In this document: one piece after another, positions 1 through 64,000 of the stretch
Numbering within the stretch: the first letter of the stretch is position 1
Layout of the letters: the number at the start of each line of letters is the position of its first letter
Assembly (NCBI GenBank): GCA_003545435.1
Contig: DPYI01000025.1
Location: forward strand, 19,701-83,700
Reading direction: 5' to 3'
Source of the DNA: Patescibacteria group bacterium
Lineage (GTDB): Bacteria; Patescibacteriota; Microgenomatia; UBA10105; UBA927
DNA length: 64,000 nt
The notes under the pieces: model-generated
The model's database searches: none
What the model was told of the DNA's origin: nothing
What the model saw: only the letters and a program-made list of their open reading frames with translations
Program-made: the position numbers and the translations under genes

Positions 1-273
1 AAAACGGTTATATTCTATGCCTCCTACGTGCGCTGCAAGATTCATGATTATATCCTGATTTTTGCAGGCCTCCCTTGCTGTTTCTCTATCAGTACAATCT
101 CCTTTGATAAACCTTGCTGTGTCTTTTAAATATCCGATATTTTTTACTTTTCCGTCACGCATCATATCCAGAACCGATACGGAGGCGCCAAGCTTTACTA
201 ATTTCTCTACGACAAAACTTCCGATAAAACCCGTTCCTCCTGTTACCAATACATGCTTATTTTTCCAAAACAT
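1..273 (-). CDS. NAD-dependent epimerase/dehydratase family protein, N-terminal 91 aa only (gene continues beyond window start)
   Basis: Reverse-complement of 1..273 translates MFWKNKHVLVTGGTGFIGSFVVEKLVKLG..., a Rossmann GxxGxxG motif typical of SDR sugar epimerases/reductases; ATG at 273..271; no stop before position 1. Not in the supplied ORF track because it is truncated. Confidence 0.6.
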   Translation of the reverse strand, partial: MFWKNKHVLVTGGTGFIGSFVVEKLVKLGASVSVLDMMRDGKVKNIGYLKDTARFIKGDCTDRETAREACKNQDIIMNLAAHVGGIEYNRF

Positions 274-285
274 AGGGAGTTTTTT

Positions 286-1461
286 TTAAGAAAATATTGA
301 AATCAATGTTTTTATTTCCTTATCCGTCAATTCGGGATTATTTCCGAAATACAATCCCTGTTCATGTGCGATATTTGCATTTGTAGGTATGTCGCGTTTG
401 GCACCATTTACGTATTTTAGATAAAACGGTTGTTTGGTCATGTCCCCTCCGACGATAGGTCGTATTTCTACGAGTCCGTTACATTTTTTTACCAGGTCAT
501 CCCGTATCTTTTGAGTTCTACAGACAATAGGTACAGCAAAATTGGATACAATGTCCATGTGATCATAGCGGATGGGATAATACTGTGCGGTATTTCCGTA
601 AATAATCCTCGCTATGGCGAAAAAATTAGATTGACGTTTTTTTACAATCTGGTCAAGATATGACAGCTGAATATTTCCGACAAATCCCTGAATTTCCGTT
701 GTACGTAAATTGTATCCCAGATCATAAAAGGTATATCGTGAATAAAATGTCTCATTGACATGATGTTTGATGCGGATTTTCAGCTGTCTGTCTTGGGTAA
801 GATTCCTGTCCCATCCGTGAGCACGGACAAACTGCAGCATGGTCTCAAGTTCCGTGTTATCAGTACACACCGCTCCTCCTTCTATCGTCGACATGTGATG
901 ACCTACATAAAATGAAAATGTACTGGCCAGACCAAAATTTCCCAGTTTTTTCCCTTTATAAACCGAGCCGAGTGATTCGCAGTTATCTTCTATCAAAAGA
1001 ATGTCTTTCTTTTTACAGATTCTGTATATTTCATCAATGTCATCACAAAAACCAAGTAAATTCGTCAGAAATAACATTTTTATGGGATGCTTCTGGATCG
1101 TTTTCAGAAGAATTCGGGAAGAAACATTCAGCGTGTCAAGCGCACAATCAATGGGCACAGGTTGAAGCCCCAATTCAATAAGCGGCATGACGTTTGTAGA
1201 CCACGTGAGAGCTGAAAAACCGACTGCATCTCCCTTTTTAATTTTTCCCAGGTTAAGAAGTGCCTGAATGATAGCTAAATTTGCACTGCTGCCGCTGTTG
1301 ACAAATACGCAATGTTTCCGTCCCTGATATTTTGCAAAATTATGTTCGAATTTTCCGCATTCTTTTCCGATACTTAGCATGTGTGCATTTTTTATAAAAA
1401 CACACAGTTTCTGTTTTGTATTCTTTTCGTTGTAGAAGGTTGATTTGATAAGCTTGATCAT
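286..1461 (-). CDS. DegT/DnrJ/EryC1-family PMP/PLP-dependent sugar-modifying enzyme, ColD-like 3-dehydratase candidate
   Basis: 391 aa. VNSGSSANLAII is the DegT fold. The active-site segment FSFYVGHHMSTIEGG has His-His where aminotransferases carry the Schiff-base Lys, as in GDP-4-keto-6-deoxymannose 3-dehydratase (ColD, ~388 aa). Also RAHGWDRNL and IRPIVGGD motifs. Confidence 0.75.
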   Translation of the reverse strand: MIKLIKSTFYNEKNTKQKLCVFIKNAHMLSIGKECGKFEHNFAKYQGRKHCVFVNSGSSANLAIIQALLNLGKIKKGDAVGFSALTWSTNVMPLIELGLQPVPIDCALDTLNVSSRILLKTIQKHPIKMLFLTNLLGFCDDIDEIYRICKKKDILLIEDNCESLGSVYKGKKLGNFGLASTFSFYVGHHMSTIEGGAVCTDNTELETMLQFVRAHGWDRNLTQDRQLKIRIKHHVNETFYSRYTFYDLGYNLRTTEIQGFVGNIQLSYLDQIVKKRQSNFFAIARIIYGNTAQYYPIRYDHMDIVSNFAVPIVCRTQKIRDDLVKKCNGLVEIRPIVGGDMTKQPFYLKYVNGAKRDIPTNANIAHEQGLYFGNNPELTDKEIKTLISIFS

Positions 1462-1494
1462 AAAAATCTAAAATACTGAGCTTGCCGAAGTATA

Positions 1495-2655
1495 TTACAA
1501 AAGACCTCTGAATGCATCGGTAAAAATATGATCCCATCTATATTTCTTTGCAAATGCTAACGCATTTTTCCGCATTATTTCCATTTTTTTCTTATTTTTT
1601 AACAGTGAAACGACTGCACGCGCTAGACACCTTTTATCATACGGAACAATCAGAGAGCATCCCGTTTGAAACGATTCCTCGGCAATCGAACCCACATCAG
1701 TCATAATAACCGGCAATCCGCATGCAAAGTACCTCTTTATTTTCCCCGGTTCTGTATGGGTAACAACAGTGTTTGTTGGCGTATATGAAGCGATACCAAG
1801 AGCGGCCTTTGCTACGCGTTTGTCAGTCGTGTCGGGATCTTCTATGTAGCCAATAAATGTAACATGCTTCTCTAAATTTTTCTCTTTTATCATATGTTCA
1901 AGAGACTTCCGATATGGCCCTTTGCCAATGAGTGAAAAATGAACAGAAGGGACAGCGGGAATGATATACTGCAGGGCTTCGATCACCAGCTGAATTCCCT
2001 GACCTTCGACAATTGACCCCAGATACATAACTTCATTTAAAGAAAGGCGTTTTGGTTTTTCTCTATCATATCTTACCCTGACACCATTCGGCGTCACCTT
2101 CTGATTTGGAAATATTCTCTTCCATCGGCTGGTCCGGGCAACTATCATCTGAGGAGCATAATTCCAAGTAGCATCACAAAACACGGCACACCAGTAATCA
2201 AGCCGATGATAGAGAGCGTTCATGAGTGCATGTGAGAAACGCCTTGGGATATAGTCAATCACATAATAAATACACTGGTTAATTTTTCCCGCCATTCGAA
2301 GGAATAATCCGTTAAATGCATTGAGATTTCCCAGTCCGATATAGTAATCGATTTTCCCCGGTACAGAGAGGGTCCAATAGAGAGTAACGATACTGTCTAT
2401 CCCGTACGCAATTGCTTCCGGAAGAAACGACGTTGTTGGTGCCGTACTTTTTTTTATCATTCTGCCGGATTCATACCATTCCCTATAGGATGATCGAACA
2501 CTATTATCCTCCATGGATCGGTTCCGATGTCCGATAAAGACAAGGGTTTTAATGCGACGAGAAAGTAAAAAATCCCTTAGTTCATGCGGCGGACCGAACA
2601 TCGCATCATGACAGACAATAACAGTGGTTTTTCCTCTAAAATCAGGTTTTTTCAT
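1495..2655 (-). CDS. Glycosyltransferase, GT4-like (GT-B fold)
   Basis: 386 aa soluble protein; C-terminal GYIEDPDT...GLPVIMTDVGSIAEE resembles the GT4 EX7E region; 4-nt overlap with the downstream gene. Confidence 0.55.
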   Translation of the reverse strand: MKKPDFRGKTTVIVCHDAMFGPPHELRDFLLSRRIKTLVFIGHRNRSMEDNSVRSSYREWYESGRMIKKSTAPTTSFLPEAIAYGIDSIVTLYWTLSVPGKIDYYIGLGNLNAFNGLFLRMAGKINQCIYYVIDYIPRRFSHALMNALYHRLDYWCAVFCDATWNYAPQMIVARTSRWKRIFPNQKVTPNGVRVRYDREKPKRLSLNEVMYLGSIVEGQGIQLVIEALQYIIPAVPSVHFSLIGKGPYRKSLEHMIKEKNLEKHVTFIGYIEDPDTTDKRVAKAALGIASYTPTNTVVTHTEPGKIKRYFACGLPVIMTDVGSIAEESFQTGCSLIVPYDKRCLARAVVSLLKNKKKMEIMRKNALAFAKKYRWDHIFTDAFRGLL

Positions 2656-3881
2656 GAAGCGTGCATATCAATAAATTTTTGAAAGACTTTTTTCATATAA
2701 ACGATATGTTTTGGAGTTATTCCAGGATAGACGCCGATCCAAAAGCCGTTGTTCATAATCAAATCAGAATTATGTAATGTACCGGCAACACGGTAATCTT
2801 TTCTTTTTAGATACGCCGGATGTTTCAGGAGATTACCGGCAAAAAGATTCCGCGAACCTATTTTGTGCTCCTCCAGATATTTCACCAATTCAAGCCTCGT
2901 AAACGGCGCGTCATCTTTGACGACCAACATAAAACCAAACCAGCAAGGATCAGCTTCTTTTTCCCACCCGGGAAGTATAAAATACTTCTCGTGTTCCTTG
3001 AAAAAAATATAGAAATCTTGAAAATTTTTTTTCCGTTTTTTGATAAATTTCGGAAGCTTCTCAAGTTGAGCTACGCCAATCGCTGCCTGAAAATCCGTAA
3101 GCTTCACATTGTACCCGATCTGTGAATAAATATATTTATGGTCAAACCCTTTCGGAAGGTTGCCTAATTGCCAGTCAAATCTTTTGCCGCACGTATTGTC
3201 GTATCCTGTGTCGCACCAGCAATCCCGCCCCCAGTCACGGAATTGCCTAACGGAACGGTGAATAAGAGGATTATTGGTAACTACCGCTCCTCCCTCGCCC
3301 ATGGTGATCTGATGCGCCGGATAAAAGGAAAATGTTGCTACTGACCCGAACGCACTTACCGGTTTCCCGTTATATTGTGAACCTAACGCGTCACAGCAGT
3401 CTTCGATAAACCAGAGGTCATATTTCTTTACAAGCTCCATAATGCCCGCCAGCGGCAAGGGATTCCCTAATGTGTGTGCCAGCATAATTGCCTTTGTCCG
3501 TTTTGAGACAGCTTTTTGAATCATCTCGACAGTTGAATTTTTTGTAAGGATGTCCACATCGATAAATACCGGAATACACTGGTTTTGTACTATAGGATTG
3601 ACAGTCGTTGGAAACGCGCATGCTGCGGTAATGACTTCATCCCCCGGCTTCAAAGCCCTTTTCCCAAATACGGCCGATGTTAGAGCGGACAAAGCTAACA
3701 AATTTGCAGATGATCCGGAATTCACTAACGAAACATATTTGATTCCGATATAGGAAGAAAATTCCTTTTCAAACTTTTTTGCAAACCGGCCTTCTGTCCA
3801 CCATCCGTCACGTGCTGCTTGTATTGCGTTTGTTACTTCCTTCTGATCAAACACTTTACCGGTTGCTGGAATGTATTTCAT
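2652..3881 (-). CDS. rfbH: CDP-4-keto-6-deoxy-D-glucose 3-dehydrase (E1, RfbH/DdhC/AscC-like), PMP and [2Fe-2S] dependent
   Basis: 409 aa DegT-fold protein (VNSGSSANLLALSAL); His replaces the PLP Lys (FSFYPAHQITMGEGG); the cysteine pattern EDCC-x57-C-W-C-DTGYDNT-C matches the E1 [2Fe-2S] motif C-X57-C-X1-C-X7-C exactly. Confidence 0.85.
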   Translation of the reverse strand: MKYIPATGKVFDQKEVTNAIQAARDGWWTEGRFAKKFEKEFSSYIGIKYVSLVNSGSSANLLALSALTSAVFGKRALKPGDEVITAACAFPTTVNPIVQNQCIPVFIDVDILTKNSTVEMIQKAVSKRTKAIMLAHTLGNPLPLAGIMELVKKYDLWFIEDCCDALGSQYNGKPVSAFGSVATFSFYPAHQITMGEGGAVVTNNPLIHRSVRQFRDWGRDCWCDTGYDNTCGKRFDWQLGNLPKGFDHKYIYSQIGYNVKLTDFQAAIGVAQLEKLPKFIKKRKKNFQDFYIFFKEHEKYFILPGWEKEADPCWFGFMLVVKDDAPFTRLELVKYLEEHKIGSRNLFAGNLLKHPAYLKRKDYRVAGTLHNSDLIMNNGFWIGVYPGITPKHIVYMKKVFQKFIDMHAS

Positions 3882-3897
3882 GAGACACCTCTGTTTT

Positions 3898-4122
3898 TTA
3901 TTTCTTTGGTTTTGTGAAATAGGCTTCGATTATCAAAAAAACCATTCCTGTGCAAAGGACCATATATGCAAAGGATCCTATCTTTTCAGTATTTCCAAAA
4001 GGATAGAGAATTGTACACAGCATGGCAGATATCAGGGTAATAAAACCTACAGAAATGCAGGCATCAGTCATTATCCGTACCATGCTCGTCAGATGAATCT
4101 GATTATACCTTACTTTTTTCAT
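3898..4122 (-). CDS. Small hydrophobic membrane protein (hypothetical, 74 aa)
   Basis: Fills the only gap between two minus-strand genes; two predicted TM helices; same orientation as the operon. No recognisable motif. Confidence 0.3.
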   Translation of the reverse strand: MKKVRYNQIHLTSMVRIMTDACISVGFITLISAMLCTILYPFGNTEKIGSFAYMVLCTGMVFLIIEAYFTKPKK

Positions 4123-6331
4123 ATTTTCGACTTTTTACATATATCCATAAAACCGTACCTCCGGCAACGGCAGTCAGAAAAATCCCCGCATAGTAAGAGA
4201 GCTGTGGCTGAAAATACAAAAGAAATGACATGCGCAGTTTTCCGTTGGGCAGTTCTTCAACAAACTCTTTCGAATAGGTCTTTTTCAGATACTCCGGATC
4301 CAGATCCCAGCTGTTGGCCCATCCGTACAGAATATTGTGATTGTGGTCAGGAATCTGTATTCCTTTCCGAAAAATTATACTCTTCCCGTAGGATTTTTGA
4401 GGGATAGGGTACAATTTCCACCATCTGGAATAATTTTCCAGAAGCACTAAAGAGACTGTATCAGAAAAACCCGATATCCGGATGCGTATCTGGACCGGAT
4501 TTTCCCTTTCATACTCAAAAGATAGTGAGGGGTCCTCATCTGCCAGTGATACAAGATCGGATCTGCATGTGTCTTTGACACCATACATGTATATGCCGCT
4601 TTTCTCCTGACCCAATATCTCTTTTGACTGAATGTCGAAAGACGCATCCAGGATTGAGATAATGCTTGATTGAGGAATTTCAATTTTCGTCTCATCAGCA
4701 TAATCTGTCCGTACGACAATATGGGAAATTCCCAATTCCCCAGCTTTTGTACAAAAAGATTGTCCTTCTCGTATGAGCCTCATCAAGGTATTGGTTTGTT
4801 TTTTATACGGAAGGTCCACGGAGTAGCCAGTGGGGTCGGGGCTTATGACGGGAACTTTCCATAATTCATAAATGAAATCAATGCCGGAATACCCGTTCAT
4901 TGACTGATTGAATTTCGGATACACACCGTATGTTCCGGGCAAAAGGAGTATGCGCGTCGCTTTTTCCATTTTCAGCCTATTTCCTGCATCAACGTAATAG
5001 TCTGGTATATGAAATGACGTCAGTCCGCCGGCAAAAATAAAACTATACACCAGCCAGCCGATGCATCCTCCGAACACTATGCCTGCTGTCACTCGTAATA
5101 CAGTTCGGAACCTAGCCATTCTCTCTTCAAAAAAAGCAAGCCCCATCATTGAAAGAGAGATATAAAAGAAGAAAAACTCCCAATAGAATTTGCTGACCGG
5201 ACGTCTGAAAATCTGAAATCCGGGTATGTGTTCATACAAAAACTGAAACATATTTCCCCACGGTTCCCTGACCCCTTTTGAAATAAACACTCCTAAAAGA
5301 AGCAGTCCAAAAAAAATGCGGATACCCGGATTTCTCTGTCTTTGAAAAAGTGCATATCCTAAAAAAACTGTCATGAGGAGAAACAAAAGAGGAAGAGGAA
5401 AGCGGAAATAGCCAAAATAGGAAGGCGTATCATACAGTTGACCTTCAGCGCGCCCTAAAAAAATATTTCCTATTGTCGAAAATCCCGTTGCTGCTACTAC
5501 TCCTGACATAAGCGGATTGGTTTCATACTGCGCATGTGAAAAAAATTGTGTCACGAGAAACGGAATAAGCCACCACGAACATGCTAAAATCATGAGTATG
5601 AATACCAAAATATATCGTTTGACCGTCCGAACAGACGGTATACGGGAAAGAAGAATCGAAAAAAGAGCATATGCACTAAAAATTATTGCCAGTATGTATG
5701 GTACGGAGATGCTGTACGCTGCTCCTGACACAGAACTGAAGAACAGGAGAAAAAGAAGCAAAACTTTTTTGTATGATATGTTCTGTTCTTCCAATATATG
5801 AACATAGAACAACAAAATCCAGGGGAAGAGCGCATACAGAACAAGACTCAGGAAATGACCGGGTGCAATAAGACCTATCGGGTATGGTGAAAATCCATAA
5901 AGCTCCGCTCCGATGAAAGACCAAAAGAATGTTCTATGCTTTTTTAAATTCAACGAATGAACCAAATATTCCTGAAGAAACTGAAACATTGATACCTGCG
6001 ACAGGAAAAGAAGAAGGCTGATAAAAAAAAGAACGCTGAAATGAGGAGACACATGAAGCTGGGATAAAACCCACATAATCACATGGTAGGGAAAAAGCGT
6101 TGATAATTGAGGCGTGCTTTCATACCCTGCCGTATGGAGCGGATCATAGACAAACAGGTGGTTTCCAATCTCATATGCAAGGTCAACCGGAGAAGAAAAA
6201 TCACAGCTCCCTGCGAGGGGGTATATCGCATTGGAGCTTTTCCAGAAAAAAGGAGCCAGTGACAGGCAGGCAAAAAAAACGTATGGAAGAATGTTCTTTC
6301 TGTGTGATAGAAGTTTTGTCAAAAGCTTCAT
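4103..6331 (-). CDS. Large polytopic membrane protein (742 aa), putative GT-C-type glycosyltransferase/polymer-modifying enzyme
   Basis: More than 12 hydrophobic segments in the N-terminal 430 aa, a ~250 aa hydrophilic domain, then a C-terminal TM helix; start overlaps the upstream stop (ATGA). Confidence 0.55.
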   Translation of the reverse strand: MKLLTKLLSHRKNILPYVFFACLSLAPFFWKSSNAIYPLAGSCDFSSPVDLAYEIGNHLFVYDPLHTAGYESTPQLSTLFPYHVIMWVLSQLHVSPHFSVLFFISLLLFLSQVSMFQFLQEYLVHSLNLKKHRTFFWSFIGAELYGFSPYPIGLIAPGHFLSLVLYALFPWILLFYVHILEEQNISYKKVLLLFLLFFSSVSGAAYSISVPYILAIIFSAYALFSILLSRIPSVRTVKRYILVFILMILACSWWLIPFLVTQFFSHAQYETNPLMSGVVAATGFSTIGNIFLGRAEGQLYDTPSYFGYFRFPLPLLFLLMTVFLGYALFQRQRNPGIRIFFGLLLLGVFISKGVREPWGNMFQFLYEHIPGFQIFRRPVSKFYWEFFFFYISLSMMGLAFFEERMARFRTVLRVTAGIVFGGCIGWLVYSFIFAGGLTSFHIPDYYVDAGNRLKMEKATRILLLPGTYGVYPKFNQSMNGYSGIDFIYELWKVPVISPDPTGYSVDLPYKKQTNTLMRLIREGQSFCTKAGELGISHIVVRTDYADETKIEIPQSSIISILDASFDIQSKEILGQEKSGIYMYGVKDTCRSDLVSLADEDPSLSFEYERENPVQIRIRISGFSDTVSLVLLENYSRWWKLYPIPQKSYGKSIIFRKGIQIPDHNHNILYGWANSWDLDPEYLKKTYSKEFVEELPNGKLRMSFLLYFQPQLSYYAGIFLTAVAGGTVLWIYVKSRKYEKSKV

Positions 6332-7260
6332 GTGGGTTTTCGTTGAAATAGCAGCTTTATGACTGCTGAAGCTATCAAATGAACAGATAAACCGTTTTGA
6401 TCATGCATATATTCCTGCAAACCGATTTTTTCCGTAAACCTATCAGGGACACCCATGCGCTGAAAGGGCGTTCCCAGCGATGACTCTGCAAGCACTTCGC
6501 TCACCGCACTGCCCAAACCTCCGATAATGCTATGATCCTCAAGGGTAATGACTGCATGTGTTTTTTTCGCACTCTCGAGAATAAGAGGAGCATCAATCGG
6601 CTTTATTGTATGCATGCTGATGACGCGCACCGAGCAGCTCTTTTTTGCAAGCAGCGCTGCCGCTTCCAATGCCCGAGAAACAAGCGTGGAGGTTGCAACA
6701 ATAGTTGCATCGGATCCATCCTGCAGAATGATCCCTTTCCCGATCCGAAAACGCGGTTCTTTGTTGTAAAGAATTTTTTCTCCGGCTTTGCCTAAACGAA
6801 AATACACTGGTGTGTTCGTTGTCAGCATTGCTCTCGTTGCGAGATGAACTTCCGTAGGATCTCCGGGAGCAATAATAGTCATATCAGGAAGTGTTCTTAA
6901 AATGCCGATATCTTCAAGACTATGGTGTGTGTGGCCGTATGGTCCGTAGGAAAATCCTGCTCCAACGCCGACTATCTTTACATTGAGATTCTGATAACAG
7001 ATGTCGTTCCTGATTTGTTCAAAATTGCGCATTGTCACAAAGGGAACAATGGAATATATAACCGGTTTATATCCTTCCATCGCTAAACCGGCAGCAACGC
7101 CGGTCATATTCTGTTCCGCAACCCCGGCATTGAGATACTGTTTCGGAAGTTCCCGCATAAAGTTCTCGAATGCGGAAAACCCCAGATCTCCTGTTAGGAG
7201 AATAATCCGATTGTCCTTTTTGGCTTCTTCCAAAAGCGTCGCGGCAAATGTATTTCTCAT
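6328..7260 (-). CDS. Transketolase, C-terminal (pyrimidine-binding) subunit of a split transketolase
   Basis: 310 aa; GVAEQNMTGVAAGLAMEGYKPVIYSIVPF and C-terminal transketolase domain motifs; adjacent to the N-terminal subunit. Confidence 0.85.
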   Translation of the reverse strand: MRNTFAATLLEEAKKDNRIILLTGDLGFSAFENFMRELPKQYLNAGVAEQNMTGVAAGLAMEGYKPVIYSIVPFVTMRNFEQIRNDICYQNLNVKIVGVGAGFSYGPYGHTHHSLEDIGILRTLPDMTIIAPGDPTEVHLATRAMLTTNTPVYFRLGKAGEKILYNKEPRFRIGKGIILQDGSDATIVATSTLVSRALEAAALLAKKSCSVRVISMHTIKPIDAPLILESAKKTHAVITLEDHSIIGGLGSAVSEVLAESSLGTPFQRMGVPDRFTEKIGLQEYMHDQNGLSVHLIASAVIKLLFQRKPT

Positions 7261-7268
7261 GGGAGTAT

Positions 7269-8090
7269 TTACGAACCTCTGTCTAATATTTCCATTACTT
7301 CTTTATATTCATCTTCCGTAGGAGGTTTATACTGTGATGAAATCTGATTGACGTGTTTTGCGACTCCTCCCCGCCCTTTTATTGTATGCGCGATGATAAC
7401 TGACGGATTCCCTTTGGTGAAAGGAACGGAAGTGAAAGCGTCAACGAGCTGTGTAAAGTTATGACCGTCAACCTCTCGGGCTTCCCAGCCGAATGCTTCC
7501 CATTTCTCAGCAAACGGCTCCAGGTCAAGGACGTTTTTCGTATATCCGAATCCCTGAAGCTTATTGTAATCAACGACAGCAATGAGGTTGTCGAGCTTGT
7601 GCTGTCTGGCAAACAGAACCGCTTCCCATGTGGATCCCTCGTCGCACTCACCGTCAGAAAGGATTGCGTACACTTTCCATTGTTTCCTGCGTTGTTTTCC
7701 GGCAAGAGCAACTCCTGCTGCCATTGCTAGCCCGTGACCAAGGGACCCCGCCGACGCTTCGATACCAAAACTCACATTCCTCGTGGAATGACCGGCGAGC
7801 AAGCCGCTGTCCATCTCATACCCATCTAACACCCGTCTGTCAAAAAACCCCCGCTGGGAAAGAACCGCGTACAATGCTTTCGCATCGTGTGCCTTGCTGA
7901 AAATCAAACGGTCTCGGTTGTCGTTGGAAGGATCTTTTGGAAATACGCGCATAACACGGAAATAGAGGGCAACCAGTATTTCGACACATGACAGCGCTCC
8001 TCCCGTGTGGGCGCTTTGAGCCCGGAAACTCATCATAAGAATTTGTTTTCGGATTTCTATAGCTATCTTTTTCAGTTGTCCTATGGACAT
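7269..8090 (-). CDS. Transketolase, N-terminal (TPP-binding) subunit of a split transketolase
   Basis: 273 aa; SAHTGGALSCVEILVALYF...GHSTRNVSFGIEASAGSLGHGLAMAAGVAL is the TPP-binding transketolase N-domain. Confidence 0.85.
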   Translation of the reverse strand: MSIGQLKKIAIEIRKQILMMSFRAQSAHTGGALSCVEILVALYFRVMRVFPKDPSNDNRDRLIFSKAHDAKALYAVLSQRGFFDRRVLDGYEMDSGLLAGHSTRNVSFGIEASAGSLGHGLAMAAGVALAGKQRRKQWKVYAILSDGECDEGSTWEAVLFARQHKLDNLIAVVDYNKLQGFGYTKNVLDLEPFAEKWEAFGWEAREVDGHNFTQLVDAFTSVPFTKGNPSVIIAHTIKGRGGVAKHVNQISSQYKPPTEDEYKEVMEILDRGS

Positions 8091-9028
8091 ATGTATCCTC
8101 TTTTTTCTGTCTTTTCCACTATATATGTTGGTCTGGACTTGGTCTCCTCTACAATCACCTGAATATATTTACCGATAATGGATAATGCCAGAAGATTCAC
8201 TCCGCCGAAAAAAACTATACTCACCAATATGGTTACTGCTCCCTTTATCGGATTTCCAAAGAGAAAAAAGAAAAGAATATATATGATAATAAATAGAAAA
8301 GATAAAAATACCAATATCAATCCAAACCATATTAACAGATCAAGAGGAAGATAGGAAAACCCGAATACACTCCGTTGGGCGTGCTGGAAATATGATATGA
8401 GCGAGTATGAACTTTTCCCGTGTATCCTTTTTTTCCGTTCATACGGTATATAGGCTGTCGAGAAACCAACCCAAGCGCGAATCCCCCGGGCAAAACGGTA
8501 TTTTTCGGGCAGATGCATCATGGCATTAACGACTCTCCTGGTATATAAGCCAAATCCGCTGCTATTAATCGGAATATTTACGTTTGAGATGATTCTCATA
8601 ATTTTATAAAAAGCTTTTCGTAAAAACACGATAAGCATCGGATCTTCGAGCTTCGTATAAATACCTATAATGCTATCGTATCCCTCTTCCCATTTCTTGA
8701 TAAATGTTGGCAGCAATTCTTCCGGCTCCTGAAGGTCGCAGGGGTACCAAATAACCGCATCGCCCTTAGTAAAATCAAAGCTGGCCTGAGAAGATGCTTC
8801 GGGGCCGAAATTTCTGGAAAGAAAAACACCTCTCACCGCACGATCTTTCTGTACCAGGCGATGAATTTCGATTCTTGTTTTATCAAGGCTGCCGTTATCG
8901 ACAAATATGTATTCGAAATCATACTTTTTTATTCCACGAATGATCTTTCGCAGCCTGCGGTATGCCTCACCAACATTTTCTTCCTCGTTATAACAAGAAA
9001 TGCCGATGGATATCAGTTGTTTTCTCAT
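8081..9028 (-). CDS. GT2 polyprenyl-phosphate sugar glycosyltransferase (GtrB/ArnC/Dpm1-like) with C-terminal TM helices
   Basis: 315 aa; ISIGISCYNEEENV...FVDNGSLDKT GT2 DXD-type N-domain, plus two C-terminal TM helices as in bactoprenol glucosyltransferase GtrB (~305 aa). Confidence 0.75.
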   Translation of the reverse strand: MRKQLISIGISCYNEEENVGEAYRRLRKIIRGIKKYDFEYIFVDNGSLDKTRIEIHRLVQKDRAVRGVFLSRNFGPEASSQASFDFTKGDAVIWYPCDLQEPEELLPTFIKKWEEGYDSIIGIYTKLEDPMLIVFLRKAFYKIMRIISNVNIPINSSGFGLYTRRVVNAMMHLPEKYRFARGIRAWVGFSTAYIPYERKKRIHGKSSYSLISYFQHAQRSVFGFSYLPLDLLIWFGLILVFLSFLFIIIYILFFFLFGNPIKGAVTILVSIVFFGGVNLLALSIIGKYIQVIVEETKSRPTYIVEKTEKRGYICP

Positions 9029-10095
9029 ATTTTTTTTGTTCGCATGGATAAACGTTTCATTTCCGACCAGCTATATCCAAATACCATGAGGAGAGACATA
9101 ATCGGATGGAGAAACCACGCGATATCAGGTTTTGATATAAATCCCTTCACGCTTATATATAAGGGTTGAATGATTGTTAGAGAAAATACTATAAATGCAG
9201 TTAAGTTGCGGCGGTCTTTGGGGGAATGGGAGTTATAGACTAAATATCTCCGTTTTCCCTTCAGGGTATCCGTAAAATACTTTTTTACCTCCACCCGCCT
9301 TATTACCTGATCCATAATATTCGGGCGGGAAACATGAATGATGCTGTTTTTTACGACGCCTACTGTATCATACCCCATACAAAGAAGCTCTCTATATCCG
9401 TCTGTATGGTAGAACGGCTTCCCTTTTCGGACCACTTTCCTAAAAACTTCAGCGCGTATCATACATCCATTATCTCCCATAACAGGCTGGTTATCTTCAG
9501 TGAACCGGACTATAGTATATTTTTGTGTATCTTTTATTATTTCCCCTTTATCATATTTCATCTGATCCATGCGGATTTTATCTGACTTTTTCAAATAGTA
9601 CAGTGTCGGATCGGGGGATCCGATTAATGCAAAGTATTTCGTAAGAATATCATCAGACGGATCGTATCCATTGTGCATGGAAAACGTCGAAAAAACATCT
9701 TTTTCCTTAAAAGGAGCCACCATGTCAGTCAGCCAACTTGACGAAGTCATTATGTTGTCCGATTGTAAAATCAAAACGATGTCTTCCTTGATATATGATA
9801 AAGCCCGGTAATAACGACCTAATCCTTCATTCTGATCATTTATAAAAGATAATATCCGGGGGTGATATTGACGTGCGACGGCAAGCACCTTTTTATGGCT
9901 TCCTCCGTCCAATATATAATGCCGGAATAGCCCCTTATACCGTTGTTTGCGTACAGCCTCAAGACATCTGGTAAACACTGCGATGTTTGGATTAAACGTA
10001 TTGGTGATAATTGCAATGGAAGGATTACTCATGGGTAGTGTGAATCTATAATTCATCTTTTTGTATGGTATTTTTCTGTTTCTTGTACCATGCAT
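9025..10095 (-). CDS. GT2-family glycosyltransferase with C-terminal membrane anchor
   Basis: 356 aa; N-terminal SIAIITNTFNPN... GT2-like; C-terminal hydrophobic helices. Start uncertain (alternative ATGs at 10056 and 10032), which affects the overlap with the SDR gene. Confidence 0.5.
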   Translation of the reverse strand: MHGTRNRKIPYKKMNYRFTLPMSNPSIAIITNTFNPNIAVFTRCLEAVRKQRYKGLFRHYILDGGSHKKVLAVARQYHPRILSFINDQNEGLGRYYRALSYIKEDIVLILQSDNIMTSSSWLTDMVAPFKEKDVFSTFSMHNGYDPSDDILTKYFALIGSPDPTLYYLKKSDKIRMDQMKYDKGEIIKDTQKYTIVRFTEDNQPVMGDNGCMIRAEVFRKVVRKGKPFYHTDGYRELLCMGYDTVGVVKNSIIHVSRPNIMDQVIRRVEVKKYFTDTLKGKRRYLVYNSHSPKDRRNLTAFIVFSLTIIQPLYISVKGFISKPDIAWFLHPIMSLLMVFGYSWSEMKRLSMRTKKI

Positions 10096-10912
10096 GCAAT
10101 CGAAGCAGTGATTGATAAAAAGGCGTAAAAGTTATCTGTGGCATTTCATTTTTCAATCTCGTGATATCGCACGTATATTCATTTGCTAACTCCTTTTTCT
10201 TAACATAAATCATATGCTTTTCTTTCCCCAATCTCGTGATTGTTTTGGCAATCGTCATGAGATTAATCTTCTTTCCGGTTCCGATATTGTATGCTCTGTA
10301 TGCAGGCTTATTTTTAATAAAATGATCAATTATGGGTGCCAAATCCTGAACATCCATATAGTCAAAATAGACATCCTGCTTCATCGTGATTGGTAACCCA
10401 TGGATATATCTGCATAATGCATTTGAAATAAATCGGTGTTGATAATTTTCCCCCTCTCCAAAAATTCCAAAAATCCGAAGGTCTATCATGTTATCGGTTT
10501 GATGAATGTAGTTTGAACATATGTATTTATACAACCCGTATTCATCGTTGGGAATTTGCTTCCCAAAATCTTTTTCCTTGATGTTGACTATCGGATGCCT
10601 CTTGTCGTACACAGCGCCCGATCCGATATGAATCAACCGTTGATAATATTTTCTGCACCGAGCAAGATTAAAAAAAATACAGATATTATCATAAAACATA
10701 CCTTTAACAAATAAATGAGGTCCGTTGCTTCCAACTACGGCGCAATGAATGACGATATCGACTTTATTTATTAAAAAATAGGATTGCACCTTCTTTTCAT
10801 CAAGCAAATCTAATTGTCTGTGATTCGGAGTTAGTAATGTATATTTTTGAGAAAGGGCAGTTTTCAGATGTGTTCCAATAAATCCGGTGGAACCCGTAAT
10901 GAGTATGTTCAT
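10046..10912 (-). CDS. NAD(P)-dependent SDR sugar reductase/epimerase (CDP-abequose/paratose synthase-like size)
   Basis: Start moved to internal MNILITGSTGFIGTHL (ATG 10912); 288 aa; YGLYKYI gives the YxxxK catalytic motif; divergent from the TPP-enzyme gene. Confidence 0.65.
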   Translation of the reverse strand: MNILITGSTGFIGTHLKTALSQKYTLLTPNHRQLDLLDEKKVQSYFLINKVDIVIHCAVVGSNGPHLFVKGMFYDNICIFFNLARCRKYYQRLIHIGSGAVYDKRHPIVNIKEKDFGKQIPNDEYGLYKYICSNYIHQTDNMIDLRIFGIFGEGENYQHRFISNALCRYIHGLPITMKQDVYFDYMDVQDLAPIIDHFIKNKPAYRAYNIGTGKKINLMTIAKTITRLGKEKHMIYVKKKELANEYTCDITRLKNEMPQITFTPFYQSLLRLHAWYKKQKNTIQKDEL

Positions 10913-11042
10913 AATCTTACAACCTGGCAAGTTTCTCCAGTCATCGTCCAGAAAAGCGTTTTTATTTTATCACAATCGATTTAGATTTTTTTCATATTCT
11001 ATCTCTAAGAGATATGCAACTGGCACATACTACCTTCTATTA

Positions 11043-11071
11043 TTGATTTATCCTTTGTGTTTAAGGATAAT
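11043..11071 (+). promoter_or_regulatory. Candidate sigma70-type promoter for the plus-strand TPP-enzyme gene, in the 178-nt divergent intergenic region 10913..11090
   Basis: TTGATT (11043..11048), a 17-nt spacer, then GATAAT (11066..11071); ATG at 11091. Confidence 0.3.
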
Positions 11072-11090
11072 ACCACTGTTACGTAATTTT

Positions 11091-12872
11091 ATGTATTCCC
11101 GCGTTGCTGACTACATTATTGATTACATATACCGGCATGGAACCGACACTATTTTTACCGTTGCCGGAGGCGGAGCAATGTTTCTGAACGATGCGGTAGC
11201 ACTGCATAAGAAAATCACATATATATGCAATCATCATGAACAGGCTTCCGCCATGGCAGCTGAAGCGTATGCAAAAACGAAGGGCCACATTGGCGCGGCT
11301 ATGATCACCTCAGGACCCGGAAGCACGAATGCCATTACCGGCCTTATGGAGGCCTACCAAAATTCAATTCCTGTTATTTTCATCTCCAGCCAAACAAAAA
11401 AATCTCAAATGATTGCGTATTCAGGGATTACTGGATTAAGACAGTTTGGGATTCAGGAAGTGGACATTATTCCGGTCGTCAAACATCTCACTAAGTACGC
11501 AGCTATTGTGGAAAAACCGGAAGACGTACAATACCATTTAGATAAAGCCTATTATGTAGCTCTTTCCGGTCGCCCTGGGCCGGTATGGCTGGATATTCCT
11601 TCTGACGTGGCTTCTTCCTCATTACCCCAACACCGTACCATGTTTACGATTCCGCAACAGATGCACAATGGTGTAACAGATGAACACATTAAAAAAATTA
11701 TTTCTTTGCTACGTAAATCAAAAAAACCTCTCATTATAGCCGGCGGCGGCATAAAACTGGCAAAAACAAGAAATGAATTCCGGGCGTTTATAAACAAATC
11801 AAAAATACCCGTCGTCTGTCCTGATATGGGTATTGATATTCTTGAATACGATAACCCATATTATGTCGGCCACGGAGGCACAAAAGGCGACCGCGCCGCC
11901 AATATCGTCATTCAACAGAGCGATCTTATCATATCTTTGGGGAGCCGCTTGGCAGTACCGTTTATCGGACACGAGTATGACACGTGGGCACCGAATGCCT
12001 ATAAAATTGTTGTGGACATAGACGAAAGCGAACATAAGAAAAAGACGATTACTATAGATTTATTTATACACAGCGATGTCAAACAGTTCCTAAAAAAATT
12101 AAACGCGTGTCTAAACAAATCTTCTATTAAAGACACATGGATACATTATTGTCAGAATATTAAGAAATCATATGCTTTAAAATATGCAACAGTCTCAACT
12201 GATAAAACACAAGAGATAAATATGTATGATGCAATTCACGAAATTTCCAACCAATCCAAACCGAATGATGTTTTTATTACCGATGCAGGAATTACAGCCT
12301 ATGTATCTACTCAGACAATAAAAATTAAAAAAGATCAAAGGCTGATTCTTCCGGGAGCCACTCTCACTATGGGATACAATCTGCCGGCAATAATTGGTGT
12401 TTGGGCAGCTGATCGCCATGCGCGGATAATCTGCATCACCGGAGATGGATCATTTCAGATGAATATCCACGAGTTGGCTGCTATTACGCACAATAAAATA
12501 CCTGTAAAGATATTTATTATGAACAATCACGGGTATCTGGCTATTCGGACGACCCAAAAAATTTTTTTTAATAAGCGTTTGATCGGTGAAGGACCAGAAA
12601 CCGGTGTCTCTTTCCCAAATACAGAAAAAATAGCCCAGGCGTATGGTTTGAAGTATTTCTGCATAGAATTCAAAAAGGACCTTCACAAAACTATTAAAAG
12701 GGTTTTAACCTGTAAAGGTGCAGTCATCTGTGATTGCATCCTGCCATATTGGCAGGACCACATTACCGTATCATCAAAAGAACTTGAAACCGGAAAAATT
12801 GTTTCTCTGCCGATAGATGATATGTATCCCTATCTATCCGATGAAGATAAATTGTCAATAAAATCTATTTAG
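11091..12872 (+). CDS. TPP-dependent acetolactate-synthase-family enzyme (YerE-like candidate C-C bond-forming enzyme)
   Basis: ORF start trimmed to MYSRVADYIIDYIYRHGTDTIF (ATG 11091); 593 aa; three-domain ALS architecture, with a GDGSFQMNIHELAAITHNKIPVKIFIMNNHGY TPP/Mg-binding motif. Confidence 0.8.
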   Translation: MYSRVADYIIDYIYRHGTDTIFTVAGGGAMFLNDAVALHKKITYICNHHEQASAMAAEAYAKTKGHIGAAMITSGPGSTNAITGLMEAYQNSIPVIFISSQTKKSQMIAYSGITGLRQFGIQEVDIIPVVKHLTKYAAIVEKPEDVQYHLDKAYYVALSGRPGPVWLDIPSDVASSSLPQHRTMFTIPQQMHNGVTDEHIKKIISLLRKSKKPLIIAGGGIKLAKTRNEFRAFINKSKIPVVCPDMGIDILEYDNPYYVGHGGTKGDRAANIVIQQSDLIISLGSRLAVPFIGHEYDTWAPNAYKIVVDIDESEHKKKTITIDLFIHSDVKQFLKKLNACLNKSSIKDTWIHYCQNIKKSYALKYATVSTDKTQEINMYDAIHEISNQSKPNDVFITDAGITAYVSTQTIKIKKDQRLILPGATLTMGYNLPAIIGVWAADRHARIICITGDGSFQMNIHELAAITHNKIPVKIFIMNNHGYLAIRTTQKIFFNKRLIGEGPETGVSFPNTEKIAQAYGLKYFCIEFKKDLHKTIKRVLTCKGAVICDCILPYWQDHITVSSKELETGKIVSLPIDDMYPYLSDEDKLSIKSI

Positions 12873-12887
12873 AATTCACGTACGTCA

Positions 12888-13847
12888 TTACCGGTACGAT
12901 TGAGTCTTTTTATACCACACATATGTTTGTTGCAAACCCCTTCTCAATGAATGCGTATTTTTCCATCCCAACGCCCTTATTTTGTTATCATTCAGGTGCT
13001 GATATGGAATTTCACTTTTTGCTGAATTGAGAATTGTGTAGTGTATGTGCTTCTTTAGAATTTTTTCAGTGTTTTTTATCAAATCTAGGACAGAAAAATT
13101 ATTGTCAGATGATATATTAAAAGCCTGACCTGCTGTTCTCTTCATATGCCGGATTAGAAATGCTGTAGCCAGAGCTATATCTTTAACATAAACATAATCC
13201 CGTATATATGTTCCATCGCTTCGAACCTCAAGTACGGAGTTTGTAATCAGCGCTTTACATATTCCGGGAATAATCCTATCAAAATGTATGTCTCCTTCTC
13301 CAAACACGTTGCCAAACCGCGTAACGATAACCGGTAATCCATATGTTTTTCCATACGTCTGGGCTATGAGATCCGTGCAGGATTTGGATACATCATATGG
13401 ATGATCACCTTTCAGGGGGGATTCTTCCGTATACGGTTTGGTTGTCTTTCCGTATGCTTTGTCAGAAGAAGCTACAAGAATACCTTGTATACCGGCTGTA
13501 CGCCTGCATGCCTCCAGCACATGCACAGTACCCATAATGTTTGTTTTAAAAACATCATAGGGATTATCATACGCTTCCTGGACTATCGGAAGAGCCGCCA
13601 GATGGATAACATACGTTGGACTAACTGACGCAAATACTGCTTCAACTTTTTCTCTTTTTGTTATATCTATAATTTGATAATTTGTTTTCTTGTCTAATGA
13701 TTTCAGAAAAAAATACGATTTGCAGGGGTTTTGAATATCTATGACGGTAACGTCATATTTTTTTCGTACTAGCAGTTCTACGAGATGAGCCCCGATGAAT
13801 CCTGCTCCGCCGGTAACCAGTACACGGAGGGGTTCTAATCGTTCCAT
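12888..13847 (-). CDS. CDP-glucose 4,6-dehydratase-like SDR (RfbG/DdhB-like)
   Basis: Start set at MERLEPLRVLVTGGAGFIGAHL (ATG 13847); TNIMGTVHVLEA and HPYDVSKSCTDL (YxxxK) resemble the CDP-glucose 4,6-dehydratase signatures TNVMGTVHLLE and DPYSNSKGCAEL; immediately downstream of rfbF. Confidence 0.65.
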   Translation of the reverse strand: MERLEPLRVLVTGGAGFIGAHLVELLVRKKYDVTVIDIQNPCKSYFFLKSLDKKTNYQIIDITKREKVEAVFASVSPTYVIHLAALPIVQEAYDNPYDVFKTNIMGTVHVLEACRRTAGIQGILVASSDKAYGKTTKPYTEESPLKGDHPYDVSKSCTDLIAQTYGKTYGLPVIVTRFGNVFGEGDIHFDRIIPGICKALITNSVLEVRSDGTYIRDYVYVKDIALATAFLIRHMKRTAGQAFNISSDNNFSVLDLIKNTEKILKKHIHYTILNSAKSEIPYQHLNDNKIRALGWKNTHSLRRGLQQTYVWYKKTQSYR

Positions 13848-14620
13848 ATTTTCCAGGGAGGAGACTGTTCTTTCCATAGAGAGTTTAACCGCTCCACGTC
13901 TGCATAGGTGTCCATAGAATGCCAAAATCCTCTATGGATATACAGAGACAATTCACGTTTTTTTATGAGACGTTTCAATGCCTGGTGTTCCATTTCCCCC
14001 TTTTTAAGGTAATCGAAAAAACTATATTGGAAAATCATGAATCCGCCATTCACCCAATCCCGAAGCACCGGTTTTTCTATAAATTCAGTAATGACATTCC
14101 ATCTATTGATATGAACTAATCCGTATTTGCTCCGGGGGTACACTCCCGTGATAGTACCTGTAGTTTTTTGTTTTTTATGAAATGAGACCAATTCCTTAAC
14201 ATCTATATCCCCCACACCGTCTCCGTAGGTAACCATAAAATCTTCATTGTTTGGAATATAATCCTTTATCCTTAGAATCCGTTCTCCGGGAAGAGTATCA
14301 AGTCCCGTGTCAACAAACGTAATTTTAAAATCATCAATGCGTTTCCCGTCGGTTGTATCTCTGTAAATTTTGGCATACCCTGTTTTTGTCGATAACGTAA
14401 AATCATGAATAAAATATTTCTGATTGAGGAAATAATCCTTTATATATTCACCCTTATATCCCAATGCAATGATAAAGTCATTACATCCGTAATGGGAATA
14501 GATTTTCATAATGTGCCAGAGGATCGGTTTGTTTCCAATAAAAACCATTGGTTTTGGCTTAAATTCTGTTTCCTCTTTCAGGCGATATCCTATTCCGCCG
14601 CACAGAATAACTGTTTTCAT
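13835..14620 (-). CDS. rfbF: Glucose-1-phosphate cytidylyltransferase
   Basis: 261 aa; MKTVILCGGIGYRLKEETEFKPKPMVFIGNKPILWHIMKIYSHYG...PPWKIWND aligns along its whole length with Salmonella RfbF (MKAVILAGGLGTRLSEET...KPKPMVEIGGKPILWHIMK...APWKTWE). Confidence 0.9.
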   Translation of the reverse strand: MKTVILCGGIGYRLKEETEFKPKPMVFIGNKPILWHIMKIYSHYGCNDFIIALGYKGEYIKDYFLNQKYFIHDFTLSTKTGYAKIYRDTTDGKRIDDFKITFVDTGLDTLPGERILRIKDYIPNNEDFMVTYGDGVGDIDVKELVSFHKKQKTTGTITGVYPRSKYGLVHINRWNVITEFIEKPVLRDWVNGGFMIFQYSFFDYLKKGEMEHQALKRLIKKRELSLYIHRGFWHSMDTYADVERLNSLWKEQSPPWKIWND

Positions 14621-14670
14621 AATAATAATTTATTTATAACCTGAATTACGAAATAAATAAAGCTATTTTT

Positions 14671-14770
14671 TGTCATTCCGGACTTGCCTCGCCCGGCAAA
14701 GCCTTGGCGAAGTCGGGATCCGGAATCCAGAGAACAATTGCCTAGATTCCTGCTTTCGGGAGGAATGACA
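14671..14770. repeat. Composite palindromic intergenic element, copy A (TGTCATTCCGGA...GGGAGGAATGACA)
   Basis: 100-nt nested inverted repeats in the 235-nt gap between a gene end and the rfbF start; termini and the internal GTCGGGATCC block are shared with copies B and C. Confidence 0.6.
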
Positions 14771-14854
14771 AGGTAGAACAGCCAAAAAAGTCATTCTCTA
14801 TTTTGTAACTCAAGCTATTATAGCAAAATGGTGCATATTTTACGAAGGTACGTG

Positions 14855-16522
14855 CTACTTCATACAATTCCTAATTCTCAAAACAACATCGTTTGTTATA
14901 TCAATGACCTTATGATCCGTAGAATCATAGTAAAATCCACGAATCTGATCAGAGTTGAATTTATTATTACACGAGTCTTTTTTAAGCAAATCAAGTGAAT
15001 GATAATATCCAAATCCTTGACCTCCGTCTTCAAAATAGCCTTGCTCAAGCATTCCCCAAAATGACATATCATATATTAATTTTTTTGGAATTTTTCCTGT
15101 ATCGTAAAAGAGAACCATAAATGTGAAACCGGGCCCCTGCTGGAGAGGCAGTCTCATGCCGGATACGCCATAAAAGCTTTCTGCGCTTCCCGTTGCATAC
15201 AATACGGGTTTTTCGGGAAGATCCGGGTATATGACCCGGACAGACTGAAGCATATTCTTCCGCTCTTCTCCGATAATTTTCTGATGCCGTATATCGCGGA
15301 TAATATATACACTTTGTTTATAGAGATACCCAACAGTAAATAAGGAAATACAGACTATAACTAATAATCGTAAATTTTTATTTTTATGACTTAATTCAAC
15401 AATTGAGGCTATTAAGCCCGAGATTAATAATCCGCCGGCTGCTGCCGCGAAAGAAAAATATCGGGAATCGAGATATTCACCGTTTCGATTTACTAAAGAA
15501 AACGGAATAAACGACACTACAAGAAGCAGGAATGAAATCAGGATAGCAAAGCGGTATTTTTTCCCAAAAAATAAAACACTGCTCATTCCAATAAACAAAA
15601 GAAGCGTACACCAAAGACCGACAATGTCAGTCATCATCAACTCCTGCACCACATGAATATTTTCAATATGTATGAGGCGTTCATAGCGGGACGAAAAAAC
15701 AATAGTAGATATAAAACGCATAACAGGAAGAGGAATAAATGTTTCACTGAAAGATATAAGGGGATACAGAAACGCATTTATTAGTATCCCTATCATCGGA
15801 GTTCCGCTTGATTCTGTTACTGCAAGCTGACTTTTCCATCCATGTATAAATATATCTGCAATCCGTACAATGATAATGAAAACAATGAATATAAAAAGAC
15901 TTGTATATCGTATGAATTCATCTTTCAATCCACCCAGGTCCCGCTTAGGTGCAGTAAATATGGGAAGAAGAGGCATCCAGGCAATGCTTGATTCCTTAAA
16001 GTAGTATGAAATAACCGCGCAGACAATACACCATATTCTCTTCTTCTTCAAAGCAAGGACAATTGACAGAAGCATAAAAAAAAGCGAGGGAAGAGCGGTA
16101 AATGACGTTGCCAGCCATGATACCGACTGATGACTTGCATAGCACACAGCATAAGATAATCCAGCAACGGTTGCAAAGATATGGGGAATGCCAAGAAGTC
16201 GTGCTATTTTACGAACCAATAATCCATTTATACTATGAACAAAAAGTGCAAATACTGCCCAGGGCAGAACATTCGTGCCGAACATATGAAACAATGAATA
16301 CTTGAGAACAGTGGAAAACGGACGATTTAAACCAACCAGAAGCAGGTGCAACGGAAATACTGACAATTCGACCTCGATTCCTCCAATCTTCGCAAGTCCC
16401 AATGAAACCCATTCATCCTGCTGGTAAAACGTAAATGGGAGATCGCGAAATGCGAAGAGGGCAAAACCTATGATAAGAAGCATTTCAAATACAGATACTA
16501 TGGTATAAGGTTTTTTCCTCAT
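14855..16522 (-). CDS. Polytopic membrane protein, paralog family E (putative GT-C glycosyltransferase/polymerase)
   Basis: 555 aa, more than 12 TM segments; C-terminal domain ...GQGFGYYHSLDLL...KVIDITNDVVLRIRNCMK is paralogous to 16679..18376. Confidence 0.55.
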   Translation of the reverse strand: MRKKPYTIVSVFEMLLIIGFALFAFRDLPFTFYQQDEWVSLGLAKIGGIEVELSVFPLHLLLVGLNRPFSTVLKYSLFHMFGTNVLPWAVFALFVHSINGLLVRKIARLLGIPHIFATVAGLSYAVCYASHQSVSWLATSFTALPSLFFMLLSIVLALKKKRIWCIVCAVISYYFKESSIAWMPLLPIFTAPKRDLGGLKDEFIRYTSLFIFIVFIIIVRIADIFIHGWKSQLAVTESSGTPMIGILINAFLYPLISFSETFIPLPVMRFISTIVFSSRYERLIHIENIHVVQELMMTDIVGLWCTLLLFIGMSSVLFFGKKYRFAILISFLLLVVSFIPFSLVNRNGEYLDSRYFSFAAAAGGLLISGLIASIVELSHKNKNLRLLVIVCISLFTVGYLYKQSVYIIRDIRHQKIIGEERKNMLQSVRVIYPDLPEKPVLYATGSAESFYGVSGMRLPLQQGPGFTFMVLFYDTGKIPKKLIYDMSFWGMLEQGYFEDGGQGFGYYHSLDLLKKDSCNNKFNSDQIRGFYYDSTDHKVIDITNDVVLRIRNCMK

Positions 16523-16571
16523 ATATACATGCAGAGATTAGAATCAATAACAAAACCTGATGGTTTGTCAC

Positions 16572-16654
16572 GTCATTGCGAGCGAAACGAAGTAAAGCGA
16601 AGCAATCTTTAGAATTATAGAGATTGCTTCGTCGTTGCACTCCTCGCAATGACA
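16572..16654. repeat. Composite palindromic intergenic element, copy B (GTCATTGCGAG...CTCGCAATGACA)
   Basis: Perfect 11-bp terminal inverted repeats GTCATTGCGAG/CTCGCAATGAC enclosing a second perfect hairpin CGAAGCAATCT/AGATTGCTTCG; lies between two tandem paralogs. Confidence 0.65.
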
Positions 16655-16678
16655 ATAAATGAGGTTTTGATACTAATT

Positions 16679-18376
16679 CTAATTAATACATCTCATGTCA
16701 ATTTCTTTCCTGATATCGCCTGTGATATCGATAAGTTTTCTTTCATTTCCGAAATAGTATAATCCGATAACCTGATCTGTCCGTAAAGCGCGATCTTTAT
16801 GAAAAAGATTACAAAGCGACTCCTTTTGCCAAAAATACCCAAATCCCTCTCCACCGATTTCCTTATACCCTTCTTCTAAAAACCGGCTTAAATATTTTTC
16901 ACGGATGAGTTGTCTGGGAATCTCATTCCTTTCTCTGAATGCCATCATGATCATAAATCCTGTCCCATATTGAAAGGGAACGACATTATTCTGGTAGAAA
17001 AAATTTCTATCCCCGGAAATATAGAAAATCGGTTTCTCAGAGAGCATCGGCACGATACGATTCATGTCTACAATCAGCTTCTGTATATCCATTGAATAAA
17101 GAACATTCTCATAGACATCCCTCTGAACAAAACTGATCTGTTTCCAGTAAAAAAACAATAATATAAATGCTACAATACATATCGACGGCATGACGCCAAA
17201 GAACCGCCGAAGAATAACAGAGACGTATTCCACACCCACCCCGAATATGAGTCCGAACCCGAAAATAGAATAATAGAGATACCGTGATTCTAAAAAGGAA
17301 GAATTCCTTTCAGGAAGATACATTGCCATCGGTAAGAATGATAAGACATACCAGAGAAGTCCGAATACTAAAAGTCTCCTCCTCTGTTTCATTTTTAAGT
17401 AAACGAGTAAAAACCCCCCAATAAGAATAAAAGAAAGAAGTGTTGATATCATATCGGACAGTATGGTCACGACGATGATATCCTTATTTGCCGCAACCCC
17501 CAGGAATTGATAGAGAAACACGCCAAAATGTTCACTTGTGCGAAAGAGGGTTCGGGGAGATATCATCATATGGGAAATGCTGATGAACGGGTACCAAACG
17601 CTGTTGAATATAATTCTGATAAGAATCTGTGTTGCTGTTGCCATTTCTGCAATGCTTTTAAACTGAAATAGGAGATACATGTTCCACGCAACAAAAAAAA
17701 TAAATAACGCAAAAATTCCTGCATATTTTCTAAAAAACCGTAAAATGTCTATTTTATTCTTGGAAAAAAAATACGGAGAAAACAAAAGGAGCGGCAAAAC
17801 GAAAATACAGCTGTTTTTGAAAAGAAACGCAATATAGAGAAATACAAAAGAAAGAAGGATGAGAACTTTCTTTCCGACGGCGAGAGTGGGCGGACGGATG
17901 ATAAATGCCAGATACACCATCGTGCTACTTAAAGTTGTCTGTACGACTGCACCAAACCATGAGATTGCCTGCTGACCGGAAGTTGGCACGGCAACTGACA
18001 AGATGCAAAGAAGTGACAAGAGAGAGTTTTTTGTCATTTTTTTGACTACAAAATAGGCAAGAATGATATTTATCGATCCGACAGCATAGCCAAATATCAC
18101 AAAAGGAGTCGCGTTTCCCGGAAAATAGTAGAAAAATACGTTATTTATCAGAGACCCGATAAACCGGAACCTTCCAGTAACCTGCAGGAGAATATTAGGA
18201 CTGATGCCGGCAAATAATCCATTTGCAAATACGCTTCCCATCTGTGTCCATTCGTCATTCAAAAAATATATGCGCGGCAAATCCTTAAATGCGATAGCGA
18301 ATGCAAAAAGAGATAGCGCAATTGAGGCGAATGGAATTATTTTTTGAAATTTTTTAGTTATCCGATTTTTTCTCAT
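16679..18376 (-). CDS. Polytopic membrane protein, paralog family E
   Basis: 565 aa; the same architecture and C-terminal motifs (GGEGFGYFWQKESL...KLIDITGDIRKEIDMRCIN) as 14855..16522. Confidence 0.55.
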   Translation of the reverse strand: MRKNRITKKFQKIIPFASIALSLFAFAIAFKDLPRIYFLNDEWTQMGSVFANGLFAGISPNILLQVTGRFRFIGSLINNVFFYYFPGNATPFVIFGYAVGSINIILAYFVVKKMTKNSLLSLLCILSVAVPTSGQQAISWFGAVVQTTLSSTMVYLAFIIRPPTLAVGKKVLILLSFVFLYIAFLFKNSCIFVLPLLLFSPYFFSKNKIDILRFFRKYAGIFALFIFFVAWNMYLLFQFKSIAEMATATQILIRIIFNSVWYPFISISHMMISPRTLFRTSEHFGVFLYQFLGVAANKDIIVVTILSDMISTLLSFILIGGFLLVYLKMKQRRRLLVFGLLWYVLSFLPMAMYLPERNSSFLESRYLYYSIFGFGLIFGVGVEYVSVILRRFFGVMPSICIVAFILLFFYWKQISFVQRDVYENVLYSMDIQKLIVDMNRIVPMLSEKPIFYISGDRNFFYQNNVVPFQYGTGFMIMMAFRERNEIPRQLIREKYLSRFLEEGYKEIGGEGFGYFWQKESLCNLFHKDRALRTDQVIGLYYFGNERKLIDITGDIRKEIDMRCIN

Positions 18377-19392
18377 AATTTCCTATCACGCACGAATGAA
18401 ACATAATACGAAATACGTGGGTATCTCATTATCTTTCTGAACAGCAATTCATCCGACATGCTCCTTATGTGTGCCTGTATGTAGCGTCTCATTTGTAGCG
18501 TTTTTTTACAATTTCGTATATTCCACAGTATCGCTTTTATAATAGACCAGCTAAACTGCAACCTTCCCCGAAGAAATGAATATAAAGCAAAACCAATACA
18601 TAAAAACACATGAATCGGCACTATCATAAGAAGCGCTTTGATCCCAAGATTCTTAAGGTAGGAACTGATCCGATTTTTAAATGAGTGGTACTGAATAAAT
18701 GCGCTGTTCATGGAGCTACTGGTTGCTCCCATTTTATGAAACACAACGGACGCGTGCACATAGATAATGCTGTATCCTGACAGCCAGATGCGGTGGCATA
18801 GATCTGTCTCCTCAAAATAGGCAAAATATGATGGGTCAAAAACATTTCCATCAACTAAAACAGCATCCAAAACCTGTTTCCTAAATAGCATGCATGCTCC
18901 TTTGGCTGTATAAAGGCAGATTCTTCTGTCAAATTTTTTTATATCTTTTTGTCCGAATCCGTAATGATATAAAAATCCCGTTGGTGTAAGAAATGCTCCG
19001 ATGCTGTCCAGCGTATCCGGTTTGTCCATAAGCAAAATTTTGCTTTGTGCTCCGCCAACTGATGCATCTTCTGCCATCTCTTTCACAAGCTCCGACAAAA
19101 ATGCTTCCGTAACTTTTACGTCATTATTCAAAAATAAGATATATTCCCCTTTTGTCTTTTGGTATCCGATGTTATTGGCATTGGAGAATCCCACGTTTTC
19201 ACTATTTTGAATGATGGTAGTCTTTGGATAGTGCTTTTTGACCCACTCGCATGATATATCATCGGAATTGTTGTCAACGAAAATAATTTCAAACTGCTTA
19301 TAGTCCTGTGTATGCAAAGACGTAAAACAGCCATGAAGCCATTTCATGCCATTCCAGTTTACGATAACAATGGAGACCAATCCCTTTTTCAT
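18373..19392 (-). CDS. GT2-family glycosyltransferase (soluble)
   Basis: 339 aa; LVSIVIVNWNGMKWLHGCFTSLHTQ...IIFVDNNSDD is a classic GT2 N-terminal domain. Confidence 0.75.
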   Translation of the reverse strand: MKKGLVSIVIVNWNGMKWLHGCFTSLHTQDYKQFEIIFVDNNSDDISCEWVKKHYPKTTIIQNSENVGFSNANNIGYQKTKGEYILFLNNDVKVTEAFLSELVKEMAEDASVGGAQSKILLMDKPDTLDSIGAFLTPTGFLYHYGFGQKDIKKFDRRICLYTAKGACMLFRKQVLDAVLVDGNVFDPSYFAYFEETDLCHRIWLSGYSIIYVHASVVFHKMGATSSSMNSAFIQYHSFKNRISSYLKNLGIKALLMIVPIHVFLCIGFALYSFLRGRLQFSWSIIKAILWNIRNCKKTLQMRRYIQAHIRSMSDELLFRKIMRYPRISYYVSFVRDRKL

Positions 19393-20234
19393 GCAAATCT
19401 CCCCCTTATATATCCCAGAAAAAGCGCGGTGGTTTCCATGATTTTCATGACGAGCATACCTACTCCGATTGCTGGTTGTTTGAAGAGCCGATCTGAATCG
19501 GAAAAAAACAAGGATAAGCGGGAGAATAGATTTGCCTGCCGCAGGCTTATGAAACGGTTTTCTGTCTTCCGGCTATACGCATACATACGCTTACCATAGT
19601 AATATTTCTTTTTCAAAAGAGCCCATAAAGAAATGTTGTCTTCGTTATGGATGATATACGCAGATATTCTTCCTATCGCAGCATGTCCATATGATGCTTT
19701 CAGTTTTTGAGGGAGATCAAAATCTTCCGGGCCTGTAAGCGTCTCGTCATATCCGCCAAGACGGATAAATGCGCTTCTTTTATAGAACCGGGCTGCCTCA
19801 ATCCATTCCACTCCTTCATAATACGTCCTTTCTAATGCTTTGCACTTAGCTAAAAAATTCTTGCCTTTTGACTTCTCCGGGATAACCATTGCCTGGTAGG
19901 GAGCGGTTCCTTTTTGGGATTTTTGCATTGCTTCTACACACTCCTCTATGACTTTTGGTGTCAGTTCCATATCCGCATCAATAAAAACAAAATACGTTCC
20001 CGTTGCTTTTGAGACTCCGAAATTCCGTTGGGCAGACCGTTCCGGACCTTTATCATAGACTCGCGCACCCAGCTTTTTCGCAATTGCCTTTGTCGCGTCC
20101 GTTGAGGCATTATCTACGACAACTGTCTCTACATGAGCATATGTTTGCTTATGGACGCTGCGTATGCAAGCCCTGATATGGGACTCCTCATTCCTAGCAG
20201 GAATAATAACGGAAACCACGCATTTATCTCTCAT
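19389..20234 (-). CDS. GT2-family glycosyltransferase
   Basis: VVSVIIPARNEESHIRACIRSV...VVVDNASTDAT; start trimmed to MRDKCVV (ATG 20234) to avoid overlap with the upstream FkbM gene. Confidence 0.7.
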   Translation of the reverse strand: MRDKCVVSVIIPARNEESHIRACIRSVHKQTYAHVETVVVDNASTDATKAIAKKLGARVYDKGPERSAQRNFGVSKATGTYFVFIDADMELTPKVIEECVEAMQKSQKGTAPYQAMVIPEKSKGKNFLAKCKALERTYYEGVEWIEAARFYKRSAFIRLGGYDETLTGPEDFDLPQKLKASYGHAAIGRISAYIIHNEDNISLWALLKKKYYYGKRMYAYSRKTENRFISLRQANLFSRLSLFFSDSDRLFKQPAIGVGMLVMKIMETTALFLGYIRGRFA

Positions 20235-21066
20235 AATCTGTAGCATAGGCGCTTTTTTGCTTAAACAGAATATCAACAGAAGTTATCTTTCCTTCTTCTT
20301 CATATTGCCGCCCGATACGTTCAATAATAAACGGATGTCGAAAATGTGTTAGATAAGAAATGACTTTTCCCAAATCCCCGGAATTCGGCCTGTGCAAACT
20401 GGCTTCTATCAATACATAACGGCATTTCTTCAGCGTCTGTTTAGCTGATATGAGAACGGTGTATTCGCTTCCTTCGGTATCGATTTTCAATAGGTCGATA
20501 ATGTTGGTCTTTCTTACACAATCAATATCATCTAATCTCATTCCCGGAACAACCTCAATCCTATCCTTATCTGAATAGGGAAAAAAAGATGACAGAAGCG
20601 TTGTTTGGGGAATATGCATCTTCATGGTTTTCGAAATCCCTACTGCCAGATGAACGGATGAAGGATCATTTTTTTTCAGGAACCTGTATGCTTCTTCTAT
20701 CGGTTCGACACTGCAAACATGCTTGGCAGAGAGGTAGCTATAAGAAAAAAAATTAAACTGACCGATATTCGCGCCAATATCTATAATCGTACTCCCTTTT
20801 TTTATATATCCTTCCATAAACGCATTATCCACGTAAACGCTCTGAAGAAAGGAAATTCCGAATTGGTCGTTAAAGTGATAGGTTCGTCCGAAGATGTGTA
20901 TCTTTCCCGATATCGGCATATTGATGATCTTTTTTATGGATAGCACCACAAGGAGATAGTATTTTTTTAGGAGAAACTCTAATTTTAGAGTATCAGGAAG
21001 GTGAAGCAGACAAAACTGCCAATCAAGTTCCAAAGAACGAAAAATAAACCACCATATCATTTTCAT
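20224..21066 (-). CDS. FkbM-family SAM-dependent methyltransferase
   Basis: 280 aa; GSTIIDIGANIGQFNFFSY... Rossmann motif with FkbM-type architecture; overlaps the upstream gene stop. Confidence 0.65.
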   Translation of the reverse strand: MKMIWWFIFRSLELDWQFCLLHLPDTLKLEFLLKKYYLLVVLSIKKIINMPISGKIHIFGRTYHFNDQFGISFLQSVYVDNAFMEGYIKKGSTIIDIGANIGQFNFFSYSYLSAKHVCSVEPIEEAYRFLKKNDPSSVHLAVGISKTMKMHIPQTTLLSSFFPYSDKDRIEVVPGMRLDDIDCVRKTNIIDLLKIDTEGSEYTVLISAKQTLKKCRYVLIEASLHRPNSGDLGKVISYLTHFRHPFIIERIGRQYEEEGKITSVDILFKQKSAYATDYER

Positions 21067-22754
21067 AACTCGTGTTTACTTCTGACAGGCCTCTCCCCGG
21101 CTCGGTTTATCATCTCAGGTGATATAATCTGATTTCTCCTATAGATTACCACAACGCTCCCGTCACTTGGTACTATCACTTCACCGATTGCTTGGTATGC
21201 ATGGGGATAAACATCCAAAATTTCATGAAAACAACCAGAAGATACCCCGTCAACAGGTGATGATACGTTTCTGGCAATAATGTAATCTTTATTTAAAAAA
21301 TCCATCATATTGAACGTTCCAATGCTGGATACATAGGAAAAAAGAAATACTCCGTTTGTCAAATAGTGTTCAATGGAATAGAGTGCATTAGTCAGAGGCT
21401 CATGGACAATCAAGACCGACACCTTTGTTGGCTTCTCCCTGCTGTCTTTTGCAATTATTGACACGACACTGTTTGCGTGAATATACTCTTTTACCGGAGG
21501 CCAGACCATGGATGTAAGATAAATCCTTCGCGGATGCTGGATAAAAGAAGGGAGAACGATATCCTTGAGCCCCTGTTTTCCCATAATTCCTATCCCCCAC
21601 AGACACCCGAAATAACTCATGACACTGAATGTGCTTATGAGAATAAATAGCGTCCAATAAAGACGAGGAGCTTTAATGCCTGTCAGCCAAATCCCGGAAA
21701 GCACGGCGATAATCGGATAAAGAGGAACAATAAACCGATCATCTTTCCACAAAAACGCCGCGGAAAAAACAATGTACGGAATCATGAAACTTAGGAGCAA
21801 TCCGCCGTATTTTGTAATCCGGAAAAAACAGAACCCGCATCCCAGGAGGAACAACATAAAATAGAAAACTGTATTTTGGGAAATAATGTTTAGGTAGTAC
21901 ACGAGCGTTTTGACAGACCAGGGATTTGCGTATTCAATCCCTTTGTATGCTGTTACCCATGCCGAGCTGTTTATACTGTTCCTTCGAACATAATCGAAAA
22001 ACAGAGAAATATTGGGAATGTAATAAAGAAACAAGGACAACATAACTGATAGAATTATGAAAATAAATGCATTTGATAACCGAATTATCTTTTGACTTTT
22101 TCTTTCTTTTTTCCATGAAACAACAAGGATAGACAATTCCCATAGTATTGCTCCTGAAATGAATATCGGTGCTACCCATCGCGTCAGGGATCCTCCAACA
22201 AACATAAGGGCTGCATAAACGCTCATCCGTCTGTTTAAAAATCCGTTACTTTTTAAAAGAAACAGCATCGATAAGGAAACCCACATGGTTGTTGCCGTTT
22301 CAGAATAAGCAAAATGCATATAAAAGAGAGGAAATCCCATTCCTGCAAAAATCAGAGAGGCAAGAACAGCGCTTCGCGTATTACCAAATTCTTTTACAAT
22401 AAAGTAGATAGCCAAAAGTGTCACGATAAAGTATATTCCGTTTACAAGAAGAGAGACAAAATAGCTTTGTTCCGGCCCGGTGATCGTAAGGACGATTGCA
22501 CTTATGAGAGGATAGAGCGGTTGCCTGTAGTCACTGGCCTTCATAAGTCTCGCCCATAGATCCGGAGAAGGAGACCGCAGTAGAGAGTAAAATGTTCTGG
22601 ATAATCCCACGTAATGGTGCTCGTCCCACTGCGGATACTGTCTGGTTTTTGAAATATATAGCATGTGACCGATAAAAATTCCTATGCATATGAAAGTCAG
22701 AAACAGTGTAGGAATATCACTCTTGGCTATCAATCTCATTTTTTTAATAATCAT
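21063..22754 (-). CDS. ArnT/PMT-like GT-C glycosyltransferase (GT39/GT83-like)
   Basis: Start trimmed to MIIKKMRL (ATG 22754); TM1 followed by PQWDEHHYVGLSRTF, the DE motif of ArnT/PMT lipid-linked sugar transferases; more than 10 TM segments; C-terminal soluble domain. Confidence 0.6.
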   Translation of the reverse strand: MIIKKMRLIAKSDIPTLFLTFICIGIFIGHMLYISKTRQYPQWDEHHYVGLSRTFYSLLRSPSPDLWARLMKASDYRQPLYPLISAIVLTITGPEQSYFVSLLVNGIYFIVTLLAIYFIVKEFGNTRSAVLASLIFAGMGFPLFYMHFAYSETATTMWVSLSMLFLLKSNGFLNRRMSVYAALMFVGGSLTRWVAPIFISGAILWELSILVVSWKKERKSQKIIRLSNAFIFIILSVMLSLFLYYIPNISLFFDYVRRNSINSSAWVTAYKGIEYANPWSVKTLVYYLNIISQNTVFYFMLFLLGCGFCFFRITKYGGLLLSFMIPYIVFSAAFLWKDDRFIVPLYPIIAVLSGIWLTGIKAPRLYWTLFILISTFSVMSYFGCLWGIGIMGKQGLKDIVLPSFIQHPRRIYLTSMVWPPVKEYIHANSVVSIIAKDSREKPTKVSVLIVHEPLTNALYSIEHYLTNGVFLFSYVSSIGTFNMMDFLNKDYIIARNVSSPVDGVSSGCFHEILDVYPHAYQAIGEVIVPSDGSVVVIYRRNQIISPEMINRAGERPVRSKHEL

Positions 22755-22770
22755 ACATATCAGCGAATCA

Positions 22771-24090
22771 TTACTGTTCGTTGTATTGAAGTATCGCAAA
22801 TGCCGATAGAATGCTGATAATGACAAGTGTGGCATACGTGGCAACAATTCCAATCCGTTTGCTCCAGTTTCCTTTAATAAATACCGGAAGACTGATACAC
22901 GCGCATAAAAAAAGCCACATCCGATGAATAACAAATGAAAAACCAAAAACCGGAACCCAAACCATTTCAAAAAGGGATAATCCTAAAAGCGTTAAAACAG
23001 GGCACATAATATGCGGTATTTTACCGATTCCTTCTTTCAAAAAGACAGCAAATGAAACCGCAAAAAACGGATAGAACGGATACCGGTACCATCCGTGACC
23101 CAATTCGCTGGGTATTGCAAAAAGAAACACCAGAAGATAGGACAGAAATCCAACGATGATGCCAATGTGTCTTTTGTAGTTAGCGGATATTACGACAAAA
23201 AGAACGATCCATCCCATATAAACCCATCCGTCAAGAAACGATCTGTCTGTAAGAAGCGGATCCTGAAATATTTTAAAGAAACTTCCGAAGCTTAATTGAT
23301 ATCGGTTCAGCTGAAGTTTCCATAATCCAAAAAAAACTTCTCTTCCGTATGCCATTCCATAGAAACAAAAAGCGGTAATACTCAATGCCGCCATGGCAAT
23401 GACACCGAATCCTTCTTTCTTCTTCTTATGAGAAAAAAAATACAGTGCAGAGGCAAGCGGCGCGGATATCCATGGAACTTTCGAAAGAGGTAATAAAAAA
23501 GAGAGGATAAAAACTAAAATGAGATACGTCTTATTTTTTTTGTCCACATACAATTTTGCCAAACCAAGACTTGTAAGAAATAACGGTATAAAAAAATTTT
23601 CATTCTGTAAAATGCGTGATCCGATAGCTATAGACGGAAATATAGAGTAAATTCCCGCACTTATAATCCCTGTTGTTGATCCATAAAAACTTGCAGCAAA
23701 GAAAAATACCGCAGCAATACTAAATATACCAAGGACAAAAGCAAGCGGACGAATGGTTGGAATTTCCACATCATCAAAATCCCGAACCCCGAATAGCATA
23801 TTGGACATGCCAGCAATCAGACCGAAAAAGGGCGGATGCTCAAGATAAGGGCGCACAAGACGAAAAAGTGTATGATCAGGATTCTGATAAAAGGTTACAT
23901 CTTTATATTGAGGATGCGGAGACCACGAAACAGGCACGCCTTCGGTAAGCAAACTTATTCCTAAATAGGACCATGCAAATTCATCAAACGTCGCACCTTC
24001 CCTGGGCCATATGTAAAGGTTTTTGTAACGTAACAGTCCGCCGATTGTTAAAATCAGTAACAATATCAAAATAACAGATAATTTTTTCAT
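22771..24090 (-). CDS. Polytopic membrane protein with N-terminal DE motif (putative small GT-C glycosyltransferase)
   Basis: 439 aa; signal/TM1 then EGATFDEFAWSYLG (DE loop motif), followed by about 11 TM segments. Confidence 0.5.
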   Translation of the reverse strand: MKKLSVILILLLILTIGGLLRYKNLYIWPREGATFDEFAWSYLGISLLTEGVPVSWSPHPQYKDVTFYQNPDHTLFRLVRPYLEHPPFFGLIAGMSNMLFGVRDFDDVEIPTIRPLAFVLGIFSIAAVFFFAASFYGSTTGIISAGIYSIFPSIAIGSRILQNENFFIPLFLTSLGLAKLYVDKKNKTYLILVFILSFLLPLSKVPWISAPLASALYFFSHKKKKEGFGVIAMAALSITAFCFYGMAYGREVFFGLWKLQLNRYQLSFGSFFKIFQDPLLTDRSFLDGWVYMGWIVLFVVISANYKRHIGIIVGFLSYLLVFLFAIPSELGHGWYRYPFYPFFAVSFAVFLKEGIGKIPHIMCPVLTLLGLSLFEMVWVPVFGFSFVIHRMWLFLCACISLPVFIKGNWSKRIGIVATYATLVIISILSAFAILQYNEQ

Positions 24091-25208
24091 AAGACTTGCC
24101 TGACTGCCTCTTTTAAAAACGCATCACTTTTTTTCCCTGCATCGGTCCACGTCAACGATTCAGCCCATGTATGAGCATTTGTTTGGTATTTTTTATATAT
24201 CTCTCTATCCTGATACAGATGTAGCGAAGCACGGGCTAACTCTATAGGTGAATTATCAGTAATAACAATTCCGGTATGTCCGTCACGTACGACATCACGA
24301 AGTCCGGCAACGTTATAAACAACCGATGGAGTATATAAAAAGCCTGCTTCTAATACTACCAATCCCCACCCTTCTTTTACCGAAGCATGTAACAGAATAT
24401 GCGCTTTCGCCATTCGTATAAGTTTTTCTTTTTCATTCAACTTACCAAACCATGTTACTTTTTCATATATACCGTATTCACGGATCATCGATACAATTTT
24501 TTTTACATATCGATCTTCTCCGCCGCCTACAATCCATAATTTGGCTAAGGGTAATTCTTTTTGAACAAATGCGAACGCTTTTACCACTTCTTCTATGCCT
24601 TTCATTTTTACCACACGGCTAACGAAAATGAATGTCGGTACTTTTTCTTTTTTTACATGAACTTGTAACGCTATGTGGCGGGTAAAATTCGGAATCGGAC
24701 AATGAATGACCGTGATTTGATTCCGTTTGATTCCCCGCTCCATAAGCTCATGACCGGTAGATTCTGCATCTGTCCAAAACAATTTCTTGCGATATAACCG
24801 AAGATACCATTCTTCCATATGCTTCCCGATCCAGGATATGGGAGGGTTATACATAAAATTCCATATGTCCCCAGCGATTTCATGTATAAATACAATGATC
24901 GGTTTACTGGTACATAAAGGAGAAAAAAAAGGAATTCCATGAACCTCATCAACTATCAAATCATATTCATGGCTATGGAGAAGCAGATAGAATGGTGCAA
25001 GAAGATAAACAGTCTGTGACCCTGCCTGACGAAGGATACGTACATTATCAATCAGTTCCTCTTTTTTGGCTCCTTTATATCCGGAAGTGAACCATGTTAC
25101 TTTGTGTCCCGCGTGAACCCACCATTTTGCATATTCCATCGTGACTGCTTCAGCTCCCCCGCTTTTCGGATGTCTGGTATCTCTCCAATTGAGTATTAAT
25201 ATACGCAT
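24087..25208 (-). CDS. GT4-family glycosyltransferase (GT-B fold)
   Basis: 373 aa; C-terminal GGGEDRY...EGWGLVVLEAGFLYTPSVVYNVAGLRDVV is the GT4 EX7E region. Confidence 0.75.
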   Translation of the reverse strand: MRILILNWRDTRHPKSGGAEAVTMEYAKWWVHAGHKVTWFTSGYKGAKKEELIDNVRILRQAGSQTVYLLAPFYLLLHSHEYDLIVDEVHGIPFFSPLCTSKPIIVFIHEIAGDIWNFMYNPPISWIGKHMEEWYLRLYRKKLFWTDAESTGHELMERGIKRNQITVIHCPIPNFTRHIALQVHVKKEKVPTFIFVSRVVKMKGIEEVVKAFAFVQKELPLAKLWIVGGGEDRYVKKIVSMIREYGIYEKVTWFGKLNEKEKLIRMAKAHILLHASVKEGWGLVVLEAGFLYTPSVVYNVAGLRDVVRDGHTGIVITDNSPIELARASLHLYQDREIYKKYQTNAHTWAESLTWTDAGKKSDAFLKEAVRQVL

Positions 25209-25211
25209 ACA

Positions 25212-26003
25212 TTATCCTATGTTTATTCTGAAATTTAATTCCGGATCAAACCTCCATTTACGTTTATTAGTATTATCATAATAATGGAGAATATAAAGAC
25301 GATAAAAAACCGCAAGTGTGTCCTGCAACATATTTTTCACGGTATATATAACCTTTTTGGATGTAATACTTGATTGTACGTTTGCAAAATCCAGTTCAAC
25401 CGGAGCTTCATATATGCGTGTATAGCCTAAATAATAGGAAACAGCCAGCATTTCAATATCAAAAGCGAACTGTTTTACCAGAAGTCTTGGAAGGACATCT
25501 TCCAGAAGCTTCCTTTTATATATTTTCATCCCGACCTGCGTATCAGTGATATTAAGTCCAAAAAGAATTCTAACTATCTTCTGATACACCCACGAATAGA
25601 TCTTCCTAACCCAAGGGTAGATAATTTTCGAACCAGGATGACGTTTGCTTCCGATCACGATATCTGCTTTTTGGTATAAAAATTGTGTAATCATAAGCGG
25701 TAATGCGGATACGTTCAGATCTCCTCCGGCATCCATAAAACCGATGACATCCCCTGTTGCATGCGCAAATCCATATCTGACAGCATACCCTTTCCCGTGA
25801 TTTGTTTTATACCCTGCAATAATTATCCGTTTGTCCTTTATTTTCTGTATTTCTTCCCTGCTGTTGTCTAGCTCCCCGTCTATTACCGGTATTATCTCAA
25901 AAGGGACGGAAAGAGTTGATAAAGCCTTAATAGCTGATTGGATGTCCCGTTTAATCGTGTGCTCTTGCTTATATACGGGAATGATGAGAGAAAATTTCTT
26001 CAT
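25212..26003 (-). CDS. GT2 polyprenyl-phosphate sugar synthase (Dpm1-like)
   Basis: 263 aa; FSLIIPVYKQEH...IPVIDGELDNS...GFMDAGGDL are GT2 DXD motifs, at the size of Dol-P-Man/Glc synthases. Confidence 0.7.
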   Translation of the reverse strand: MKKFSLIIPVYKQEHTIKRDIQSAIKALSTLSVPFEIIPVIDGELDNSREEIQKIKDKRIIIAGYKTNHGKGYAVRYGFAHATGDVIGFMDAGGDLNVSALPLMITQFLYQKADIVIGSKRHPGSKIIYPWVRKIYSWVYQKIVRILFGLNITDTQVGMKIYKRKLLEDVLPRLLVKQFAFDIEMLAVSYYLGYTRIYEAPVELDFANVQSSITSKKVIYTVKNMLQDTLAVFYRLYILHYYDNTNKRKWRFDPELNFRINIG

Positions 26004-27262
26004 GCTGATTGTATTGAAGACGTCTTACTATACATATAGTAAAGAAATGCAGATACCGCAAATAAGAAGGTCACTCCGATATTTACGGAAATAACCTCCA
26101 TAATGGAATGATGGAAAAATGAAATAAAAACGATCTGAGTTATTGCAGCACAGACCGTTATAAACCATATAGAAAGTCTATTGATCGCAAGGCAGGCCAG
26201 AACAAAAACATTTCCCAACGAATACAGTGAAATAAAAGACGCAAAATAACCCAGGTATAAAGCTGCACCGCTGTAAGATGAACCAAAAAGAAGATGAATT
26301 ACTAACGCGGGTTTAATAAAGTAGATGAATGTGATTCCTATAGAAATAGCACACACTAATCCAAGTGCTACAACAAAGATTTTTCCTATTGGTTCTTTTT
26401 TTACCGATCGTTCAGACAAAACCGGAAATAAAACAGTCACAATAGCACTTGATGCGTAGAATATTACTTTCCCGAGAGTTGCAATTGCTGAATATAATCC
26501 TGCTTCCTGCGGAGTGAGAAAATGCCTGACCAGTACTATATCCATTGAATACAGCGATGTAAGCCCTAAAAGACTGATAAATGTGGGAATGCTGAATAAA
26601 ATCAGAGATTTTTTGGTAAGCGGAAACGGCTTACGTGCAGCGGTAAAAATAAATCTCATTGGAAAATACAAAAGTCCTAATGTTATAAAAGCAGCCAGAC
26701 CGGTACCTATCATGGTCCATTCTACCCCGAACCAGGCAAGAGGCGTACTGATAGAGAACTTTAAAAACATTCCTACACTGCTAAACACAGAGACCCACAA
26801 AAAAAGCTGAAAACCCTGCAATACGCTCAGATTTACTGCTGTAAAAATTGAAACTACGAAAATGAGAAATATCCAAAGCAGAGACCTGGGAGTAGTAAGA
26901 TTAAGAAATGATCCCAACAGAGGAATCAGCATGATAAATACTATGCATGAAATGCAGGTTATTTTCACAAGAATTTTCACCATTCGAAAGTAAAGGTCTT
27001 TTGCCTCACCCCGTGCATTGCCGGCCTTACACTCTGAAAAATATTTTGTAAGTACGGTTTGAAGTACTACCATTGGGACGCCAAAGATATAAAGAAGCGA
27101 TATGAGGGAGGATAATTCTCCGTATCCCACTGGTCCGAGTATGCGTCCTGCGAACAAATGATAAAGGTAGGATCCGATATTTGAAATCATGCTCCCTACA
27201 AAAACAATCGCACTCCCCCGCATGAGCGTATTGGAGGTAATTTTCGTAAGTAATTTGTGCAT
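26000..27262 (-). CDS. Wzx-like oligosaccharide flippase / polysaccharide biosynthesis protein (MOP superfamily)
   Basis: 420 aa, about 12 TM segments; N-terminal LMRGSAIVFVGSMISNIGSYLYHLFAGRILGPVGYGELS is typical of Wzx/'polysaccharide biosynthesis protein' flippases. Confidence 0.65.
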   Translation of the reverse strand: MHKLLTKITSNTLMRGSAIVFVGSMISNIGSYLYHLFAGRILGPVGYGELSSLISLLYIFGVPMVVLQTVLTKYFSECKAGNARGEAKDLYFRMVKILVKITCISCIVFIMLIPLLGSFLNLTTPRSLLWIFLIFVVSIFTAVNLSVLQGFQLFLWVSVFSSVGMFLKFSISTPLAWFGVEWTMIGTGLAAFITLGLLYFPMRFIFTAARKPFPLTKKSLILFSIPTFISLLGLTSLYSMDIVLVRHFLTPQEAGLYSAIATLGKVIFYASSAIVTVLFPVLSERSVKKEPIGKIFVVALGLVCAISIGITFIYFIKPALVIHLLFGSSYSGAALYLGYFASFISLYSLGNVFVLACLAINRLSIWFITVCAAITQIVFISFFHHSIMEVISVNIGVTFLFAVSAFLYYMYSKTSSIQSA

Positions 27263-27296
27263 ATACTTGTCTTATACAGAATACGTTCATTCATCT

Positions 27297-27389
27297 TGTC
27301 ATTGCGACCCCGCCTTTGGCGGGGGAAGCAATCTTTATAATAAAGATCGCTTCGTCTCCCGACGTAACGTCGGGATCCTCGCGATGACA
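27297..27389. repeat. Composite palindromic intergenic element, copy C (GTCATTGCGACC...CTCGCGATGACA)
   Basis: Termini match copies A and B; three internal hairpins (CCCCGCC-TTTG-GCGGGGG; GAAGCAATCTTTA/TAAAGATCGCTTC; TCCCGACG-TAA-CGTCGGGA); lies between the flippase start and the GT2 stop. Confidence 0.65.
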
Positions 27390-27435
27390 GAGTGCGTAAG
27401 TTATGATATACAATAAGTTCGTTCTCATCTTTTTG

Positions 27436-28116
27436 TTAAACTCTGTTTTTGATGAGCGTCCATAAAGCTACCACTCCGTCAATCCACGTTAACTTTTTCC
27501 CTTCTTCGAATTTCCTGCCGAAGTATGATATGGGGACTTCATATATCTGATATCCTTTTTTTAGTATTTTTGCGGTAAATTCCGGCTCAAAATCAAATCG
27601 TTTCGCCTTCAGTGTCATTCCGTCAATAACTTTTCTTCTGAATACTTTGTATCCGGTCTCCATATCGGTAATGTTCGTATTATAAAGAATATTGGTTATA
27701 AAAGTTACAAATTTATTCCCCAATGCATACATATACATTGTAGAAAGATGAGGTCCCAAAAATCGCGACCCATAGACGACATCAACATGCGGATTATCAA
27801 ATGGAGACAGAAGCGTTTCATAATCTTTGGGGTTGTATTCAAGGTCTGCATCTTGAATAAGAACAAGATCTCCACTGGCGTACTTTAGACCTTCAATGAT
27901 CGCGCTTCCTTTCCCTTCGTTATGTATTTTATAAATAATCCTGTTTATCTTCTGCCATTTTTTCAACAACATCGGCGTCTTATCTGATGACCCATCATCA
28001 ACAACAATCACCTCCTTCACCCATCCGGGCTTTTTCCAGGATTCAACAGCCCCCAAAATGGCGTCAACAGTTCTCTCTTCGTTATAGACCGGGATAATTA
28101 TAGATAATTTGTTCAT
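27436..28116 (-). CDS. GT2 polyprenyl-phosphate sugar synthase (Dpm1/ArnC-like, soluble)
   Basis: Start set at MNKLSIIIPVYNEERTV (ATG 28116, ATGA overlap with the upstream stop); VVDDGSSDKT and DADLEYNP motifs. Confidence 0.8.
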   Translation of the reverse strand: MNKLSIIIPVYNEERTVDAILGAVESWKKPGWVKEVIVVDDGSSDKTPMLLKKWQKINRIIYKIHNEGKGSAIIEGLKYASGDLVLIQDADLEYNPKDYETLLSPFDNPHVDVVYGSRFLGPHLSTMYMYALGNKFVTFITNILYNTNITDMETGYKVFRRKVIDGMTLKAKRFDFEPEFTAKILKKGYQIYEVPISYFGRKFEEGKKLTWIDGVVALWTLIKNRV

Positions 28117-29207
28117 GCTACAAACCATCCTCTCAAAAACAAAGCCGATAAAATAATCTGAAGGATAACAAACAACAGTACAATGCTGTATTGTAAAGAC
28201 CGATTATCCAATTTACCGAGTATCAAAAAAAGAGGAAACGCAGAAAGAATATATCGGGGCATGGAAGATAACGTGCCCGTTAAAGTCGGAAGTGTTATCA
28301 CCAGAAAACTGTACATAAGGTCAGACCATGACGTCTTCATTTTCCATCCTAACCACAAGACGCAATAACCAAACAGTGTTGCGATTAATTCTACTATAGA
28401 TATGAAATAGGAAACCGGTGTCGGCTGGAGAAACGCAGTAAACAGAATCTTTAAATACCGCCACACAACCTGAGGCAATATGATAATACCATCGGTGCGA
28501 TTGGCTCCGAAGAGAGGCTGCATGTGGAAAAAATATAACGGATCACCTTTTGCTACGTATAAATATGTCATATACACAATAAGTCCCATAGGAATACATA
28601 AGATCGAAACAATGTCGCGGAGCAATATTTTTTTGGGCTTCTGACTAATATATTCAATTGCTGCATAAAACAATAATAACGCTCCAAATAGTTTTGTGGC
28701 GCTTGCTAACGCTCCAAATATTCCCGCCCACATCCATAATTTTCTTTTTGAAAATACATACACGAGCACGGAAAGAAGAAAAAATAATCCTTCTGTATAC
28801 ACTGCACAGAAAAAAAAGCTTGTTGGAAAGGTAATTAAAAAAACTACTGTCCACAAAGCGGTATGTTTATTTGTTCCGTATACATAGGAATGGAAAATAA
28901 GAACACCGATACTATATGAGGCCAATGAAATATATGTTCCTATTATCCAATATGGTACATCAAATAATTTTCTAAACGATGAGATAAGTATGGGGTAAAA
29001 CGGGAAGAAAGCTTCGCTTAAATGAAAATATCCATATTCGGCTATACGTAAATAATAAATACCGTCATGGTTTGCCCACGGACTGGGTCCGTTATATCCT
29101 ATATGTAACGGCACCATAGAGGAATATCTCTCGACGATATACAATGCTATCCGCCAAATCATCAATAACAAAATGACATTCCTGCTAATTTCCCAAAACT
29201 TTCTCAT
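28113..29207 (-). CDS. Polytopic membrane protein (364 aa), GT-C/mannosyltransferase-like (DUF2029/PIG-V-like guess)
   Basis: About 10 TM segments, an early periplasmic-loop acidic motif (RIAEYGYFHLSEAFFPFYP). Function inferred from context only. Confidence 0.45.
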   Translation of the reverse strand: MRKFWEISRNVILLLMIWRIALYIVERYSSMVPLHIGYNGPSPWANHDGIYYLRIAEYGYFHLSEAFFPFYPILISSFRKLFDVPYWIIGTYISLASYSIGVLIFHSYVYGTNKHTALWTVVFLITFPTSFFFCAVYTEGLFFLLSVLVYVFSKRKLWMWAGIFGALASATKLFGALLLFYAAIEYISQKPKKILLRDIVSILCIPMGLIVYMTYLYVAKGDPLYFFHMQPLFGANRTDGIIILPQVVWRYLKILFTAFLQPTPVSYFISIVELIATLFGYCVLWLGWKMKTSWSDLMYSFLVITLPTLTGTLSSMPRYILSAFPLFLILGKLDNRSLQYSIVLLFVILQIILSALFLRGWFVA

Positions 29208-30234
29208 ACGATCGCAGTGTTGCTTTTGCTGTACGTTGCCAGGAAAATGTATGCATCCATGTGTGCCCGCGCTGAATTAATGTATTCCGTTCATCCATCG
29301 TAAAAAGTAAAATCCTTTTCATACCGTCCGCAATAGAATGATAATCGTTCGGATCGACCATGATTGACGGTCCTGCAATTTCCGACAGACTGGAAGAAGA
29401 GCTGCAGACAACCGGACACCCCAAAGACATAGCTTCAAGCACAGGAAGCCCGAATCCTTCATACAATGATGGTTGAATAAGCGCTTGGGCATGAATATAG
29501 AGTGAGACAAGAATTTCATCGTCCACATATCCTGTTTTTATAACCTGCTTTGCGATGCCAAGTTCTGATATCATTGCCATAATTTCCCGTGTCTGAATAA
29601 GCGATTGATCTAAAAATGCCTTTCCGACCAGAACGAGTTGGATGAACGACGGATAATCCTTAATACATGATGAGAATGCTTTTAGAAGACCGGGAATATT
29701 TTTATTCCAATTAACGTCACCAACATAGAGCACATATGTGTTTTTTATCCCATACTGTTTTTTAATCAACTCAAATTTCTTTGATAAAATATTTTTTTGC
29801 AGGGAAGGAGCCAGATAAATAACATCAATATCATCTTTGCCAACGCCGATACATTTTTCAATATCTCTCTTTGAACATTCGGAGTCTGTTATGATTCTCT
29901 GTTTTCTTTTCAATGAATATTTTTGAATCTCCCATTTGATGCTTCCCCGCAGTCCTTTTGGAAAATGCGCAGGATATACGATCGGAATAAGATCGTGAAC
30001 GGTTACCACAGTAGGTTTTGGAGAGCATATCGGAAGCGTCAAAAAGAACGGGTCAAAATAAGGGTAATGGATAATATCGGTTTGACGCGGAATCTGTTCT
30101 CTGTGGTGAAACAGATAATACGTATGACGGGATTCGTACGTTTCCAATGCTTTTACGAGATTTTTGGTATACCCGCCTATTCCGCGGTTAGTGTGGCCTC
30201 CATAAAAAGGAGATGTGTCTATGGCGATTCTCAT
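29185..30234 (-). CDS. GT4-family glycosyltransferase
   Basis: Start set at MRIAIDTSPFYGG (ATG 30234); C-terminal YEGFGLPVLEAMSLGCPVVCS is the GT4 signature. Confidence 0.75.
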   Translation of the reverse strand: MRIAIDTSPFYGGHTNRGIGGYTKNLVKALETYESRHTYYLFHHREQIPRQTDIIHYPYFDPFFLTLPICSPKPTVVTVHDLIPIVYPAHFPKGLRGSIKWEIQKYSLKRKQRIITDSECSKRDIEKCIGVGKDDIDVIYLAPSLQKNILSKKFELIKKQYGIKNTYVLYVGDVNWNKNIPGLLKAFSSCIKDYPSFIQLVLVGKAFLDQSLIQTREIMAMISELGIAKQVIKTGYVDDEILVSLYIHAQALIQPSLYEGFGLPVLEAMSLGCPVVCSSSSSLSEIAGPSIMVDPNDYHSIADGMKRILLFTMDERNTLIQRGHTWMHTFSWQRTAKATLRSYEKVLGN

Positions 30235-31804
30235 ATACCCCAAGTATACCCCATAAAGTAAGCCAAACCAACACAAGAATGGATAACGTATCTGCGAATT
30301 TTCTCATGAGCGTCCGGGAAAACACGACGCGTACGCGGTGTTCTCCTGAAGGAACAAAAAATCGTATTGTTCCGTCAATCTGATATTCTATCCCAATACT
30401 CTGATTATCTACCCTGACTGCCCATCCCGGAAAATAAAGAATCGGAATATCCACTTGGGCACCTGTTTCAGAAGCAACAATGAACTGTTTATCTAGATAG
30501 CTATTTTTGGAAAAACTTCCCTTAACTTTTCCATTTACTACTCTCAGCAGATATTCTGAACGTTTGTTCTTCCAGCCGGTCCAGATAGTCGAAAAACTAT
30601 TCCCCATGGATGATGTACCGTCAGTAAAATTTTTCCTCGACATATAATAGTAACCGTCACGCGGTGAATATACTACGGGGCGGGTATATGAATAGGAAAA
30701 AATAACTGATAGAAAAATAATGATAATTGATGCGATGCGCATACGAAAATGATAGGAAACATATGCTCCCGTAAACGCAGTAGCAGGTATCACAAATGAA
30801 AGGAAACGCCAAGGATATTGAACATACTGAAGAAATGGTATGTACTTCCACAAAAGAAATGTCCATGAAAGCGTAAAAATAACGGCGAATATGCATACCA
30901 TGGCAACGTACCGATAAAACCGGTTTATTTCTTTACCTTTTTCTTTTACACTAACAAAAATGGACATAAAAAAAATTAAAAGCGGTACGATACCGATTTG
31001 TAGAGACATTTTATTTCCGCTAAACATCTGACCGGACAGCGCTGTTCCCCAGGAAGGAATGATAAGTTCATATGCCTCAGCAAAATGTTCTTGAACTTGT
31101 ACCGTATTCAATCCGACTACATAGACACTCTCCGCAATTGCAGGAATCCAGAAATAGGAAGATAATAAAATCCCGATGAGAATACCGATTGTATACCGTT
31201 TATTCCGCAAAAGAGCAACTCCGAAAAGAAACGGTATAAAAAGCATTGCCAGTATATTATGGCTGAGCACCAATCCTGCGATAGCAAACGAAAATGGTAT
31301 GAACATCCCGTATTCACAGAACATTAATCCGGCAAACACAAACGCAATTGCCCATACCTCACCCACAGAACCTCTTACATAAAGATCGACGAACCAGTAC
31401 GGTACGAATGCTGCCGATATGGCTCCGACCGTTGCTGCTTTTACATGAAACAGCTTCTTGAGCCACAGAAATGAAAAAATTCCTGATGAAATATACCCAA
31501 ATGCCAGGCTGATCTTAAATGCATCAACCGCATGAAATCCTATCCGTTGGATGATTGCTCCTATGTAGTTTGGAAGCGGGTAATGAAAAAGAAAAATGGG
31601 GATTCCGTATCCGCTGTTCATGTTCGGTGCCCATCGGGGAATCAGGTAACCTTCTGAAATCATGCGGTAAAATTCAATAAAACGGATGATGTGATATTCG
31701 CCGTCATGAGTCGGAATATATTCTTTTCGAAAAAAGGGGGAACTCGCAAAAACAGTAAAAAGAAAAACAATGAAAATTCCGAATACTATTTTTCTATTTT
31801 TCAT
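30188..31804 (-). CDS. Polytopic membrane protein, paralog family A (HDGxxHxxR N-terminal motif)
   Basis: 538 aa; PTHDGEYHIIRFIEFY...IPRWAPNMNSGYGIPIF is conserved with 37300..38970 and 39833..41521; about 13 TM segments plus a C-terminal soluble domain. Confidence 0.55.
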   Translation of the reverse strand: MKNRKIVFGIFIVFLFTVFASSPFFRKEYIPTHDGEYHIIRFIEFYRMISEGYLIPRWAPNMNSGYGIPIFLFHYPLPNYIGAIIQRIGFHAVDAFKISLAFGYISSGIFSFLWLKKLFHVKAATVGAISAAFVPYWFVDLYVRGSVGEVWAIAFVFAGLMFCEYGMFIPFSFAIAGLVLSHNILAMLFIPFLFGVALLRNKRYTIGILIGILLSSYFWIPAIAESVYVVGLNTVQVQEHFAEAYELIIPSWGTALSGQMFSGNKMSLQIGIVPLLIFFMSIFVSVKEKGKEINRFYRYVAMVCIFAVIFTLSWTFLLWKYIPFLQYVQYPWRFLSFVIPATAFTGAYVSYHFRMRIASIIIIFLSVIFSYSYTRPVVYSPRDGYYYMSRKNFTDGTSSMGNSFSTIWTGWKNKRSEYLLRVVNGKVKGSFSKNSYLDKQFIVASETGAQVDIPILYFPGWAVRVDNQSIGIEYQIDGTIRFFVPSGEHRVRVVFSRTLMRKFADTLSILVLVWLTLWGILGVYENRHRHISFLWRPH

Positions 31805-31805
31805 A

Positions 31806-33290
31806 TCAGCGTTCTTTTATCCGCTCCTCAACTGTAAGGGTGCCAAATGAAGCCGAAGTTTGTAGGGTACCCCAATGTTCAACCGTATTTTTATGCCAAT
31901 CAAATTGAAAACGCGGATTTGATATGTCTTTTTGTATAATAACATAGAGTAGTTCATCGTGCTCTTCATCCGGCAGGATATAATTGTGTTTTGTTCCGTA
32001 ATACCAAAAAAGATATTCCCATCCGCTTTGCCAGAAATACGGTATGGTGTAAGACTGAAAATAAAATTGTCTGCCTTGAGCTTTTTTATAAATATATTCA
32101 ATAGTGCCTAATTGATCCTGATAATGAAGGTCGGGTTGTGTGGATTGAAAAAAAATCCGTTTATTCGTCGGAAGATTCATAAACCAAAGCGATACGTTTG
32201 AAAAGATAATGAGAAGAAAAACGAAAATACCAAGAGATGCACTAAATTTTTCGTAAATAACGTAAACTGCATACGCCATGCCAAGAAGCAGTCCTACTGC
32301 AAGAAAAACATACAGTTGAACAAGTGCTCCATGACGAAGAATAATCAGTATGATATTCGGAATAAGCAGCCATAGCAAAAGAAGATGAAGATATTGACTT
32401 TTCTTACTGCGAATGAACAGAATCGTAAAAATACTTGCCAGAATAGCTATGGTTATTATTGTGTTTGGTAAACCCAGTACATCCATGGATGAATCAATAA
32501 ACGTAGACGTAACTGAGTTAAACGACTGTGAAAATGACGTGTAATATCCTTTCACGCCGGTACACAATGCAAAAAGGCTTTTGGAAATAAGAAATTTGTG
32601 TCTTATGTCAAACAACGCGAAATTACCTACGGAAAACAATATCGCGGTACACAAAGAAATAATGATGATGGGAATTATTTTTGATCGACGAATAATCTTT
32701 TTATAATAACAAATAAAAATTCCCAAACCGGTTGCAGCAACTAAAAGAAAATTAATGAACTCCGATTGCCCCATGAGACCATATGAGATGGCCGCTCCTG
32801 GGAGGTACCATTTTCTTCCTTTCAGAAACTTTATCAGAAAAAGAAAAAATAGTGCCGAAAGCGGAATAGTAAGGGGTTGTCCGGATAACCAACGGGAATA
32901 GGATATAGCTCCGTATGAAACCGTATAAAGAGATGCACTTATATACGCTATTTTACTATTGCCCGTTATTTCAAGCGCAACCAAATAGATGAGAAATACG
33001 GTAAGACTTTGTATGAGTGTAAAAAAAAGCGCAACGATGTACGGATCTCCGCCTGAGAAAAAAAACGGAATAACGGCTAAATAATAATAAATCGGTCCGT
33101 GAAATACTCCCCCTATATCGGTTTTCGGACCTATAAGAGTGTATTTATGAGAAACAACGATGTCACGGATAATTTTAAAATCATTCCCCTGTTCCGGCCC
33201 GAAAAAGAGGTTATCAGGAAATAAATACGATCGTAAAAAAAAACCTAAAACAGCAAGTCCTGTGAGAATAAGAAGAATTTTTTTATTCAC
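31806..33290 (-). CDS. Polytopic membrane protein, paralog family B (GxxQGxxxK...GPxxxGG motif)
   Basis: 494 aa; GPEQGNDFKIIRDIVVSHKYTLIGPKTDIGGVFHGPIYYYLAVIPF is homologous to 41526.., 43071.. and 56510.. Confidence 0.55.
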   Translation of the reverse strand: MNKKILLILTGLAVLGFFLRSYLFPDNLFFGPEQGNDFKIIRDIVVSHKYTLIGPKTDIGGVFHGPIYYYLAVIPFFFSGGDPYIVALFFTLIQSLTVFLIYLVALEITGNSKIAYISASLYTVSYGAISYSRWLSGQPLTIPLSALFFLFLIKFLKGRKWYLPGAAISYGLMGQSEFINFLLVAATGLGIFICYYKKIIRRSKIIPIIIISLCTAILFSVGNFALFDIRHKFLISKSLFALCTGVKGYYTSFSQSFNSVTSTFIDSSMDVLGLPNTIITIAILASIFTILFIRSKKSQYLHLLLLWLLIPNIILIILRHGALVQLYVFLAVGLLLGMAYAVYVIYEKFSASLGIFVFLLIIFSNVSLWFMNLPTNKRIFFQSTQPDLHYQDQLGTIEYIYKKAQGRQFYFQSYTIPYFWQSGWEYLFWYYGTKHNYILPDEEHDELLYVIIQKDISNPRFQFDWHKNTVEHWGTLQTSASFGTLTVEERIKER

Positions 33291-34480
33291 GCGTTTTTAT
33301 AAATGTTATAATTTTTATAATAATTATAAACGTTATAACAAATCCATAGAACAACCGGAATAATGGTCAGTACAATTCTCAATACCGGCCCCGGCCCCTC
33401 ATAATATCCCATTGCCATATACGGTACATGACGCAACTCTAATCCGATTGATACTGCAATACAAAATTGCCAAACCCGGGCATATTTGGAATACGGAAGG
33501 AAAGCAGCTGCAGAAAGAAACCATACCGCATACCAGGGATATAACTCTTCCCGTACGGGAGCAAAAACTATGAAAACCAAAAAAAGAAGGCATGAGACGA
33601 TACACATAAGACGACTATATGTCGTCTTACGGAAAAAAAGTAAAGGAAGTAATACTATCGTTGCGCCTTTAATAAAAATCGACAGGGTAAACATACATAA
33701 CCCCACCAGACGATTCACCCATTCCTTTTTTTGCCACAAAAGTAAACCTACACATGCCAAAACCATCATGACAATATCGTTATGCCCGGATACAAGCACC
33801 TCAATGAGAATGAGTGGGTTCAAAGCAAAAAATATGACGTTCTGCATTTTTTTTGTTATATGCCATATCAAATAACTCATGCCAAAATAAAAAAGTGCTG
33901 TAATACATTTAAAAGCAATGATGGTTTGCCAAATATTTCCCATCCCTAACGTATGAGGGATCCAAGTCAAAAGAAGCCACGCGGGTCCGTACAAAGCGAC
34001 CTTATTAGCTGCTCTGGTAAACGCAAGATTCGGATCATTGTAAATTTCAATTGGCATCACTACATAAGGATTTTCATGCCAAGCAAATGCAACCTTTGAG
34101 GTGGCAATATAATTAAACAGATCATACGAGAGAAACGGGTAAGAAAGTATCAATAATGCGCATACGATGACGGTGCGTGACAAAAATTGCCGATATCCGT
34201 ACTTTTCAGGATGTACCGACTGAATCGTTTTCCACCATAATACGAAAAGACACAGTAGTATCAATATGAATATTCCAGCAGTTTGCATTCTGTAAGAACG
34301 CATACTAATAGCAAGCTGGCTAAGAATGGCTTGAAATATGGGATTGTCGGTTAACCGAAGATTCACGTCAACAAACGCATATGAAAAAATTGAAATTATC
34401 ACTGAAGTAGCAATCCAAAAAGGAAAATAAATCATAGAGCAATTATATTTTTTCAAAAATAAGGATCTGGGCATTATCAA
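33287..34480 (-). CDS. Polytopic membrane protein (397 aa), putative GT-C glycosyltransferase
   Basis: About 11 TM segments; no soluble domain; start may be the internal MIYFPFW (34435). Confidence 0.45.
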   Translation of the reverse strand: MIMPRSLFLKKYNCSMIYFPFWIATSVIISIFSYAFVDVNLRLTDNPIFQAILSQLAISMRSYRMQTAGIFILILLCLFVLWWKTIQSVHPEKYGYRQFLSRTVIVCALLILSYPFLSYDLFNYIATSKVAFAWHENPYVVMPIEIYNDPNLAFTRAANKVALYGPAWLLLTWIPHTLGMGNIWQTIIAFKCITALFYFGMSYLIWHITKKMQNVIFFALNPLILIEVLVSGHNDIVMMVLACVGLLLWQKKEWVNRLVGLCMFTLSIFIKGATIVLLPLLFFRKTTYSRLMCIVSCLLFLVFIVFAPVREELYPWYAVWFLSAAAFLPYSKYARVWQFCIAVSIGLELRHVPYMAMGYYEGPGPVLRIVLTIIPVVLWICYNVYNYYKNYNIYKNA

Positions 34481-36731
34481 ATATCTTTTTTATTTTTAAT
34501 GTTTGTATTTCATATTCAGAAATATCTGAACCCAGATATTTCGGGATCACTATCAATCTATTATCATAATCGGTTAATTGGAGAATGTGATTGGCGGGTC
34601 GTGCAACAACTTCCCATTTTGTATTTGTTATTTTTGGAAGGATTTGAAAATAATTATACAGCAACGGTTTTATTGCTTTATATATCGGCCGAATTGAATT
34701 TTCAAATTGCTCTACATATATCACGTTCTTTTTGCTGTTCTTTATAGCCTGAAGCGAATTAATCTCATAGCGGGTAATGGCTAATTTGCTGCGTGAAAAC
34801 ATGACGGTACATGCGACCATGCCTATAACAACCGGTAATGACACATACATCAATGCTTTATTCCGTACTAAACCTGTCTGTTTAATCATATAAACCATAC
34901 TACCTGATAAAAGTGCTGTAAATAATACAAAAAATACGATTACGTATATACTAGTAGATTTATCAAGCGGAAAATACGGCAGATGGAAGTACAAAAAAGT
35001 AGTCAGGGAAAAAAATATATAATATAGTATTTTTATCCCCCTTTTTGGATGTACTGTATCCGAAAAAAAATGCAGAACAATCAAAATAATAAACGGCAGA
35101 ATTTTGGCAATGACCAGCGTTTCAAAAATTGAAGGAATGTGTATGAGAAAAAGAATGGTAAAAAGAACTGTTTCCTTACTATCAAAAAGAAAAATAGATT
35201 GACTCGTAAGAAAAGAGGATGCGAAGATTAACGGCACTGTCAATGGAATAAAAGATCTTATTGCGGAATACATATTTTTTTTCTTCATAAAAATTATCAA
35301 AAAATAGAAGGAAAATATTCCGAATAAATATGATCGTAAGCTCGTGTGTTGATCTTTTTTCCCAAAATCATAAACTTTCTCACTTTTATTCTCTCCCATA
35401 AACAGCTTCATGCTTGTTGGCCTAAACGAAGAGATAATAGTATTCCCTGTATACAGTAAAACTTCATTATTATGTTCTTCCAGTCTCATCGGTTCTGCAG
35501 TAACTTTAAGAAGCGTCTTACTGTCCGGAAATCTCACTGAATCGATAATTTCGGGTGTCGTAATTCTCAGTCTGGACTGACTATTCGGAAGTAAGCTGAA
35601 ATCCTCCTCTATTTTATTGGAATAATCTCTCAGATCAACAAGATACACTGAATCGTTATTTTTTTGCAGGGAAGCTCTATAATTTTCAGATACATACCAG
35701 AAAGATTGGTTATCAGAATCATAGTCTTGAGACAAAAAGTATGATGTATACGGAAAAACCTTCCGTTGCTCTAAAAAATGGCGTGCAAAATCTTTTACAA
35801 ATAAAATAGCAGTTTTCTTTTCCTTTTCTAATTCCTTTGCCTTCAACAGCATCGTTCTATAGTTTTTATTGAAATCTTCCTCTGTGCCGCCATTTTCCAA
35901 CCCCATCACCATAGTATGAAATGGCTTTGTAAGAAAAATTCCTGCCAGATAATTGACATAATCAGTTCCATATCCTTTCATGGGATAATCCTGTACACTG
36001 AAAAGAGGATCAGCATACCCCTCCAATGGATCTCGTGCAGCCCATTGGAGAATAACAACTTTTGAACTATCCTCAAACGATTCTGCAGGAATTGCTTCGT
36101 TTGTTTTTGAGGCGATATACGGAATGCTCCACGGGGTTCCCCAAAATGAATAGAAGTCCAAATTAAACTGATCAGAAGCCCGGAGCGCAGCCGTGATGCC
36201 GTATTTTTTCTGCATGTACGAAAGTGAATCTCCTCCGACCCACCATGCTCCGACTGTTTTTGGATAATATCCAAAGATTTGCTTAAATTTTGAAAATGCT
36301 TTATCTATCAATATCCTCCGTTCGTTTACGTCATATGAGACCAAAAATAATCCATCGGAAAAATACCACGCACCTTGTCCTCTGTAGAGAATGTTTGCTT
36401 TTTGTGCAGAATTTCTATCGATTTCAAGAAGCAGGCCAAATTCCTGTCCGGACATTTCATTTTTTGCCAGGTCAATAATATTTTGATCTTCCAATACACT
36501 ATACTGCATTAACCACGTGGCATTGACACCTAAATCCCGTGTTACCTGCCACTGCGCTCTCAGACTGGATACCAAATCATCATTTTCGTGTCCAAGACCA
36601 CTTCCTCTGATTAAGTTTATGACAGTTATTGCCGGAGACGGATTGTCTTTTTGTGCAAAAATCTTTTGTAAAAAACAGGATAGGAAAAAAATAATTACGT
36701 ATATGGAAAATACCCATCTTTTTAAAATCAT
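34443..36731 (-). CDS. Large membrane protein with N-terminal extracytoplasmic carbohydrate-processing-like domain and C-terminal multi-TM domain
   Basis: Start trimmed to the signal-peptide-like MILKRWVFSIYVIIFFLSCFLQKIFAQ (ATG 36731); a ~500 aa soluble domain (WWVGGDSLSYMQKKYGITAALRASDQFNLDFYSFWGTPW), then about 8 TM helices. Confidence 0.5.
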   Translation of the reverse strand: MILKRWVFSIYVIIFFLSCFLQKIFAQKDNPSPAITVINLIRGSGLGHENDDLVSSLRAQWQVTRDLGVNATWLMQYSVLEDQNIIDLAKNEMSGQEFGLLLEIDRNSAQKANILYRGQGAWYFSDGLFLVSYDVNERRILIDKAFSKFKQIFGYYPKTVGAWWVGGDSLSYMQKKYGITAALRASDQFNLDFYSFWGTPWSIPYIASKTNEAIPAESFEDSSKVVILQWAARDPLEGYADPLFSVQDYPMKGYGTDYVNYLAGIFLTKPFHTMVMGLENGGTEEDFNKNYRTMLLKAKELEKEKKTAILFVKDFARHFLEQRKVFPYTSYFLSQDYDSDNQSFWYVSENYRASLQKNNDSVYLVDLRDYSNKIEEDFSLLPNSQSRLRITTPEIIDSVRFPDSKTLLKVTAEPMRLEEHNNEVLLYTGNTIISSFRPTSMKLFMGENKSEKVYDFGKKDQHTSLRSYLFGIFSFYFLIIFMKKKNMYSAIRSFIPLTVPLIFASSFLTSQSIFLFDSKETVLFTILFLIHIPSIFETLVIAKILPFIILIVLHFFSDTVHPKRGIKILYYIFFSLTTFLYFHLPYFPLDKSTSIYVIVFFVLFTALLSGSMVYMIKQTGLVRNKALMYVSLPVVIGMVACTVMFSRSKLAITRYEINSLQAIKNSKKNVIYVEQFENSIRPIYKAIKPLLYNYFQILPKITNTKWEVVARPANHILQLTDYDNRLIVIPKYLGSDISEYEIQTLKIKKIFDNAQILIFEKI

Positions 36732-36760
36732 AGATGTTAGATTGTTAATAATTGTGCGTA

Positions 36761-37303
36761 TTATTCTGAAAGTTCCGAAACTGTTCGTCCCCTGATTGCG
36801 ACTGACTGAAGAATAAGAGATTGTATATCTAATTGGATAGATGCACTTTTCTCCGGCACCCACAGAAATGATTTTGGTACTGTTGCGTTTATAGTAGTAA
36901 GAACTTCCGTATGTTTCACAGCAGCCGACCGAACTGTTTCTGATAGATTCCGAACGTCTTTCCCCTCCAACATAGCTTTACGGATATATTCAGGTATGAC
37001 TGAAAATTCTTCGTTTGAGCGATTTAAAGCATCAACCGCCAAGAGATACTGCTGATACTCAAATAGCGTTTTTGCTTCCACTACGTATTTATCCGAAAGT
37101 CCGATATGGTATTTAATTTGTGCAATATTACCGAAATACCAATATCCTTTCAGGATATCGAGAATTCTAGATACGTTATACAGCTTATTTCCCGGCATAT
37201 AAGAAGGGTATGGAAGAGTGTACGCTGCGCGTACCAATGACCAATGACCAATGACCAATGACAAAAAAATAGCTATACCGGCATGTAACAGGAATTTCTT
37301 CAT
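36761..37303 (-). CDS. Small secreted/periplasmic protein with signal peptide (hypothetical, 180 aa)
   Basis: MKKFLLHAGIAIFLSLVIGHWSLVRAAY signal peptide; the h-region is encoded by a (CCAATGA)x4 heptamer tract. Confidence 0.45.
   Translation of the reverse strand: MKKFLLHAGIAIFLSLVIGHWSLVRAAYTLPYPSYMPGNKLYNVSRILDILKGYWYFGNIAQIKYHIGLSDKYVVEAKTLFEYQQYLLAVDALNRSNEEFSVIPEYIRKAMLEGKDVRNLSETVRSAAVKHTEVLTTINATVPKSFLWVPEKSASIQLDIQSLILQSVAIRGRTVSELSE
37234..37261. repeat. Perfect heptanucleotide tandem repeat (CCAATGA)x4 inside the 5' end of CDS 36761..37303
   Basis: Read directly from the sequence: gtaCCAATGACCAATGACCAATGACCAATGAcaaaaaaa; encodes LSLVIGHWSLV on the minus strand. Confidence 0.9.
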
Positions 37304-38970
37304 AGGTTCTTCCCCTTCTTTTGTATCATTATTCCCAAGATATATACAACTGCAATAACGCTCACGATGTCAGAAAACAGCCGGTACCACGGTTCACCGA
37401 AGCGGAACACGGCTTTATGGATGCCCGGCGGCACTGTTATCCGAAGACGCTGGTATTCGTCTTTACTATACAAAATCGGCACGGATGTACCGTCCAGCGA
37501 AGCACGCCATCCCGGAAAATAGGATACATTTGCTCTAAATTCTAAGGGCGTATTTGTATCGATAATAAATTCCTGAAAATTCGATTTCCATACCGTTCTT
37601 TTGGATGTACCTGATTCCGACGGAAACAGGTCTCCATCGGACTTTGGGTCCTCATGAATTCTTGGAGCCAGTCTTGGCATATGTTCGTCTTTTGAGGTAG
37701 TACTGAATCCATACGTCGGATGCCGGTCAAAAGGATTTGTAAAATCGGTATACATATTCACCCGTATATGATTCCGGTTAGCATATAAAAGCAGTGAAAC
37801 TCCAATTATGCAGCCAACGATTTTACATAATCGCGGAACTTCAATGAAAGAGACTATATATCCTGCTGATACTGAACACCCTAAAACAATAATTCCCAAA
37901 AATCTCCAGGGAATCTGTATCATCCGGAAAAGAGAAAAATTGTCCCATATAAATTTTGAAACGGGAAGCATAAAAAAAAGTGCGGAAAAAGTAATTCCAA
38001 TAAAAAATAGAATAAACCAGTCTTTCTTCAGAACAATTTTTTTCCGGATTAGGAGAGTGCTTATATATATGACGCTTACTGTAAAAAACCCGATATGAAG
38101 AAGTCCAATTTGCGGCGACATTTTTCCGGGCATGATTCCTTGTTTATAAGCACCGAATCCCCACGGCGAATAGAGAACTTCCCGAATCGTCGGAAAGAAA
38201 AAAGGATAATCTTCGCTCAGTTCTGCTAATTTAGTCAATCCGGTCTCTGATATAAGAGGAATCCAAAAAAATGAGGTAACGCACGCAATAAGGATGCATG
38301 CGAGAACAAATTTTTTTAGTATGTGTTTTCGGTAAGAAGAAAAACATAATTGAATGGAAAAATATAGGAGTATCACCGGTACTCCGATTAACGCTGTCCC
38401 GTTATGGGAAAGCATAAATAAACTTCCTATTACTATCAATAAACCGAATTTTTCTCCTTTGGTCCTAAATAATCTATCTGTGCAAAAAAGAAGCAATGGT
38501 AGAAGCGCCAGGGCAAGGCTCTCCGCAGGATTCCCCCGAACATACATATTGAGAAACCTATACGGTACAAATATATAAAACAGCGCTGATATGAACGATG
38601 CAATCATCGATACGTGGGACAGCATGAACACGTACATAGAGACACTCCCGATAAAAATCGACAGGATAAAAAGCAGTTTAAAGGATGCAACAAAGGAAAA
38701 GCCGCCCAGATGGAATATTTCTCCTAAAAAATACACAAAAGGGTAGTTAAAGTTAAAAAAGGGATATCCAAGACCATAATTAATCCTCTTTGCGATCCGA
38801 ACCGGTATTTGTCCATCCTTCCAGGCCTCATCATATTCGATCATTCTGATAACGTGTCCTTCGCCGTCATGAGACGTGTAAAAAGAAGAGTTAAAGAGTT
38901 TCCAGCACGCAAGGAGGGAAAATATGATAATGAGAAAAATAAACAAACCGTGTTTGGCTGGGTTACTCAT
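37300..38970 (-). CDS. Polytopic membrane protein, paralog family A
   Basis: 556 aa; TSHDGEGHVIRMIEYDEAW...RINYGLGYPFFNFNYPF is homologous to 30188.. and 39833.. Confidence 0.55.
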   Translation of the reverse strand: MSNPAKHGLFIFLIIIFSLLACWKLFNSSFYTSHDGEGHVIRMIEYDEAWKDGQIPVRIAKRINYGLGYPFFNFNYPFVYFLGEIFHLGGFSFVASFKLLFILSIFIGSVSMYVFMLSHVSMIASFISALFYIFVPYRFLNMYVRGNPAESLALALLPLLLFCTDRLFRTKGEKFGLLIVIGSLFMLSHNGTALIGVPVILLYFSIQLCFSSYRKHILKKFVLACILIACVTSFFWIPLISETGLTKLAELSEDYPFFFPTIREVLYSPWGFGAYKQGIMPGKMSPQIGLLHIGFFTVSVIYISTLLIRKKIVLKKDWFILFFIGITFSALFFMLPVSKFIWDNFSLFRMIQIPWRFLGIIVLGCSVSAGYIVSFIEVPRLCKIVGCIIGVSLLLYANRNHIRVNMYTDFTNPFDRHPTYGFSTTSKDEHMPRLAPRIHEDPKSDGDLFPSESGTSKRTVWKSNFQEFIIDTNTPLEFRANVSYFPGWRASLDGTSVPILYSKDEYQRLRITVPPGIHKAVFRFGEPWYRLFSDIVSVIAVVYILGIMIQKKGKNL

Positions 38971-39851
38971 GAACGAATTCTACAGAATTTCTTGGTTTTC
39001 CGATACGCAATCGGATAGTGCAGGGCCGAAAATAAAGAAAAGAGAAATCCGTATATCCCGTCCAATATACCCTTGTAACGGATGGCGAGAGCGAAAAATG
39101 TAACCATAGGTTTTACCACTAAATAGTCCAGAGCCACTACGAATGAATTTCTTGTGTCATGTATGATATTTTGCGAAAGGAGCGATGTGTAACGATCCGC
39201 ACCCTGCCAATACTTCTTCCAAGTCGGATGAGACATGTGAATGAGATCGTGTGAAAGCCATCCGACTGCCCCATCGATGGCGATCTGCTCATGGACGCTT
39301 TTACTTGGAAAATGCGCTGTACCGTTTTTGACTAACCGTATAACTCCGTCTGGATAGGTGCCCGCGTAGGTCATGGGGTGCCCTAAAAAATAATTACGAC
39401 GCGGTACAAAAAATGCCGCTGTATCTCTCTTGTTTGTACCAGTCTGTTCATCCCGATCAAAAACAAGCTGCTGATGTCTTTCAAATAATTTTTTCTTATT
39501 CGGATCTATAACACGCTCTCTAAGTTGTTGTTGGGACATATGAATAACTTTCAGAATTTCATCCTGTAGGTCCGGCGTAACTATTTCGTCTGCATCCAAT
39601 TGTAAAATCCAATCTCCCGTACAAGCGTCCAATGCTTTCTGTTTATTGATATGAAATATTGGCGGATTATCGGTTTGGATGATTTTTGCATCAAAATCTC
39701 TTGCTATCTCAATAGTCCTATCGGTTGACCCTCCGTCTACGACAACGATTTCATCAGCAATATCAGCAATAGATGAAAGGCAGGATTTTATATTGCTTTC
39801 TTCGTTTTTTACCGCCATTGCAACCGATAAAACTATTTTCTTTTTCTGCAT
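38967..39851 (-). CDS. GT2-family glycosyltransferase (soluble)
   Basis: Start at MQKKKIVLSVAMAVKNEESNIKSCLSS...VVVDGGSTDRT (ATG 39851). Confidence 0.75.
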   Translation of the reverse strand: MQKKKIVLSVAMAVKNEESNIKSCLSSIADIADEIVVVDGGSTDRTIEIARDFDAKIIQTDNPPIFHINKQKALDACTGDWILQLDADEIVTPDLQDEILKVIHMSQQQLRERVIDPNKKKLFERHQQLVFDRDEQTGTNKRDTAAFFVPRRNYFLGHPMTYAGTYPDGVIRLVKNGTAHFPSKSVHEQIAIDGAVGWLSHDLIHMSHPTWKKYWQGADRYTSLLSQNIIHDTRNSFVVALDYLVVKPMVTFFALAIRYKGILDGIYGFLFSLFSALHYPIAYRKTKKFCRIRS

Positions 39852-41521
39852 ACAATAAAAACGCATCCGGATAATACAATAAGCAGAACCGATGCTAAGC
39901 TTATCATAGTAGCCACACGACGACGTTTCGTATCAGTAAATTTAACAACCACATAGTGATCGCCTTCATCTATCCAGAATGTCATGAGTCCTCGATACGT
40001 TGAATCCTGAAATTGAAGTCCTGCAGAAATTCCGTCAACATAAATTTTCCAACCGGGGAAATACAGTGTATTTTCAACCAGACGTGTTTGCTTCGTTGCT
40101 CGCACTCGATATTCATGTATAGTTGATAAACGTCTCTCTGCCTCGATTTTCGCGTCTCCGTCAATAACCTCCATCGGATTGGCAGGAGTATGTTCCATAA
40201 ATCGTACGGACCAAATCGGGCTGCTTTCTCCTGTATCTGTAGTCCCTGCATAAATACCGGCATATGATGTATCCCCGTCTGCTGCGTACCCTTTCGGATG
40301 CCACATATATATAGTTGAAGCTATTATCAACAAACTGCACACGATAATGTATGAGCTGCAATAACGCGAAAGAAAGCGAGCCAATACCGACGGTAATTCG
40401 ACTATTCCTATTCCGCCAATAACTGCAGCAATAAATGTGGTTAAGCTTAAAAATCTCCAGGGAAACTGAAAATTCTGAAGAATTTTAATCCTTGTCCAAA
40501 TAAATTCGGACGCGGAGGTCATTATAAATAAAGAAAAAATGAATATCATGAGGGAAGCAGCCAGTAGAATCCGTACCCTCATGTTTTTCGATTTCAATAT
40601 AATAATAATTGATGTTATTAATCCTATCCATTGAAAATATCCAATGGATTTTGTAAGAGTCGCAGTTCCTCCGTAATTCCAAGGCGAATAAAAAAACCAT
40701 GAAAATGGTACAAAACGGGTCATCGCTTCTCCTGCGGTTACAATATTTCTCAGCGTGTATTTACCTTCAAAAAATGCAGGGATCCAAAAAAATGCGGAAA
40801 GACCAAAGCCGAGGAGTATAAAGTATAAAGTATTAAGCATAAAGTATAAAGATAGTTTTGATTCATAAACGTAAAGATAAAGAACATATAATCCAATAAC
40901 GGGTAAAAACATGAGCGATATAGCATTGTGAGATAAAATAAATAATGCAAATGACACAGTTAATCCAATTCCATGCTTGACACTTGATACGTGATACCTG
41001 ATACTCTTTTCCCGTATTGCAAGTTTGTAAAGGAAATAACAAATCAGGGGCGGAAAAACAAAAGCCGCGTGTTCACCTATGGCACCCCTTACATAAAGGT
41101 CAACAAACCGATACGGAGCAAATCCATAAAGAAGCGCACCAACAAATCCTACCTTCGTTCCCCACACCTCTTTCATCCATACATACATGGTTAGCAGGCT
41201 TGCTATATAGCTGATAACAAAAACGGCCTTAGTCGCATCCACAAATGAAAATCCGATAAAATGAAGCACGGATGCCGTATACGAAGAAAATGGATAGAGA
41301 AACATTAAGATGGGATGACCATAGCCCCAATTTAAATTTCCCGCCCAACGGGGAATCAGAATCCCCTCCTGTAATGAAGCATAAAAATTAGCAATTCGAA
41401 CCACATGATCCCTGCCATCATGCGTTATCGGAAGTCCGGGATGGAAAAAACTTATAAGAGGCAATAAGGATATGCCCAAAATAATAAGAGGAATAAGTGA
41501 TAGTAAGGTACATTTTTTCAT
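39833..41521 (-). CDS. Polytopic membrane protein, paralog family A
   Basis: Start trimmed to MKKCTLLSLIPLIILG (ATG 41521); ITHDGRDHVVRIANFY...IPRWAGNLNWGYGHPILMFLYPF; contains a degenerate heptamer tract at 40816..40850. Confidence 0.55.
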   Translation of the reverse strand: MKKCTLLSLIPLIILGISLLPLISFFHPGLPITHDGRDHVVRIANFYASLQEGILIPRWAGNLNWGYGHPILMFLYPFSSYTASVLHFIGFSFVDATKAVFVISYIASLLTMYVWMKEVWGTKVGFVGALLYGFAPYRFVDLYVRGAIGEHAAFVFPPLICYFLYKLAIREKSIRYHVSSVKHGIGLTVSFALFILSHNAISLMFLPVIGLYVLYLYVYESKLSLYFMLNTLYFILLGFGLSAFFWIPAFFEGKYTLRNIVTAGEAMTRFVPFSWFFYSPWNYGGTATLTKSIGYFQWIGLITSIIIILKSKNMRVRILLAASLMIFIFSLFIMTSASEFIWTRIKILQNFQFPWRFLSLTTFIAAVIGGIGIVELPSVLARFLSRYCSSYIIVCSLLIIASTIYMWHPKGYAADGDTSYAGIYAGTTDTGESSPIWSVRFMEHTPANPMEVIDGDAKIEAERRLSTIHEYRVRATKQTRLVENTLYFPGWKIYVDGISAGLQFQDSTYRGLMTFWIDEGDHYVVVKFTDTKRRRVATMISLASVLLIVLSGCVFIVCRKRK

Positions 41522-41525
41522 ACTT

Positions 41526-43019
41526 CTATTGTGCCATACGTTTCTCAATAAGAAAACCTGATGGCAGCTCTTTTGTAGAAACAACAGCTCCGTCCTTCAC
41601 AACCGTTTCCAACCACCCTTTATATGACCACGGTTTTCCTGCATCCGGCTCCATGAGAAGATAAAACACGCCGCGTTTCTCGTTATGGGGAACATAATGG
41701 TACTTCTTTGTTCCGATCCACCAAAAAAGATAATCATACGGATACGTATAGACAGGGGGAGTAAACACTAATACTCCGAATGGCGTGCCTTTTGCGTCTT
41801 GAAATATCGCTTCTATTGCCTCCGTTCTTCCTTTAATTTTTTGAGTCCCGCCGAAATCGTCATAGTCATGTTTCCACATCTGGCGCGTATACGGAATTAC
41901 AGACTGAATTAATTTTACAAAAAACAGGAGAATTATTATTTTACCAAAAATATTCTTTCTAAAAAGATAAGAACACAATAGTCCCACAAGCACTATGTAC
42001 AGAATGGGTAATTCCAGCAGCCACCACTCCCATAGAACTGCTTTATAAAAAAGAAATATAACGAAAATGATGCATGGAATACTAAATAAACTTATGAGAA
42101 ATAGTTTATATTCCTTCTTTATTTTTCTATCGCATATGATTATTCCCAATAAAACGACACATGCCGGGATGAACAGTGTTCTATATGGAAAAAAAGGGAA
42201 AGTACCGAATAAATTTGAGGAAAAAACCGCCACATGATCATAAAAAAGTTTTGACAAAGAAGGAGGGTGGGGTTGGGTTGGTGCTGTTACTGCCATTCGC
42301 CATATGCCTTTTAGATTTAAAAATTGGTGCCGAAGATCAAAAATCAATATCGGAATTAACGGAATGAATCCCCCGATCATGCTATCCTTAAGAACATCCG
42401 GACGGATTTTTGTTGTACCGAATACTATAATGCACGTTGCAATCCCCAATGTTGCTGCCGTCGCAATTTCAAAATGCGTCATGAGTCCTAAAAGAAAAAA
42501 AATGAAAAACCACGAACGATGACCGCCCTGAAACATCCGGTAGAGTGCCTCTACATAAAAAACCGTAATAAGCGGGATGACAAAGGGGGGCCATGCAAAT
42601 CGCGATTGAATGGCTATAGACGGAGATATGGCTATCAAAAAACTGATACAAAATCCTGCAACTCTTCCAAACCTGAGGGAAAAAATGTAATACGCAAGAA
42701 TGACAGTGCTTAATCCTATGCAGAACATGAGAAAAAGCTGACCATAAGGATTACCCTGAAAAAACAAAAATGGGATTGCCAAAAGATAATACCATCCGGC
42801 TCCCTGAAAAAATCCTCCCCCGCCGCCGACTTCGTCTCCGATAAGAGGCAGCGCATGATCAATGACAATTGACTTTGCAGCAAGCCAATGTTTCCCCTGA
42901 TCAAAACCAAAAAGGAAGTTCTTATTCAGAACTTCGATGGAACGTGGGGCGCTGGCAATACAAAGCAGGAAAAAACAGATAAAAAGTGAAATAGCAGTCT
43001 CCCTTTTAATCAATTTCAT
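41526..43019 (-). CDS. Polytopic membrane protein, paralog family B (tandem duplicate of 43071..44579)
   Basis: 497 aa; GFDQGKHWLAAKSIVIDHALPLIGDEVGGGGGFFQGAGWYYLLAIPFLFFQGNPYG is near-identical to the neighbouring paralog; AAAGGA RBS-like sequence upstream. Confidence 0.6.
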   Translation of the reverse strand: MKLIKRETAISLFICFFLLCIASAPRSIEVLNKNFLFGFDQGKHWLAAKSIVIDHALPLIGDEVGGGGGFFQGAGWYYLLAIPFLFFQGNPYGQLFLMFCIGLSTVILAYYIFSLRFGRVAGFCISFLIAISPSIAIQSRFAWPPFVIPLITVFYVEALYRMFQGGHRSWFFIFFLLGLMTHFEIATAATLGIATCIIVFGTTKIRPDVLKDSMIGGFIPLIPILIFDLRHQFLNLKGIWRMAVTAPTQPHPPSLSKLFYDHVAVFSSNLFGTFPFFPYRTLFIPACVVLLGIIICDRKIKKEYKLFLISLFSIPCIIFVIFLFYKAVLWEWWLLELPILYIVLVGLLCSYLFRKNIFGKIIILLFFVKLIQSVIPYTRQMWKHDYDDFGGTQKIKGRTEAIEAIFQDAKGTPFGVLVFTPPVYTYPYDYLFWWIGTKKYHYVPHNEKRGVFYLLMEPDAGKPWSYKGWLETVVKDGAVVSTKELPSGFLIEKRMAQ

Positions 43020-43025
43020 AGAATC

Positions 43026-43061
43026 CTTTACTGTAATTCAATCGATTGAATTACAGTAAAG
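43026..43061. promoter_or_regulatory. Perfect 36-bp palindrome between tandem family-B paralogs (candidate operator/terminator/recombination site)
   Basis: CTTTACTGTAATTCAATCGATTGAATTACAGTAAAG is fully self-complementary; it lies 6 nt after the stop of 43071..44579 and 6 nt before the RBS of 41526..43019. Confidence 0.6.
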
Positions 43062-43070
43062 TAAGTCGAA

Positions 43071-44579
43071 TTAATTACTGCTCTTTATGGTTCGTTTTTC
43101 AATAATAAATCCTGACGGAAGTTGCCATGTTTTTTCGATGGTACCGTCTTTAATAACCGTCTCTATCCAACCCTTATGCCTCCATGGCTCTCCTGTATCC
43201 GGTTCAATCAAAAGATAAAATATACCCTTTTTTTCACTCGGGGGTATGTATCCGTATTGGCTTTGTCCGTACCACCATATGAGATAGTCGTAGGCATATG
43301 TATAGATGGGAGGCGTAAAAACAAGAAGGCCGAATTTTTCTCCCTGAGCATCTTTAAAAATAACGTCCAGCGCATCTTTTTTCCCCTTAATCTTATGAAC
43401 ACCGCCATAATCCGACAATTCATTTTGAAATGACTGATGTGTTTTTTGTCCGTATGACAGAATCATGAGTCCTAAGATGCTTACAACAATACATTTCATG
43501 ATCAGCCCCTGTTTCCATGCATAAGAGGTGATAATGCCCCCTAATACGGTATATATCACTGTAAGTTCCGATATCCACCATGGCCATAAATCGTCTTTAT
43601 AAAATATAAATACAAAAAAAAGAACTGCCGGCAACAGACATAAAAATCCGATAAAACGTTTCTTAACGAGAGGAATTTTTCTGTCCATAATCATCGCAAT
43701 TGATCCAGCTGCCATAAAACCTACAAGGTAAATTTTCGGAATATAGGTAACCTGAAAAGCCCGGTAAAACTCATCGGAAAATATCATCCTGTGATTAGAT
43801 AGTATCTTCAGATACTCAATGGTTGAACCAACATATCGTTTTGATCCGGTAAGGGTTTCCAATACTCCTCTGCTGTTTAGAAAATCATGCCGAATATCAA
43901 ATATGATCAGCGGAAAAAGAGGTATCAAAAAGCATACTAAACCAAAAAGCAAATATCTTATTGGAATTTTTTCCTTCATGAGAAATGTTCCGAAAATGAT
44001 GACTGTCGAGATAAAAAGTGAACCCGCTGTGGCTATTTCAAAATGCGCCATAAGACCTATGGTAAAAAATACCCCTAAAATATACCGGTATTTTTTTTCA
44101 CAAACCAAGTAAACATTCCGCAACAAGACAACGGTAAGAAAAGGTATAACAAACGGAGGCCATGCAAATCGTGAATTAGAAATAAGAATAGGAGCAAGTG
44201 AAAGCATAAACGCAACCGCCAACACTTCTTTTTTGCTTAATAATGTATAAAAAAGCGACAGAAACAGAATAATTATTCCGACTCCGATACCAAACATTAA
44301 AACGACTGCTCCATATGGATCGCCTTGAAAAAAGAAAAACGGAATTGCCAAAAGATAATACCATCCGGGCCCCTGAAAAAAACCTCCCCGCCCGCCCACT
44401 TCATCTCCTATAAGCGGAAATTTGTGGTCAATGACAATTGATTTTGCCGCAAGCCAATGTTTTCCCTGATCAAACCCGAAAACATAATTCCCGCTGATAA
44501 GTTCAATCAACCGCGGCATTGCGGCAAGTATAATAATCCCCACACTGACGAGAATAACGACGAGTGCTTTTTTGTTCAT
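43071..44579 (-). CDS. Polytopic membrane protein, paralog family B
   Basis: 502 aa; GFDQGKHWLAAKSIVIDHKFPLIGDEVGGRGGFFQGPGWYYLLAIPFFFFQGDPYG; C-terminal GIFYLLIEPDTGEPWRHKGWIETVIKDG. Confidence 0.6.
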   Translation of the reverse strand: MNKKALVVILVSVGIIILAAMPRLIELISGNYVFGFDQGKHWLAAKSIVIDHKFPLIGDEVGGRGGFFQGPGWYYLLAIPFFFFQGDPYGAVVLMFGIGVGIIILFLSLFYTLLSKKEVLAVAFMLSLAPILISNSRFAWPPFVIPFLTVVLLRNVYLVCEKKYRYILGVFFTIGLMAHFEIATAGSLFISTVIIFGTFLMKEKIPIRYLLFGLVCFLIPLFPLIIFDIRHDFLNSRGVLETLTGSKRYVGSTIEYLKILSNHRMIFSDEFYRAFQVTYIPKIYLVGFMAAGSIAMIMDRKIPLVKKRFIGFLCLLPAVLFFVFIFYKDDLWPWWISELTVIYTVLGGIITSYAWKQGLIMKCIVVSILGLMILSYGQKTHQSFQNELSDYGGVHKIKGKKDALDVIFKDAQGEKFGLLVFTPPIYTYAYDYLIWWYGQSQYGYIPPSEKKGIFYLLIEPDTGEPWRHKGWIETVIKDGTIEKTWQLPSGFIIEKRTIKSSN

Positions 44580-44583
44580 CTTA

Positions 44584-46284
44584 TCAGTCCTTTCTATCTT
44601 TTATTTCAATCGCTGACATGCCGTTTAAGAATGTAATATGTGCGTTATTTCCATGCGGGATTTCGCTTGTGGAACCGACATAGAGAATACTCCCGTCAAA
44701 TTCCTCGGTTTGCCAATGAAGCGGCCGGAATTCATACTTATCAAATGCATTCCCCCGCTCTGCAAAACTTCCTGATTTTGTTCCGCCTCCTTCTAAATAT
44801 TTCACTGGATCGAACTGGGTATAAAACAGATAGAACATGTATGATTGTTCAAGTCCTGTTGATACGACGACCTTTTTATATTTGTTTTTTACCAACTCCG
44901 TATATGCTACTGCTTCTTTATATCCGTATTGCCAGTGCTGAGAATACTCCCTGTTCATAATAAGGAAATATTGAACACAATAGTATGTAATATTAAACAG
45001 TGCAAAACAAAAAATAACAGTCAGAAAACAATAAAAGACTATCTGCTTCATCTTTGATTTTTGATCCGTCGGCTGACGGATGATTTTTGATCTTACGAAT
45101 ACGATTCCAACCGCGGTAACTATTTGAAATATCGGAAGAAATACTAATGTTCGAATTGCATGCGGGAGTCCAGACGTCGGAGCAGCAGCAATTGGAGAGA
45201 TAAGAAACCAACCAAATAAAAATTGACAGACTTTTCCTTTGTTTCTTGCAAGGATATATAACCCGATAAGGAAAAACGGTAATTCCCAAATGTACAAAAG
45301 ACCCATATCAGGAGCATGATGACGGGGATTGTCTCCTGTTAAAAAAAGCCATTTCAGTGAAAAATGAGACAAATATCCTGACGCAATGGTTTTTGCATAT
45401 ACAAGACGTCTGTTGTCCAATAGTTCTCCCATGATGTCATGATTTTTTTTATCCTCTTCTATCTTGGGAATTGTTCTTCCCAAAAGTCCGATTTGATCGG
45501 AGAATGAACTTGTCCCTTTGAGCCGAAGCACTGCAGTTTTATCGAAAAGAACCGGAATAATCGGCAATACGGTCAAAAATCCGACGATGACGGCCCCTAA
45601 TACGAATCGCCTCTTGTCTTTTGACAACAATTCCTTTCTCCATGTGACGACAAGAAGAATCACAAGAAGAGGAAGAAAAATCCTCTCGCTGTGATATGCA
45701 TATAAACCAAGGCCAAACAGAAATGCCGATAAAAAAAGAAATCCCCTTTTCCGTAATCCCGCAAGGAAACACGTTACTGCCCAAATATTTATCGTAATTC
45801 CGGAATTTGCCTCAAAAGCTATTCGGGAAAACTGGATGTGCCAGGGAGAGATAGCGAGAAAAAAACTAGAGAGTAGAGCAATGAGGGCAACCGAATCTTT
45901 ATAATCTTTATAATTGTTATAATTTTTATTTAATTGAACAGGAAGTACCAAGACTAAAAAATAGACTCCAACAACAGCCAATATCCCCATAACAGCAGAG
46001 GGTAGGCGTGTTGACCACACGCTTAATCCAAATAGAGCTACGGACGGAACTGTCAAGTACGTGTATAGCGGAGGCTTATAATCATCAAATGAACGGATCG
46101 AAAGAGGAAGAAATGTTCCATATTCATCCTTTCCTGTTTTTGAAATCGAATATGCATTATATCCTAAAGCCGTTTCATCCCAATCCGGACTGGGAGGCAC
46201 GTCACCCAATTGATACAATCGGAAAAAACCGGCTATCAGAACAATCAGGCTTACAAGAATCGCTTGTTTTATTTTCTCATTCAT
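44584..46284 (-). CDS. ArnT/PMT-like GT-C glycosyltransferase (GT39-like), paralog family C
   Basis: 566 aa; TM1 then PPSPDWDETALGYNAYSISKTGKDEYG (DE motif); more than 10 TM segments; C-terminal soluble domain ending LNGMSAIEIKDRKD. Confidence 0.65.
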   Translation of the reverse strand: MNEKIKQAILVSLIVLIAGFFRLYQLGDVPPSPDWDETALGYNAYSISKTGKDEYGTFLPLSIRSFDDYKPPLYTYLTVPSVALFGLSVWSTRLPSAVMGILAVVGVYFLVLVLPVQLNKNYNNYKDYKDSVALIALLSSFFLAISPWHIQFSRIAFEANSGITINIWAVTCFLAGLRKRGFLFLSAFLFGLGLYAYHSERIFLPLLVILLVVTWRKELLSKDKRRFVLGAVIVGFLTVLPIIPVLFDKTAVLRLKGTSSFSDQIGLLGRTIPKIEEDKKNHDIMGELLDNRRLVYAKTIASGYLSHFSLKWLFLTGDNPRHHAPDMGLLYIWELPFFLIGLYILARNKGKVCQFLFGWFLISPIAAAPTSGLPHAIRTLVFLPIFQIVTAVGIVFVRSKIIRQPTDQKSKMKQIVFYCFLTVIFCFALFNITYYCVQYFLIMNREYSQHWQYGYKEAVAYTELVKNKYKKVVVSTGLEQSYMFYLFYTQFDPVKYLEGGGTKSGSFAERGNAFDKYEFRPLHWQTEEFDGSILYVGSTSEIPHGNNAHITFLNGMSAIEIKDRKD

Positions 46285-47977
46285 ATATCACGAGAATCGG
46301 ATTACCGTTTAATACGTTAACCGTATGCAATATTTTTTTATCTCTTGTTTCAGTTCCTGCTGGAGCAATATAAAGACACGTACCGGTGCAATCCTCAGGC
46401 ATATCGCTCGTAAAATGGTATTTCCCAAATCCATACACATGGTAAAACCCTGCTGCATCAAACGATGCGTTTTTCGTACGGAAGAATTCATGAGGATCCG
46501 TTTTATTATAGAAAAGAGTGTACATATATGGTCTGCCGATTGATCCAGTCATATATATCGTGTCATAGTTGCTTTCGATAGGTTGGATGAACTGCAGTGC
46601 TTGTTTGTATCCGTATTGCCACTCGCCGGAGAATTCCTTTGGGTAATGAACGTAATAATTGTGGAGATAATATATAACGCCGAAGCCATAGAAAGATGCG
46701 AGCAATAAACAAAAAGCAAACAAGAATACTTTCCTTGTCAGCTTCATTTTTATACGTAATACTGTCGTTAGTATCCCGTATGCTGTGAATATCTGCCACG
46801 TAGGAAGGCTATTGAGGGTCCGCAGGGCATGCGGTGTCTCCCTGGCAACAGCAGCAGGGGCTATTGCCATGATCATCCAATATAAAAGAAAGAGTGCAAT
46901 TGATCGATGTTGTACCAACATCGATAATACCCCTATCGCAACAAACGGAGCTTCAATCAGATACAACTGTCCCACATCCTGTATGGAAAATTTCGGATTT
47001 CCGTCGCCTTTTATAAATAAATATTCCGGCTGGAAATGATCAAGAAAATGGAGCATATAGCTCCTGGCATACCCAACGCGGCGGTTAAACAGTATTTTTG
47101 CCCACCATGCATGCCTGGCTTCTTCAATTCTTCTGTTGGAAACAAGAACAATCTCCGGATCACTGAAAATATTTACTTCCGTAAAACGAAGTCTGGCCTC
47201 TTTTGAGAGTAAATGAGGAATGATCGGAATCATGAAAAAAACTGCAATAATGACACCTGCTCCAAAAAAGCGCAGGTGTTTCTTTACGGCATTTCGTCCC
47301 ATAAAAAGCAGTCCTCCTGCCATAAGCGGAACAAAATACCGAGCACTGTTAAACGTATAGACAGCTCCGACAAACGGAATCCATGCTGCAATCCATAATT
47401 TCGGCCTGTCTATGGCCTTTAACACAGCGATGATTCCCAGTACGACAAAAAATAAAGCGATATTTGCCTCAAATCCTGCCCGGGACAAATTAATATGCCA
47501 TGGGGAGATTGCCAACAGCAAACTTGATAACAAAGCAATTTGAAATTTGAAATTTGAAATTTGAAATTTATTTGAAAATTGAAAATTGGATTTTGAAAAT
47601 TTGCTGTTGTTAAAATCAGATCTAAATAATTCAATAACTAAAAAATACGTAAGCAGTATCGTCAGCGTCCCAAAAAGGGCAGAAGGAAAACGCACTGCAA
47701 ACTCATTTAATCCAAAAACGGCAACAGATGGTACAGTAAGATAAATGCCAAGAGGCGGTTTATAATCTCCATAGGCAGTAAACGTATCCAGAGGAAAAAA
47801 TCGACCATGCTCATCCTTGCCGGTTTTGAGAATCGAATAGGCATTGTACCCGATTGATACTTCGTCCCAAGAAAGAGACGGTGGATTTCCAGACAGCTGA
47901 ACAGTGCGGAGAAAAAAAGCAAAAATAGTAATAATAAACAATAAGCAAAATTGCTTTTTCATACAAATTACTATCAC
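46277..47977 (-). CDS. ArnT/PMT-like GT-C glycosyltransferase (GT39-like), paralog family C
   Basis: 566 aa; PPSLSWDEVSIGYNAYSILKTGKDEHG; contains a low-complexity loop NNSKFSKSNFQFSNKFQISNFKFQ encoded by heptamer repeats. Confidence 0.65.
   Translation of the reverse strand: MIVICMKKQFCLLFIITIFAFFLRTVQLSGNPPSLSWDEVSIGYNAYSILKTGKDEHGRFFPLDTFTAYGDYKPPLGIYLTVPSVAVFGLNEFAVRFPSALFGTLTILLTYFLVIELFRSDFNNSKFSKSNFQFSNKFQISNFKFQIALLSSLLLAISPWHINLSRAGFEANIALFFVVLGIIAVLKAIDRPKLWIAAWIPFVGAVYTFNSARYFVPLMAGGLLFMGRNAVKKHLRFFGAGVIIAVFFMIPIIPHLLSKEARLRFTEVNIFSDPEIVLVSNRRIEEARHAWWAKILFNRRVGYARSYMLHFLDHFQPEYLFIKGDGNPKFSIQDVGQLYLIEAPFVAIGVLSMLVQHRSIALFLLYWMIMAIAPAAVARETPHALRTLNSLPTWQIFTAYGILTTVLRIKMKLTRKVFLFAFCLLLASFYGFGVIYYLHNYYVHYPKEFSGEWQYGYKQALQFIQPIESNYDTIYMTGSIGRPYMYTLFYNKTDPHEFFRTKNASFDAAGFYHVYGFGKYHFTSDMPEDCTGTCLYIAPAGTETRDKKILHTVNVLNGNPILVIYE
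47537..47603. repeat. Heptanucleotide tandem repeat (AATTTGA)x4 perfect plus degenerate copies, inside CDS 46277..47977
   Basis: Read directly: AATTTGAAATTTGAAATTTGAAATTTGAAATTTATTTGAAAATTGAAAATTGGATTTTGAAAATTTG. Confidence 0.9.
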
Positions 47978-48058
47978 ATTGCTAAAGATATGCTTTATTG
48001 TACCATGTAATGAAAGATGGATTTATTATATACTCATAGAAGAGAAAGATTCATTACC

Positions 48059-50482
48059 ATGAAACGCCTTATTCCCTACGGAATATTGATTGGAATTATT
48101 GCGTTATTTTTTTATAAAACTGTTTTGTTTCAGAAAATTCCTTTTGCAGGAGATCTGTTGCTTACAAGCTATGCGCCATGGCGCCATGTATCGTATTCCG
48201 GCTATGTTGCCGGAGCAGTTCCCTCTAAAGATCAGTATTTTGACGTCCTCAGGGAACTTTACCCATGGAAAACCGAGGTCTTACGTCAAATTCGTGAAAA
48301 AACAATTCCTTTGTGGAATCCATACAACTTTTCCGGCGGTCCGCTTCTTGCAAATTACCAATCGCAGATTTTTTATCCCTTAACCATTCTGTATTTTTTG
48401 CTTCCCCAAATCACTGCCTGGACATTACTCATCATTCTTCAACCAATACTCGGGAGTATATTTACCTATTTATTTGCGACATCTATCGGAATAAGTATGG
48501 GCGGGGCAATCATTGCTGCCGTCGCATTTAATTTTTCCAGCTTTGCCAATGTCTGGATGGAGTTTAATACCGTCTGGCATACAATTTTATGGCTTCCCCT
48601 CCTTCTTTATTTTGTTGAAAAGGGTATAAGAAACAAACATCTTACTGTCATTGAACAGGTTATTTTCGTTTTTGCAGTATTTTCCTCTATGACAGCAGGA
48701 CACCCGCAGGATTTTATCACTATGTTCTTCTTTTTCCTCATATATAAAGCTGCGCGCATCGCATCAGTAAAAAATTGGTCTCTCAAGGAAAAAATTATCC
48801 TTAGTACCCGCTTCCTGATGCTTACGACGATATCTTTTTTATTGGCCGCTCCGCAGCTTTTACCCACCATTGAACTGTTCAAAAATTCTGCCCGCGTCCC
48901 CCATGACTACCAATTTGTCTTAGATACAATACTTTTCCAACCCTGGCAACTGGGTCTTATTGCAGTTCAGGATTTTTTTGGCAATCCTGCAACAAAAACA
49001 TATTTTCTTTCTGATACATATGTCGGAAAAGTACTATCGATAGGCGTTGTGGGATTATTCCTCTCGTTTTTTTCTCCCTATTCTTCAAAACGGAAATGGC
49101 ATAGCACATTTTTTATTTTCGCGTGCATAGGACTGCTTCTTTTTACCTTTAATACGCCGGTTGCCCGGCTGTTTCACCGATATCCGCTACCGATCCTTTC
49201 TACAGGTGCGCCGACAAGAATCCTTTTTCTTTTTTGTCTCTCGCTTTCCGTATTGGGAGGCTTTGGTTTTGATACACTGTTGGGTTCAAAAAAAATTTTC
49301 TGGAAACCCTTGGTGACTATTGGGGTGATTATCGTTTTTCTTTGGGGATTTGCACTTCTTCATCCGCAATTTCCCGGTTTAACATACACCCAACAGTCCT
49401 TTTTAACCATGAAAAAGGCCATACTCTTCTCCACTGGATGTATTGGTCTTTCCATGCTTCTTATGTATGTGGGCATGTATAAACGGATTATACTTTATGG
49501 ATTTATTGTTCTTCTCTGTGGAGAACTATTCTGGGGATTTAATAAATTTAATCCATTTGTCCCAAAAGAGTTTGTATACCCTGATAATCCGCTCCTAACA
49601 TTTTTTCAAGAAAAGGGAGGGGTTGACCGCATATGGGGCTATGGAACAGCACAAATAGAGGCAAATTTTACGACTCAGTACCGGCTTTTTTCTACCGACG
49701 GAACGGACCCCCTCAATCTCAAATGGTATAACGAATTTATCCAGACAAGCCGCGATGGAAATATTGCAAAAACATTCAACCGAACCACCAGATCCGACGC
49801 ATACGTAGCACCGGGATACGGACAACGCGATTTACCCGATAATATATATAGACTGCGTGTCATGGACAGCTTGGGAGTCAAATATATTATCGACCGGACG
49901 GAAAACCCAAAAGACAACACGACATTTTCCGGTGAAAGATTTAAGGAAATCTGGCGCCAACAAGATTGGAAGGTGTATGAAAATCTCAAAGCCGCACCCA
50001 GATATTTCCTCACTGATTCGTTTCTCACCTATGATACCCCTGAGGAATTTGAACAGAAATTCTTTGATCCAACGATCAATCCTAAACAAACAATTCTTCT
50101 TATGAAAAAGGACGGGATTAGTCTCCCTCAACACACAAAGGGGTTGGCAACTGTGGAGTTGGTTTCGTATAAGCCAAATAAAGTATTATTTAAAACGCAT
50201 GCAGACTCAACCAAGCTTCTTTATCTCTCTGATACATACGATACCGGCTGGAAAGCGACTGTTGACACTATGTTAACTCCTGTCTATAGGGCAAACTATG
50301 CATTCCGTGCAGTCATCGTTCCTGCCGGGAACCATACCATCACTTTTTCCTATCAACCGGATTCATTTCTGTGGGGTATGCGGTTTATGTTTCTTGGGAT
50401 AGGCTCAATAACTGCGCTTGTTGGCTTTCAATTGGTTGTTCAGCATAAAAGACGCGATGTTCAAAAAACCAAGAAAAAATAA
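48059..50482 (+). CDS. YfhO-family membrane glycosyltransferase (GT-C), paralog family D
   Basis: Start trimmed to MKRLIPYGILIG (ATG 48059); LYPWKTEVLRQIREKTIPLWNPYNFSGGPLLAN and C-terminal DTYDTGWKATVD...YRANYAFRAVIVPAGNHTITFSYQP match the YfhO-family signatures. Confidence 0.7.
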   Translation: MKRLIPYGILIGIIALFFYKTVLFQKIPFAGDLLLTSYAPWRHVSYSGYVAGAVPSKDQYFDVLRELYPWKTEVLRQIREKTIPLWNPYNFSGGPLLANYQSQIFYPLTILYFLLPQITAWTLLIILQPILGSIFTYLFATSIGISMGGAIIAAVAFNFSSFANVWMEFNTVWHTILWLPLLLYFVEKGIRNKHLTVIEQVIFVFAVFSSMTAGHPQDFITMFFFFLIYKAARIASVKNWSLKEKIILSTRFLMLTTISFLLAAPQLLPTIELFKNSARVPHDYQFVLDTILFQPWQLGLIAVQDFFGNPATKTYFLSDTYVGKVLSIGVVGLFLSFFSPYSSKRKWHSTFFIFACIGLLLFTFNTPVARLFHRYPLPILSTGAPTRILFLFCLSLSVLGGFGFDTLLGSKKIFWKPLVTIGVIIVFLWGFALLHPQFPGLTYTQQSFLTMKKAILFSTGCIGLSMLLMYVGMYKRIILYGFIVLLCGELFWGFNKFNPFVPKEFVYPDNPLLTFFQEKGGVDRIWGYGTAQIEANFTTQYRLFSTDGTDPLNLKWYNEFIQTSRDGNIAKTFNRTTRSDAYVAPGYGQRDLPDNIYRLRVMDSLGVKYIIDRTENPKDNTTFSGERFKEIWRQQDWKVYENLKAAPRYFLTDSFLTYDTPEEFEQKFFDPTINPKQTILLMKKDGISLPQHTKGLATVELVSYKPNKVLFKTHADSTKLLYLSDTYDTGWKATVDTMLTPVYRANYAFRAVIVPAGNHTITFSYQPDSFLWGMRFMFLGIGSITALVGFQLVVQHKRRDVQKTKKK

Positions 50483-52729
50483 AGAAACAGCGCTTATCCA
50501 TATTCCAATCGTATAAGACAAAGGAGTATATCTCAATACAACTTCTGATTCTCCGGCAGGCACCAATACTGCCCGAAAATTATAATTTGCCCTATAGAGA
50601 TGTTCTTTTTTCCCATTCACTGTAACCGTCCAGCCCGGAGTATGCGCATCCGATATATAAAAAAGGGCAGGCGTATCGGTTATAACCAAAAAACGTTGAC
50701 TGTTTACGTCAGAAGAACGGAGCTCTGCTGATCCCGTGCCTGTTGATAATTCCTTTTCTAAGGACTCCTCAAGGAGTACCGTCGTCCTCAAGTCGGTTTT
50801 TTTATTTCGTATGTCTTCAAGAATCGCCTTTCCGGACAATCCGGACTGCGCCTGATAGAAAAGGCCGAATCTCGGATGGGCATCCTTATTTATATACACA
50901 TCGTGACGTTCATCTTTATAAACCGGACTAAAATTATTCTGAAATAATAAAGAGCCGAAATAAGCAATGGAGGGGTTGTTACCATCTATGGTAACAACGT
51001 AGGATACCCCTAGAACATCAAAAAGATATTTCAGGTTCTTCGTGAAAGCAAATTGATAGTTATTTGTAGGAAAATCCTCCTGTGCTTTTCCCTCAAGAGC
51101 TTTTAATAGTTCGGCGGTTCGGGACAAATACAGCGGATTATATGTTTCTATGCTGAAAATATGTAAGACTGAAGGCACTTCACCCCCTACCAAACCATAC
51201 GTTCTTTGCAGAGTCCCTTCCGTTTTTTCTCTCACAAACTGAACAACCGGAATGTCCGGATACATAAATTTACTATTGGAAAACGTCAAAAATCGGTACC
51301 CCATCCGAAAAAGATCAAAATAGCTTAAGGCAAGAATTGCTACAACGAAGATACATCCTGTTAGGTAATATTTTTTACGTTTGTACATATATAAGCCTAG
51401 AATGACAAAAAATGTGCATGCGACAGCTACAGAAAACTTCAGGTTTCTTACCGTAGCACCGAAAAATACTATATATGTATTCAAAACATACGCCCCGGCA
51501 CATAATACCAGTATTCCGATGATATATGCCGCCGTCCATCTGAGCATCCGCCGATTATTCTGATTTTTCCGAAAAATATCCAATCCGTACCCGGAAAGAA
51601 CCGCGCCTGAAAAAAGCGCGATGAAAAAAAGTCTTCCTCCTGAACCGCTTGTTACAAGGGGAATATGAAGATATGAAAGGAGCAATCCAAACGGCCACAT
51701 AGAAAATACTATGGATAGGACAAATATAATTCCAAAAAAACGGATCGTCGGATCATTTCTTATGCGCGAAAACGCAAACAGCGTAAAAAACAGAGGCACC
51801 AGTCCGTAATATCCGCCTGTTTCGATATACCCGACATGAAGATCCATTGATGCCGGGTGGCCGAATATATCAGGAGAAAAAATCCGAAGTAACTCCTGCG
51901 GACGGATCAAGCCTTCAGAAAAAAGCGTTTTCGTCAATCCCATTCCCCTTCCTGACAAAGAAAACAGTTCTATGCCCGGTATAAGCTGTACTGCCGCAAT
52001 TCCGCATCCGATGATCATCGCACAGAAAATCATCAGAACGTCTTTCCAGGAACTTCGGTAAGATCGACCGATGAAAAAAACGAAAGCAATGACTATTCCA
52101 TATTCATATGCGACCATTTGCAGGTGCCCGGCAAAGAAGGCAAACGCAATACCGATGCTAAGTCCGGTTAAGTATACCCATTGCTTTTTTGCAAGATATT
52201 CATATGCACAGTAACAAAGAAACGGCAACCATATAAGCGTATGTCCATCCGATCCGAATTCTAAAAATCCGACCATGAGTGAAGAATACGCAAAAGCAAC
52301 TGACGCCAACAAACTTCCCCCTACGGAAACAGCTAATTTCCGCATCAAAAGATAACAGAAAAAGAATGCAAGGAAAAGCTGAAAAAACAACAATGCGTTC
52401 CACGCTGATATTTCACCGAACATGAAAAGAAGGTTAAACGGATAAAAAACCATTGGCTTCATACTCGCCATGAAAGGCATTCCGGTAAATTGATACGGAT
52501 TCCATAAAGGAATTATTCCATGCGTCAAAGATGCAAATGTCATATGGCGCCAGGGATACATCTGGATAACACTATCAAGCATGTAGGAATTTTTTATGAG
52601 AATTTGACTGGCCAATAACCAAGGAGCTGAATTGCATACAAGAAGATCAAGCGGCAGAAGTATAAGTCCAGAAAATATTGGATAGATAAAAATCAAAGAC
52701 GCGATAATTCCAATAATAAATCCAACCAT
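50405..52729 (-). CDS. YfhO-family membrane glycosyltransferase, paralog family D
   Basis: 774 aa; MYPWRHMTFASLTHGIIPLWNPYQFTGMPFMAS...DAHTPGWTVTVNGKKEHLYRANYNFRAVLVPAGESEVVLRYTP; its 3' end overlaps the 3' end of the convergent plus-strand paralog by 78 nt. Confidence 0.7.
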   Translation of the reverse strand: MVGFIIGIIASLIFIYPIFSGLILLPLDLLVCNSAPWLLASQILIKNSYMLDSVIQMYPWRHMTFASLTHGIIPLWNPYQFTGMPFMASMKPMVFYPFNLLFMFGEISAWNALLFFQLFLAFFFCYLLMRKLAVSVGGSLLASVAFAYSSLMVGFLEFGSDGHTLIWLPFLCYCAYEYLAKKQWVYLTGLSIGIAFAFFAGHLQMVAYEYGIVIAFVFFIGRSYRSSWKDVLMIFCAMIIGCGIAAVQLIPGIELFSLSGRGMGLTKTLFSEGLIRPQELLRIFSPDIFGHPASMDLHVGYIETGGYYGLVPLFFTLFAFSRIRNDPTIRFFGIIFVLSIVFSMWPFGLLLSYLHIPLVTSGSGGRLFFIALFSGAVLSGYGLDIFRKNQNNRRMLRWTAAYIIGILVLCAGAYVLNTYIVFFGATVRNLKFSVAVACTFFVILGLYMYKRKKYYLTGCIFVVAILALSYFDLFRMGYRFLTFSNSKFMYPDIPVVQFVREKTEGTLQRTYGLVGGEVPSVLHIFSIETYNPLYLSRTAELLKALEGKAQEDFPTNNYQFAFTKNLKYLFDVLGVSYVVTIDGNNPSIAYFGSLLFQNNFSPVYKDERHDVYINKDAHPRFGLFYQAQSGLSGKAILEDIRNKKTDLRTTVLLEESLEKELSTGTGSAELRSSDVNSQRFLVITDTPALFYISDAHTPGWTVTVNGKKEHLYRANYNFRAVLVPAGESEVVLRYTPLSYTIGIWISAVSLFFLGFLNIASFMLNNQLKANKRSY

Positions 52730-52753
52730 ATAATTCAGATAGTATATCAGAAA

Positions 52754-54106
52754 TTATATATTCCTTTTTTCTTTTTTTGGAAATGTCATGTTCGGAAATA
52801 CTGTTGATACATAAAAAACAACAGCAATAAGTACGATAAAGATGCTTATCAGCCATTGAACATGTTTCTGTCCCCATACAGCATAAGGAAAACCGGCGAG
52901 TAGAAAGGGGTGATATACGATATACATATTTATAAAATGAAGGATGCTTAAGGCGAAAAGTCCTGCCATATACCATGGTAAGCATACCGCAAGAATTGTC
53001 AACAATGGAAAAATCGGATACATATATCTTTCGTGCATGCGAGGCAGTACTAAAAATGCAAGAAGCGAGATTATGAATAAATTCCGAATAAGAAAGATGG
53101 TTGAAATTTTTTTTTGAAGAAGATTCAATGCAATTGGTATGAGAAATATAAAAAATATCAGTATCCCATACCAAAAAAGAGGAATACCGTAAAACGCGGA
53201 TGTGTCGCTTGGCGATCCAACCAAATGCATAACGGAAAAGTGAAAAGAATCTTCTATCCCTTCCGGAATTGCATGCGGACGAAATATCATCCACCACACA
53301 TTCAATGCATACGCTGTGATATTTGTCATCTCACCTATTGCGTTATTTTTAATAAACAGAGATATCCATATTAAAGGATTATTGTTTACCGGCAAGGTAA
53401 AAATAAATACAAAACATATCGCAGGAATCAGATATGTGATGTATTTCCCTTTTGGCATATTTTTCCACCACAGAAGGAGCATGAACGGTAGATTGTAGAG
53501 TAATGATAACTTTGTGTAGATACTGAGTAGAAACAACAGTATGCTGGGAAATATTTTTTTATTAAGCAAAAAGTATAGCGAGGCGATAAAAAAGCAATTT
53601 ACTACTGCATCCATCTGGCCCCAGACAGTGCTGTTATAGATAATCACTGGGTTAAAAAGAAATAATCCCATTCCGATATACGGCTGTAGAACATTGGGTG
53701 TAATTTTTTTTAAAATAAAGTAAATGGCGCTTCCGATAATAAGATCAGACAGTATAGGCGGAACACGGAATAAGAGAGTAATCAGGGTTACATTTAACCA
53801 TGGCAGAGATCCTGCAGGCACATGCATCACAGCTAAAACAATTTTACTGATTTGTATACCTATAAAATACATGCACGATAGGATATAGAGAAGGCCCGGA
53901 GGCTGGTTGTTTGGAAGCGTTCCGAATTGAAGGTGTGCGGATTTATACGTATCTGCAAATCCATAAAGGAACGCGATGCGTGCCCAATCTTTATACCGAA
54001 GTATGTCGGTATGTTCGCGTATATCTATAATATGAGACAGGATAACAATACGAAGTAATAATGCTAAAACTATTATAAAAATAAGCCAAAAATATTTTTT
54101 TCTCAT
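52754..54106 (-). CDS. Polytopic membrane protein (about 450 aa), putative GT-C mannosyltransferase-like (DUF2029/GT87-like guess)
   Basis: Start trimmed to MRKKYFWLIFIIV (ATG 54106); about 12 TM segments; periplasmic loop KDWARIAFLYGFADTYKSAHLQFG. Confidence 0.45.
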   Translation of the reverse strand: MRKKYFWLIFIIVLALLLRIVILSHIIDIREHTDILRYKDWARIAFLYGFADTYKSAHLQFGTLPNNQPPGLLYILSCMYFIGIQISKIVLAVMHVPAGSLPWLNVTLITLLFRVPPILSDLIIGSAIYFILKKITPNVLQPYIGMGLFLFNPVIIYNSTVWGQMDAVVNCFFIASLYFLLNKKIFPSILLFLLSIYTKLSLLYNLPFMLLLWWKNMPKGKYITYLIPAICFVFIFTLPVNNNPLIWISLFIKNNAIGEMTNITAYALNVWWMIFRPHAIPEGIEDSFHFSVMHLVGSPSDTSAFYGIPLFWYGILIFFIFLIPIALNLLQKKISTIFLIRNLFIISLLAFLVLPRMHERYMYPIFPLLTILAVCLPWYMAGLFALSILHFINMYIVYHPFLLAGFPYAVWGQKHVQWLISIFIVLIAVVFYVSTVFPNMTFPKKEKRNI

Positions 54107-56496
54107 TTTTTCAATCGTAAAATGAAAAATATCCCGATAAGAATAGCTGTGCATACGGATAGCAAGCTTCCGAGTGTAATCGAATTTGGCTGATATGTAA
54201 AAATAATAGTATGCTCACCTTCAGGAACTGATATTGCCCGAAATGCATAATTTGCCCTATAGATTTTTACTTCTTTATCATCCACAAATGCTCTCCATCC
54301 AGGATAGTAATTATCTGTTATGACCAGAAGTCCATCAGATGGAGATGCCACGCGTAGGGACAGAAAATTCTCCTTGTATGAAATTATTCCTACGACGGCG
54401 TTATCTGTATTGATTTTAGCATTCGTTTCATTTTTTCCTTTAATAGGTTCTTCTATGAGTACGGTTTTCGTCGGATCGAATGAATCGTCAAATAATCGTT
54501 CTAATAGAAGATCATCGTCAGCAATCACCTCTGAATCAGCCAATACAGAAATATGGGGAAGCATTGACGTGTTTTTTGCAATAATCCATGTATCATCTTC
54601 CCAGAGAATTTGACCAGAGTTTATTTGCTTCTTGTGATACTCCTCTTTTTTGTAAAGCACATTTCCTACGCTAACCAACTGCATGAGCCGTGCTATTCTT
54701 TTCTGCATAATCGGATTGCCTTCATCCCATCCGCTGAAGGTAACATCACTTCTGGTCAAACCTTTGGATGTGTCTCCTGTCTTTGCCCAGGAGAATAATT
54801 CTCCATATCTCTTAAGATAAAGCGGTTCGTAATACTGTGGGTCAAAAAAACGGAAGTATGATGCGATGTTTGTCGGAATCTCAGCATCGCCCACTCCGAC
54901 AATGCGATCGTATACTGTCAATTGTTTTATGCGGTCAATAACTTCTACAGAAGGTAATATGCGGGATTCAGAAGAAAACGGGAGAAATTTATTCGCATTA
55001 TATAATCCGGAAAAACAATAAATACTCATTATCATCAGTGCCGCAAAAATCCCGATTTTTTTGTACAGCCAAACTCCAAAAAGTGCAATACCGAACACAA
55101 CACACTCTAATATGATATTCCTTGCGGTCGTATCCCGTAATGCAACGAGCCAGCAATTGTGAGTAACTGAATCTAAACATGATACATGGGTAGAGGCGGA
55201 AAAAAGAGTAAAAATAACAATAATGCTTATAATCCCTATACACATCAATGCCGGCTTACGAAGCGGTACCTTCCCCTTCAAAAAGTTATCAAATCCCATT
55301 CCTGCCAATATGGCTATTGAAAATGCAGTAAGGAAAAAAAATCTAGACGGAATACCTGTTCCGATTATCGGGATAGGCAGACTATATATCCATCTGGATA
55401 AAGGCCAATTGAGTGTCAAAAGGAACGTCAGACATATGACAATTTCATAAAATAGCCTGACATACCTCCTTTTATCCAATACATTCTTTCCTATCAATAC
55501 CGTTACAAAAAAAATGGGTATCATGCCCATATAGAGGGCTGTTTCAACGTAATCTTTTCTTTCCCAGAAATTATACGTTGCGGGATTGCCGAAAAAATTT
55601 GGTATAAAGAGCGTTATGAAGTGATCTATCGGGAGCAAAAACCGATCAAATATAAACTGTGAGGCGCTGTGCGTCATGTTTGAATTTCTATACAATTCCA
55701 ACGTGGGAAGAAGCTGAACAGCCGAAAGACCCATTCCTAAAAGGAATGATGCCCCAAGAGGAAAAATTGAAATGCGTTCCATACGGCATAGAGAGAGTGC
55801 ATAGCATCCGCTTATCAAAAGAACATACAGTACCATCTGCGGTTGTCCTGATATCATCATAAAAAAGACCATACATGGAATCAAAAACAACAATTTTGTT
55901 GAGGTATTTTCCCTATACTGTTCAATGATTGCCAAAATATAGGGAAGACACGAAGCAACATAGAGATATTCTCCGAATTCGTATCTCACGACTGCAAAAC
56001 CGGATAGCAAAAACGTAACAATGCTAAATACCGATGCGATTCTTGAAAATCCCAGTTTCCTCGTATACCACCAGCACCCGAGAGAAAAGAGAATCGGCTG
56101 AAGCATAATATACATTGTCCAGGCTGCGTGTCCGGTAAATAAAAGAAATAAAAGCGTTGTCGGAGTAAAAAATCCGGCATGCATAGTAGCCAGTAGTGGC
56201 ATACCGCTTCCGTTATACGGATTCCAAAGCGGCAAGGAACCGTTCTGTATACTCTCCTTTATGAGAATTTTATAGGGATAGAGCTGACGGAATACATCAT
56301 CCAGCACCGGTTTATGCGCTATTCCTAAAGATCTTGCGTAGGACGTCTCGCTTTTCCACGGTTCGTACCAAGCGATAAGATAATTCCCCGGAAAGGGAAT
56401 CATCCCAATAAAGGACTTCCAGAAAAGAAGTACGGTGATTCCCAGAGATATGGCTATAGGAAAAATAATTCGAAACACCGACTTTTTGGAAATCAT
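54103..56496 (-). CDS. YfhO-family membrane glycosyltransferase, paralog family D
   Basis: Start trimmed to MISKKSVFRIIFPIAI (ATG 56496); LYPYKILIKESIQNGSLPLWNPYNGSGMPLLAT...DNYYPGWRAFVDDKEVKIYRANYAFRAISVPEGEHTIIFTYQP. Confidence 0.7.
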   Translation of the reverse strand: MISKKSVFRIIFPIAISLGITVLLFWKSFIGMIPFPGNYLIAWYEPWKSETSYARSLGIAHKPVLDDVFRQLYPYKILIKESIQNGSLPLWNPYNGSGMPLLATMHAGFFTPTTLLFLLFTGHAAWTMYIMLQPILFSLGCWWYTRKLGFSRIASVFSIVTFLLSGFAVVRYEFGEYLYVASCLPYILAIIEQYRENTSTKLLFLIPCMVFFMMISGQPQMVLYVLLISGCYALSLCRMERISIFPLGASFLLGMGLSAVQLLPTLELYRNSNMTHSASQFIFDRFLLPIDHFITLFIPNFFGNPATYNFWERKDYVETALYMGMIPIFFVTVLIGKNVLDKRRYVRLFYEIVICLTFLLTLNWPLSRWIYSLPIPIIGTGIPSRFFFLTAFSIAILAGMGFDNFLKGKVPLRKPALMCIGIISIIVIFTLFSASTHVSCLDSVTHNCWLVALRDTTARNIILECVVFGIALFGVWLYKKIGIFAALMIMSIYCFSGLYNANKFLPFSSESRILPSVEVIDRIKQLTVYDRIVGVGDAEIPTNIASYFRFFDPQYYEPLYLKRYGELFSWAKTGDTSKGLTRSDVTFSGWDEGNPIMQKRIARLMQLVSVGNVLYKKEEYHKKQINSGQILWEDDTWIIAKNTSMLPHISVLADSEVIADDDLLLERLFDDSFDPTKTVLIEEPIKGKNETNAKINTDNAVVGIISYKENFLSLRVASPSDGLLVITDNYYPGWRAFVDDKEVKIYRANYAFRAISVPEGEHTIIFTYQPNSITLGSLLSVCTAILIGIFFILRLKK

Positions 56497-56509
56497 GATA
56501 GTATGGCGT

Positions 56510-57982
56510 TTATTGCACCAGTTGTCGCCACTCTTCCGTCCATGCATAAATAGATGACGGATTGATGCGTATCCACTGTTCTTCGACAAGACGGGCACTG
56601 GATGAAGCTGAAAGGTCTGCTATCGTTCCTGAAGCCGTCGAAATAATCGGCGCAAGAAGACCATCCTGTGTCCTTCTTCGTGTAAAACCAATTGCTCTCC
56701 CCTCATCGGATAACAGATTTTTTTCATCCATATAAAGAACAATAGGTACTGACCTTGGTGCTTCTTCATATTTCCAATCATAAAAAGCAAATGTTTCACC
56801 CGGATACATCTGAGTGAGCATACTACGAACCTCTTTTGACGCTCTTGCTGTCAAATTGATGTGTTCAGAAAACACTTCATTTCCCGTTTTCATCATGGTA
56901 AACACAAAAACAACGAAAATCAGTGCTATGCCGAGATGTCGTTTGATGCAGTATACCCGATACAGCACCCAGGCCGTAATCAAAATGATGAACGGATGAG
57001 TGAATGTGATAAAACTGGAGTAAATCGGAACCCTGGTATATCTGACGAGCACAGTCATGAATCCAAACGAAAGAAATATAAAAAGCCAAGATGTATTCAT
57101 CTTCTTTCGGATTATTTGCAGCACAAAAAAACCAACAGCCAATACCGCAATCAGAATGGCAATCTGTGGAAGTCCGCCGATAATATGCGCCCATTCTTTC
57201 GGCCAAAATTCCGATAAGTATGTAAGCCACCGTCTTCCCAGAACATCAAGTGATATGTTAAATTGATCAAATCTGTAATAATATATCATGTTTTTAATAT
57301 TCACAAATTCATTCGATGTATCCCAAAGAACTATAGGAAGCATCGGAAGAAGCGCTCCAAAAAGAGCAATCAATAAAAATCGTATTTTCGTTTTTCCTCC
57401 TAATATAAATGCCATAAGAACCGGTATTCCCAACGACATACCCTGAAGATGGATCGACGCTCCGAAACCGGCAAAAAAACCCATTCCGAATGCCGAAAGC
57501 AAAGTCTTTTTTTTCATATACCAGATGGCGCAAACAATGGTAAGGAAAGAAAAAATAGGAATTGGGGTTTGATTGGTCAGATTTACTGACTGGGCAATCT
57601 GAGCAGTCGAGAGAGCAGTCAGACCGGCAAGCAGCAAACCGAAAAAACCATTTTCCATTCTTTTCCCCAACATTCCCATTCCGATAATGAGAAGTCCATA
57701 CAATGCCGTTAAAAAAATCCAGGGGGATACAACTGAATATCTACATATGACGGTCGGAACCATGAGCAGCCAGTACCACGTTCCGGAAGTCTGAAATGGT
57801 CCTGCTGAGGAAAACGGACCAACTAACGGAATTTTGCCTTCCTTCAGGGCTTCACGGGCAACAATAGCATCATGAGCCTGATCGTATGCAAGGCCAAAAC
57901 GTTCAGAATAATTCCAAAACCTCAATATGCATCCCAATAGAGTAATGCTAAAAAGAACAATAAGAAATGTATTTTTTTTCAT
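56510..57982 (-). CDS. Polytopic membrane protein, family-B-related
   Basis: 490 aa; AYDQAHDAIVAREALKEGKIPLVGPFSSAGPFQTSGTWYWLLMVP parallels the GFDQGKHW...GDEVGG...GWYYLLAIPF motif of family B. Confidence 0.5.
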   Translation of the reverse strand: MKKNTFLIVLFSITLLGCILRFWNYSERFGLAYDQAHDAIVAREALKEGKIPLVGPFSSAGPFQTSGTWYWLLMVPTVICRYSVVSPWIFLTALYGLLIIGMGMLGKRMENGFFGLLLAGLTALSTAQIAQSVNLTNQTPIPIFSFLTIVCAIWYMKKKTLLSAFGMGFFAGFGASIHLQGMSLGIPVLMAFILGGKTKIRFLLIALFGALLPMLPIVLWDTSNEFVNIKNMIYYYRFDQFNISLDVLGRRWLTYLSEFWPKEWAHIIGGLPQIAILIAVLAVGFFVLQIIRKKMNTSWLFIFLSFGFMTVLVRYTRVPIYSSFITFTHPFIILITAWVLYRVYCIKRHLGIALIFVVFVFTMMKTGNEVFSEHINLTARASKEVRSMLTQMYPGETFAFYDWKYEEAPRSVPIVLYMDEKNLLSDEGRAIGFTRRRTQDGLLAPIISTASGTIADLSASSSARLVEEQWIRINPSSIYAWTEEWRQLVQ

Positions 57983-58061
57983 AACTACTGCATAAGATGA
58001 ATATCTCTTAATTCCTATTCTTTTATAATTGATAATAGTATACTACGCTTATATACCTTTC

Positions 58062-59771
58062 ATGAAGCATACGATTGCACTTTTATTTATAATTTTCTTT
58101 GCTTCAATAATCCGGCTTCTGCTCTTGGACAGAATTCCAACTGCGGTAAGCGGGGATGAGCTGACATATATTGTCACTTCCCGTTCAGTGTATCTAACCG
58201 GTTCTGACATAACAGGAACCTGGCCATTATGGAAAAGCTCTCTATTTCAATATCCCCCTAAAGAACATCAGGCGGAATTACCATACCTTATCATTCTTCC
58301 TTTCGTAGGTTGGTTTGGAAATTCCTTTTTCTGGATCAGATTTCCGTTTGCTGTAATGGGAGTATTAATCGTACTTCTTATGTATCTCATAACGAAACGT
58401 CTTTTTGATAAACAAACAGGGATTGTTGCTGCAGTCTTTGCAGCTGTTAATCCATGGTTGGTATATATGAGCCGGACTGCTTATGAGATGATTCCCGCAA
58501 CGCTGTTTATTCTCTCTTCGATATATTATATTCTGGACAAACAAAAAAAACATATCTATCTGGCTATTCCGTTTCTTATCCTTGCTTTTTATTCCTACAT
58601 CGGCACAAAACTCATCATTCTTCCCCTCATACTTCTTGTTGTTTTCTATGCACGCAACACTTCCCGTAGGAAAAACACACTGCTGCCCCACATCGTCATT
58701 ACTCTTACTGGAATTTTTCTCGTATGCTTCTTTGTCCTTATGCAGAAAGGACAGGGTGGCTCCAGAATGGGAGATTTGTTTCTTCCCAGTGACTCCACCA
58801 TTCAACAAACAGTCGATCAAATGCGTAAAATAACCATTGACAATCCTGTCCGAAATGTACTGATTAATAAAGCCACCGTTTATATATGGACGCTTGCAGG
58901 AAAAGCATTCGCTGCTTTTTCTCCTACGTATCTCTTTTTTGAAGGAGATCTTTTTTTCTCTCTCTGGCATGGTTTTCTCTATGTTATTGATGCACTGTTT
59001 ATTTGCATCGGATTCATCTTTCTTGCATATAAAGATAAAAGGCTTGGACTGTTTTTTGCTCTGCTTCTGTTCCTTTCCATTTTCCCTCAGCTTTTCCATA
59101 AAAATCAGGCCAACTTCTCCAGCCATACAGCACTTCTTATACCTTTTTTGATCATCCTATCCGCCTACGGTGTACGCCAAATCATCGGTATATTCAGTTC
59201 AAAAAACATTCGAAGGCTTGCTGGATTGGTTTTTGCGTTTCTTTATCTTGGGTGTGTCGTGTATTTCCTTCATACGTATTTTTTCCGTTATCCCCTGCAG
59301 GAACGCAATGAATTCCACGTACGGACGCTCTCACGGTATCTTAAACTTACCGAAAATAGGGATACTCGAGTATTTATAAAAACTCCGCATCCTTACAACG
59401 TATTTAAAAAATATGTATTTTATACAAACAATATCCAAAAATCTTCAATACCGATTCTTCGGAAAGCGTATACCAATAAGAATTATACTCTGGGAAACAT
59501 CGTATTTCTTCCCTGTTATACAGATATCCCCAGTGATGGCATATCCTCTTCACTCATCATTGATTCTGATTGTTCAGAGACTATCAATGGACAGGGAAAT
59601 ATACATATTGCACGGCTTGTCGATGGAGGATCTTCCTACACCATATACTTTGATAGAATATGTGGAGATTTTTCTTTAAAAAGATATCCGTATGGCATAA
59701 CGTGGGACGATCTTTCTGTTGAGAAGATGCCTCTCAAGAAATTCTGCGAAACCTACATATCCGAATATTAG
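58062..59771 (+). CDS. ArnT/PMT-like GT-C glycosyltransferase (DE motif)
   Basis: Start trimmed to MKHTIALLFIIFFASIIRLL (ATG 58062); TM1 followed by IPTAVSGDELTYIVTSRSVY (DE motif); about 12 TM segments; C-terminal soluble domain. Confidence 0.6.
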   Translation: MKHTIALLFIIFFASIIRLLLLDRIPTAVSGDELTYIVTSRSVYLTGSDITGTWPLWKSSLFQYPPKEHQAELPYLIILPFVGWFGNSFFWIRFPFAVMGVLIVLLMYLITKRLFDKQTGIVAAVFAAVNPWLVYMSRTAYEMIPATLFILSSIYYILDKQKKHIYLAIPFLILAFYSYIGTKLIILPLILLVVFYARNTSRRKNTLLPHIVITLTGIFLVCFFVLMQKGQGGSRMGDLFLPSDSTIQQTVDQMRKITIDNPVRNVLINKATVYIWTLAGKAFAAFSPTYLFFEGDLFFSLWHGFLYVIDALFICIGFIFLAYKDKRLGLFFALLLFLSIFPQLFHKNQANFSSHTALLIPFLIILSAYGVRQIIGIFSSKNIRRLAGLVFAFLYLGCVVYFLHTYFFRYPLQERNEFHVRTLSRYLKLTENRDTRVFIKTPHPYNVFKKYVFYTNNIQKSSIPILRKAYTNKNYTLGNIVFLPCYTDIPSDGISSSLIIDSDCSETINGQGNIHIARLVDGGSSYTIYFDRICGDFSLKRYPYGITWDDLSVEKMPLKKFCETYISEY

Positions 59772-60646
59772 CAATAGTTCTTCAGTCGTTTTAGAAAGAT
59801 CGGGAAGAAAAAAGGTAATGCGCGGCAAAATCCTTTCACCATAATTGCATCTCCCCGTATTATACTTGTACACAATCGTATTGGAATCCATATCGTACCC
59901 AAAAAGAGTTGATATGCTGATGCGTGTTTCCAGATAAAGAAAAACTGATTGCGGAAAGCGGTTTCTTTTATCATATTCCTGGAATAACGCTGAAAAATTT
60001 TTCCGTCTTCATGAAAATGCTTTACCACACTCTTCGGTTCAAATAATACCCGGTATCCCTTTTTTTTGGCTCGATATGAAAGGTCAATATCTTCCCAATA
60101 AAAGGGGTTATATATCGTATCCATACCTCCTAATTCATTCCATATGGTACGTCTGAAGGCACTACTTCCGCCGGACACCCACGCAGTGTCCGTTTTATCT
60201 ACTTCTCCCCGTTTATGTATATAAAACCCTTTTTCCCATCGACCGATTCCCCTGCCCCGCAAAACTATTTTCCCTTTCTCTATGCTTTTATCCATACACC
60301 CTACGGCAAATACAGTCGGATCGGAAAAATGAGAAATAAGCGGCTCAAGAAATCCTTTTTCCGGTTCAACATCAGTGTTCAGAAGCACAACGATATCGGT
60401 TTTGGCTTCCCGTACACCCACATTGACCGTAGAAGCAAACCCCTCATGCCTGTCTTTTCTAATAGTCCTGATATCGGGAAAATTCTCCTGTATATATGAA
60501 ACAGACTCATCAGTAGAACAATCATCGACAATGATAAGTGTTGCACTCCCGCTGTGCTTTGCCACCTCGCTGAGATGTTTCTCCAACAACAGTTTTCCAT
60601 TCCAATTCGGTATGATGATACTGACGGACATTTTTGGTGTCTTCAT
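59768..60646 (-). CDS. GT2-family glycosyltransferase (soluble)
   Basis: 292 aa; MSVSIIIPNWNGKLLLEKHLSEVAKH...IIVDDCSTDESV; 4-nt convergent overlap with 58062..59771. Confidence 0.75.
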   Translation of the reverse strand: MKTPKMSVSIIIPNWNGKLLLEKHLSEVAKHSGSATLIIVDDCSTDESVSYIQENFPDIRTIRKDRHEGFASTVNVGVREAKTDIVVLLNTDVEPEKGFLEPLISHFSDPTVFAVGCMDKSIEKGKIVLRGRGIGRWEKGFYIHKRGEVDKTDTAWVSGGSSAFRRTIWNELGGMDTIYNPFYWEDIDLSYRAKKKGYRVLFEPKSVVKHFHEDGKIFQRYSRNMIKETAFRNQFFFIWKHASAYQLFLGTIWIPIRLCTSIIRGDAIMVKGFCRALPFFFPIFLKRLKNYC

Positions 60647-62337
60647 GGGGTTTTTATATTTCCTTGGGCAATATATATTGCCGGTGTTCCGTCTAAATAG
60701 TTAATGCGATACAAAGGATCAATAGTAGGGGAAAATTCCTTCGGCAAACCTACAAATAATGTTCTCTTTTTGCTAAAATCATCCAAACTGAATTTGTGGA
60801 ACTCAAATATGTCATACGTATTCCCCTCTTCTCCCCATCCTCCGGATTTCGTCCCTCCCTGTTTGCTATACAAAGCCGGATCGTATTTTGAATAATACAG
60901 CATAAATATATAAGGCCATTCCAATGCCGAAGAAACAACAATGCGATCATAAGAACTTTTATTTTTCATAAGATATTCCGTCATTTCCTTCCTCCCGTAT
61001 ACCCAATCTTTGGATCTTTCATAAGGGATATGCAATATATATTGATGTACATAGTAGTATGAAGATAAACAAATCACGAAACCGAAAATTCCCATAAAAA
61101 TATGTACAGGAATCCTTTTTTCCCGTAAAAAATCATATACACAAAAAACGCCATGCGCTGTGATGATCATTAAAGGAATTGTCATGCCCAAAACCCGTAT
61201 GGCATGAGGTATGTCCCAAGTAATCGACGCAGGAATTGGAGCAATAAGAATCCATAAAATAATATATATCGCCTCACGTTTATCGGATTTTTGTACAAGA
61301 TAATAAAGTCCTAACGGGATAAAAGGAAGCATCCACAAAAAGCAAAGTCCGACAAACGGAGTATGATGCTGTTTTTCATCGTAATCAAAAAAAAGAAAAG
61401 CGGGAGAAAAATGGGTAAAATATCCTTTCAAAACAATATCGGCAGATGTAAATACTGTGTTGTCATGGAATAATCTTCTCGGGAGATTAATACCAAGTTT
61501 CGCATCATAAAACATCTCTTTCTCTTTTTGTTTATATATATCAAGTGCCTGCTGAGTGCTAAATACGCTTGTTCCTTTTACCCGAATATGAACATTATAA
61601 AAAAGCGTGTCACCAATGAGAATAGTGCCGAAAAATCCTGCCGCTACAATAAATCTGACCAAATCATTTTTATTTACTTTCCTCAGATCTTTCCAATAAA
61701 GAAGTGTTAGCACAAGGCCGAGCATGGGTGCAAGAACACGGAAACTTAGGTAAGAGTAGGTTGCCAAACCAAACGAAAGAACCGAAAGCAGAAGAAGTCC
61801 GGGTCTATGCTTCATTCCATAAAGAAACAGAGTTGCCCCCAATGTGATAAAAAAGAGTCCAACGTTAGCCTCAGCAGCCATCCTGGAAAATTGAATGTGC
61901 CACGGAAGAATTGCCAGAAGAAAAGAGGAAAGAAGAGGTATTCGTTCATTGTTAATTGTTGATTGCTTATTGATTGTTGCATTTTGTCCAAGCGCACAAA
62001 GTCCCTTCACAAGAAAAAACAAAGATAACACAGTTAGTACCCCGAAAAATGCTGAAGGGAATCTGACGCTAAAGTCGTTATATCCAAATACTGCAATAGA
62101 TCCGACCGTTAGATATGCATAAACGGGAAGTTTGTAATCATCCAATGATCGGAAATATACCGGCAGAAATTTCCCAAATTCGTCTTTCCCGGTTTTGAGA
62201 ACGGAATACGCATTGTATCCGAATGCTGCTTCATCCCAATTTAAAGACGGCGGGACTGACGGAAACTTATAAAACCGGAAAAATACCGCTATCAAGAGAA
62301 TGCATCCTAACGCAATTTTCACAAAACGCTTCTCCAT
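60643..62337 (-). CDS. ArnT/PMT-like GT-C glycosyltransferase (GT39-like), paralog family C
   Basis: Start trimmed to MEKRFVKIALGCILL (ATG 62337); PPSLNWDEAAFGYNAYSVLKTGKDEFG is homologous to 44584.. and 46277.. Confidence 0.65.
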   Translation of the reverse strand: MEKRFVKIALGCILLIAVFFRFYKFPSVPPSLNWDEAAFGYNAYSVLKTGKDEFGKFLPVYFRSLDDYKLPVYAYLTVGSIAVFGYNDFSVRFPSAFFGVLTVLSLFFLVKGLCALGQNATINKQSTINNERIPLLSSFLLAILPWHIQFSRMAAEANVGLFFITLGATLFLYGMKHRPGLLLLSVLSFGLATYSYLSFRVLAPMLGLVLTLLYWKDLRKVNKNDLVRFIVAAGFFGTILIGDTLFYNVHIRVKGTSVFSTQQALDIYKQKEKEMFYDAKLGINLPRRLFHDNTVFTSADIVLKGYFTHFSPAFLFFDYDEKQHHTPFVGLCFLWMLPFIPLGLYYLVQKSDKREAIYIILWILIAPIPASITWDIPHAIRVLGMTIPLMIITAHGVFCVYDFLREKRIPVHIFMGIFGFVICLSSYYYVHQYILHIPYERSKDWVYGRKEMTEYLMKNKSSYDRIVVSSALEWPYIFMLYYSKYDPALYSKQGGTKSGGWGEEGNTYDIFEFHKFSLDDFSKKRTLFVGLPKEFSPTIDPLYRINYLDGTPAIYIAQGNIKTP

Positions 62338-62341
62338 ATTG

Positions 62342-64000
62342 TTATTCATAACGTAATTGTACTGTGTGAATACCCGCCGGGACAACTATTCCTATAAAAA
62401 TATAGTTGGTTCTGAATGTCTTTACCTTCTTTCCATCTACAAACGCTTTCCAATTTTTGTGGTATATATTTCCGATAAAAAGTAATCTCTGGGCATTCGT
62501 CTGAACCGAAACGTCAATGGCGTTGTCCCTATATGTTGTTATATCTGCTCTCTCTTCAGATGAAATCGGGTCTTTATCGGTGTAAACTTCTTCCTCAATG
62601 ACTCCCTGTGTCCCCATCTGAAACGAGGGAGCGTACAGAGCCTCAATAATCTTTTTTTCTTCCCGTATCACGTCAACATGGTCAAGCAGGTATACCCGAG
62701 GGAGCACGCCCATAAACTCATACACTCTCGTTTGGCCTTCCTGCATGATTTTTTGAAAACGACTATCAAGAATATCTGAAAGGGAAAGAACAAAACGTAC
62801 TCCAAGAAGCTTAAATAAAGGAGAGGTAATATTTTTAGGTGTCACAATGCGGTTAAAACCGAACGGTCCGGTTATATTCGGTTCTCCCCGTTCCATAGCT
62901 GCTATAAACTTTTCATATCTGACACTATACAAAGGATCGTACCCGGATATTGATTCGATGCCGTAATACAAGCTCACATTCGGCGGCATGATTCTGTCGT
63001 CCACGGAGGTTATCCGATACGGTTTTGGTTGTTTTTCAAAAAAAGAAATAATTTCTGTTTTTGGAAAAAATAGACGTGAATCAGTAAACGGAGTAAATTT
63101 CCATGCAAAACGCGACAGATCAAAAAAAGATATACCTATAATGAGTACTGCTCCGGTCAAGGGGATAACCATATTTCGTCTCTTGTTCATTAATTCAAAA
63201 ACAGTACGAATGATAACCACAAGGAAAATTAAAATGCATATAAAAGTCGGAAAAAGGATGTTCCGGCTAGTTACGTCTAATTGTTCCTTTGGAATTCCAT
63301 ACGTATTATTTTTTACTACATACCATATGCATCCAAATAATATTGCTGCCACGGCCACTGTTATTACCGTATATTTTTTCCTGCTGTTATGTATCCAATC
63401 TTCTAATCCGATTGCTGCCAACACGCACAGTCCGACATCAACAATGGCAAGCAGTCTTGTCGGTTGAAGCGATGAAAGGATCGGAATCCGAAAAACATAC
63501 GGTGTGCCAGAAACAGGTGTGGGAAGAGCAAATAGAAGTCCGATAAGTACTACAGAAAACCAAAATGCTATATGACGTTTTTTCTTTGAAAAGATTGAAT
63601 ACAGTACAAAAAATAATCCAGCTATTCCGATATATCCGCAAAACTCCCCGTAATTCCATATCCCCCAATAGTTTAGAGTAGCAGGGTTACCAAAAAAATC
63701 AGGGGTCACAAACTGTATAAGATTTTGAAAAGGAAGAAAAAATCCTTCATTTTTAACTAATGCTCCGTCCTGTAATCTGCTCATACCCGGGAGTTCTGAA
63801 AGAACGGGTATCCAATGGACAGATGTCAATAACATAAACAAACCGAGACTTCCCGCAATTTCCAAAAATACACCTGTACGAAAAATAGCGGATGGTTTTT
63901 GATCTAAAAAACGGAAAATCGCGTAGGCAATCAATAAAATAAAGGAATATAAAAATACCTGACTGTGTCCGGCAAAATATTGTGCTGCTAAAACCAAACC
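62342..64000 (-). CDS. YfhO-family membrane glycosyltransferase, C-terminal about 550 aa (gene start lies beyond the window end)
   Basis: The ORF runs to position 63997 with no N-terminal LWNPY region in the window; C-terminal NIYHKNWKAFVDGKKVKTFRTNYIFIGIVVPAGIHTVQLRYE matches the YfhO C-terminal signature. Confidence 0.6.
   Translation of the reverse strand, partial: GLVLAAQYFAGHSQVFLYSFILLIAYAIFRFLDQKPSAIFRTGVFLEIAGSLGLFMLLTSVHWIPVLSELPGMSRLQDGALVKNEGFFLPFQNLIQFVTPDFFGNPATLNYWGIWNYGEFCGYIGIAGLFFVLYSIFSKKKRHIAFWFSVVLIGLLFALPTPVSGTPYVFRIPILSSLQPTRLLAIVDVGLCVLAAIGLEDWIHNSRKKYTVITVAVAAILFGCIWYVVKNNTYGIPKEQLDVTSRNILFPTFICILIFLVVIIRTVFELMNKRRNMVIPLTGAVLIIGISFFDLSRFAWKFTPFTDSRLFFPKTEIISFFEKQPKPYRITSVDDRIMPPNVSLYYGIESISGYDPLYSVRYEKFIAAMERGEPNITGPFGFNRIVTPKNITSPLFKLLGVRFVLSLSDILDSRFQKIMQEGQTRVYEFMGVLPRVYLLDHVDVIREEKKIIEALYAPSFQMGTQGVIEEEVYTDKDPISSEERADITTYRDNAIDVSVQTNAQRLLFIGNIYHKNWKAFVDGKKVKTFRTNYIFIGIVVPAGIHTVQLRYE

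Follow-up and report, generated by a model that had tools for sequence, protein, structure and literature searches.

Palindromic intergenic elements in a sugar-polymer gene cluster of a Microgenomates bacterium are probably inserted dimers of CGTC-type REPs

We analyzed a 64-kb stretch of DNA (the window) from a Microgenomates/Gottesmanbacteria (CPR) MAG, a tiny-genome groundwater bacterium. Just five internal gaps in the window exceed 40 nt, and three of the four largest are occupied by palindromic elements, A, B and C, which lie in intergenic spaces of a sugar-polymer gene cluster (Table 1). The initial annotation had described these gaps as few and as holding composite palindromes with common ends and common internal blocks between co-directional genes, a description that our analysis bore out. 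The elements are 84–100 nt long and end in YGTCATT(G/C)C...G(C/G)AATGACR, which forms perfect or near-perfect terminal inverted repeats of 10–12 bp. B and C share the inner block GAAGCRATCT, A and C share the 10-mer GTCGGGATCC, and the genes flanking all three elements lie on the minus strand. Each element sits 3' of a stop codon, with 34–50 nt left to the next start codon.

Table 1. Elements A, B and C, their constituent units and the neighboring genes (element boundaries from sequence reading; hyphens separate tag, stem, loop and tail segments).
Feature	Positions	Strand	Description
NTP-transferase gene	13835–14620	−	neighbor of A
Element A	14671–14770	.	ends TGTCATTCCGGA...GGAGGAATGACA; 84 nt past upstream stop codon, 50 nt ahead of next start codon
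Unit A1	14671–14729	+	tag TGTC; 8-bp stem ATTCCGGA/TCCGGAAT; oversized 36-nt structured loop; tail CCA
Unit A2	14743–14770	−	tag TGTC; stem ATTCCTCC/GCAGGAAT, one mismatch; CGAAA loop; tail CTA
Large (555-aa) membrane protein gene	14855–16522	−	neighbor of A and B
Element B	16571–16654	.	ends CGTCATTGCGAG...CTCGCAATGACA; 24 nt past upstream stop codon, 48 nt ahead of next start codon
Unit B1	16571–16609	+	CGTC-ATTGC-GAG-(CGAAACGAAGTAAAGC)-GAA-GCAAT-CTT
Unit B2	16620–16654	−	TGTC-ATTGC-GAG-(GAGTGCAACGAC)-GAA-GCAAT-CTC
Large membrane protein gene	16679–18376	−	neighbor of B
Flippase-like gene	26000–27262	−	neighbor of C
Element C	27297–27389	.	ends TGTCATTGCGACC...CTCGCGATGACA; 46 nt past stop codon, 34 nt ahead of next start codon
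Unit C1	27297–27335	+	TGTC-ATTGC-GA-(CCCCGCC TTT GGCGGGG)-GAA-GCAAT-CTT
Unit C2	27343–27389	−	TGTC-ATCGC-GAG-(GA TCCCGAC GTTAC GTCGGGA GAC)-GAA-GCGAT-CTT
GT2 glycosyltransferase gene	27436–28128	−	neighbor of C

The element motifs are present far above chance frequency in the window. All four exact matches to GTCATTSCGR fall at element ends (mean of 0.60 in shuffled sequence, with none of 100 shuffles reaching four), and all four matches to GAAGCRATCT fall within B and C (0.30 expected). No transposase, RAYT, integrase or recombinase gene was found in the window. A, B and C are non-coding, non-autonomous and probably inserted DNA that carries no gene and has no neighboring transposase.

Each element resolves into two inverted units with a common plan: the tag, CGTC or TGTC, precedes a stem that begins A-T/T-A and has a loop or mini-hairpin at its apex, and a short CCA-like tail follows. 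A tag-plus-stem scan of the window recovered exactly six real units, that is, three dimers in 64 kb, in all of which the tag is followed by AT; five further matches, against about five expected by chance, were located inside genes. Element A reads as a head-to-head pair of CGTC-1-like REP units with the tags outside, and A2 nearly matches the canonical CGTC-1 unit GTCATTCCCGCGAAAGCGGGAATCCAG. B and C read as head-to-head pairs of a variant unit, here called ‘GCGA’ (GTCATTGCGAG...GAAGCAATC). In C2, ATTGC/GCAAT is replaced by ATCGC/GCGAT, a compensatory change that keeps the unit’s own stem paired and weakens inter-unit pairing.

In folding predictions, all three elements adopt a multi-branched hairpin closed by the terminal stem, with RNA free energies of −37 to −58 kcal/mol (z-scores −3.2 to −8.7) and DNA z-scores of −2.8 to −7.9. 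A single GCGA unit folds no better than shuffled sequence under nearest-neighbor rules. The dimer palindrome of ~85–100 nt can form two local hairpins or one long branched hairpin. In ten aligned low-GC copies the conserved stems show no variation, so covariation speaks neither for nor against them. Unit apices across family copies are d(GCGNAGC), with all four bases at N, or d(GCGAAAGC), and the apex of B2, GTGCAAC, forms a mini-hairpin whose triloop is of the G-N-A type. Motifs of the d(GCGNAGC) and d(GCGAAAGC) types have been reviewed as ‘extraordinarily stable’ DNA mini-hairpins (PMC13037366), a hint that single-stranded DNA is involved.

The initial annotation could not match the family to a named one, but a published name exists: CGTC-tagged REPs (Di Nocera, De Gregorio & Rocco 2013, BMC Genomics 14:522; PMC3733652), a class of small, selfish DNA repeats that has been described before and is very widespread in bacteria. 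According to that study, CGTC REPs carry the tag CGTC (at times TGTC or CCTC), AT-initial stems of 8–9 bp, a 4–5 nt loop and a 3-nt tail; occur mostly as HH dimers with tags outside; are found near 3' ends, flanked by ORFs that are unidirectional or convergent; and are not linked to a transposase. Their CGTC-1 type takes in Neisseria dRS3 and Rickettsia RPE-6, and its supplement gives the CGTC-1 peptides VIPAKAGI(Q)...DSRLRGND. These peptides are the translation of GTCATTCCCGCGAAAGCGGGAATCCAG, and this exact 27-mer is present in 68 stretches of the viral collection.

Measured against this description, the window elements share tag, stem start, CCA-like tail, head-to-head arrangement with tags outside, placement past the 3' ends of genes that are co-directional or convergent, the lack of a linked transposase and occurrence in several phyla, and the units of A fit the CGTC-1 consensus closely. 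B and C differ in having a local Watson-Crick stem of 5 bp (ATTGC/GCAAT), G/A-rich internal loops, a variable apical hairpin of 7–24 nt and a structured loop of 12–24 nt; the 36-nt loop of A1 also departs from the published dimensions. We assign A to the published CGTC-1 type and B and C to a sister variant, possibly one already contained in PMC3733652. Patescibacteria/CPR lie outside the five phyla that the study names for CGTC repeats, as do the Chloroflexota, Cyanobacteriota, Planctomycetota, Nitrospirota and Zixibacteria in which the variant also occurs.

The initial annotation had named a lack of copies elsewhere as grounds for refutation, but further copies are abundant: the pattern GTCATTGCGA-N45–75-TCGCAATGAC has at least 120 matches in the viral collection and at least 120 in the genome collection. 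Among the matches listed, the GCGA variant with exactly the B and C ends spans about ten phyla, including four other Patescibacteria MAGs. We computed family statistics on 263–265 non-redundant copies. In 65% of copies a C directly precedes the element, and in 29% a T does; either base completes the tag, to CGTC or TGTC respectively. Copies with clean gene calls lie between tandem (105), convergent (37) or, rarely, divergent (7) genes, at a median distance of 27 nt from a gene 3' end. Within 2 kb of the copies, the only recurrent families are those of phage structural genes, which reflect a bias of the viral collection.

These data bear on whether the elements are ordinary gene-specific intrinsic terminators that are alike by accident, as GC-rich hairpins downstream of genes might suggest. 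A terminator scan flagged none of A, B and C, no T/U tract follows any of them, and the first two bases past the element are purines across the 263 family copies. The same 10-nt ends and 9-nt inner block recur in about ten phyla among the matches listed, which makes a gene-by-gene origin impossible. We therefore reject this reading, to which we give next to no credence.

Comparison with the nearest relatives suggests that A, B and C are probably lineage-specific insertions, since all three are missing at the orthologous junctions, which stand in conserved synteny. In relative L326 the A junction is a 49-nt gap in which the motif is absent and the B junction a gap of 8 nt; the C junction measures 57 nt in L131/132, 0–11 nt in L133/134 and 33 nt in L135/136. 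Conversely, L135 carries a CGTC-1-like dimer where the corresponding window genes overlap by 4 nt. Because these relatives share only 60–80% protein identity, loss in their lineages is formally possible as well. Nine independent assemblies of the population carry C in identical form, and a tenth contig, which breaks off inside C, agrees over its reach; we thus discarded the idea that C is an assembly artifact. No recent movement was seen, all assemblies of the same population being identical.

Terminal inverted repeats, differing presence between lineages and multiple copies across genomes would also be expected of classical MITEs – short forms left by deletion within a DDE-transposase insertion sequence and mobilized by way of their terminal inverted repeats. 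However, direct repeats of 2–10 bp flanking 263 copies were no commoner than in controls, and an independent filled-versus-empty pair from another lineage showed no duplication, which weakens this reading. No ORF-carrying version was found, nor a longer element with the same ends and a transposase. Furthermore, 43 of 98 extra termini were single units without a partner, as expected of REP units but not of paired MITE ends. We consider a classical MITE highly improbable. The earlier proposal of a REP/BIME-like or MITE-like mobile palindrome thus holds in kind – these are inverted REP pairs comparable to REPINs – but not for MITEs in the classical sense.

Could the elements instead be selected cis-acting RNA signals – mRNA stabilizers, processing sites or attenuators, for example – in a long glycan operon? 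Their very stable folds on the transcribed strand (−37 to −57 kcal/mol), their constant position between a stop and the next start codon, the family-wide nearness to gene 3' ends and avoidance of divergent promoter regions, and the argument in PMC3733652 that many REPs act as RNA are all compatible with this. Their position, however, is not conserved among relatives, no Rfam family matches them, and identical sequence stands beside unrelated genes in about ten phyla among the matches listed. Across 104 copies flanked by tandem genes, sense and antisense strands also fold equally well (48 versus 52; Wilcoxon p = 0.35). We regard selection as an RNA signal as unlikely.

Symmetry on both strands and a core conserved as sequence, not as pairing pattern, are features that a double-stranded DNA or cruciform site would share – a putative binding site for gyrase or nucleoid proteins, or a recombination hot spot exchanging glycosyltransferase cassettes. 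In E. coli, gyrase binds to REPs, and the CGTC-1 repeat dRS3 of Neisseria is a site of phage integration and recombination. The elements stand at module borders of the variable glycan cluster, and an element in Novosphingobium lies 12 nt ahead of the point where similarity to a related replicon begins. Yet gene order around A and B (three genes) is unchanged in a relative without the elements, so no cassette exchange is visible there, and the window lacks an integrase or recombinase. This reading appears very unlikely.

We therefore favor inserted CGTC-type REP dimers as the probable identity of A, B and C. Beyond the CGTC class they resemble REPINs, inverted doublets of GTAG-type REPs that are reportedly associated with RAYT transposases (Bertels & Rainey 2011; Nunvar et al. 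2010). In both cases two inverted REP units make one long hairpin that is non-autonomous, intergenic, positioned after gene 3' ends and free of target duplication, with sub-families specific to each genome. The tag here is CGTC and not GTAG, however, and there is no associated RAYT or other Y1/HUH gene. REPIN–RAYT systems are described as mostly inherited vertically and as lineage-specific in sequence, whereas the core here is the same across about ten phyla among the matches listed. E. coli BIMEs, mosaics of REP/PU units that stabilize upstream mRNA in operons, are likewise composites of inverted REP units with short linkers transcribed within operons, but their GTAG-3 type units are unrelated in sequence, and they have defined linker motifs (with an IHF site in some classes) and are known only from enterobacteria. 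Correia elements of Neisseria and similar MITEs of bacteria (RUP, ERIC, Nezha and Chunjie) are also palindromic intergenic repeats (100–150 nt) that fold into hairpins and are co-transcribed with their neighbors; unlike A, B and C, these repeats duplicate TA or another target, come from or rely on DDE transposases, and are genus-specific.

A, B and C are most likely non-autonomous, REPIN-like selfish palindromes. As a tentative proposal, they may be mobilized via single-stranded DNA: by analogy with GTAG REPs and REPINs, a hypothetical structure- and sequence-specific enzyme acting in trans would copy or move them in the form of single-stranded DNA hairpins. Copies would survive only at harmless sites, just past stop codons and between co-directional or convergent genes. 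Inside an operon, an element would be transcribed into a very stable RNA structure that may impede 3' exonucleases, recruit RNase III or relax translational coupling – though any such effect on mRNA would be a secondary consequence and not the reason for the element’s existence.

Direct sequence inspection bore out the positions at which the initial annotation had placed three intergenic palindromes, here termed elements A, B, and C. Each is a head-to-head pair of REP units (A1/A2, B1/B2, and C1/C2) with the tags outside. Motifs common to the three elements exceed chance: GTCATTSCGR has four exact matches in the 64 kb, every one at an element end (shuffle mean 0.6; 0 of 100 shuffles reached four), and the inner block GAAGCRATCT has four matches, all within B and C (0.3 expected). 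When the window was scanned for a tag with a complementary 5-nt stem, exactly six real units were recovered, forming the three inverted pairs – five further matches, all within genes, equal the chance expectation.

Positions and terminal sequences of the three palindromic elements in the window
Element	Position (nt)	Ends	Basis
A	14671-14770	TGTCATTCCGGA...GGAGGAATGACA	direct sequence inspection
B	16571-16654	CGTCATTGCGAG...CTCGCAATGACA	direct sequence inspection
C	27297-27389	TGTCATTGCGACC...CTCGCGATGACA	direct sequence inspection

All six units share a layout of YGTC tag, AT-initial stem, apical part, returning stem, and short C-rich tail. The A units have a stem of the form ATTCC.../...GGAAT, with a CGAAA loop in one of them. 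In B and C the unit sequence is GTC-ATTGC-GAG-(variable hairpin)-GAA-GCAAT-CT, a type that we call the GCGA variant (GTCATTGCGAG...GAAGCAATCC); the stem of unit C2 is ATCGC/GCGAT, a double change that preserves its own pairing and weakens pairing between units. The hairpin fold anticipated in the initial annotation was recovered for all three elements, each a branched hairpin closed by a terminal stem (z-scores of -3.2 to -8.7 as RNA and -2.8 to -7.9 as DNA). We also observed that the 10-mer GTCGGGATCC is common to A (14713-14722) and C (27370-27379), within side hairpins of the form TCCCGAC...GTCGGGA. A and C are built from different unit types; the common 10-mer may represent a hairpin module shared within the genome.

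By its protein matches, the window falls in a CPR MAG (Microgenomates/Gottesmanbacteria; GCA_000998865.1, contig LCFF01000001.1) from groundwater at Rifle. A single, nearly gap-free glycan-biosynthesis cluster of ~45 genes, almost all of them minus-strand, fills the 64 kb and encodes GT2 and GT4 glycosyltransferases, DegT aminotransferases, epimerases, an NTP-transferase, and unusually many large GT-C-like membrane proteins (PMT_2, YfhO, AftD-like, MptA_B, and PTPS_related). Only five internal gaps exceed 40 nt, and A, B, and C account for three of the four largest. The elements sit 24-84 nt past a stop codon and 34-50 nt ahead of the next start codon, and all three lie between minus-strand genes, in keeping with the co-directional placement first described for them. 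Other features of the cluster include a split transketolase, with separate N-terminal and C-terminal genes, and an opposite-strand TPP-dependent enzyme amid sugar-modifying genes (6328-8090 and 10887-12872), and tandem paralogue arrays (among them 42697-42947 vs 44266-44516, 74% identity, and the repeats at 45805/47462/61864 and 46106/47793/62162).

The sequence of element C is identical across nine independent assemblies, and a tenth contig, which ends inside C, agrees for its extent; C is therefore not an assembly artefact. No strain-level polymorphism was seen at C among the source-population assemblies that carry the adjacent GT2 gene. In two assemblies a spurious 45-amino-acid ORF has been called over element C (10689-10826 of L122 and 813-950 of L129, equivalent to window 27291-27428, minus strand); it encodes MRTNLLYIITYALCHREDPDVTSGDEAIFIIKIASPAKGGVAMTR, a product that derives from the palindrome.

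As far as relatives can show, A, B, and C appear to be inserted DNA. At the junction that carries C, between a GT2 gene and a flippase gene, the window has 173 nt, compared with 57, 0-11, and 33 nt in the three available relatives, whose GT2 proteins are 75-80% identical to that of the window; the motif is absent from all three. A relative (L326; protein identities of 60%, 62%, and 74%) retains the three genes that surround B and A; its gaps are 8 nt (B) and 49 nt (A), where the window has 156 nt and 234 nt, and the motif is again absent. The presence/absence difference is reversed at a further site, where a Microgenomates relative (L135, 5809-5866) carries a CGTC-1-like short inverted pair, TGTCATTCCGGCC...GGCATGACA, in a 73-nt gap between MptA_B and PMT_2 genes, and the window counterparts of these genes (33287-34480 and 31806-33290) share a 4-nt overlap.

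A filled/empty comparison was also available in an unrelated lineage, among phage-like genes. Two loci (L098, 4858-4946, and L065, 3274-3364) carry a dimer 7-10 nt past a stop codon, and a locus that is 80-85% identical to them (L303, ~1013-1029) has an empty site in which the stop and start codons are 9 nt apart. The filled sites hold the dimer plus ~15 nt with a new Shine-Dalgarno-like GGAG ahead of the downstream ATG, and no duplication is visible in the comparison.

These elements belong to the CGTC-tagged REP super-family (Di Nocera, De Gregorio & Rocco 2013, PMC3733652). The initial annotation, which had considered REP-like and MITE-like palindromes, was thus right in kind, though it could match the family to no name and a published one exists. 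PMC3733652 defines CGTC REPs by a CGTC tag (at times TGTC or CCTC), AT-initial stems of 8-9 bp that open with an A-T pair and then a T-A pair, loops of 4-5 nt, and a 3-nt tail near CCA. They are described there as mostly head-to-head dimers with the tags outside, alongside singletons, lying between unidirectional or convergent ORFs near the upstream 3' end, with occasional intragenic copies; they lack a linked transposase and are present in five phyla. The window elements share the dimeric arrangement, lie between unidirectional ORFs near the upstream 3' end, and have no transposase within the 64 kb. Their six units carry TGTC five times and CGTC once, and of 263 related copies among the matches listed, 65% have C and 29% have T immediately before GTC. 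Tails are CCA and CTA in A and CTT or CTC in B and C; elsewhere, GCGA-variant units mostly end ...GCAAT-CCAG (CAG follows AATC in 101/249 copies among the matches listed), with CTC or CTT in low-GC hosts.

Stem and loop dimensions separate the two unit types. The stems of A are AT-initial and of the published length, with 8/8 positions paired in A1 (ATTCCGGA/TCCGGAAT) and 7/8 in A2 (ATTCCTCC/GCAGGAAT). Those of B and C are AT-initial but have only 5 Watson-Crick pairs, ATTGC/GCAAT (ATCGC/GCGAT in C2), followed by a G/A-rich internal loop. Only A2 has a loop of 4-5 nt (CGAAA); that of A1 is 36 nt, and those of the B and C units are 12-24 nt with hairpins of their own. The GCGA variant therefore falls outside the published size limits because of its 5-bp stem and long structured 'loop', and a lone canonical GCGA unit folds no better than shuffled sequence. 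PMC3733652 describes bulged or odd-looped units as discarded or possibly missed and notes unusual loops in Bradyrhizobium CGTC-1.

Element A shares the architecture of CGTC-1, a family that PMC3733652 equates with Neisseria dRS3 and Rickettsia RPE-6. The supplementary table of that paper lists VIPAKAGI(Q), SFPRKRES, and DSRLRGND among CGTC-1-encoded peptides. VIPAKAGIQ is the translation of GTCATTCCCGCGAAAGCGGGAATCCAG, an exact 27-mer that we found in 68 viral-collection stretches, often as head-to-head dimers, and unit A2 is a near-match to this consensus. The GCGA variant shares its tag, AT start, and tail with CGTC-1; a compensated C/G swap distinguishes the two stems (ATTCC/GGAAT vs ATTGC/GCAAT), and the apex of the variant, too, is a GCG(A)AAGC-type mini-hairpin. 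Both unit types are present together in 13 loci examined, as in the window, and no hybrid dimers joining them were seen. Full-text literature searches with the terminal and core DNA strings returned unrelated primer matches only, and searches with the spurious peptides returned none. What is new here is the CPR host, the evidence for lineage specificity of all three copies, and the characterization of the widespread GCGA variant with its variable side hairpins.

The initial annotation had proposed to look for copies beyond the window in the rest of the genome or metagenome, and many such copies exist in other genomes. Searches with the pattern GTCATTGCGA-N45-75-TCGCAATGAC returned at least 120 matches in each of two collections, one viral and one of genomes. 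Genome matches listed come from Alpha- and Gammaproteobacteria, 'Deltaproteobacteria'/Desulfobacterota, Bacteroidota, Cyanobacteriota, Chloroflexota, Planctomycetota, Nitrospirota, Zixibacteria, and Modulibacteria, and include four Patescibacteria MAGs; among them the GCGA-variant core is identical across at least ~10 phyla. Cultured phages gave no match, so the 'viral' matches are probably prophage-like, GTA-like, or host fragments. The megaplasmid pSA1 of Novosphingobium resinovorum has at least 40 matching places, and its relatives, at only ~75% identity, are too distant for an empty-site comparison. At one element of this 1.76-Mb replicon (20001-20075 of the stretch examined, L257), similarity to the nearest related replicon starts 12 nt past the element, so a break in synteny may sit at the REP. 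Another locus (L101, 3052-3440) holds three near-identical GCGA-type dimers in tandem, ~156 nt apart – a clustering unlike the dispersed copies elsewhere.

From ~260 non-redundant copies among the matches listed we derived the consensus YGTCATTGCGAG - linker - GAAGCAATCC(AG) - variable loop (median 17 nt) - GGATTGCTTC - linker - CTCGCAATGACR. Two linker forms occur: C-G-N-A-G-C, which with the preceding G gives GCGNAGC, any of the four bases being found at N, and a hairpin of arbitrary sequence with a stem specific to the copy. The 90 distinct long linkers have a mean folding energy about twice that of shuffles. Low-GC hosts share the AATCT inner-stem variant of B and C, and partnerless single units are also common outside the window. 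A look for covariation found the conserved stems invariant in ten aligned low-GC copies, and their conservation is of sequence; compensation in the 5-bp unit stem is modest, with 7/23 units that changed on both sides fully compensated.

Several alternative identities were considered. A classical MITE would carry a fixed-length target-site duplication; in 263 copies among the matches listed, flanking direct repeats (2-10 nt) were not above a shuffled-partner control, and the filled/empty comparison gave the same picture. Within ~2.5 Mb of loci examined we found no parent insertion sequence whose terminal inverted repeats match those of the elements. Lone termini separated by 0.5-3.3 kb formed four pairs, candidates for autonomous copies, and the three inspected contained no transposase-like ORF. 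The initial annotation had also offered a terminator role, which fared poorly: a scan for intrinsic (Rho-independent) terminators flagged none of A, B, and C, and the bases that follow the element in 263 copies among the matches listed are purines, with no U tract. Neither the window nor any of ten loci carrying canonical copies gave a match at the Rfam 15 gathering threshold, and permissive E-values on one copy returned only generic miRNA-hairpin models far below threshold.

A linked protein was sought as well. REPIN/RAYT systems differ in having a GTAG tag on the REP unit where A, B, and C carry CGTC or TGTC, and the 64-kb window contains no RAYT (Y1 HUH) gene, other transposase, or integrase. 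Small GIY-YIG nuclease genes can adjoin such repeats. We clustered ORFs within 2 kb of 272 copies by all-against-all BLAST and judged the clusters by eye; no recurrent nuclease- or transposase-like family emerged, only phage structural genes that reflect the viral-collection origin of the loci.

Tandem and convergent gene contexts are favoured across the family (105 and 37 copies, respectively, vs 7 in divergent contexts, among the matches listed and by rough ORF-based gene calls), with a median of 27 nt to a gene 3' end. Sense and antisense folding energies do not differ. Asymmetric dimers between tandem genes have the longer linker on the 3' arm, relative to transcription, in 46/68 cases and on the 5' arm in 22/68; B and C are in the minority orientation. 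As with E. coli REP/BIME elements, the dimers could plausibly affect the operon mRNA – as an exonuclease barrier, as an RNase III site, or through uncoupling of translation.

The identity of one core in at least ~10 phyla cannot reflect neutral vertical inheritance; it would point to horizontal spread, with a sequence-specific factor recognizing the core. A single-stranded DNA intermediate, as in the RAYT/REP and IS200/IS605 systems, may operate here: it would fit the missing duplication, the architecture of hairpins, the biased orientation, and the apices, which are GCGNAGC or GCGAAAGC. These apices occur family-wide (loci L001-L256 and window units B2 and A2), with all four bases at N, and equal the unusually stable DNA mini-hairpin motifs of PMC13037366, which melt at 70-76 °C, have G-N-A triloops only, and occur at the phage G4 and ssiA priming sites. 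No link between CGTC REPs and stable DNA mini-hairpins was found in the literature examined, including the text of PMC3733652, and that paper itself states that what copies the super-family is not known. Our analyses yielded no candidate mobilizing enzyme for the CGTC class. The core of the GCGA variant comprises the CGTC tag, the ATTGC/GCAAT stem, and the d(GCGNAGC) mini-hairpin apex. We consider it possible, though unlikely, that this variant is an undescribed and still-spreading sub-family of CGTC REPs – a transposase-orphan palindromic replicator with one core in at least ~10 phyla. On that reading, its breadth would reflect horizontal transfer and the action of an enzyme, host or mobile and very widespread, that recognizes it in single-stranded DNA form, as opposed to a dedicated linked transposase.

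Few non-coding repeats of bacteria are as common as REP-type palindromes, and to our knowledge ultra-small CPR genomes are not known for repeats. The elements described here extend the CGTC class to such genomes, with all three copies probably lineage-specific. Because they generate spurious small ORF calls and inflate gaps in otherwise gap-free operons, annotators should mask them. The missing enzyme could come to light when the gene content of genomes that carry the elements is set against that of genomes that lack them; were the sub-family reading true, phylogenetic profiling would be able to find that enzyme, given lineage-specific insertions in a CPR genome poor in genes. There is a small chance that the GCGA variant and its cross-phylum identity will lead to the missing mobilization mechanism.

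What the first reader, a model, noticed from the sequence alone, without database searches (positions are those of the whole stretch)
14855..64000. Glycosylation super-locus: about 24 GT-C-like polytopic membrane proteins in at least 5 paralog families, packed with 11 soluble GT2/GT4 enzymes
In about 50 kb nearly every gene is a large multi-TM protein with an extracytoplasmic loop motif or a soluble C-terminal domain. The families are YfhO-like x4, ArnT/PMT-like DE motif x5-6, GFDQGKHW family x4, HDGxxHxxR family x3, and the 14855/16679 pair. They are interleaved with Dpm1/GtrB-like polyprenyl-P-sugar synthases (8081, 25212, 27436), GT2/GT4 enzymes, a Wzx flippase and an FkbM methyltransferase. 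Typical O-antigen, teichoic-acid or protein O-mannosylation loci carry one or two such transferases. This density and tandem paralog expansion suggests a combinatorial or variable surface (protein or polymer) glycosylation system that I cannot match to any described locus type.
Basis: partly seen in the sequence, partly recalled or inferred. Interest (0 to 1): 0.85.

Follow-up and report, generated by a model that had tools for sequence, protein, structure and literature searches.

The report
Giant membrane glycosyltransferase locus in Gottesmanbacteria
An ultra-small groundwater bacterium (Candidatus Gottesmanbacteria) packs about 22 membrane-embedded sugar-adding enzymes into 50 kb, and its relatives keep the same gene block, so it most likely builds a complex cell-surface sugar coat outside the membrane that nobody has described.

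Summary
Window 14855-64000 has 34 genes, and 24 of them are polytopic membrane proteins. I can place 22 of the 24 in the GT-C glycosyltransferase superfamily: 4 YfhO, 3 YfhO/PTPS-related, 4+4+2+2 PMT_2-like, and 3 PIG-V/MptA-like (one of these weakly). The other two are a Wzx-type flippase and a conserved unannotated membrane protein with a deacetylase/hydrolase-like outer domain. Eight GT2/GT4 enzymes and one FkbM methyltransferase are interleaved. Three GT2 enzymes look like polyprenyl-phosphate-sugar synthases: 8081, 25212 and 27436.

The window is Rifle groundwater Candidatus Gottesmanbacteria (LCFF01000001.1). The locus runs past both window ends. In a relative with about 60% protein identity it spans at least 81 kb.

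It is not a recent tandem expansion. Paralogs are 23-45% identical, while orthologs in 80 Gottesman-/Levybacteria loci are 40-70% identical and keep a syntenic core. Only the periphery and the sugar cassettes vary. I found no phase-variation elements.

Best reading: a multi-enzyme assembly line that builds or decorates an envelope glycopolymer outside the membrane, using the known multi-component transmembrane glycosylation mechanism at mycobacterial scale. The acceptor is unknown. I found no paper describing the locus. Verdict: new variant of a known kind, interest about 0.6.

The parts
14855..16522 (-). Family E GT-C glycosyltransferase (no Pfam hit). Loop-1 motif QQDEW. C-terminal alpha/beta domain predicted to lie outside the membrane.
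16679..18376 (-). Family E paralog, 29% identical to 14855. Loop-1 motif LNDEW.
18373..19392 (-). GT2 glycosyltransferase, generic type
   Evidence: Pfam Glycos_transf_2 8.8e-25; NCBIfam gives generic hits only
19389..20276 (-). GT2 glycosyltransferase, generic type
20224..21066 (-). FkbM-family methyltransferase, probably for sugar O-methylation
   Evidence: Pfam Methyltransf_21 4.4e-18; TIGR01444 above its cut-off
21063..22970 (-). PMT_2-like GT-C with loop motif QWDE. The ORF overlaps its neighbour by 200 nt, so the true start is probably internal.
   Evidence: PMT_2 hit at 1.2e-3, below threshold; motif; 10 TM
22771..24090 (-). PMT_2 GT-C with loop motif TFDE
   Evidence: PMT_2 1.7e-9, above the cut-off
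24087..25208 (-). GT4 glycosyltransferase, cytoplasmic
   Evidence: Glycos_transf_1 3.4e-34
25212..26003 (-). Soluble DPM1/ArnC/PpgS-like GT2; predicted polyprenyl-phosphate-sugar synthase
   Evidence: NCBIfam ArnC 4.5e-14, PgfS, and PpgS covering profile positions 4-219 of 226. All are below the equivalog cut-offs.
26000..27262 (-). Wzx-type flippase (11 TM), sandwiched between the two soluble synthase-like GT2 genes
   Evidence: Polysacc_synt 1.3e-8. The order 27436-26000-25212 is conserved in relatives.
27436..28128 (-). Soluble AglJ/PpgS/DPM1-like GT2; predicted polyprenyl-phosphate-sugar synthase
   Evidence: NCBIfam AglJ 3.1e-34, PpgS 6.6e-19, ArnC 1.1e-18. Orthologs are up to 72% identical.
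28113..29207 (-). 8-TM protein, possibly a PIG-V-like GT-C. Weakest assignment in the locus.
   Evidence: 1 of 6 orthologs hits Mannosyl_trans2 at 1.5e-8. No hhalign link to 33287 or 52754.
29185..30276 (-). GT4 glycosyltransferase; a core gene
30188..31804 (-). Family B (HDGxxHxxR) YfhO/PTPS_related-type GT-C
   Evidence: Of 30 family members, 23 hit PTPS_related and 10 hit YfhO.
31806..33290 (-). Family C PMT_2-like GT-C
   Evidence: PMT_2 2e-6, above the cut-off; BLAST link to 43071 and 41526
33287..34480 (-). MptA/MptB-family-like GT-C; a core gene
   Evidence: Precomputed Pfam PF26314. hhalign 96% to the Gpi18-like family of 52754. Present in 34 of 51 loci.
34443..36731 (-). Conserved unannotated 762-aa membrane protein, NOT GT-C. 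Layout: TM1, a (beta/alpha)-barrel deacetylase/glycoside-hydrolase-like domain, a beta-sandwich, 6 TM, then a C-terminal alpha/beta domain.
   Evidence: 173 homologs, all with no Pfam hit; those that carry a source name are called 'hypothetical protein'. AF2 pLDDT 88. Foldseek: 3lm3 at 3.5e-12, plus CE4 deacetylases and GH57.
36761..37303 (-). Small DUF5667 protein with an N-terminal TM; recurrent in the syntenic core
   Evidence: orthologs in 17 of 51 loci
37300..38970 (-). Family B GT-C paralog; lineage-specific extra copy
38967..39866 (-). GT2 glycosyltransferase; a core gene (49 of 51 loci)
39833..41584 (-). Family B GT-C; a core gene (44 of 51 loci)
41526..43019 (-). Family C GT-C with motif GFDQGKHW
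43071..44579 (-). Family C GT-C with motif GFDQGKHW; a core gene
   Evidence: 21 of 26 family members hit PMT_2; D37 invariant
44584..46284 (-). Family D PMT/RgtA-D-like GT-C with motif DWDE; a core gene (51 of 51 loci)
46277..47977 (-). Family D GT-C with motif SWDE; a core gene (51 of 51 loci)
   Evidence: PMT 2.4e-6 and PMT_2 4e-6
48017..50482 (+). YfhO-family GT-C on the opposite strand. A sister strain carries a replaced allele.
   Evidence: YfhO 1.4e-20. L004 shows an abrupt divergence that starts inside this gene.
50405..52729 (-). YfhO-family GT-C
   Evidence: YfhO 1.5e-25
52754..54154 (-). Gpi18/PIG-V-like GT-C
   Evidence: Homologs are named 'Gpi18-like mannosyltransferase' by JGI, and some carry PF06728 or PF09594. 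hhalign 96% to the 33287 family.
54103..56598 (-). YfhO-family GT-C
   Evidence: YfhO 1.3e-20
56510..57982 (-). Distant family C member with loop motif AYDQ
   Evidence: BLAST 2e-8 to 43071; motif
58029..59771 (+). Distant family D GT-C (PMT_2, plus a weak STT3 N-terminal hit). It has no WWDxG motif, so it is not an oligosaccharyltransferase.
59768..60646 (-). GT2 glycosyltransferase
60643..62385 (-). Family D GT-C with motif NWDE
62342..64000 (-). YfhO-family GT-C, cut by the window end (762 aa in the full record)
8081..9028 (-). GtrB/ArnC/PgfS-type GT2 with two C-terminal TM segments: membrane-anchored polyprenyl-phosphate-sugar synthase. Upstream of the stated finding.
   Evidence: NCBIfam PgfS 4.6e-67 and ArnC 2.1e-33, both full length; TM segments
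4103..6331 (-). 742-aa polytopic protein with a marginal AftD-type GT-C hit
   Evidence: PF11847 1.9e-6, 26.6 bits against a 26-bit cut-off
286..14620 (.). Sugar-nucleotide module that feeds the locus. It holds a glucose-1-P cytidylyltransferase (13835), a 4,6-dehydratase (12888), RfbH (2652) and an RfbH-like gene (286), epimerases, an acetolactate-synthase-like TPP enzyme (10887+), a split transketolase (6328-8090), one GT4 and two GT2.

Best explanation
The window covers the central 64 kb of a larger, conserved Microgenomates gene block, at least 80 kb long. The block encodes an assembly line that builds or decorates an envelope glycan outside the cytoplasmic membrane.

Proposed steps:
1. 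Cytoplasmic enzymes make unusual nucleotide sugars (CDP-dideoxyhexose-type and others).
2. GT2 enzymes of the GtrB/ArnC/DPM1 type (8081, 25212, 27436) load single sugars onto polyprenyl phosphate.
3. The Wzx-type protein 26000, which sits between two of these synthases, flips the lipid-linked sugars, as proposed for GacK in streptococci.
4. About 22 GT-C enzymes, each with an invariant acidic residue in the first outer loop, transfer those sugars one linkage at a time to a growing acceptor on the outer face.
5. The ordinary GT2/GT4 enzymes probably build a lipid-linked primer or core inside the cell.
6. The 34443 protein (deacetylase/hydrolase-like ectodomain) and the FkbM methyltransferase modify the product.

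Each old paralog would have its own fixed linkage. Few donors would serve many transferases, as in mycobacterial arabinogalactan/LAM synthesis.

Shown: protein family and fold assignments, conserved motifs, gene order, and conservation across genomes.

Inferred: the donors, the flippase role, the single-pathway logic, and the acceptor. I favour a wall- or membrane-anchored polysaccharide as acceptor, but this is untested.
For: GT-C assignments:
- Pfam: YfhO x4 and PMT/PMT_2 x7 in the window proteins.
- Ortholog sets: 21 of 26 family C members hit PMT_2. Of 30 family B members, 23 hit PTPS_related and 10 hit YfhO.
- 52754 and 33287 link to Gpi18/MptA-type families.

Catalytic-loop conservation:
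- Family D: D36/E37 in 123 of 124 sequences. YfhO: D52 in 48 of 50.
- Family B: D35, H39 and R42 are invariant in 30 sequences and H34 and G36 nearly so, i.e. the HDGxxHxxR motif.
- Family C: D37 invariant. Family E: E37 and W38 invariant.

Donor synthases: 8081 matches PgfS and ArnC over their full length; 27436 and 25212 match AglJ, PpgS and ArnC.

Flippase: Wzx-type 26000 lies between 27436 and 25212, and relatives keep this order. A Wzx-type flippase in such systems is described in PMC8035078.

One pathway rather than loose genes:
- 35 of 45 gene junctions overlap or are 10 bp or less apart, and nearly all genes are on one strand.
- Relatives keep the core order 46277-44584-43071-39833-38967-36761-33287-31806-30188-29185-27436-26000-25212-24087 at 40-70% identity.
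- The 51 full loci carry a median of 9 GT-C-like ORFs per 21.6 kb.
- Collinear blocks in a roughly 60%-identical relative span at least 81 kb; the middle 25 kb was not read.

Polysaccharide-acting ectoenzyme: the 34443 fold.

Many GT-C enzymes sharing few polyprenyl-P donors is established for mycobacteria (PMC3229680).
Against: - No acceptor is identified.
- In the roughly 80 kb I could read (window positions -9.7 kb to +70.6 kb), there is no initiating phosphoglycosyl transferase (WbaP/WecA type), no Wzy polymerase, no LCP ligase, no ABC exporter and no GtrA-type flippase.
- The start and the anchoring of any polymer are therefore unexplained.
- Only three donor synthases are seen for about 22 transferases.
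- All functions are inferred from distant homology. Many Pfam hits are near or below the curated cut-offs. NCBIfam hits for the synthases are far below the equivalog cut-offs.
- 28113 and 21063 are weak assignments.
- The 'one linkage per paralog' idea and the single-product idea are inference from conservation only.
Confidence: 0.6

Rival explanations
1. The main acceptors are surface proteins (S-layer, pilins, large adhesins), not a polysaccharide. In this reading the PMT-like and YfhO-like enzymes O-glycosylate and then extend glycans on secreted proteins from polyprenyl-P-sugars, as actinobacterial Pmt and the streptococcal PgfS-dependent system do.
Against: No MIR or other protein-binding domain is present, and there is no WWDxG oligosaccharyltransferase. 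No candidate substrate protein with Ser/Thr-rich tracts is encoded in the window. The characterised bacterial PMT_2 and YfhO enzymes listed in PMC8035078 modify teichoic acids and wall polysaccharides, and (from my own knowledge) lipid A, not proteins. The deacetylase/hydrolase-like 34443 points to a polysaccharide substrate.
Confidence: 0.2
2. The locus is a collection of independent, partly redundant GT-A/GT-C decoration modules. Each adds a different optional side-chain to a polymer made elsewhere. This gives strain-variable ('combinatorial') surface chemistry for evading phages or matching hosts.
For: The periphery varies between genomes in copy number of YfhO, D and C members. A sugar cassette is swapped in a relative: Hexapep/DegT/FdtA genes replace GT2-GT2-FkbM. 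One YfhO gene carries an abruptly diverged allele in a sister strain that is otherwise 99.8% identical, and that sample's two retrieved contigs end on either side of this block. Known systems occur as GT-A/GT-C pairs, three each in B. subtilis and L. lactis (PMC8035078).
Against: The core is strictly conserved and syntenic across two candidate phyla. GT-C genes far outnumber synthase-type GT2 genes, so most are not in pairs. There are no SSRs, homopolymers, invertible repeats or mobile elements. Paralogs are ancient.
Confidence: 0.15
3. Many of the polytopic proteins are not active glycosyltransferases. They could be scaffolds, polymerases or ligases, transporters or degenerate copies, so the apparent enzyme count is inflated.
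For: Several assignments rest on sub-threshold profile hits (21063, 28113, 4103, and family B window copies).
Against: Loop-1 acidic residues and many other positions are at least 93% conserved across 50-124 orthologs. All ORFs are intact. Orthologs are retained over deep divergence in genomes that are typically small and streamlined (my own knowledge), which argues for selection on function.
Confidence: 0.05

Closest known systems
Multi-component (three-component) transmembrane glycosylation systems: GtrA/B/C, CsbB-GtcA-YfhO, GacI/J/K/L, ArnC-ArnT, RgtE-RgtA-D
   Same: The same parts list. GT2 polyprenyl-P-sugar synthases are present, both the membrane-anchored type (8081) and the soluble type (25212, 27436). 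A Wzx-type flippase candidate is present. YfhO- and PMT_2-type GT-C transferases carry a loop-1 acidic motif.
   Different: The known systems listed in PMC8035078 have one GT-C per module, and the model genomes listed there have up to 3 GT-A/GT-C pairs. Here there are about 22 GT-C genes in 50 kb, and more outside the window, for 3 visible synthases. No GtrA-type flippase is present. The acceptor polymer is unknown.
Mycobacterial/corynebacterial arabinogalactan, LM and LAM assembly (Emb, AftA-D, PimE, MptA/B/C)
   Same: Many GT-C enzymes share very few polyprenyl-P donors to build a large branched glycan outside the membrane. MptA_B-family and AftD-like hits are present. The logic is described in PMC3229680.
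   Different: [quoted passage not shown] Here the GT-C genes form one near-continuous, mostly co-directional block. Sequence families differ: YfhO, PTPS_related and PMT_2 dominate. The organism is an uncultured CPR bacterium; that such genomes are about 1 Mb and the cells monoderm-like is my own knowledge. No arabinose- or galactan-specific genes were recognised.
Rhamnose-rich cell-wall polysaccharide loci of streptococci, lactococci and enterococci (cwps, gac, epa)
   Same: Large envelope-glycan loci that mix cytoplasmic GT2/GT4 enzymes, flippases and extracytoplasmic GT-C steps. They have a conserved part and a variable part (PMC9574508 and PMC10821137, listed).
   Different: From my own knowledge, those loci carry only a few GT-C genes, plus rhamnan synthesis genes, an ABC exporter and an LCP ligase. 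None of these was seen here.
Wzx/Wzy-dependent O-antigen or capsule loci
   Same: A nucleotide-sugar module (RfbF/RfbG/RfbH-like genes), GT2/GT4 enzymes and a Wzx-like protein.
   Different: No initiating transferase, Wzy or Wzz was found. GT-C genes dominate.

Membership tests
GT-C glycosyltransferase superfamily | Polytopic membrane protein with 8-13 TM helices | tested here: met
   The hydropathy scan gives 7-13 TM segments for all 22 candidates. The AF2 model of family E shows a TM helix bundle plus a C-terminal domain.
GT-C glycosyltransferase superfamily | Conserved DxD or modified acidic motif in the first extracytoplasmic loop | tested here: met
   Window proteins carry DE, DQ or HDG motifs right after TM1. 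Conservation across orthologs: family D D36/E37 in 123 of 124; YfhO D52 in 48 of 50; B D35; C D37; E E37; 33287 family D23 and D105; 52754 family D33 and D120. The outside location is inferred from N-terminal positive charge, not measured.
GT-C glycosyltransferase superfamily | GT-C fold | tested here: met
GT-C glycosyltransferase superfamily | Uses lipid-phosphate-linked sugar donors | not testable with these tools
   Only indirect evidence: three synthase-like GT2 genes lie in the same locus.
YfhO family (PF09586) | Profile match above the Pfam gathering score | tested here: met
   48017, 50405, 54103 and 62342 score 73.8-90.2 bits against a 28.5-bit cut-off. Family B reaches YfhO in only 10 of 30 sequences scanned (window copies plus orthologs).
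Protein O-mannosyltransferase (PMT, GT39) | Full PMT domain plus a lumenal MIR domain, with a protein acceptor | tested here: not met
   Only N-terminal partial PMT/PMT_2 matches are found, for example residues 15-120 of 46277. No MIR domain hit appears in any protein. From my own knowledge, bacterial Pmt also lacks MIR, so protein acceptors are not excluded.
STT3/PglB/AglB oligosaccharyltransferase | WWDxG catalytic motif and a C-terminal periplasmic domain | tested here: not met
   No WWD occurs in any window protein. 58029 has only a marginal STT3 N-terminal hit, 25 bits against a 24.5-bit cut-off.
Multi-component transmembrane glycosylation system | GT-A-fold polyprenyl-P-sugar synthase | tested here: met
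   8081 aligns to PgfS and ArnC over the full length (4.6e-67 and 2.1e-33) and has two C-terminal TM segments. 27436 and 25212 match AglJ, PpgS and ArnC. All scores are below the equivalog cut-offs, so the type is met but the substrate is unknown.
Multi-component transmembrane glycosylation system | Flippase, GtrA-type or Wzx-type | tested here: inconclusive
   No GtrA is present: no intergenic gap exceeds 234 bp, so there is no room for one. The Wzx-type 26000 is present, but its substrate is unknown.
Multi-component transmembrane glycosylation system | A defined acceptor polymer (LTA, WTA, SCWP, O-antigen or lipid A) | not testable with these tools
   No teichoic-acid, LPS or SCWP backbone genes were seen in the roughly 80 kb read.
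Wzx/Wzy-dependent polysaccharide locus | Initiating phosphoglycosyl transferase, Wzy polymerase and a chain-length regulator | tested here: not met
   No Bac_transf, Glycos_transf_4, Wzy_C or Wzz hits occur in the window or in the 10-kb flanks.

The most novel reading that the evidence does not exclude
Microgenomates (Gottesmanbacteria, Levybacteria and relatives) make a lineage-specific, highly complex envelope heteroglycan that is assembled almost entirely outside the membrane. More than 25-30 dedicated GT-C enzymes would be encoded in one conserved block of about 100 kb, roughly a tenth of a genome I assume to be about 1 Mb. That would be the largest clustered GT-C assembly line known to me. 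It would include protein families with no current Pfam model (family E and the 34443 deacetylase-like membrane protein). The glycan would be a main determinant of how these episymbionts present their surface to hosts and phages.
Probability: 0.4. Interest if true: 0.8.

Novelty: new variant of a known kind. Interest (0 to 1): 0.6.

Why it matters
CPR/Patescibacteria are a large share of bacterial diversity. They are thought to live attached to other cells, and their envelope chemistry is almost unknown. A recent perspective I searched does not mention glycans, and one genome paper only counts '29 glycosyl transferases'.

These genomes are reduced (assumed about 1 Mb). Spending at least 80-100 kb on a conserved set of outer-face glycosyltransferases implies that a complex surface glycan is central to their biology.

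For glycobiology, the locus offers dozens of diverged GT-C enzymes in defined orthologous series, which is useful for working out donor and acceptor specificity. It also offers a clustered counterpart to the largely dispersed mycobacterial system, and at least two conserved families without any model: family E and the 34443 family.

In the public records I checked, NCBI calls the three looked-up proteins 'hypothetical protein', and one gene, 58029+, is not even called in the listed gene calls for the GenBank record.

Tried and rejected
- Sequence-profile searches of families B, C, D and E against all PDB chains found nothing. Fold search was needed.
- NCBIfam gave no useful names for the unannotated membrane proteins.
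- hhalign did not link 33287 or 52754 to the PMT_2-like family C, nor 28113 to either of them. The locus therefore holds at least two deep GT-C lineages, and 28113 stays weak.
- I tested the recent-duplication or cassette-recombination idea. DNA repeats are only diverged coding similarity (at most 80%, longest 251 nt), and no inverted-repeat switches exist. Rejected.
- I tested the phase-variation idea. There are no homopolymers (A/T 10 or longer, G/C 7 or longer) and no SSRs. Rejected.
- I tested the mobile-island idea. There are no tRNA genes or Rfam hits, GC is uniform at 0.34-0.47, and no integrase or transposase appeared in the Pfam scans. Rejected.
- I tested the oligosaccharyltransferase idea for 58029. 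It has no WWDxG motif. Rejected.
- The metagenome scan meant to extend the window's own contig returned only a 3.6-kb exact piece. It did extend two relatives.
- The afdb50 fold library was unavailable.
- Literature searches for CPR, Microgenomates or Gottesmanbacteria together with GT-C, YfhO, mannosyltransferase or glycosyltransferase found no description of the locus.

Full report
WHAT IS THERE

The window is almost entirely coding. Nearly all genes are on the minus strand, and GC is about 0.39. Between 14855 and 64000 there are 34 genes. A hydropathy scan gives 6-13 TM segments for 24 of them. Gene junctions are tight: 35 of 45 overlap or are 10 bp or less apart, and the largest gap is 234 bp.

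Pfam finds:
- YfhO in 48017(+), 50405, 54103 and 62342.
- PMT/PMT_2 in 21063 (weak), 22771, 31806, 44584, 46277, 58029(+) and 60643.
- PTPS_related, below threshold, in 30188 and 37300.
- GT2 in 18373, 19389, 25212, 27436, 38967 and 59768.
- GT4 in 24087 and 29185.
- FkbM in 20224, Wzx-type Polysacc_synt in 26000, and DUF5667 in 36761.
- Nothing for ten membrane ORFs.

- A: YfhO x4.
- B: 30188, 37300, 39833.
- C: 41526 and 43071, plus the distant 31806 and 56510.
- D: 44584, 46277, 60643, plus the distant 58029.
- E: 14855 and 16679.

Identities within families are only 23-45%. The motifs were checked. HDGxxHxxR is exact in all three B members. GFDQGKHW is exact in only two C members. A DE pair follows TM1 in the D members, in 21063 and 22771, and also in both E members.

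ARE THEY GT-C?

- Family C: 21 of 26 members hit PMT_2.
- Family B: of 30 sequences (window copies plus orthologs), 23 hit PTPS_related and 10 hit YfhO. hhalign to C gives 92.9%.
- 52754: JGI calls its homologs 'Gpi18-like mannosyltransferase'. It aligns at 96% hhalign probability with the 33287 family, which has a precomputed MptA_B_family hit.
- 28113 is weak: 1 of 6 orthologs hits PIG-V.
- Acidic loop-1 residues are conserved in every family.
- No protein has the WWDxG motif of oligosaccharyltransferases.

This makes 22 GT-C-like genes in the stated range, plus a marginal AftD-like one at 4103-6331.

34443 is different. Its real length is 762 aa, starting at 36731. It has 173 homologs with no Pfam hit; the few that carry a source name are called 'hypothetical protein'. 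Its model (pLDDT 88) has a (beta/alpha)-barrel plus a beta-sandwich ectodomain. These resemble a putative glycoside hydrolase/deacetylase (3lm3, 3.5e-12), CE4 deacetylases and GH57. Six TM helices and a C-terminal domain follow.

DONORS AND FLIPPASE

NCBIfam aligns 8081 full-length to PgfS (4.6e-67) and ArnC. It has two C-terminal TM segments, which is the GtrB/ArnC type. 27436 and 25212 are soluble and match AglJ, PpgS, ArnC and Dol-P-hexose transferase. The other four GT2 enzymes are generic.

The Wzx-type 26000 sits between 27436 and 25212, and relatives keep this order. Reviews describe exactly this variant of extracytoplasmic glycosylation: a soluble GT-A, a Wzx-type flippase and a GT-C (PMC8035078).

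Upstream, positions 286-14620 encode a nucleotide-sugar module. It holds a glucose-1-P cytidylyltransferase, a 4,6-dehydratase, an RfbH equivalog (636 bits against a 423-bit cut-off) and a paralog, epimerases, an acetolactate-synthase-like TPP enzyme and a split transketolase. This suggests CDP-3,6-dideoxy sugars and possibly branched-chain sugars.

SOURCE AND EXTENT

Exact-protein look-ups place the window in GCA_000998865.1, contig LCFF01000001.1. This is Rifle groundwater, Candidatus Gottesmanbacteria GW2011. Identical proteins occur in a 'Microgenomates group' bin and in several re-assemblies. All retrieved copies are 99.98-100% identical.

The locus continues past both window ends:
- Beyond 64000 lie the rest of the YfhO gene, another YfhO, a GT4 and three GT2 genes.
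- Before position 1 lie more sugar-modifying genes: Acyl_transf_3, GT4, an epimerase, WbqC, two GH130-like genes, a radical SAM/B12 enzyme, a formyltransferase, a methyltransferase and a GT2.
- Two relatives show five more polytopic GT-C-like genes, one polytopic protein with no match to the window, and two synthase-like GT2 genes beyond that point.
- In contig Ga0265297_10000238 (about 60% identity), collinear segments lie between record positions 42.3 and 123.1 kb, with positions 76.7-101.5 kb not read and neither end reached.

CONSERVATION

A scan of one genome per species with family D found 313 relatives. The best 80 with informative names are mostly Gottesmanbacteria and Levybacteria. 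Every 20-kb neighbourhood is as dense as the window: a median of 4.3 polytopic ORFs per 10 kb against 4.7 here, and a median of 9 GT-C-like ORFs per locus.

The gene order 46277-44584-43071-39833-38967-36761-33287-31806-30188-29185-27436-26000-25212-24087 recurs at 40-70% identity. The 46277/44584 pair is present in 51 of 51 full loci. Orthologs across candidate phyla are more alike than paralogs within the genome. The families therefore predate the Gottesman/Levy split, and each copy has been kept.

Variation sits in three places:
- Peripheral copy number.
- A swapped sugar cassette in a relative.
- One YfhO gene whose allele changes abruptly in an otherwise 99.8%-identical sister strain.

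There are no SSRs, homopolymers, switch-like inverted repeats, tRNAs, Rfam elements or mobile-element genes.

INTERPRETATION

The parts match the known mechanism of extracytoplasmic glycosylation from polyprenyl-P-sugars. The ratio of many GT-C enzymes to few donors matches mycobacterial AG/LAM logic (PMC3229680). I therefore read the block as a conserved outer-face assembly and decoration line for an envelope glycan (confidence 0.6).

The acceptor is the main unknown. No primer transferase, polymerase, ligase or exporter was seen in the roughly 80 kb I could read. Protein acceptors (0.2) or a set of independent decoration modules (0.15) remain possible.

NOVELTY

The protein families and the chemistry are known kinds. 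UniRef already labels the three proteins I looked up 'RgtA/B/C/D-like domain-containing', while NCBI calls them 'hypothetical protein'.

I found no precedent for three things:
- The clustering of more than 22, and probably more than 30, GT-C genes in one conserved block of a very small genome.
- Family E.
- The 34443 family.

Six full-text searches returned no paper on it. The nearest remark is '29 genes of glycosyl transferases' in a Microgenomates genome (PMC7143001).

LIMITS

- The boundaries of the locus were not reached.
- Only two structures were predicted.
- Several assignments rest on sub-threshold or transitive evidence.
- Genome size is assumed from general knowledge of CPR bacteria.

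Noticed in passing
window 286-14620: The nucleotide-sugar module looks like a CDP-3,6-dideoxyhexose pathway: a glucose-1-P cytidylyltransferase (13835), a 4,6-dehydratase (12888), an RfbH equivalog (2652, 636 bits) and a second RfbH-like gene (286). It also holds an acetolactate-synthase-like TPP enzyme on the opposite strand (10887-12872) and a split transketolase (6328-8090). From my own knowledge, that combination recalls two-carbon branched sugars such as yersiniose (YerE). Untested.
   Followed up: partly
window 34443-36731 (-): A conserved 762-aa membrane protein family with 173 homologs, none with a Pfam hit. It has a deacetylase/glycoside-hydrolase-like ectodomain, a beta-sandwich, 6 TM helices and a C-terminal alpha/beta domain. 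A few homologs are about 1300 aa (P0122, P0124, P0127, P0128), which suggests fusions.
   Followed up: partly
L004 1-1800 versus window 47936-50482: A sister strain (ENA ERZ4902915) is 99.8% identical up to window position 48619. From there the YfhO gene 48017(+) diverges abruptly, to 64% protein identity over the gene. That sample's two retrieved contigs (L004, L009) end at 48.6 and 56.3 kb. This looks like allelic replacement in the YfhO/52754 block.
   Followed up: partly
L093 2666-9992 (JGI Ga0265297_10000238): In a collinear relative, the window's GT2-GT2-FkbM cassette (18373-21066) is replaced by Hexapep acetyltransferases, two DegT aminotransferases, an FdtA-type isomerase and GT2 genes. 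That is a different (3-acetamido-dideoxyhexose-type) sugar cassette in the same slot.
   Followed up: no
L007 10876-12618 = window 58029-59771 (+): This intact 580-aa PMT_2/STT3-like gene does not appear in the listed gene calls for the GenBank record. Those calls show a 253-aa and a 53-aa ORF on the other strand instead. The ENA re-assembly calls it (569 aa). The DNA is identical, so this is an annotation gap.
   Followed up: yes
L013-L092 record titles: About half of the related MAG contigs are titled 'uncultured Gammaproteobacteria bacterium', and single ones 'Pacearchaeota', 'Saccharimonadales' or 'Limnocylindrales'. They nevertheless carry the Microgenomates-type syntenic core. These are probably placeholder or wrong taxon labels, or mis-binned contigs.
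   Followed up: no
L010 11189-21176 (upstream of window position 1): More glycan genes continue upstream: Acyl_transf_3, GT4, an epimerase, WbqC, two GH130-like proteins (phosphorylase-type fold), a B12-binding radical SAM enzyme, a formyltransferase, a methyltransferase and a GT2.
   Followed up: no
window 36761-37303 (-): A small DUF5667 protein with an N-terminal TM recurs inside the syntenic core, between the family B/GT2 genes and the MptA_B-like gene, in many relatives. Its role is unknown.
   Followed up: no
window 14855-18376: Family E is rare. Only 18 homologs were found in the 5.8-billion-cluster database (a word-limited search). All that carry a taxon label are Microgenomates-type bacteria.
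   Followed up: partly

Follow-up and report, generated by a model that had tools for sequence, protein, structure and literature searches.

The window and its heptamer tract

We analysed a stretch of 64,000 nucleotides (hereafter the window) from the genome of an uncultured groundwater bacterium, a member of Candidatus Gottesmanbacteria. The window shares 99.98% identity with LCFF01000001 (GCA_000998865.1), and the homologs and near-identical contigs discussed below belong to Gottesmanbacteria and other Microgenomates within the candidate phyla radiation (CPR). On its minus strand lies a co-directional run of GT-C-type genes, headed by a putative glycosyltransferase gene that overlaps the next gene by 8 nt and that contains a tandem repeat of period seven:

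46277..47962, minus strand: putative GT-C, PMT/GT39-like lipid-carrier-dependent glycosyltransferase gene (from Pfam, an AlphaFold model, Foldseek and the ORF map)
47537..47569, coding strand minus: perfect heptamer array, (AATTTGA)x4 followed by AATTT, 33 nt (letters read directly)
47570..47602, minus strand: a further 33 nt of AATTTTC-type units, including variants 5 to 8 nt long; this array is older and decayed

The gene lies within ORF 46277..47977. Its probable start is the ATG at 47962, which yields 561 aa, the same length as in public records; a GTG at 47977 is the alternative start. The perfect unit reads AATTTGA on the plus strand and AAATTTC on the coding (minus) strand, where it is repeated 4.7 times. 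This perfect array occupies codons 132-142 of 561, begins in phase 0 at codon 132, and is translated as KFQISNFKFQI. The decayed half yields KFSKSNFQFSN and retains two perfect copies of AATTTTC. Together, the two halves comprise 66 nt, that is, 22 codons, encoding KFSKSNFQFSNKFQISNFKFQI. TRF reports the repeat at 47537..47603 with period 7, 9.9 copies and 79% matches, so that both direct reading and TRF confirm the original prediction of an (AATTTGA)x4 tract with degenerate copies extending to 47603.

The window contains only two perfect runs of at least 3 copies at periods 2-12, and both are heptamers (at 47537 and 37233). Runs of at least 4 copies at periods 4-9 appear in none of 200 dinucleotide-preserving shuffles of the window (0/200). 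The heptamer tract is real, and it exceeds what chance produces. It is not an assembly artefact either, because it is identical in all of the full-length contigs that we checked, which derive from NCBI, JGI and ENA records with differing naming styles. The tract represents a true heptanucleotide microsatellite within coding sequence and consists of two abutting arrays, one of them young and perfect, the other older and decayed.

The host enzyme and the loop encoded by the tract

The gene product exceeds the curated cut-offs of both Pfam PMT (27.7 bits; cut-off 22.7) and PMT_2 (27.6 bits; cut-off 26.1). An AlphaFold (AF2) model of the enzyme, built on 26 homologs, has a mean pLDDT of 76.6 and a pTM of 0.78, and its Foldseek matches, at E-values between 4e-7 and 8e-4, include AglB, PglB, STT3, ArnT, ALG12 and Pmt4. 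The acidic residues D38 and E39 (alignment numbering) of the first outer loop are invariant in the 26 homologs. The enzyme thus resembles ArnT, PMT, PglB, AglB and STT3 in its predicted GT-C fold, in its PMT/PMT_2 matches, and in the acidic residues of the first outer loop (W37 D38 E39), but it differs from the solved GT-C enzymes in that its family sequence profile matches no solved structure.

In particular, sequence kinship to solved ArnT (GT83, an L-Ara4N transferase) was not found, as the family profile retrieves no PDB chain at E <= 0.01. The resemblance to ArnT is at the level of the fold only, with a TM-score of about 0.5 and 10-12% identity according to Foldseek. Therefore, 'ArnT-like' should be understood as the description of a fold and not as a family assignment. 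The label itself is an automatic name from JGI.

Within the AF2 model, residues 123-138 fall at pLDDT <50, between helices 92-127 and 140-156. The latter helix bears an invariant SPWH motif, and the perfect array encodes the beginning of that helix. The tract is predicted to encode most of a disordered loop joining the third and fourth transmembrane helices; that the tract encodes a low-complexity loop, as had been proposed from the DNA alone, is correct. GT-C enzymes usually have a cytoplasmic N-terminus, and counting helices from such an N-terminus would place the loop on the extracytoplasmic side.

The same loop in paralogs and homologs

The window holds two further GT39-like genes, each with a repeat at the corresponding position:

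44584..46284, minus strand: adjacent GT39-like paralog, 566 aa, 37% identical (Pfam, alignment)
45894..45929, minus strand: tandem repeat of 9 nt that keeps the frame (x4, 88% matches) and yields NYNNYKDYKD at the aligned loop position of the adjacent paralog
60643..62385, minus strand: third GT39-like paralog, a 580-aa ORF
61939..61972, minus strand: decayed heptamer array in the third paralog's corresponding loop, where units of the CAATNAA type give ATINKQSTINN

Repeat-derived sequence is therefore found in this loop in all three GT39 paralogs of the window. According to the original prediction, the heptamer tract is absent from the adjacent paralog, which has NYNNYKDYKD in its place. This much is correct; what was missed is that the paralog's stretch is itself a tandem repeat, of 9 nt. 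In homologs the loop can be as short as 1 residue or as long as 44, and period 7 is the best description of several of these loops. Because a 9-mer and a decayed heptamer array occupy the same loop in the two paralogs, and because loop length varies so widely among homologs, we regard the loop as a site that is permissive for repeats and tolerant of changes in length.

A 59%-identical ortholog (P0016) reads AAT TTC AAA TTT CAA ATT GCT at the same junction, or about 2.7 units, and its array is identical to that of the window in phase and in its junction with helix 4. The neighbouring paralog of this ortholog reads HFQILNFKFQIALISS at that junction. Since the core is present both in the ortholog and in the ortholog's neighbouring paralog, it is ancestral, and lineages have drifted apart in copy number. 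In the comparison of repeat length across relatives, which had been suggested as a check, members of the same population are invariant, and the ortholog has about 2.7 units versus 4.7 in the window. A homolog from Levyibacteriota (L063) carries a perfect (AATTTTC)x4.4 array at the same loop; its unit is that of the decayed half of the window's tract.

Heptamer arrays in related loci

Two more arrays of period seven lie elsewhere in the window:

37233..37262, minus strand: second perfect heptamer array of the window, (TCATTGG)x4.3 on the coding strand
40815..40851, minus strand: imperfect heptamer array (TRF AGTATAA x5.3, 86%) in a 562-aa membrane-protein gene, ORF 39833..41584

Rotation of the unit TCATTGG gives TTGGTCA, a unit known from Calothrix. 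The array encodes LSLVIGHWSLV within the hydrophobic N-terminal segment, apparently a signal peptide or membrane anchor, of the product of a 180-aa DUF5667-like gene (36761..37303), and the array's length is unchanged across all assemblies. The imperfect array directly precedes a conserved LGFGLSAF motif, and homologs from other lineages have heptamer runs there as well, composed of different units.

We scanned 904 kb of related Microgenomates loci together with the window (968 kb in all) for perfect runs of periods 2-15 having at least 14 self-matching positions. The scan gave 13 such long runs, 12 of period 7 and one of period 8, with none at any other period from 2 to 15. This excess, along with the shuffles of the window described above, sustains the earlier claim that the recurrence of heptamers is not due to chance. 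It also places the tract, as a 7-nt tandem array in a setting where period 7 is over-represented relative to other periods, within the class of prokaryotic heptanucleotide long SSRs.

Every one of the heptamer runs in the window and in 75 related loci (24/24) falls within an uninterrupted reading frame. The runs reappear at a small number of homologous positions, namely the GT39 loop, the stretch preceding LGFGLSAF in the 562-aa family, and the helix that precedes YYLHNYY. Their coding strand is rich in T, and the peptides they encode are mostly hydrophobic or aromatic, which membrane proteins tolerate.

Heptanucleotides have been reported to be the most abundant class of long SSRs in prokaryotes, with polymerase slippage proposed as the cause (Mrazek, Guo and Shah 2007, via PMC4692102 and PMC4679880). 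Because the bias towards period 7 is generic in prokaryotes, the recurrence of 7-nt repeats within one locus is to be expected and provides no evidence of design. Within the window's glycosyltransferase cluster, the enrichment of heptamer runs (3/3 runs) is not significant, at an estimated p of about 0.1; the 75 related loci, having been selected around GT39 genes, are unsuited to a test of enrichment.

We also considered whether AATTTGA is special as a unit and rejected this idea, as control heptamers of identical composition turn up in viral contigs as often as AATTTGA or more often (7 occurrences for AATTTGA versus 9 and 26). An (AATTTGA)x5 array is found in more than 120 unrelated metagenome contigs whose GC content ranges from 0.24 to 0.67. 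A literature search for an AATTTGA array in a prokaryotic context found it printed in no paper.

Consequences of slippage and evidence on repeat length

The effect of a change in copy number can be computed directly. One or two extra or missing units lead to a stop at aa 153-186, and a change of three units keeps the frame. The original prediction, that unit changes would frameshift the enzyme, consequently holds for one or two units, which truncate the product, and the three-unit change remains in frame. The tract thus has, in common with phase-variable genes, a repeat in coding or promoter sequence whose unit (here 7 nt) is not a multiple of three, and a unit change that shifts the frame and truncates the product. 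Such genes are also recognised by the observation of both ON and OFF lengths, and these were not both observed in assemblies or in protein records.

The 66-nt tract is identical in 10 of 10 contigs retrieved by means of the exact protein, a retrieval that favours the intact allele. In contigs retrieved through neighbouring genes, which are free of this bias, the gene is likewise intact. Three contigs of 21.7 kb show zero indels relative to the window, including at the heptamer tracts at 37233, 40815 and 47537, and strain differences near the tract consist only of SNPs. Strain SNPs are found, for example, at 46091, 46194, 46456, 46519 and 47429. The 90%-identity protein clusters of the tract gene, of its paralog and of the 180-aa heptamer gene contain no length variants. 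Six predicted variant alleles (-3 to +3 units) are absent from among about 15 billion proteins, and a query with the N-terminal 142 aa, which would match a truncated product, found no short protein more than 77% identical on record.

An invariant repeat number had been named in advance as the observation that would speak against switching, and in the assemblies the number is largely invariant, across contigs of the population that differ by up to about 0.3% in SNPs. The power of this comparison to detect switching is low, as assemblies show the majority allele only and nearly all of the samples represent one near-clonal population (at least 99.7% identity). A scan using both flanks with a variable gap found nothing in a metagenome collection that does not contain this population, and its result is thus uninformative.

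Two kinds of apparent variants were inspected and set aside. Split genes in L079, L085, L096 and L044, considered as frameshift variants, are explained by N-run scaffold gaps or by an 88-nt deletion between paralog-like segments; the apparent split in L044 is a scaffold gap, and none of the four breaks sits at the tract. Short N-terminal GT39 fragments on long contigs (P0205, P0208, P0222, P0232, P0236 and others) were considered as OFF alleles of other lineages. Their protein sequences contain no heptamer array, and their frameshifts lie downstream of the loop, beside runs of F or K codons, which suggests that they are homopolymer slips.

The positions at which contigs break provide a possible hint of a longer allele. 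Logan k=31 contigs begin at 47540 (L090) and 47541, and a MEGAHIT contig begins at 47588. Another Logan contig, SRR6482636_102 (L101), which is from the same run as L090, ends at 47566 and recurs in 4 samples. In a de Bruijn simulation a pure 4-copy allele produces no break, and once the 31-mers of an array of at least 5 copies are present, breaks occur at exactly 47540 (right) and 47566 (left). The simulation predicts a left-hand partial protein, which we looked up and found (SRR6482636_102). The full-length protein containing the tract has no Logan source, and the proteins of the neighbouring genes have one. At the second perfect heptamer (37233), none of the 24 longest contigs breaks. A minor longer allele may thus exist at the 47537 tract. 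Nevertheless, the breaks are ambiguous, because the more than 120 unrelated metagenome contigs with (AATTTGA)x5 mean that another member of the community could supply the same k-mers.

Origin and function of the array

We think that the tract is probably a microsatellite insertion born of slippage and preserved in frame, residing in an outer loop that tolerates changes in length, and that it constitutes a latent frameshift hotspot as opposed to a demonstrated switch. It is a hotspot because translation ends at aa 153-186 once one or two units are gained or lost. The ancestral core, 2-3 units long (AAT TTC AAA TTT CAA ATT, or NFKFQI), would have stood at the start of helix 4, as it does in the ortholog and in that ortholog's paralog. 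Replication slippage would then have expanded this core, which fits the prokaryotic bias towards heptamers. Only those outcomes that preserved the frame would have survived, aided by 1-nt indels in the runs of A and T; we infer this from the units of 5 to 8 nt in the decayed half. The loop accepts any length, as shown by the range of 1 to 44 aa and by the other repeats in the paralogs, and at present the array has a single, fixed length in the sampled population.

Some observations sit uneasily with a slippage insertion. Inside a functional gene, a perfect heptamer of 4.7 copies is difficult to reach by adding one unit at a time without intermediates that are out of frame. Perfect arrays at the same sites in divergent lineages are also what contingency loci would look like, and the k=31 contig breaks match an array of at least 5 copies.

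The main alternative, put forward in the original prediction as programmed on/off switching, is that the tract is a contingency locus: a slipped-strand switch maintained by selection, in which a change of units truncates the glycosyltransferase and so varies the surface glycan, in the manner of pglE of Neisseria. Such a change may also reduce the expression of the downstream paralog, which is translationally overlapped. In keeping with a switch, the length of the unit is not divisible by 3, the tract falls within the first quarter of a gene for surface glycosylation, the shifted frames stop soon thereafter, and the locus holds many GT-C paralogs. Copy number differs between lineages (2.7 versus 4.7), arrays recur at homologous sites, the contig breaks fit the k-mers of an array of at least 5 copies, and phase variation by a heptanucleotide repeat has its precedent in pglE (PMC7157529). 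Even so, the assemblies and the 15 billion proteins alike yielded neither a length variant nor an OFF allele; all 24 heptamer runs of the window and related loci are in intact reading frames; decay has been tolerated in half of the array; the repeat in the paralog's loop is an in-frame 9-mer and is unable to switch; and arrays of at least 5 (AATTTGA) copies in other organisms could account for the contig breaks. The invariance of the tract, the generic bias towards heptamers, the permissive loop and the ancestral core lead us to judge a selected contingency locus at 47537 unlikely.

The array could instead drive variation that leaves the gene intact, with steps of three units (7 aa) altering an exposed, hypervariable loop on which phages or host contact, for instance, would impose diversifying selection. 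The topology of the GT-C fold would put the loop on the outer face, and among homologs it is extremely variable in both length and sequence, with several versions derived from repeats. Yet neutral variation produces the same pattern, alleles differing by three units in either direction are not on record among about 15 billion proteins, all members of the population share one loop, and its predicted disorder in the AF2 model comes with no sign of a role in binding. This explanation strikes us as distinctly improbable. The sequence pattern raises one further idea, namely that the AAATTTC unit is a programmed -1 ribosomal frameshift site. The pattern X XXY YYZ marks sites of this kind, and A AAT TTC fits it, in phase once within the tract. 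The shifted frames, however, end about 10-37 codons past the tract with no conserved continuation, and the arrays at the same site with units CATTGGT and AATTTTC do not fit the slippery pattern. On the grounds of the short shifted frames and the non-fitting sister arrays we reject programmed frameshifting, which we consider extremely improbable.

It is also conceivable, though in our opinion quite doubtful, that Microgenomates in general maintain in-frame heptamers at fixed sites of GT-C glycosyltransferases as contingency loci that diversify the surface glycan, slippage at low frequency turning single transferases off and on in these bacteria with small genomes. The fixed sites cited for this idea are the loop after helix 3 in the GT39-like proteins and the site before LGFGLSAF in the 562-aa family. 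We know of no phase-variation system previously described in the candidate phyla radiation. If switching were true, SSR-driven phase variation of surface glycosylation would extend from host-adapted pathogens to uncultured CPR bacteria, and there would be a handle, obtained from sequence only, on envelope variation in these organisms. Under the slippage reading that we prefer, the lesson is one of caution: a perfect non-triplet repeat in a surface gene does not by itself prove a switch, because heptamers are the default long repeat of prokaryotes and are collected by permissive loops of membrane proteins. A possibly more useful lead is that homologous GT-C proteins throughout Microgenomates have in-frame heptamers at matching sites, with differing units.

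Comparison with known systems

The pglE gene of Neisseria encodes a soluble-type transferase and not a GT-C membrane enzyme. Phase variation of this glycosyltransferase is controlled by a coding heptanucleotide repeat (PMC7157529), and the tract described here is alike in being a heptamer within a transferase gene for surface glycosylation, in which frameshifting unit changes would inactivate the enzyme. For pglE, length variation and ON/OFF states have been observed among isolates, whereas here no variant was found.

Heptamers are also known from H. influenzae, with TGAAAGA in the hmw1A/hmw2A promoters, AACAACC in a gene for a TonB-dependent receptor, and AATTTTG x14 within hmw1a (PMC2651432). 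These too are AT-rich and are candidate mediators of phase variation. The circular word of the coding AATTTTG is the mirror image, that is, the same-strand reversal, of the window's AATTTTC. The H. influenzae tracts reported as potentially phase-variable mostly have 6-38 copies, vary among strains and in some cases are out of frame (PMC2651432), whereas the tract of the window has 4.7 perfect copies and is invariant.

The arrays of the window share with the long heptanucleotide SSRs of prokaryotes, and with the heptanucleotides of Calothrix PCC 7601, the dominance of period 7, the diversity of units, and slippage as the proposed cause. The heptamer SSRs described from Xanthomonas, Nostoc and Beggiatoaceae are mostly intergenic, whereas those reported here all lie in frame within membrane-protein genes and recur at the same sites of the encoded proteins.

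Heptamer runs in Microgenomates genes

When 968 kb of Microgenomates DNA is scanned for long perfect tandem runs, 12 of the 13 runs recovered have a period of seven. The heptamer runs, both in the window and in related Microgenomates loci, are all in frame, and each lies within an intact open reading frame. They occur in the compared loci L001, L006, L014, L019, L034, L044, L057 and L063, and at the following positions of the window.

37233..37262, minus strand: CATTGGT/TCATTGG array in the N-terminal hydrophobic segment of a 180-aa DUF5667-like gene
40815..40851, minus strand: heptamer array
47537..47603, minus strand: perfect AAATTTC run (AATTTGA when read on the plus strand) with decayed copies, in a GT39-like gene

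In homologous GT-C proteins, runs built from differing units recur at shared sites. These sites are the loop that follows helix 3, the position just ahead of LGFGLSAF, and the helix that precedes YYLHNYY.

From 34443 to 64000 (about 30 kb), genes for large membrane proteins are densely packed in the window. Among them are three that are GT39-like, at least four that are YfhO-like, several of PTPS_related-like type, pairs of paralogs each about 500 aa long, and two GT2 genes. The share of sequence that the window gives to envelope glycosylation is unusually large.

Variation in loops and between paralogs

In a scaffold from a related genome (L044, 2560..2860), two alternative versions of one GT39 loop lie on the two sides of a run of N. 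The longer version, of 44 aa, derives from heptamers, and the other is short, YNHYRNYNDYNHY. This arrangement suggests either that loop alleles co-exist in that sample or that paralogs were mis-joined. The variable loops of some homologous proteins also hold apparent inserted elements. In P0010 the motif AHCHMS is present in both long insertions, and P0157 and P0210 have in common a GC-rich segment (STGGPP...) within the loop. Such loops may be targets of small mobile or repeated elements.

In scaffold_2165 of ANAN16-1 (SAMN03842445; loci L079, L088 and L096), the 502-aa gene is short of 88 nt, corresponding to 44342..44429 of the window. The absent stretch falls within a segment sharing 84% identity with the adjacent paralog (44311..44482 versus 42742..42913), and its loss could reflect either a recombination event involving the two paralogs or an error of assembly. 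The 502-aa gene and its 497-aa paralog are separated by 51 nt, and this gap contains a perfect 36-nt palindrome, CTTTACTGTAATTCAATC|GATTGAATTACAGTAAAG (43026..43061), which resembles a hairpin of the terminator type. A number of contigs stop within a few bases of this palindrome, among them L081 at 43030 and the Logan contig SRR6482636_102, whose end, calculated from the length of the contig, is near 43032.

Heptamer units in other contexts

Arrays of AATTTGA with at least five copies, and at most 16.9, are present in more than 120 metagenome contigs (L102..L221, the first 80 of which, L102..L181, were analyzed), at GC contents of 0.24 to 0.67. On either side there are often related units, which encode ISNLKSQ or ISDFRFQ. 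A large number of the arrays fall within very short open reading frames, and these are probably intergenic. One contig, L179, carries an (AAATTTC)x5 array (9637..9671) in frame within a 1138-aa leucyl-tRNA-synthetase-like reading frame, where it encodes VKFQISNFKFQIE, directly N-terminal to the TTRPDT motif; there it probably takes the place of a variable segment that has equal length in the E. coli and Thermus enzymes. The array is AT-rich and the contig is 61% GC.

The CATTGGT/TCATTGG unit, which encodes LVIGHWS, is common to two unrelated contexts, namely the DUF5667-like gene of the window and a GT39 loop in another Gottesmanbacteria genome (L006, 6317..6341). A one-base variant, GGTTATT, is found in L019. 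Rotating the unit gives TTGGTCA, a tandem heptamer of cyanobacteria.
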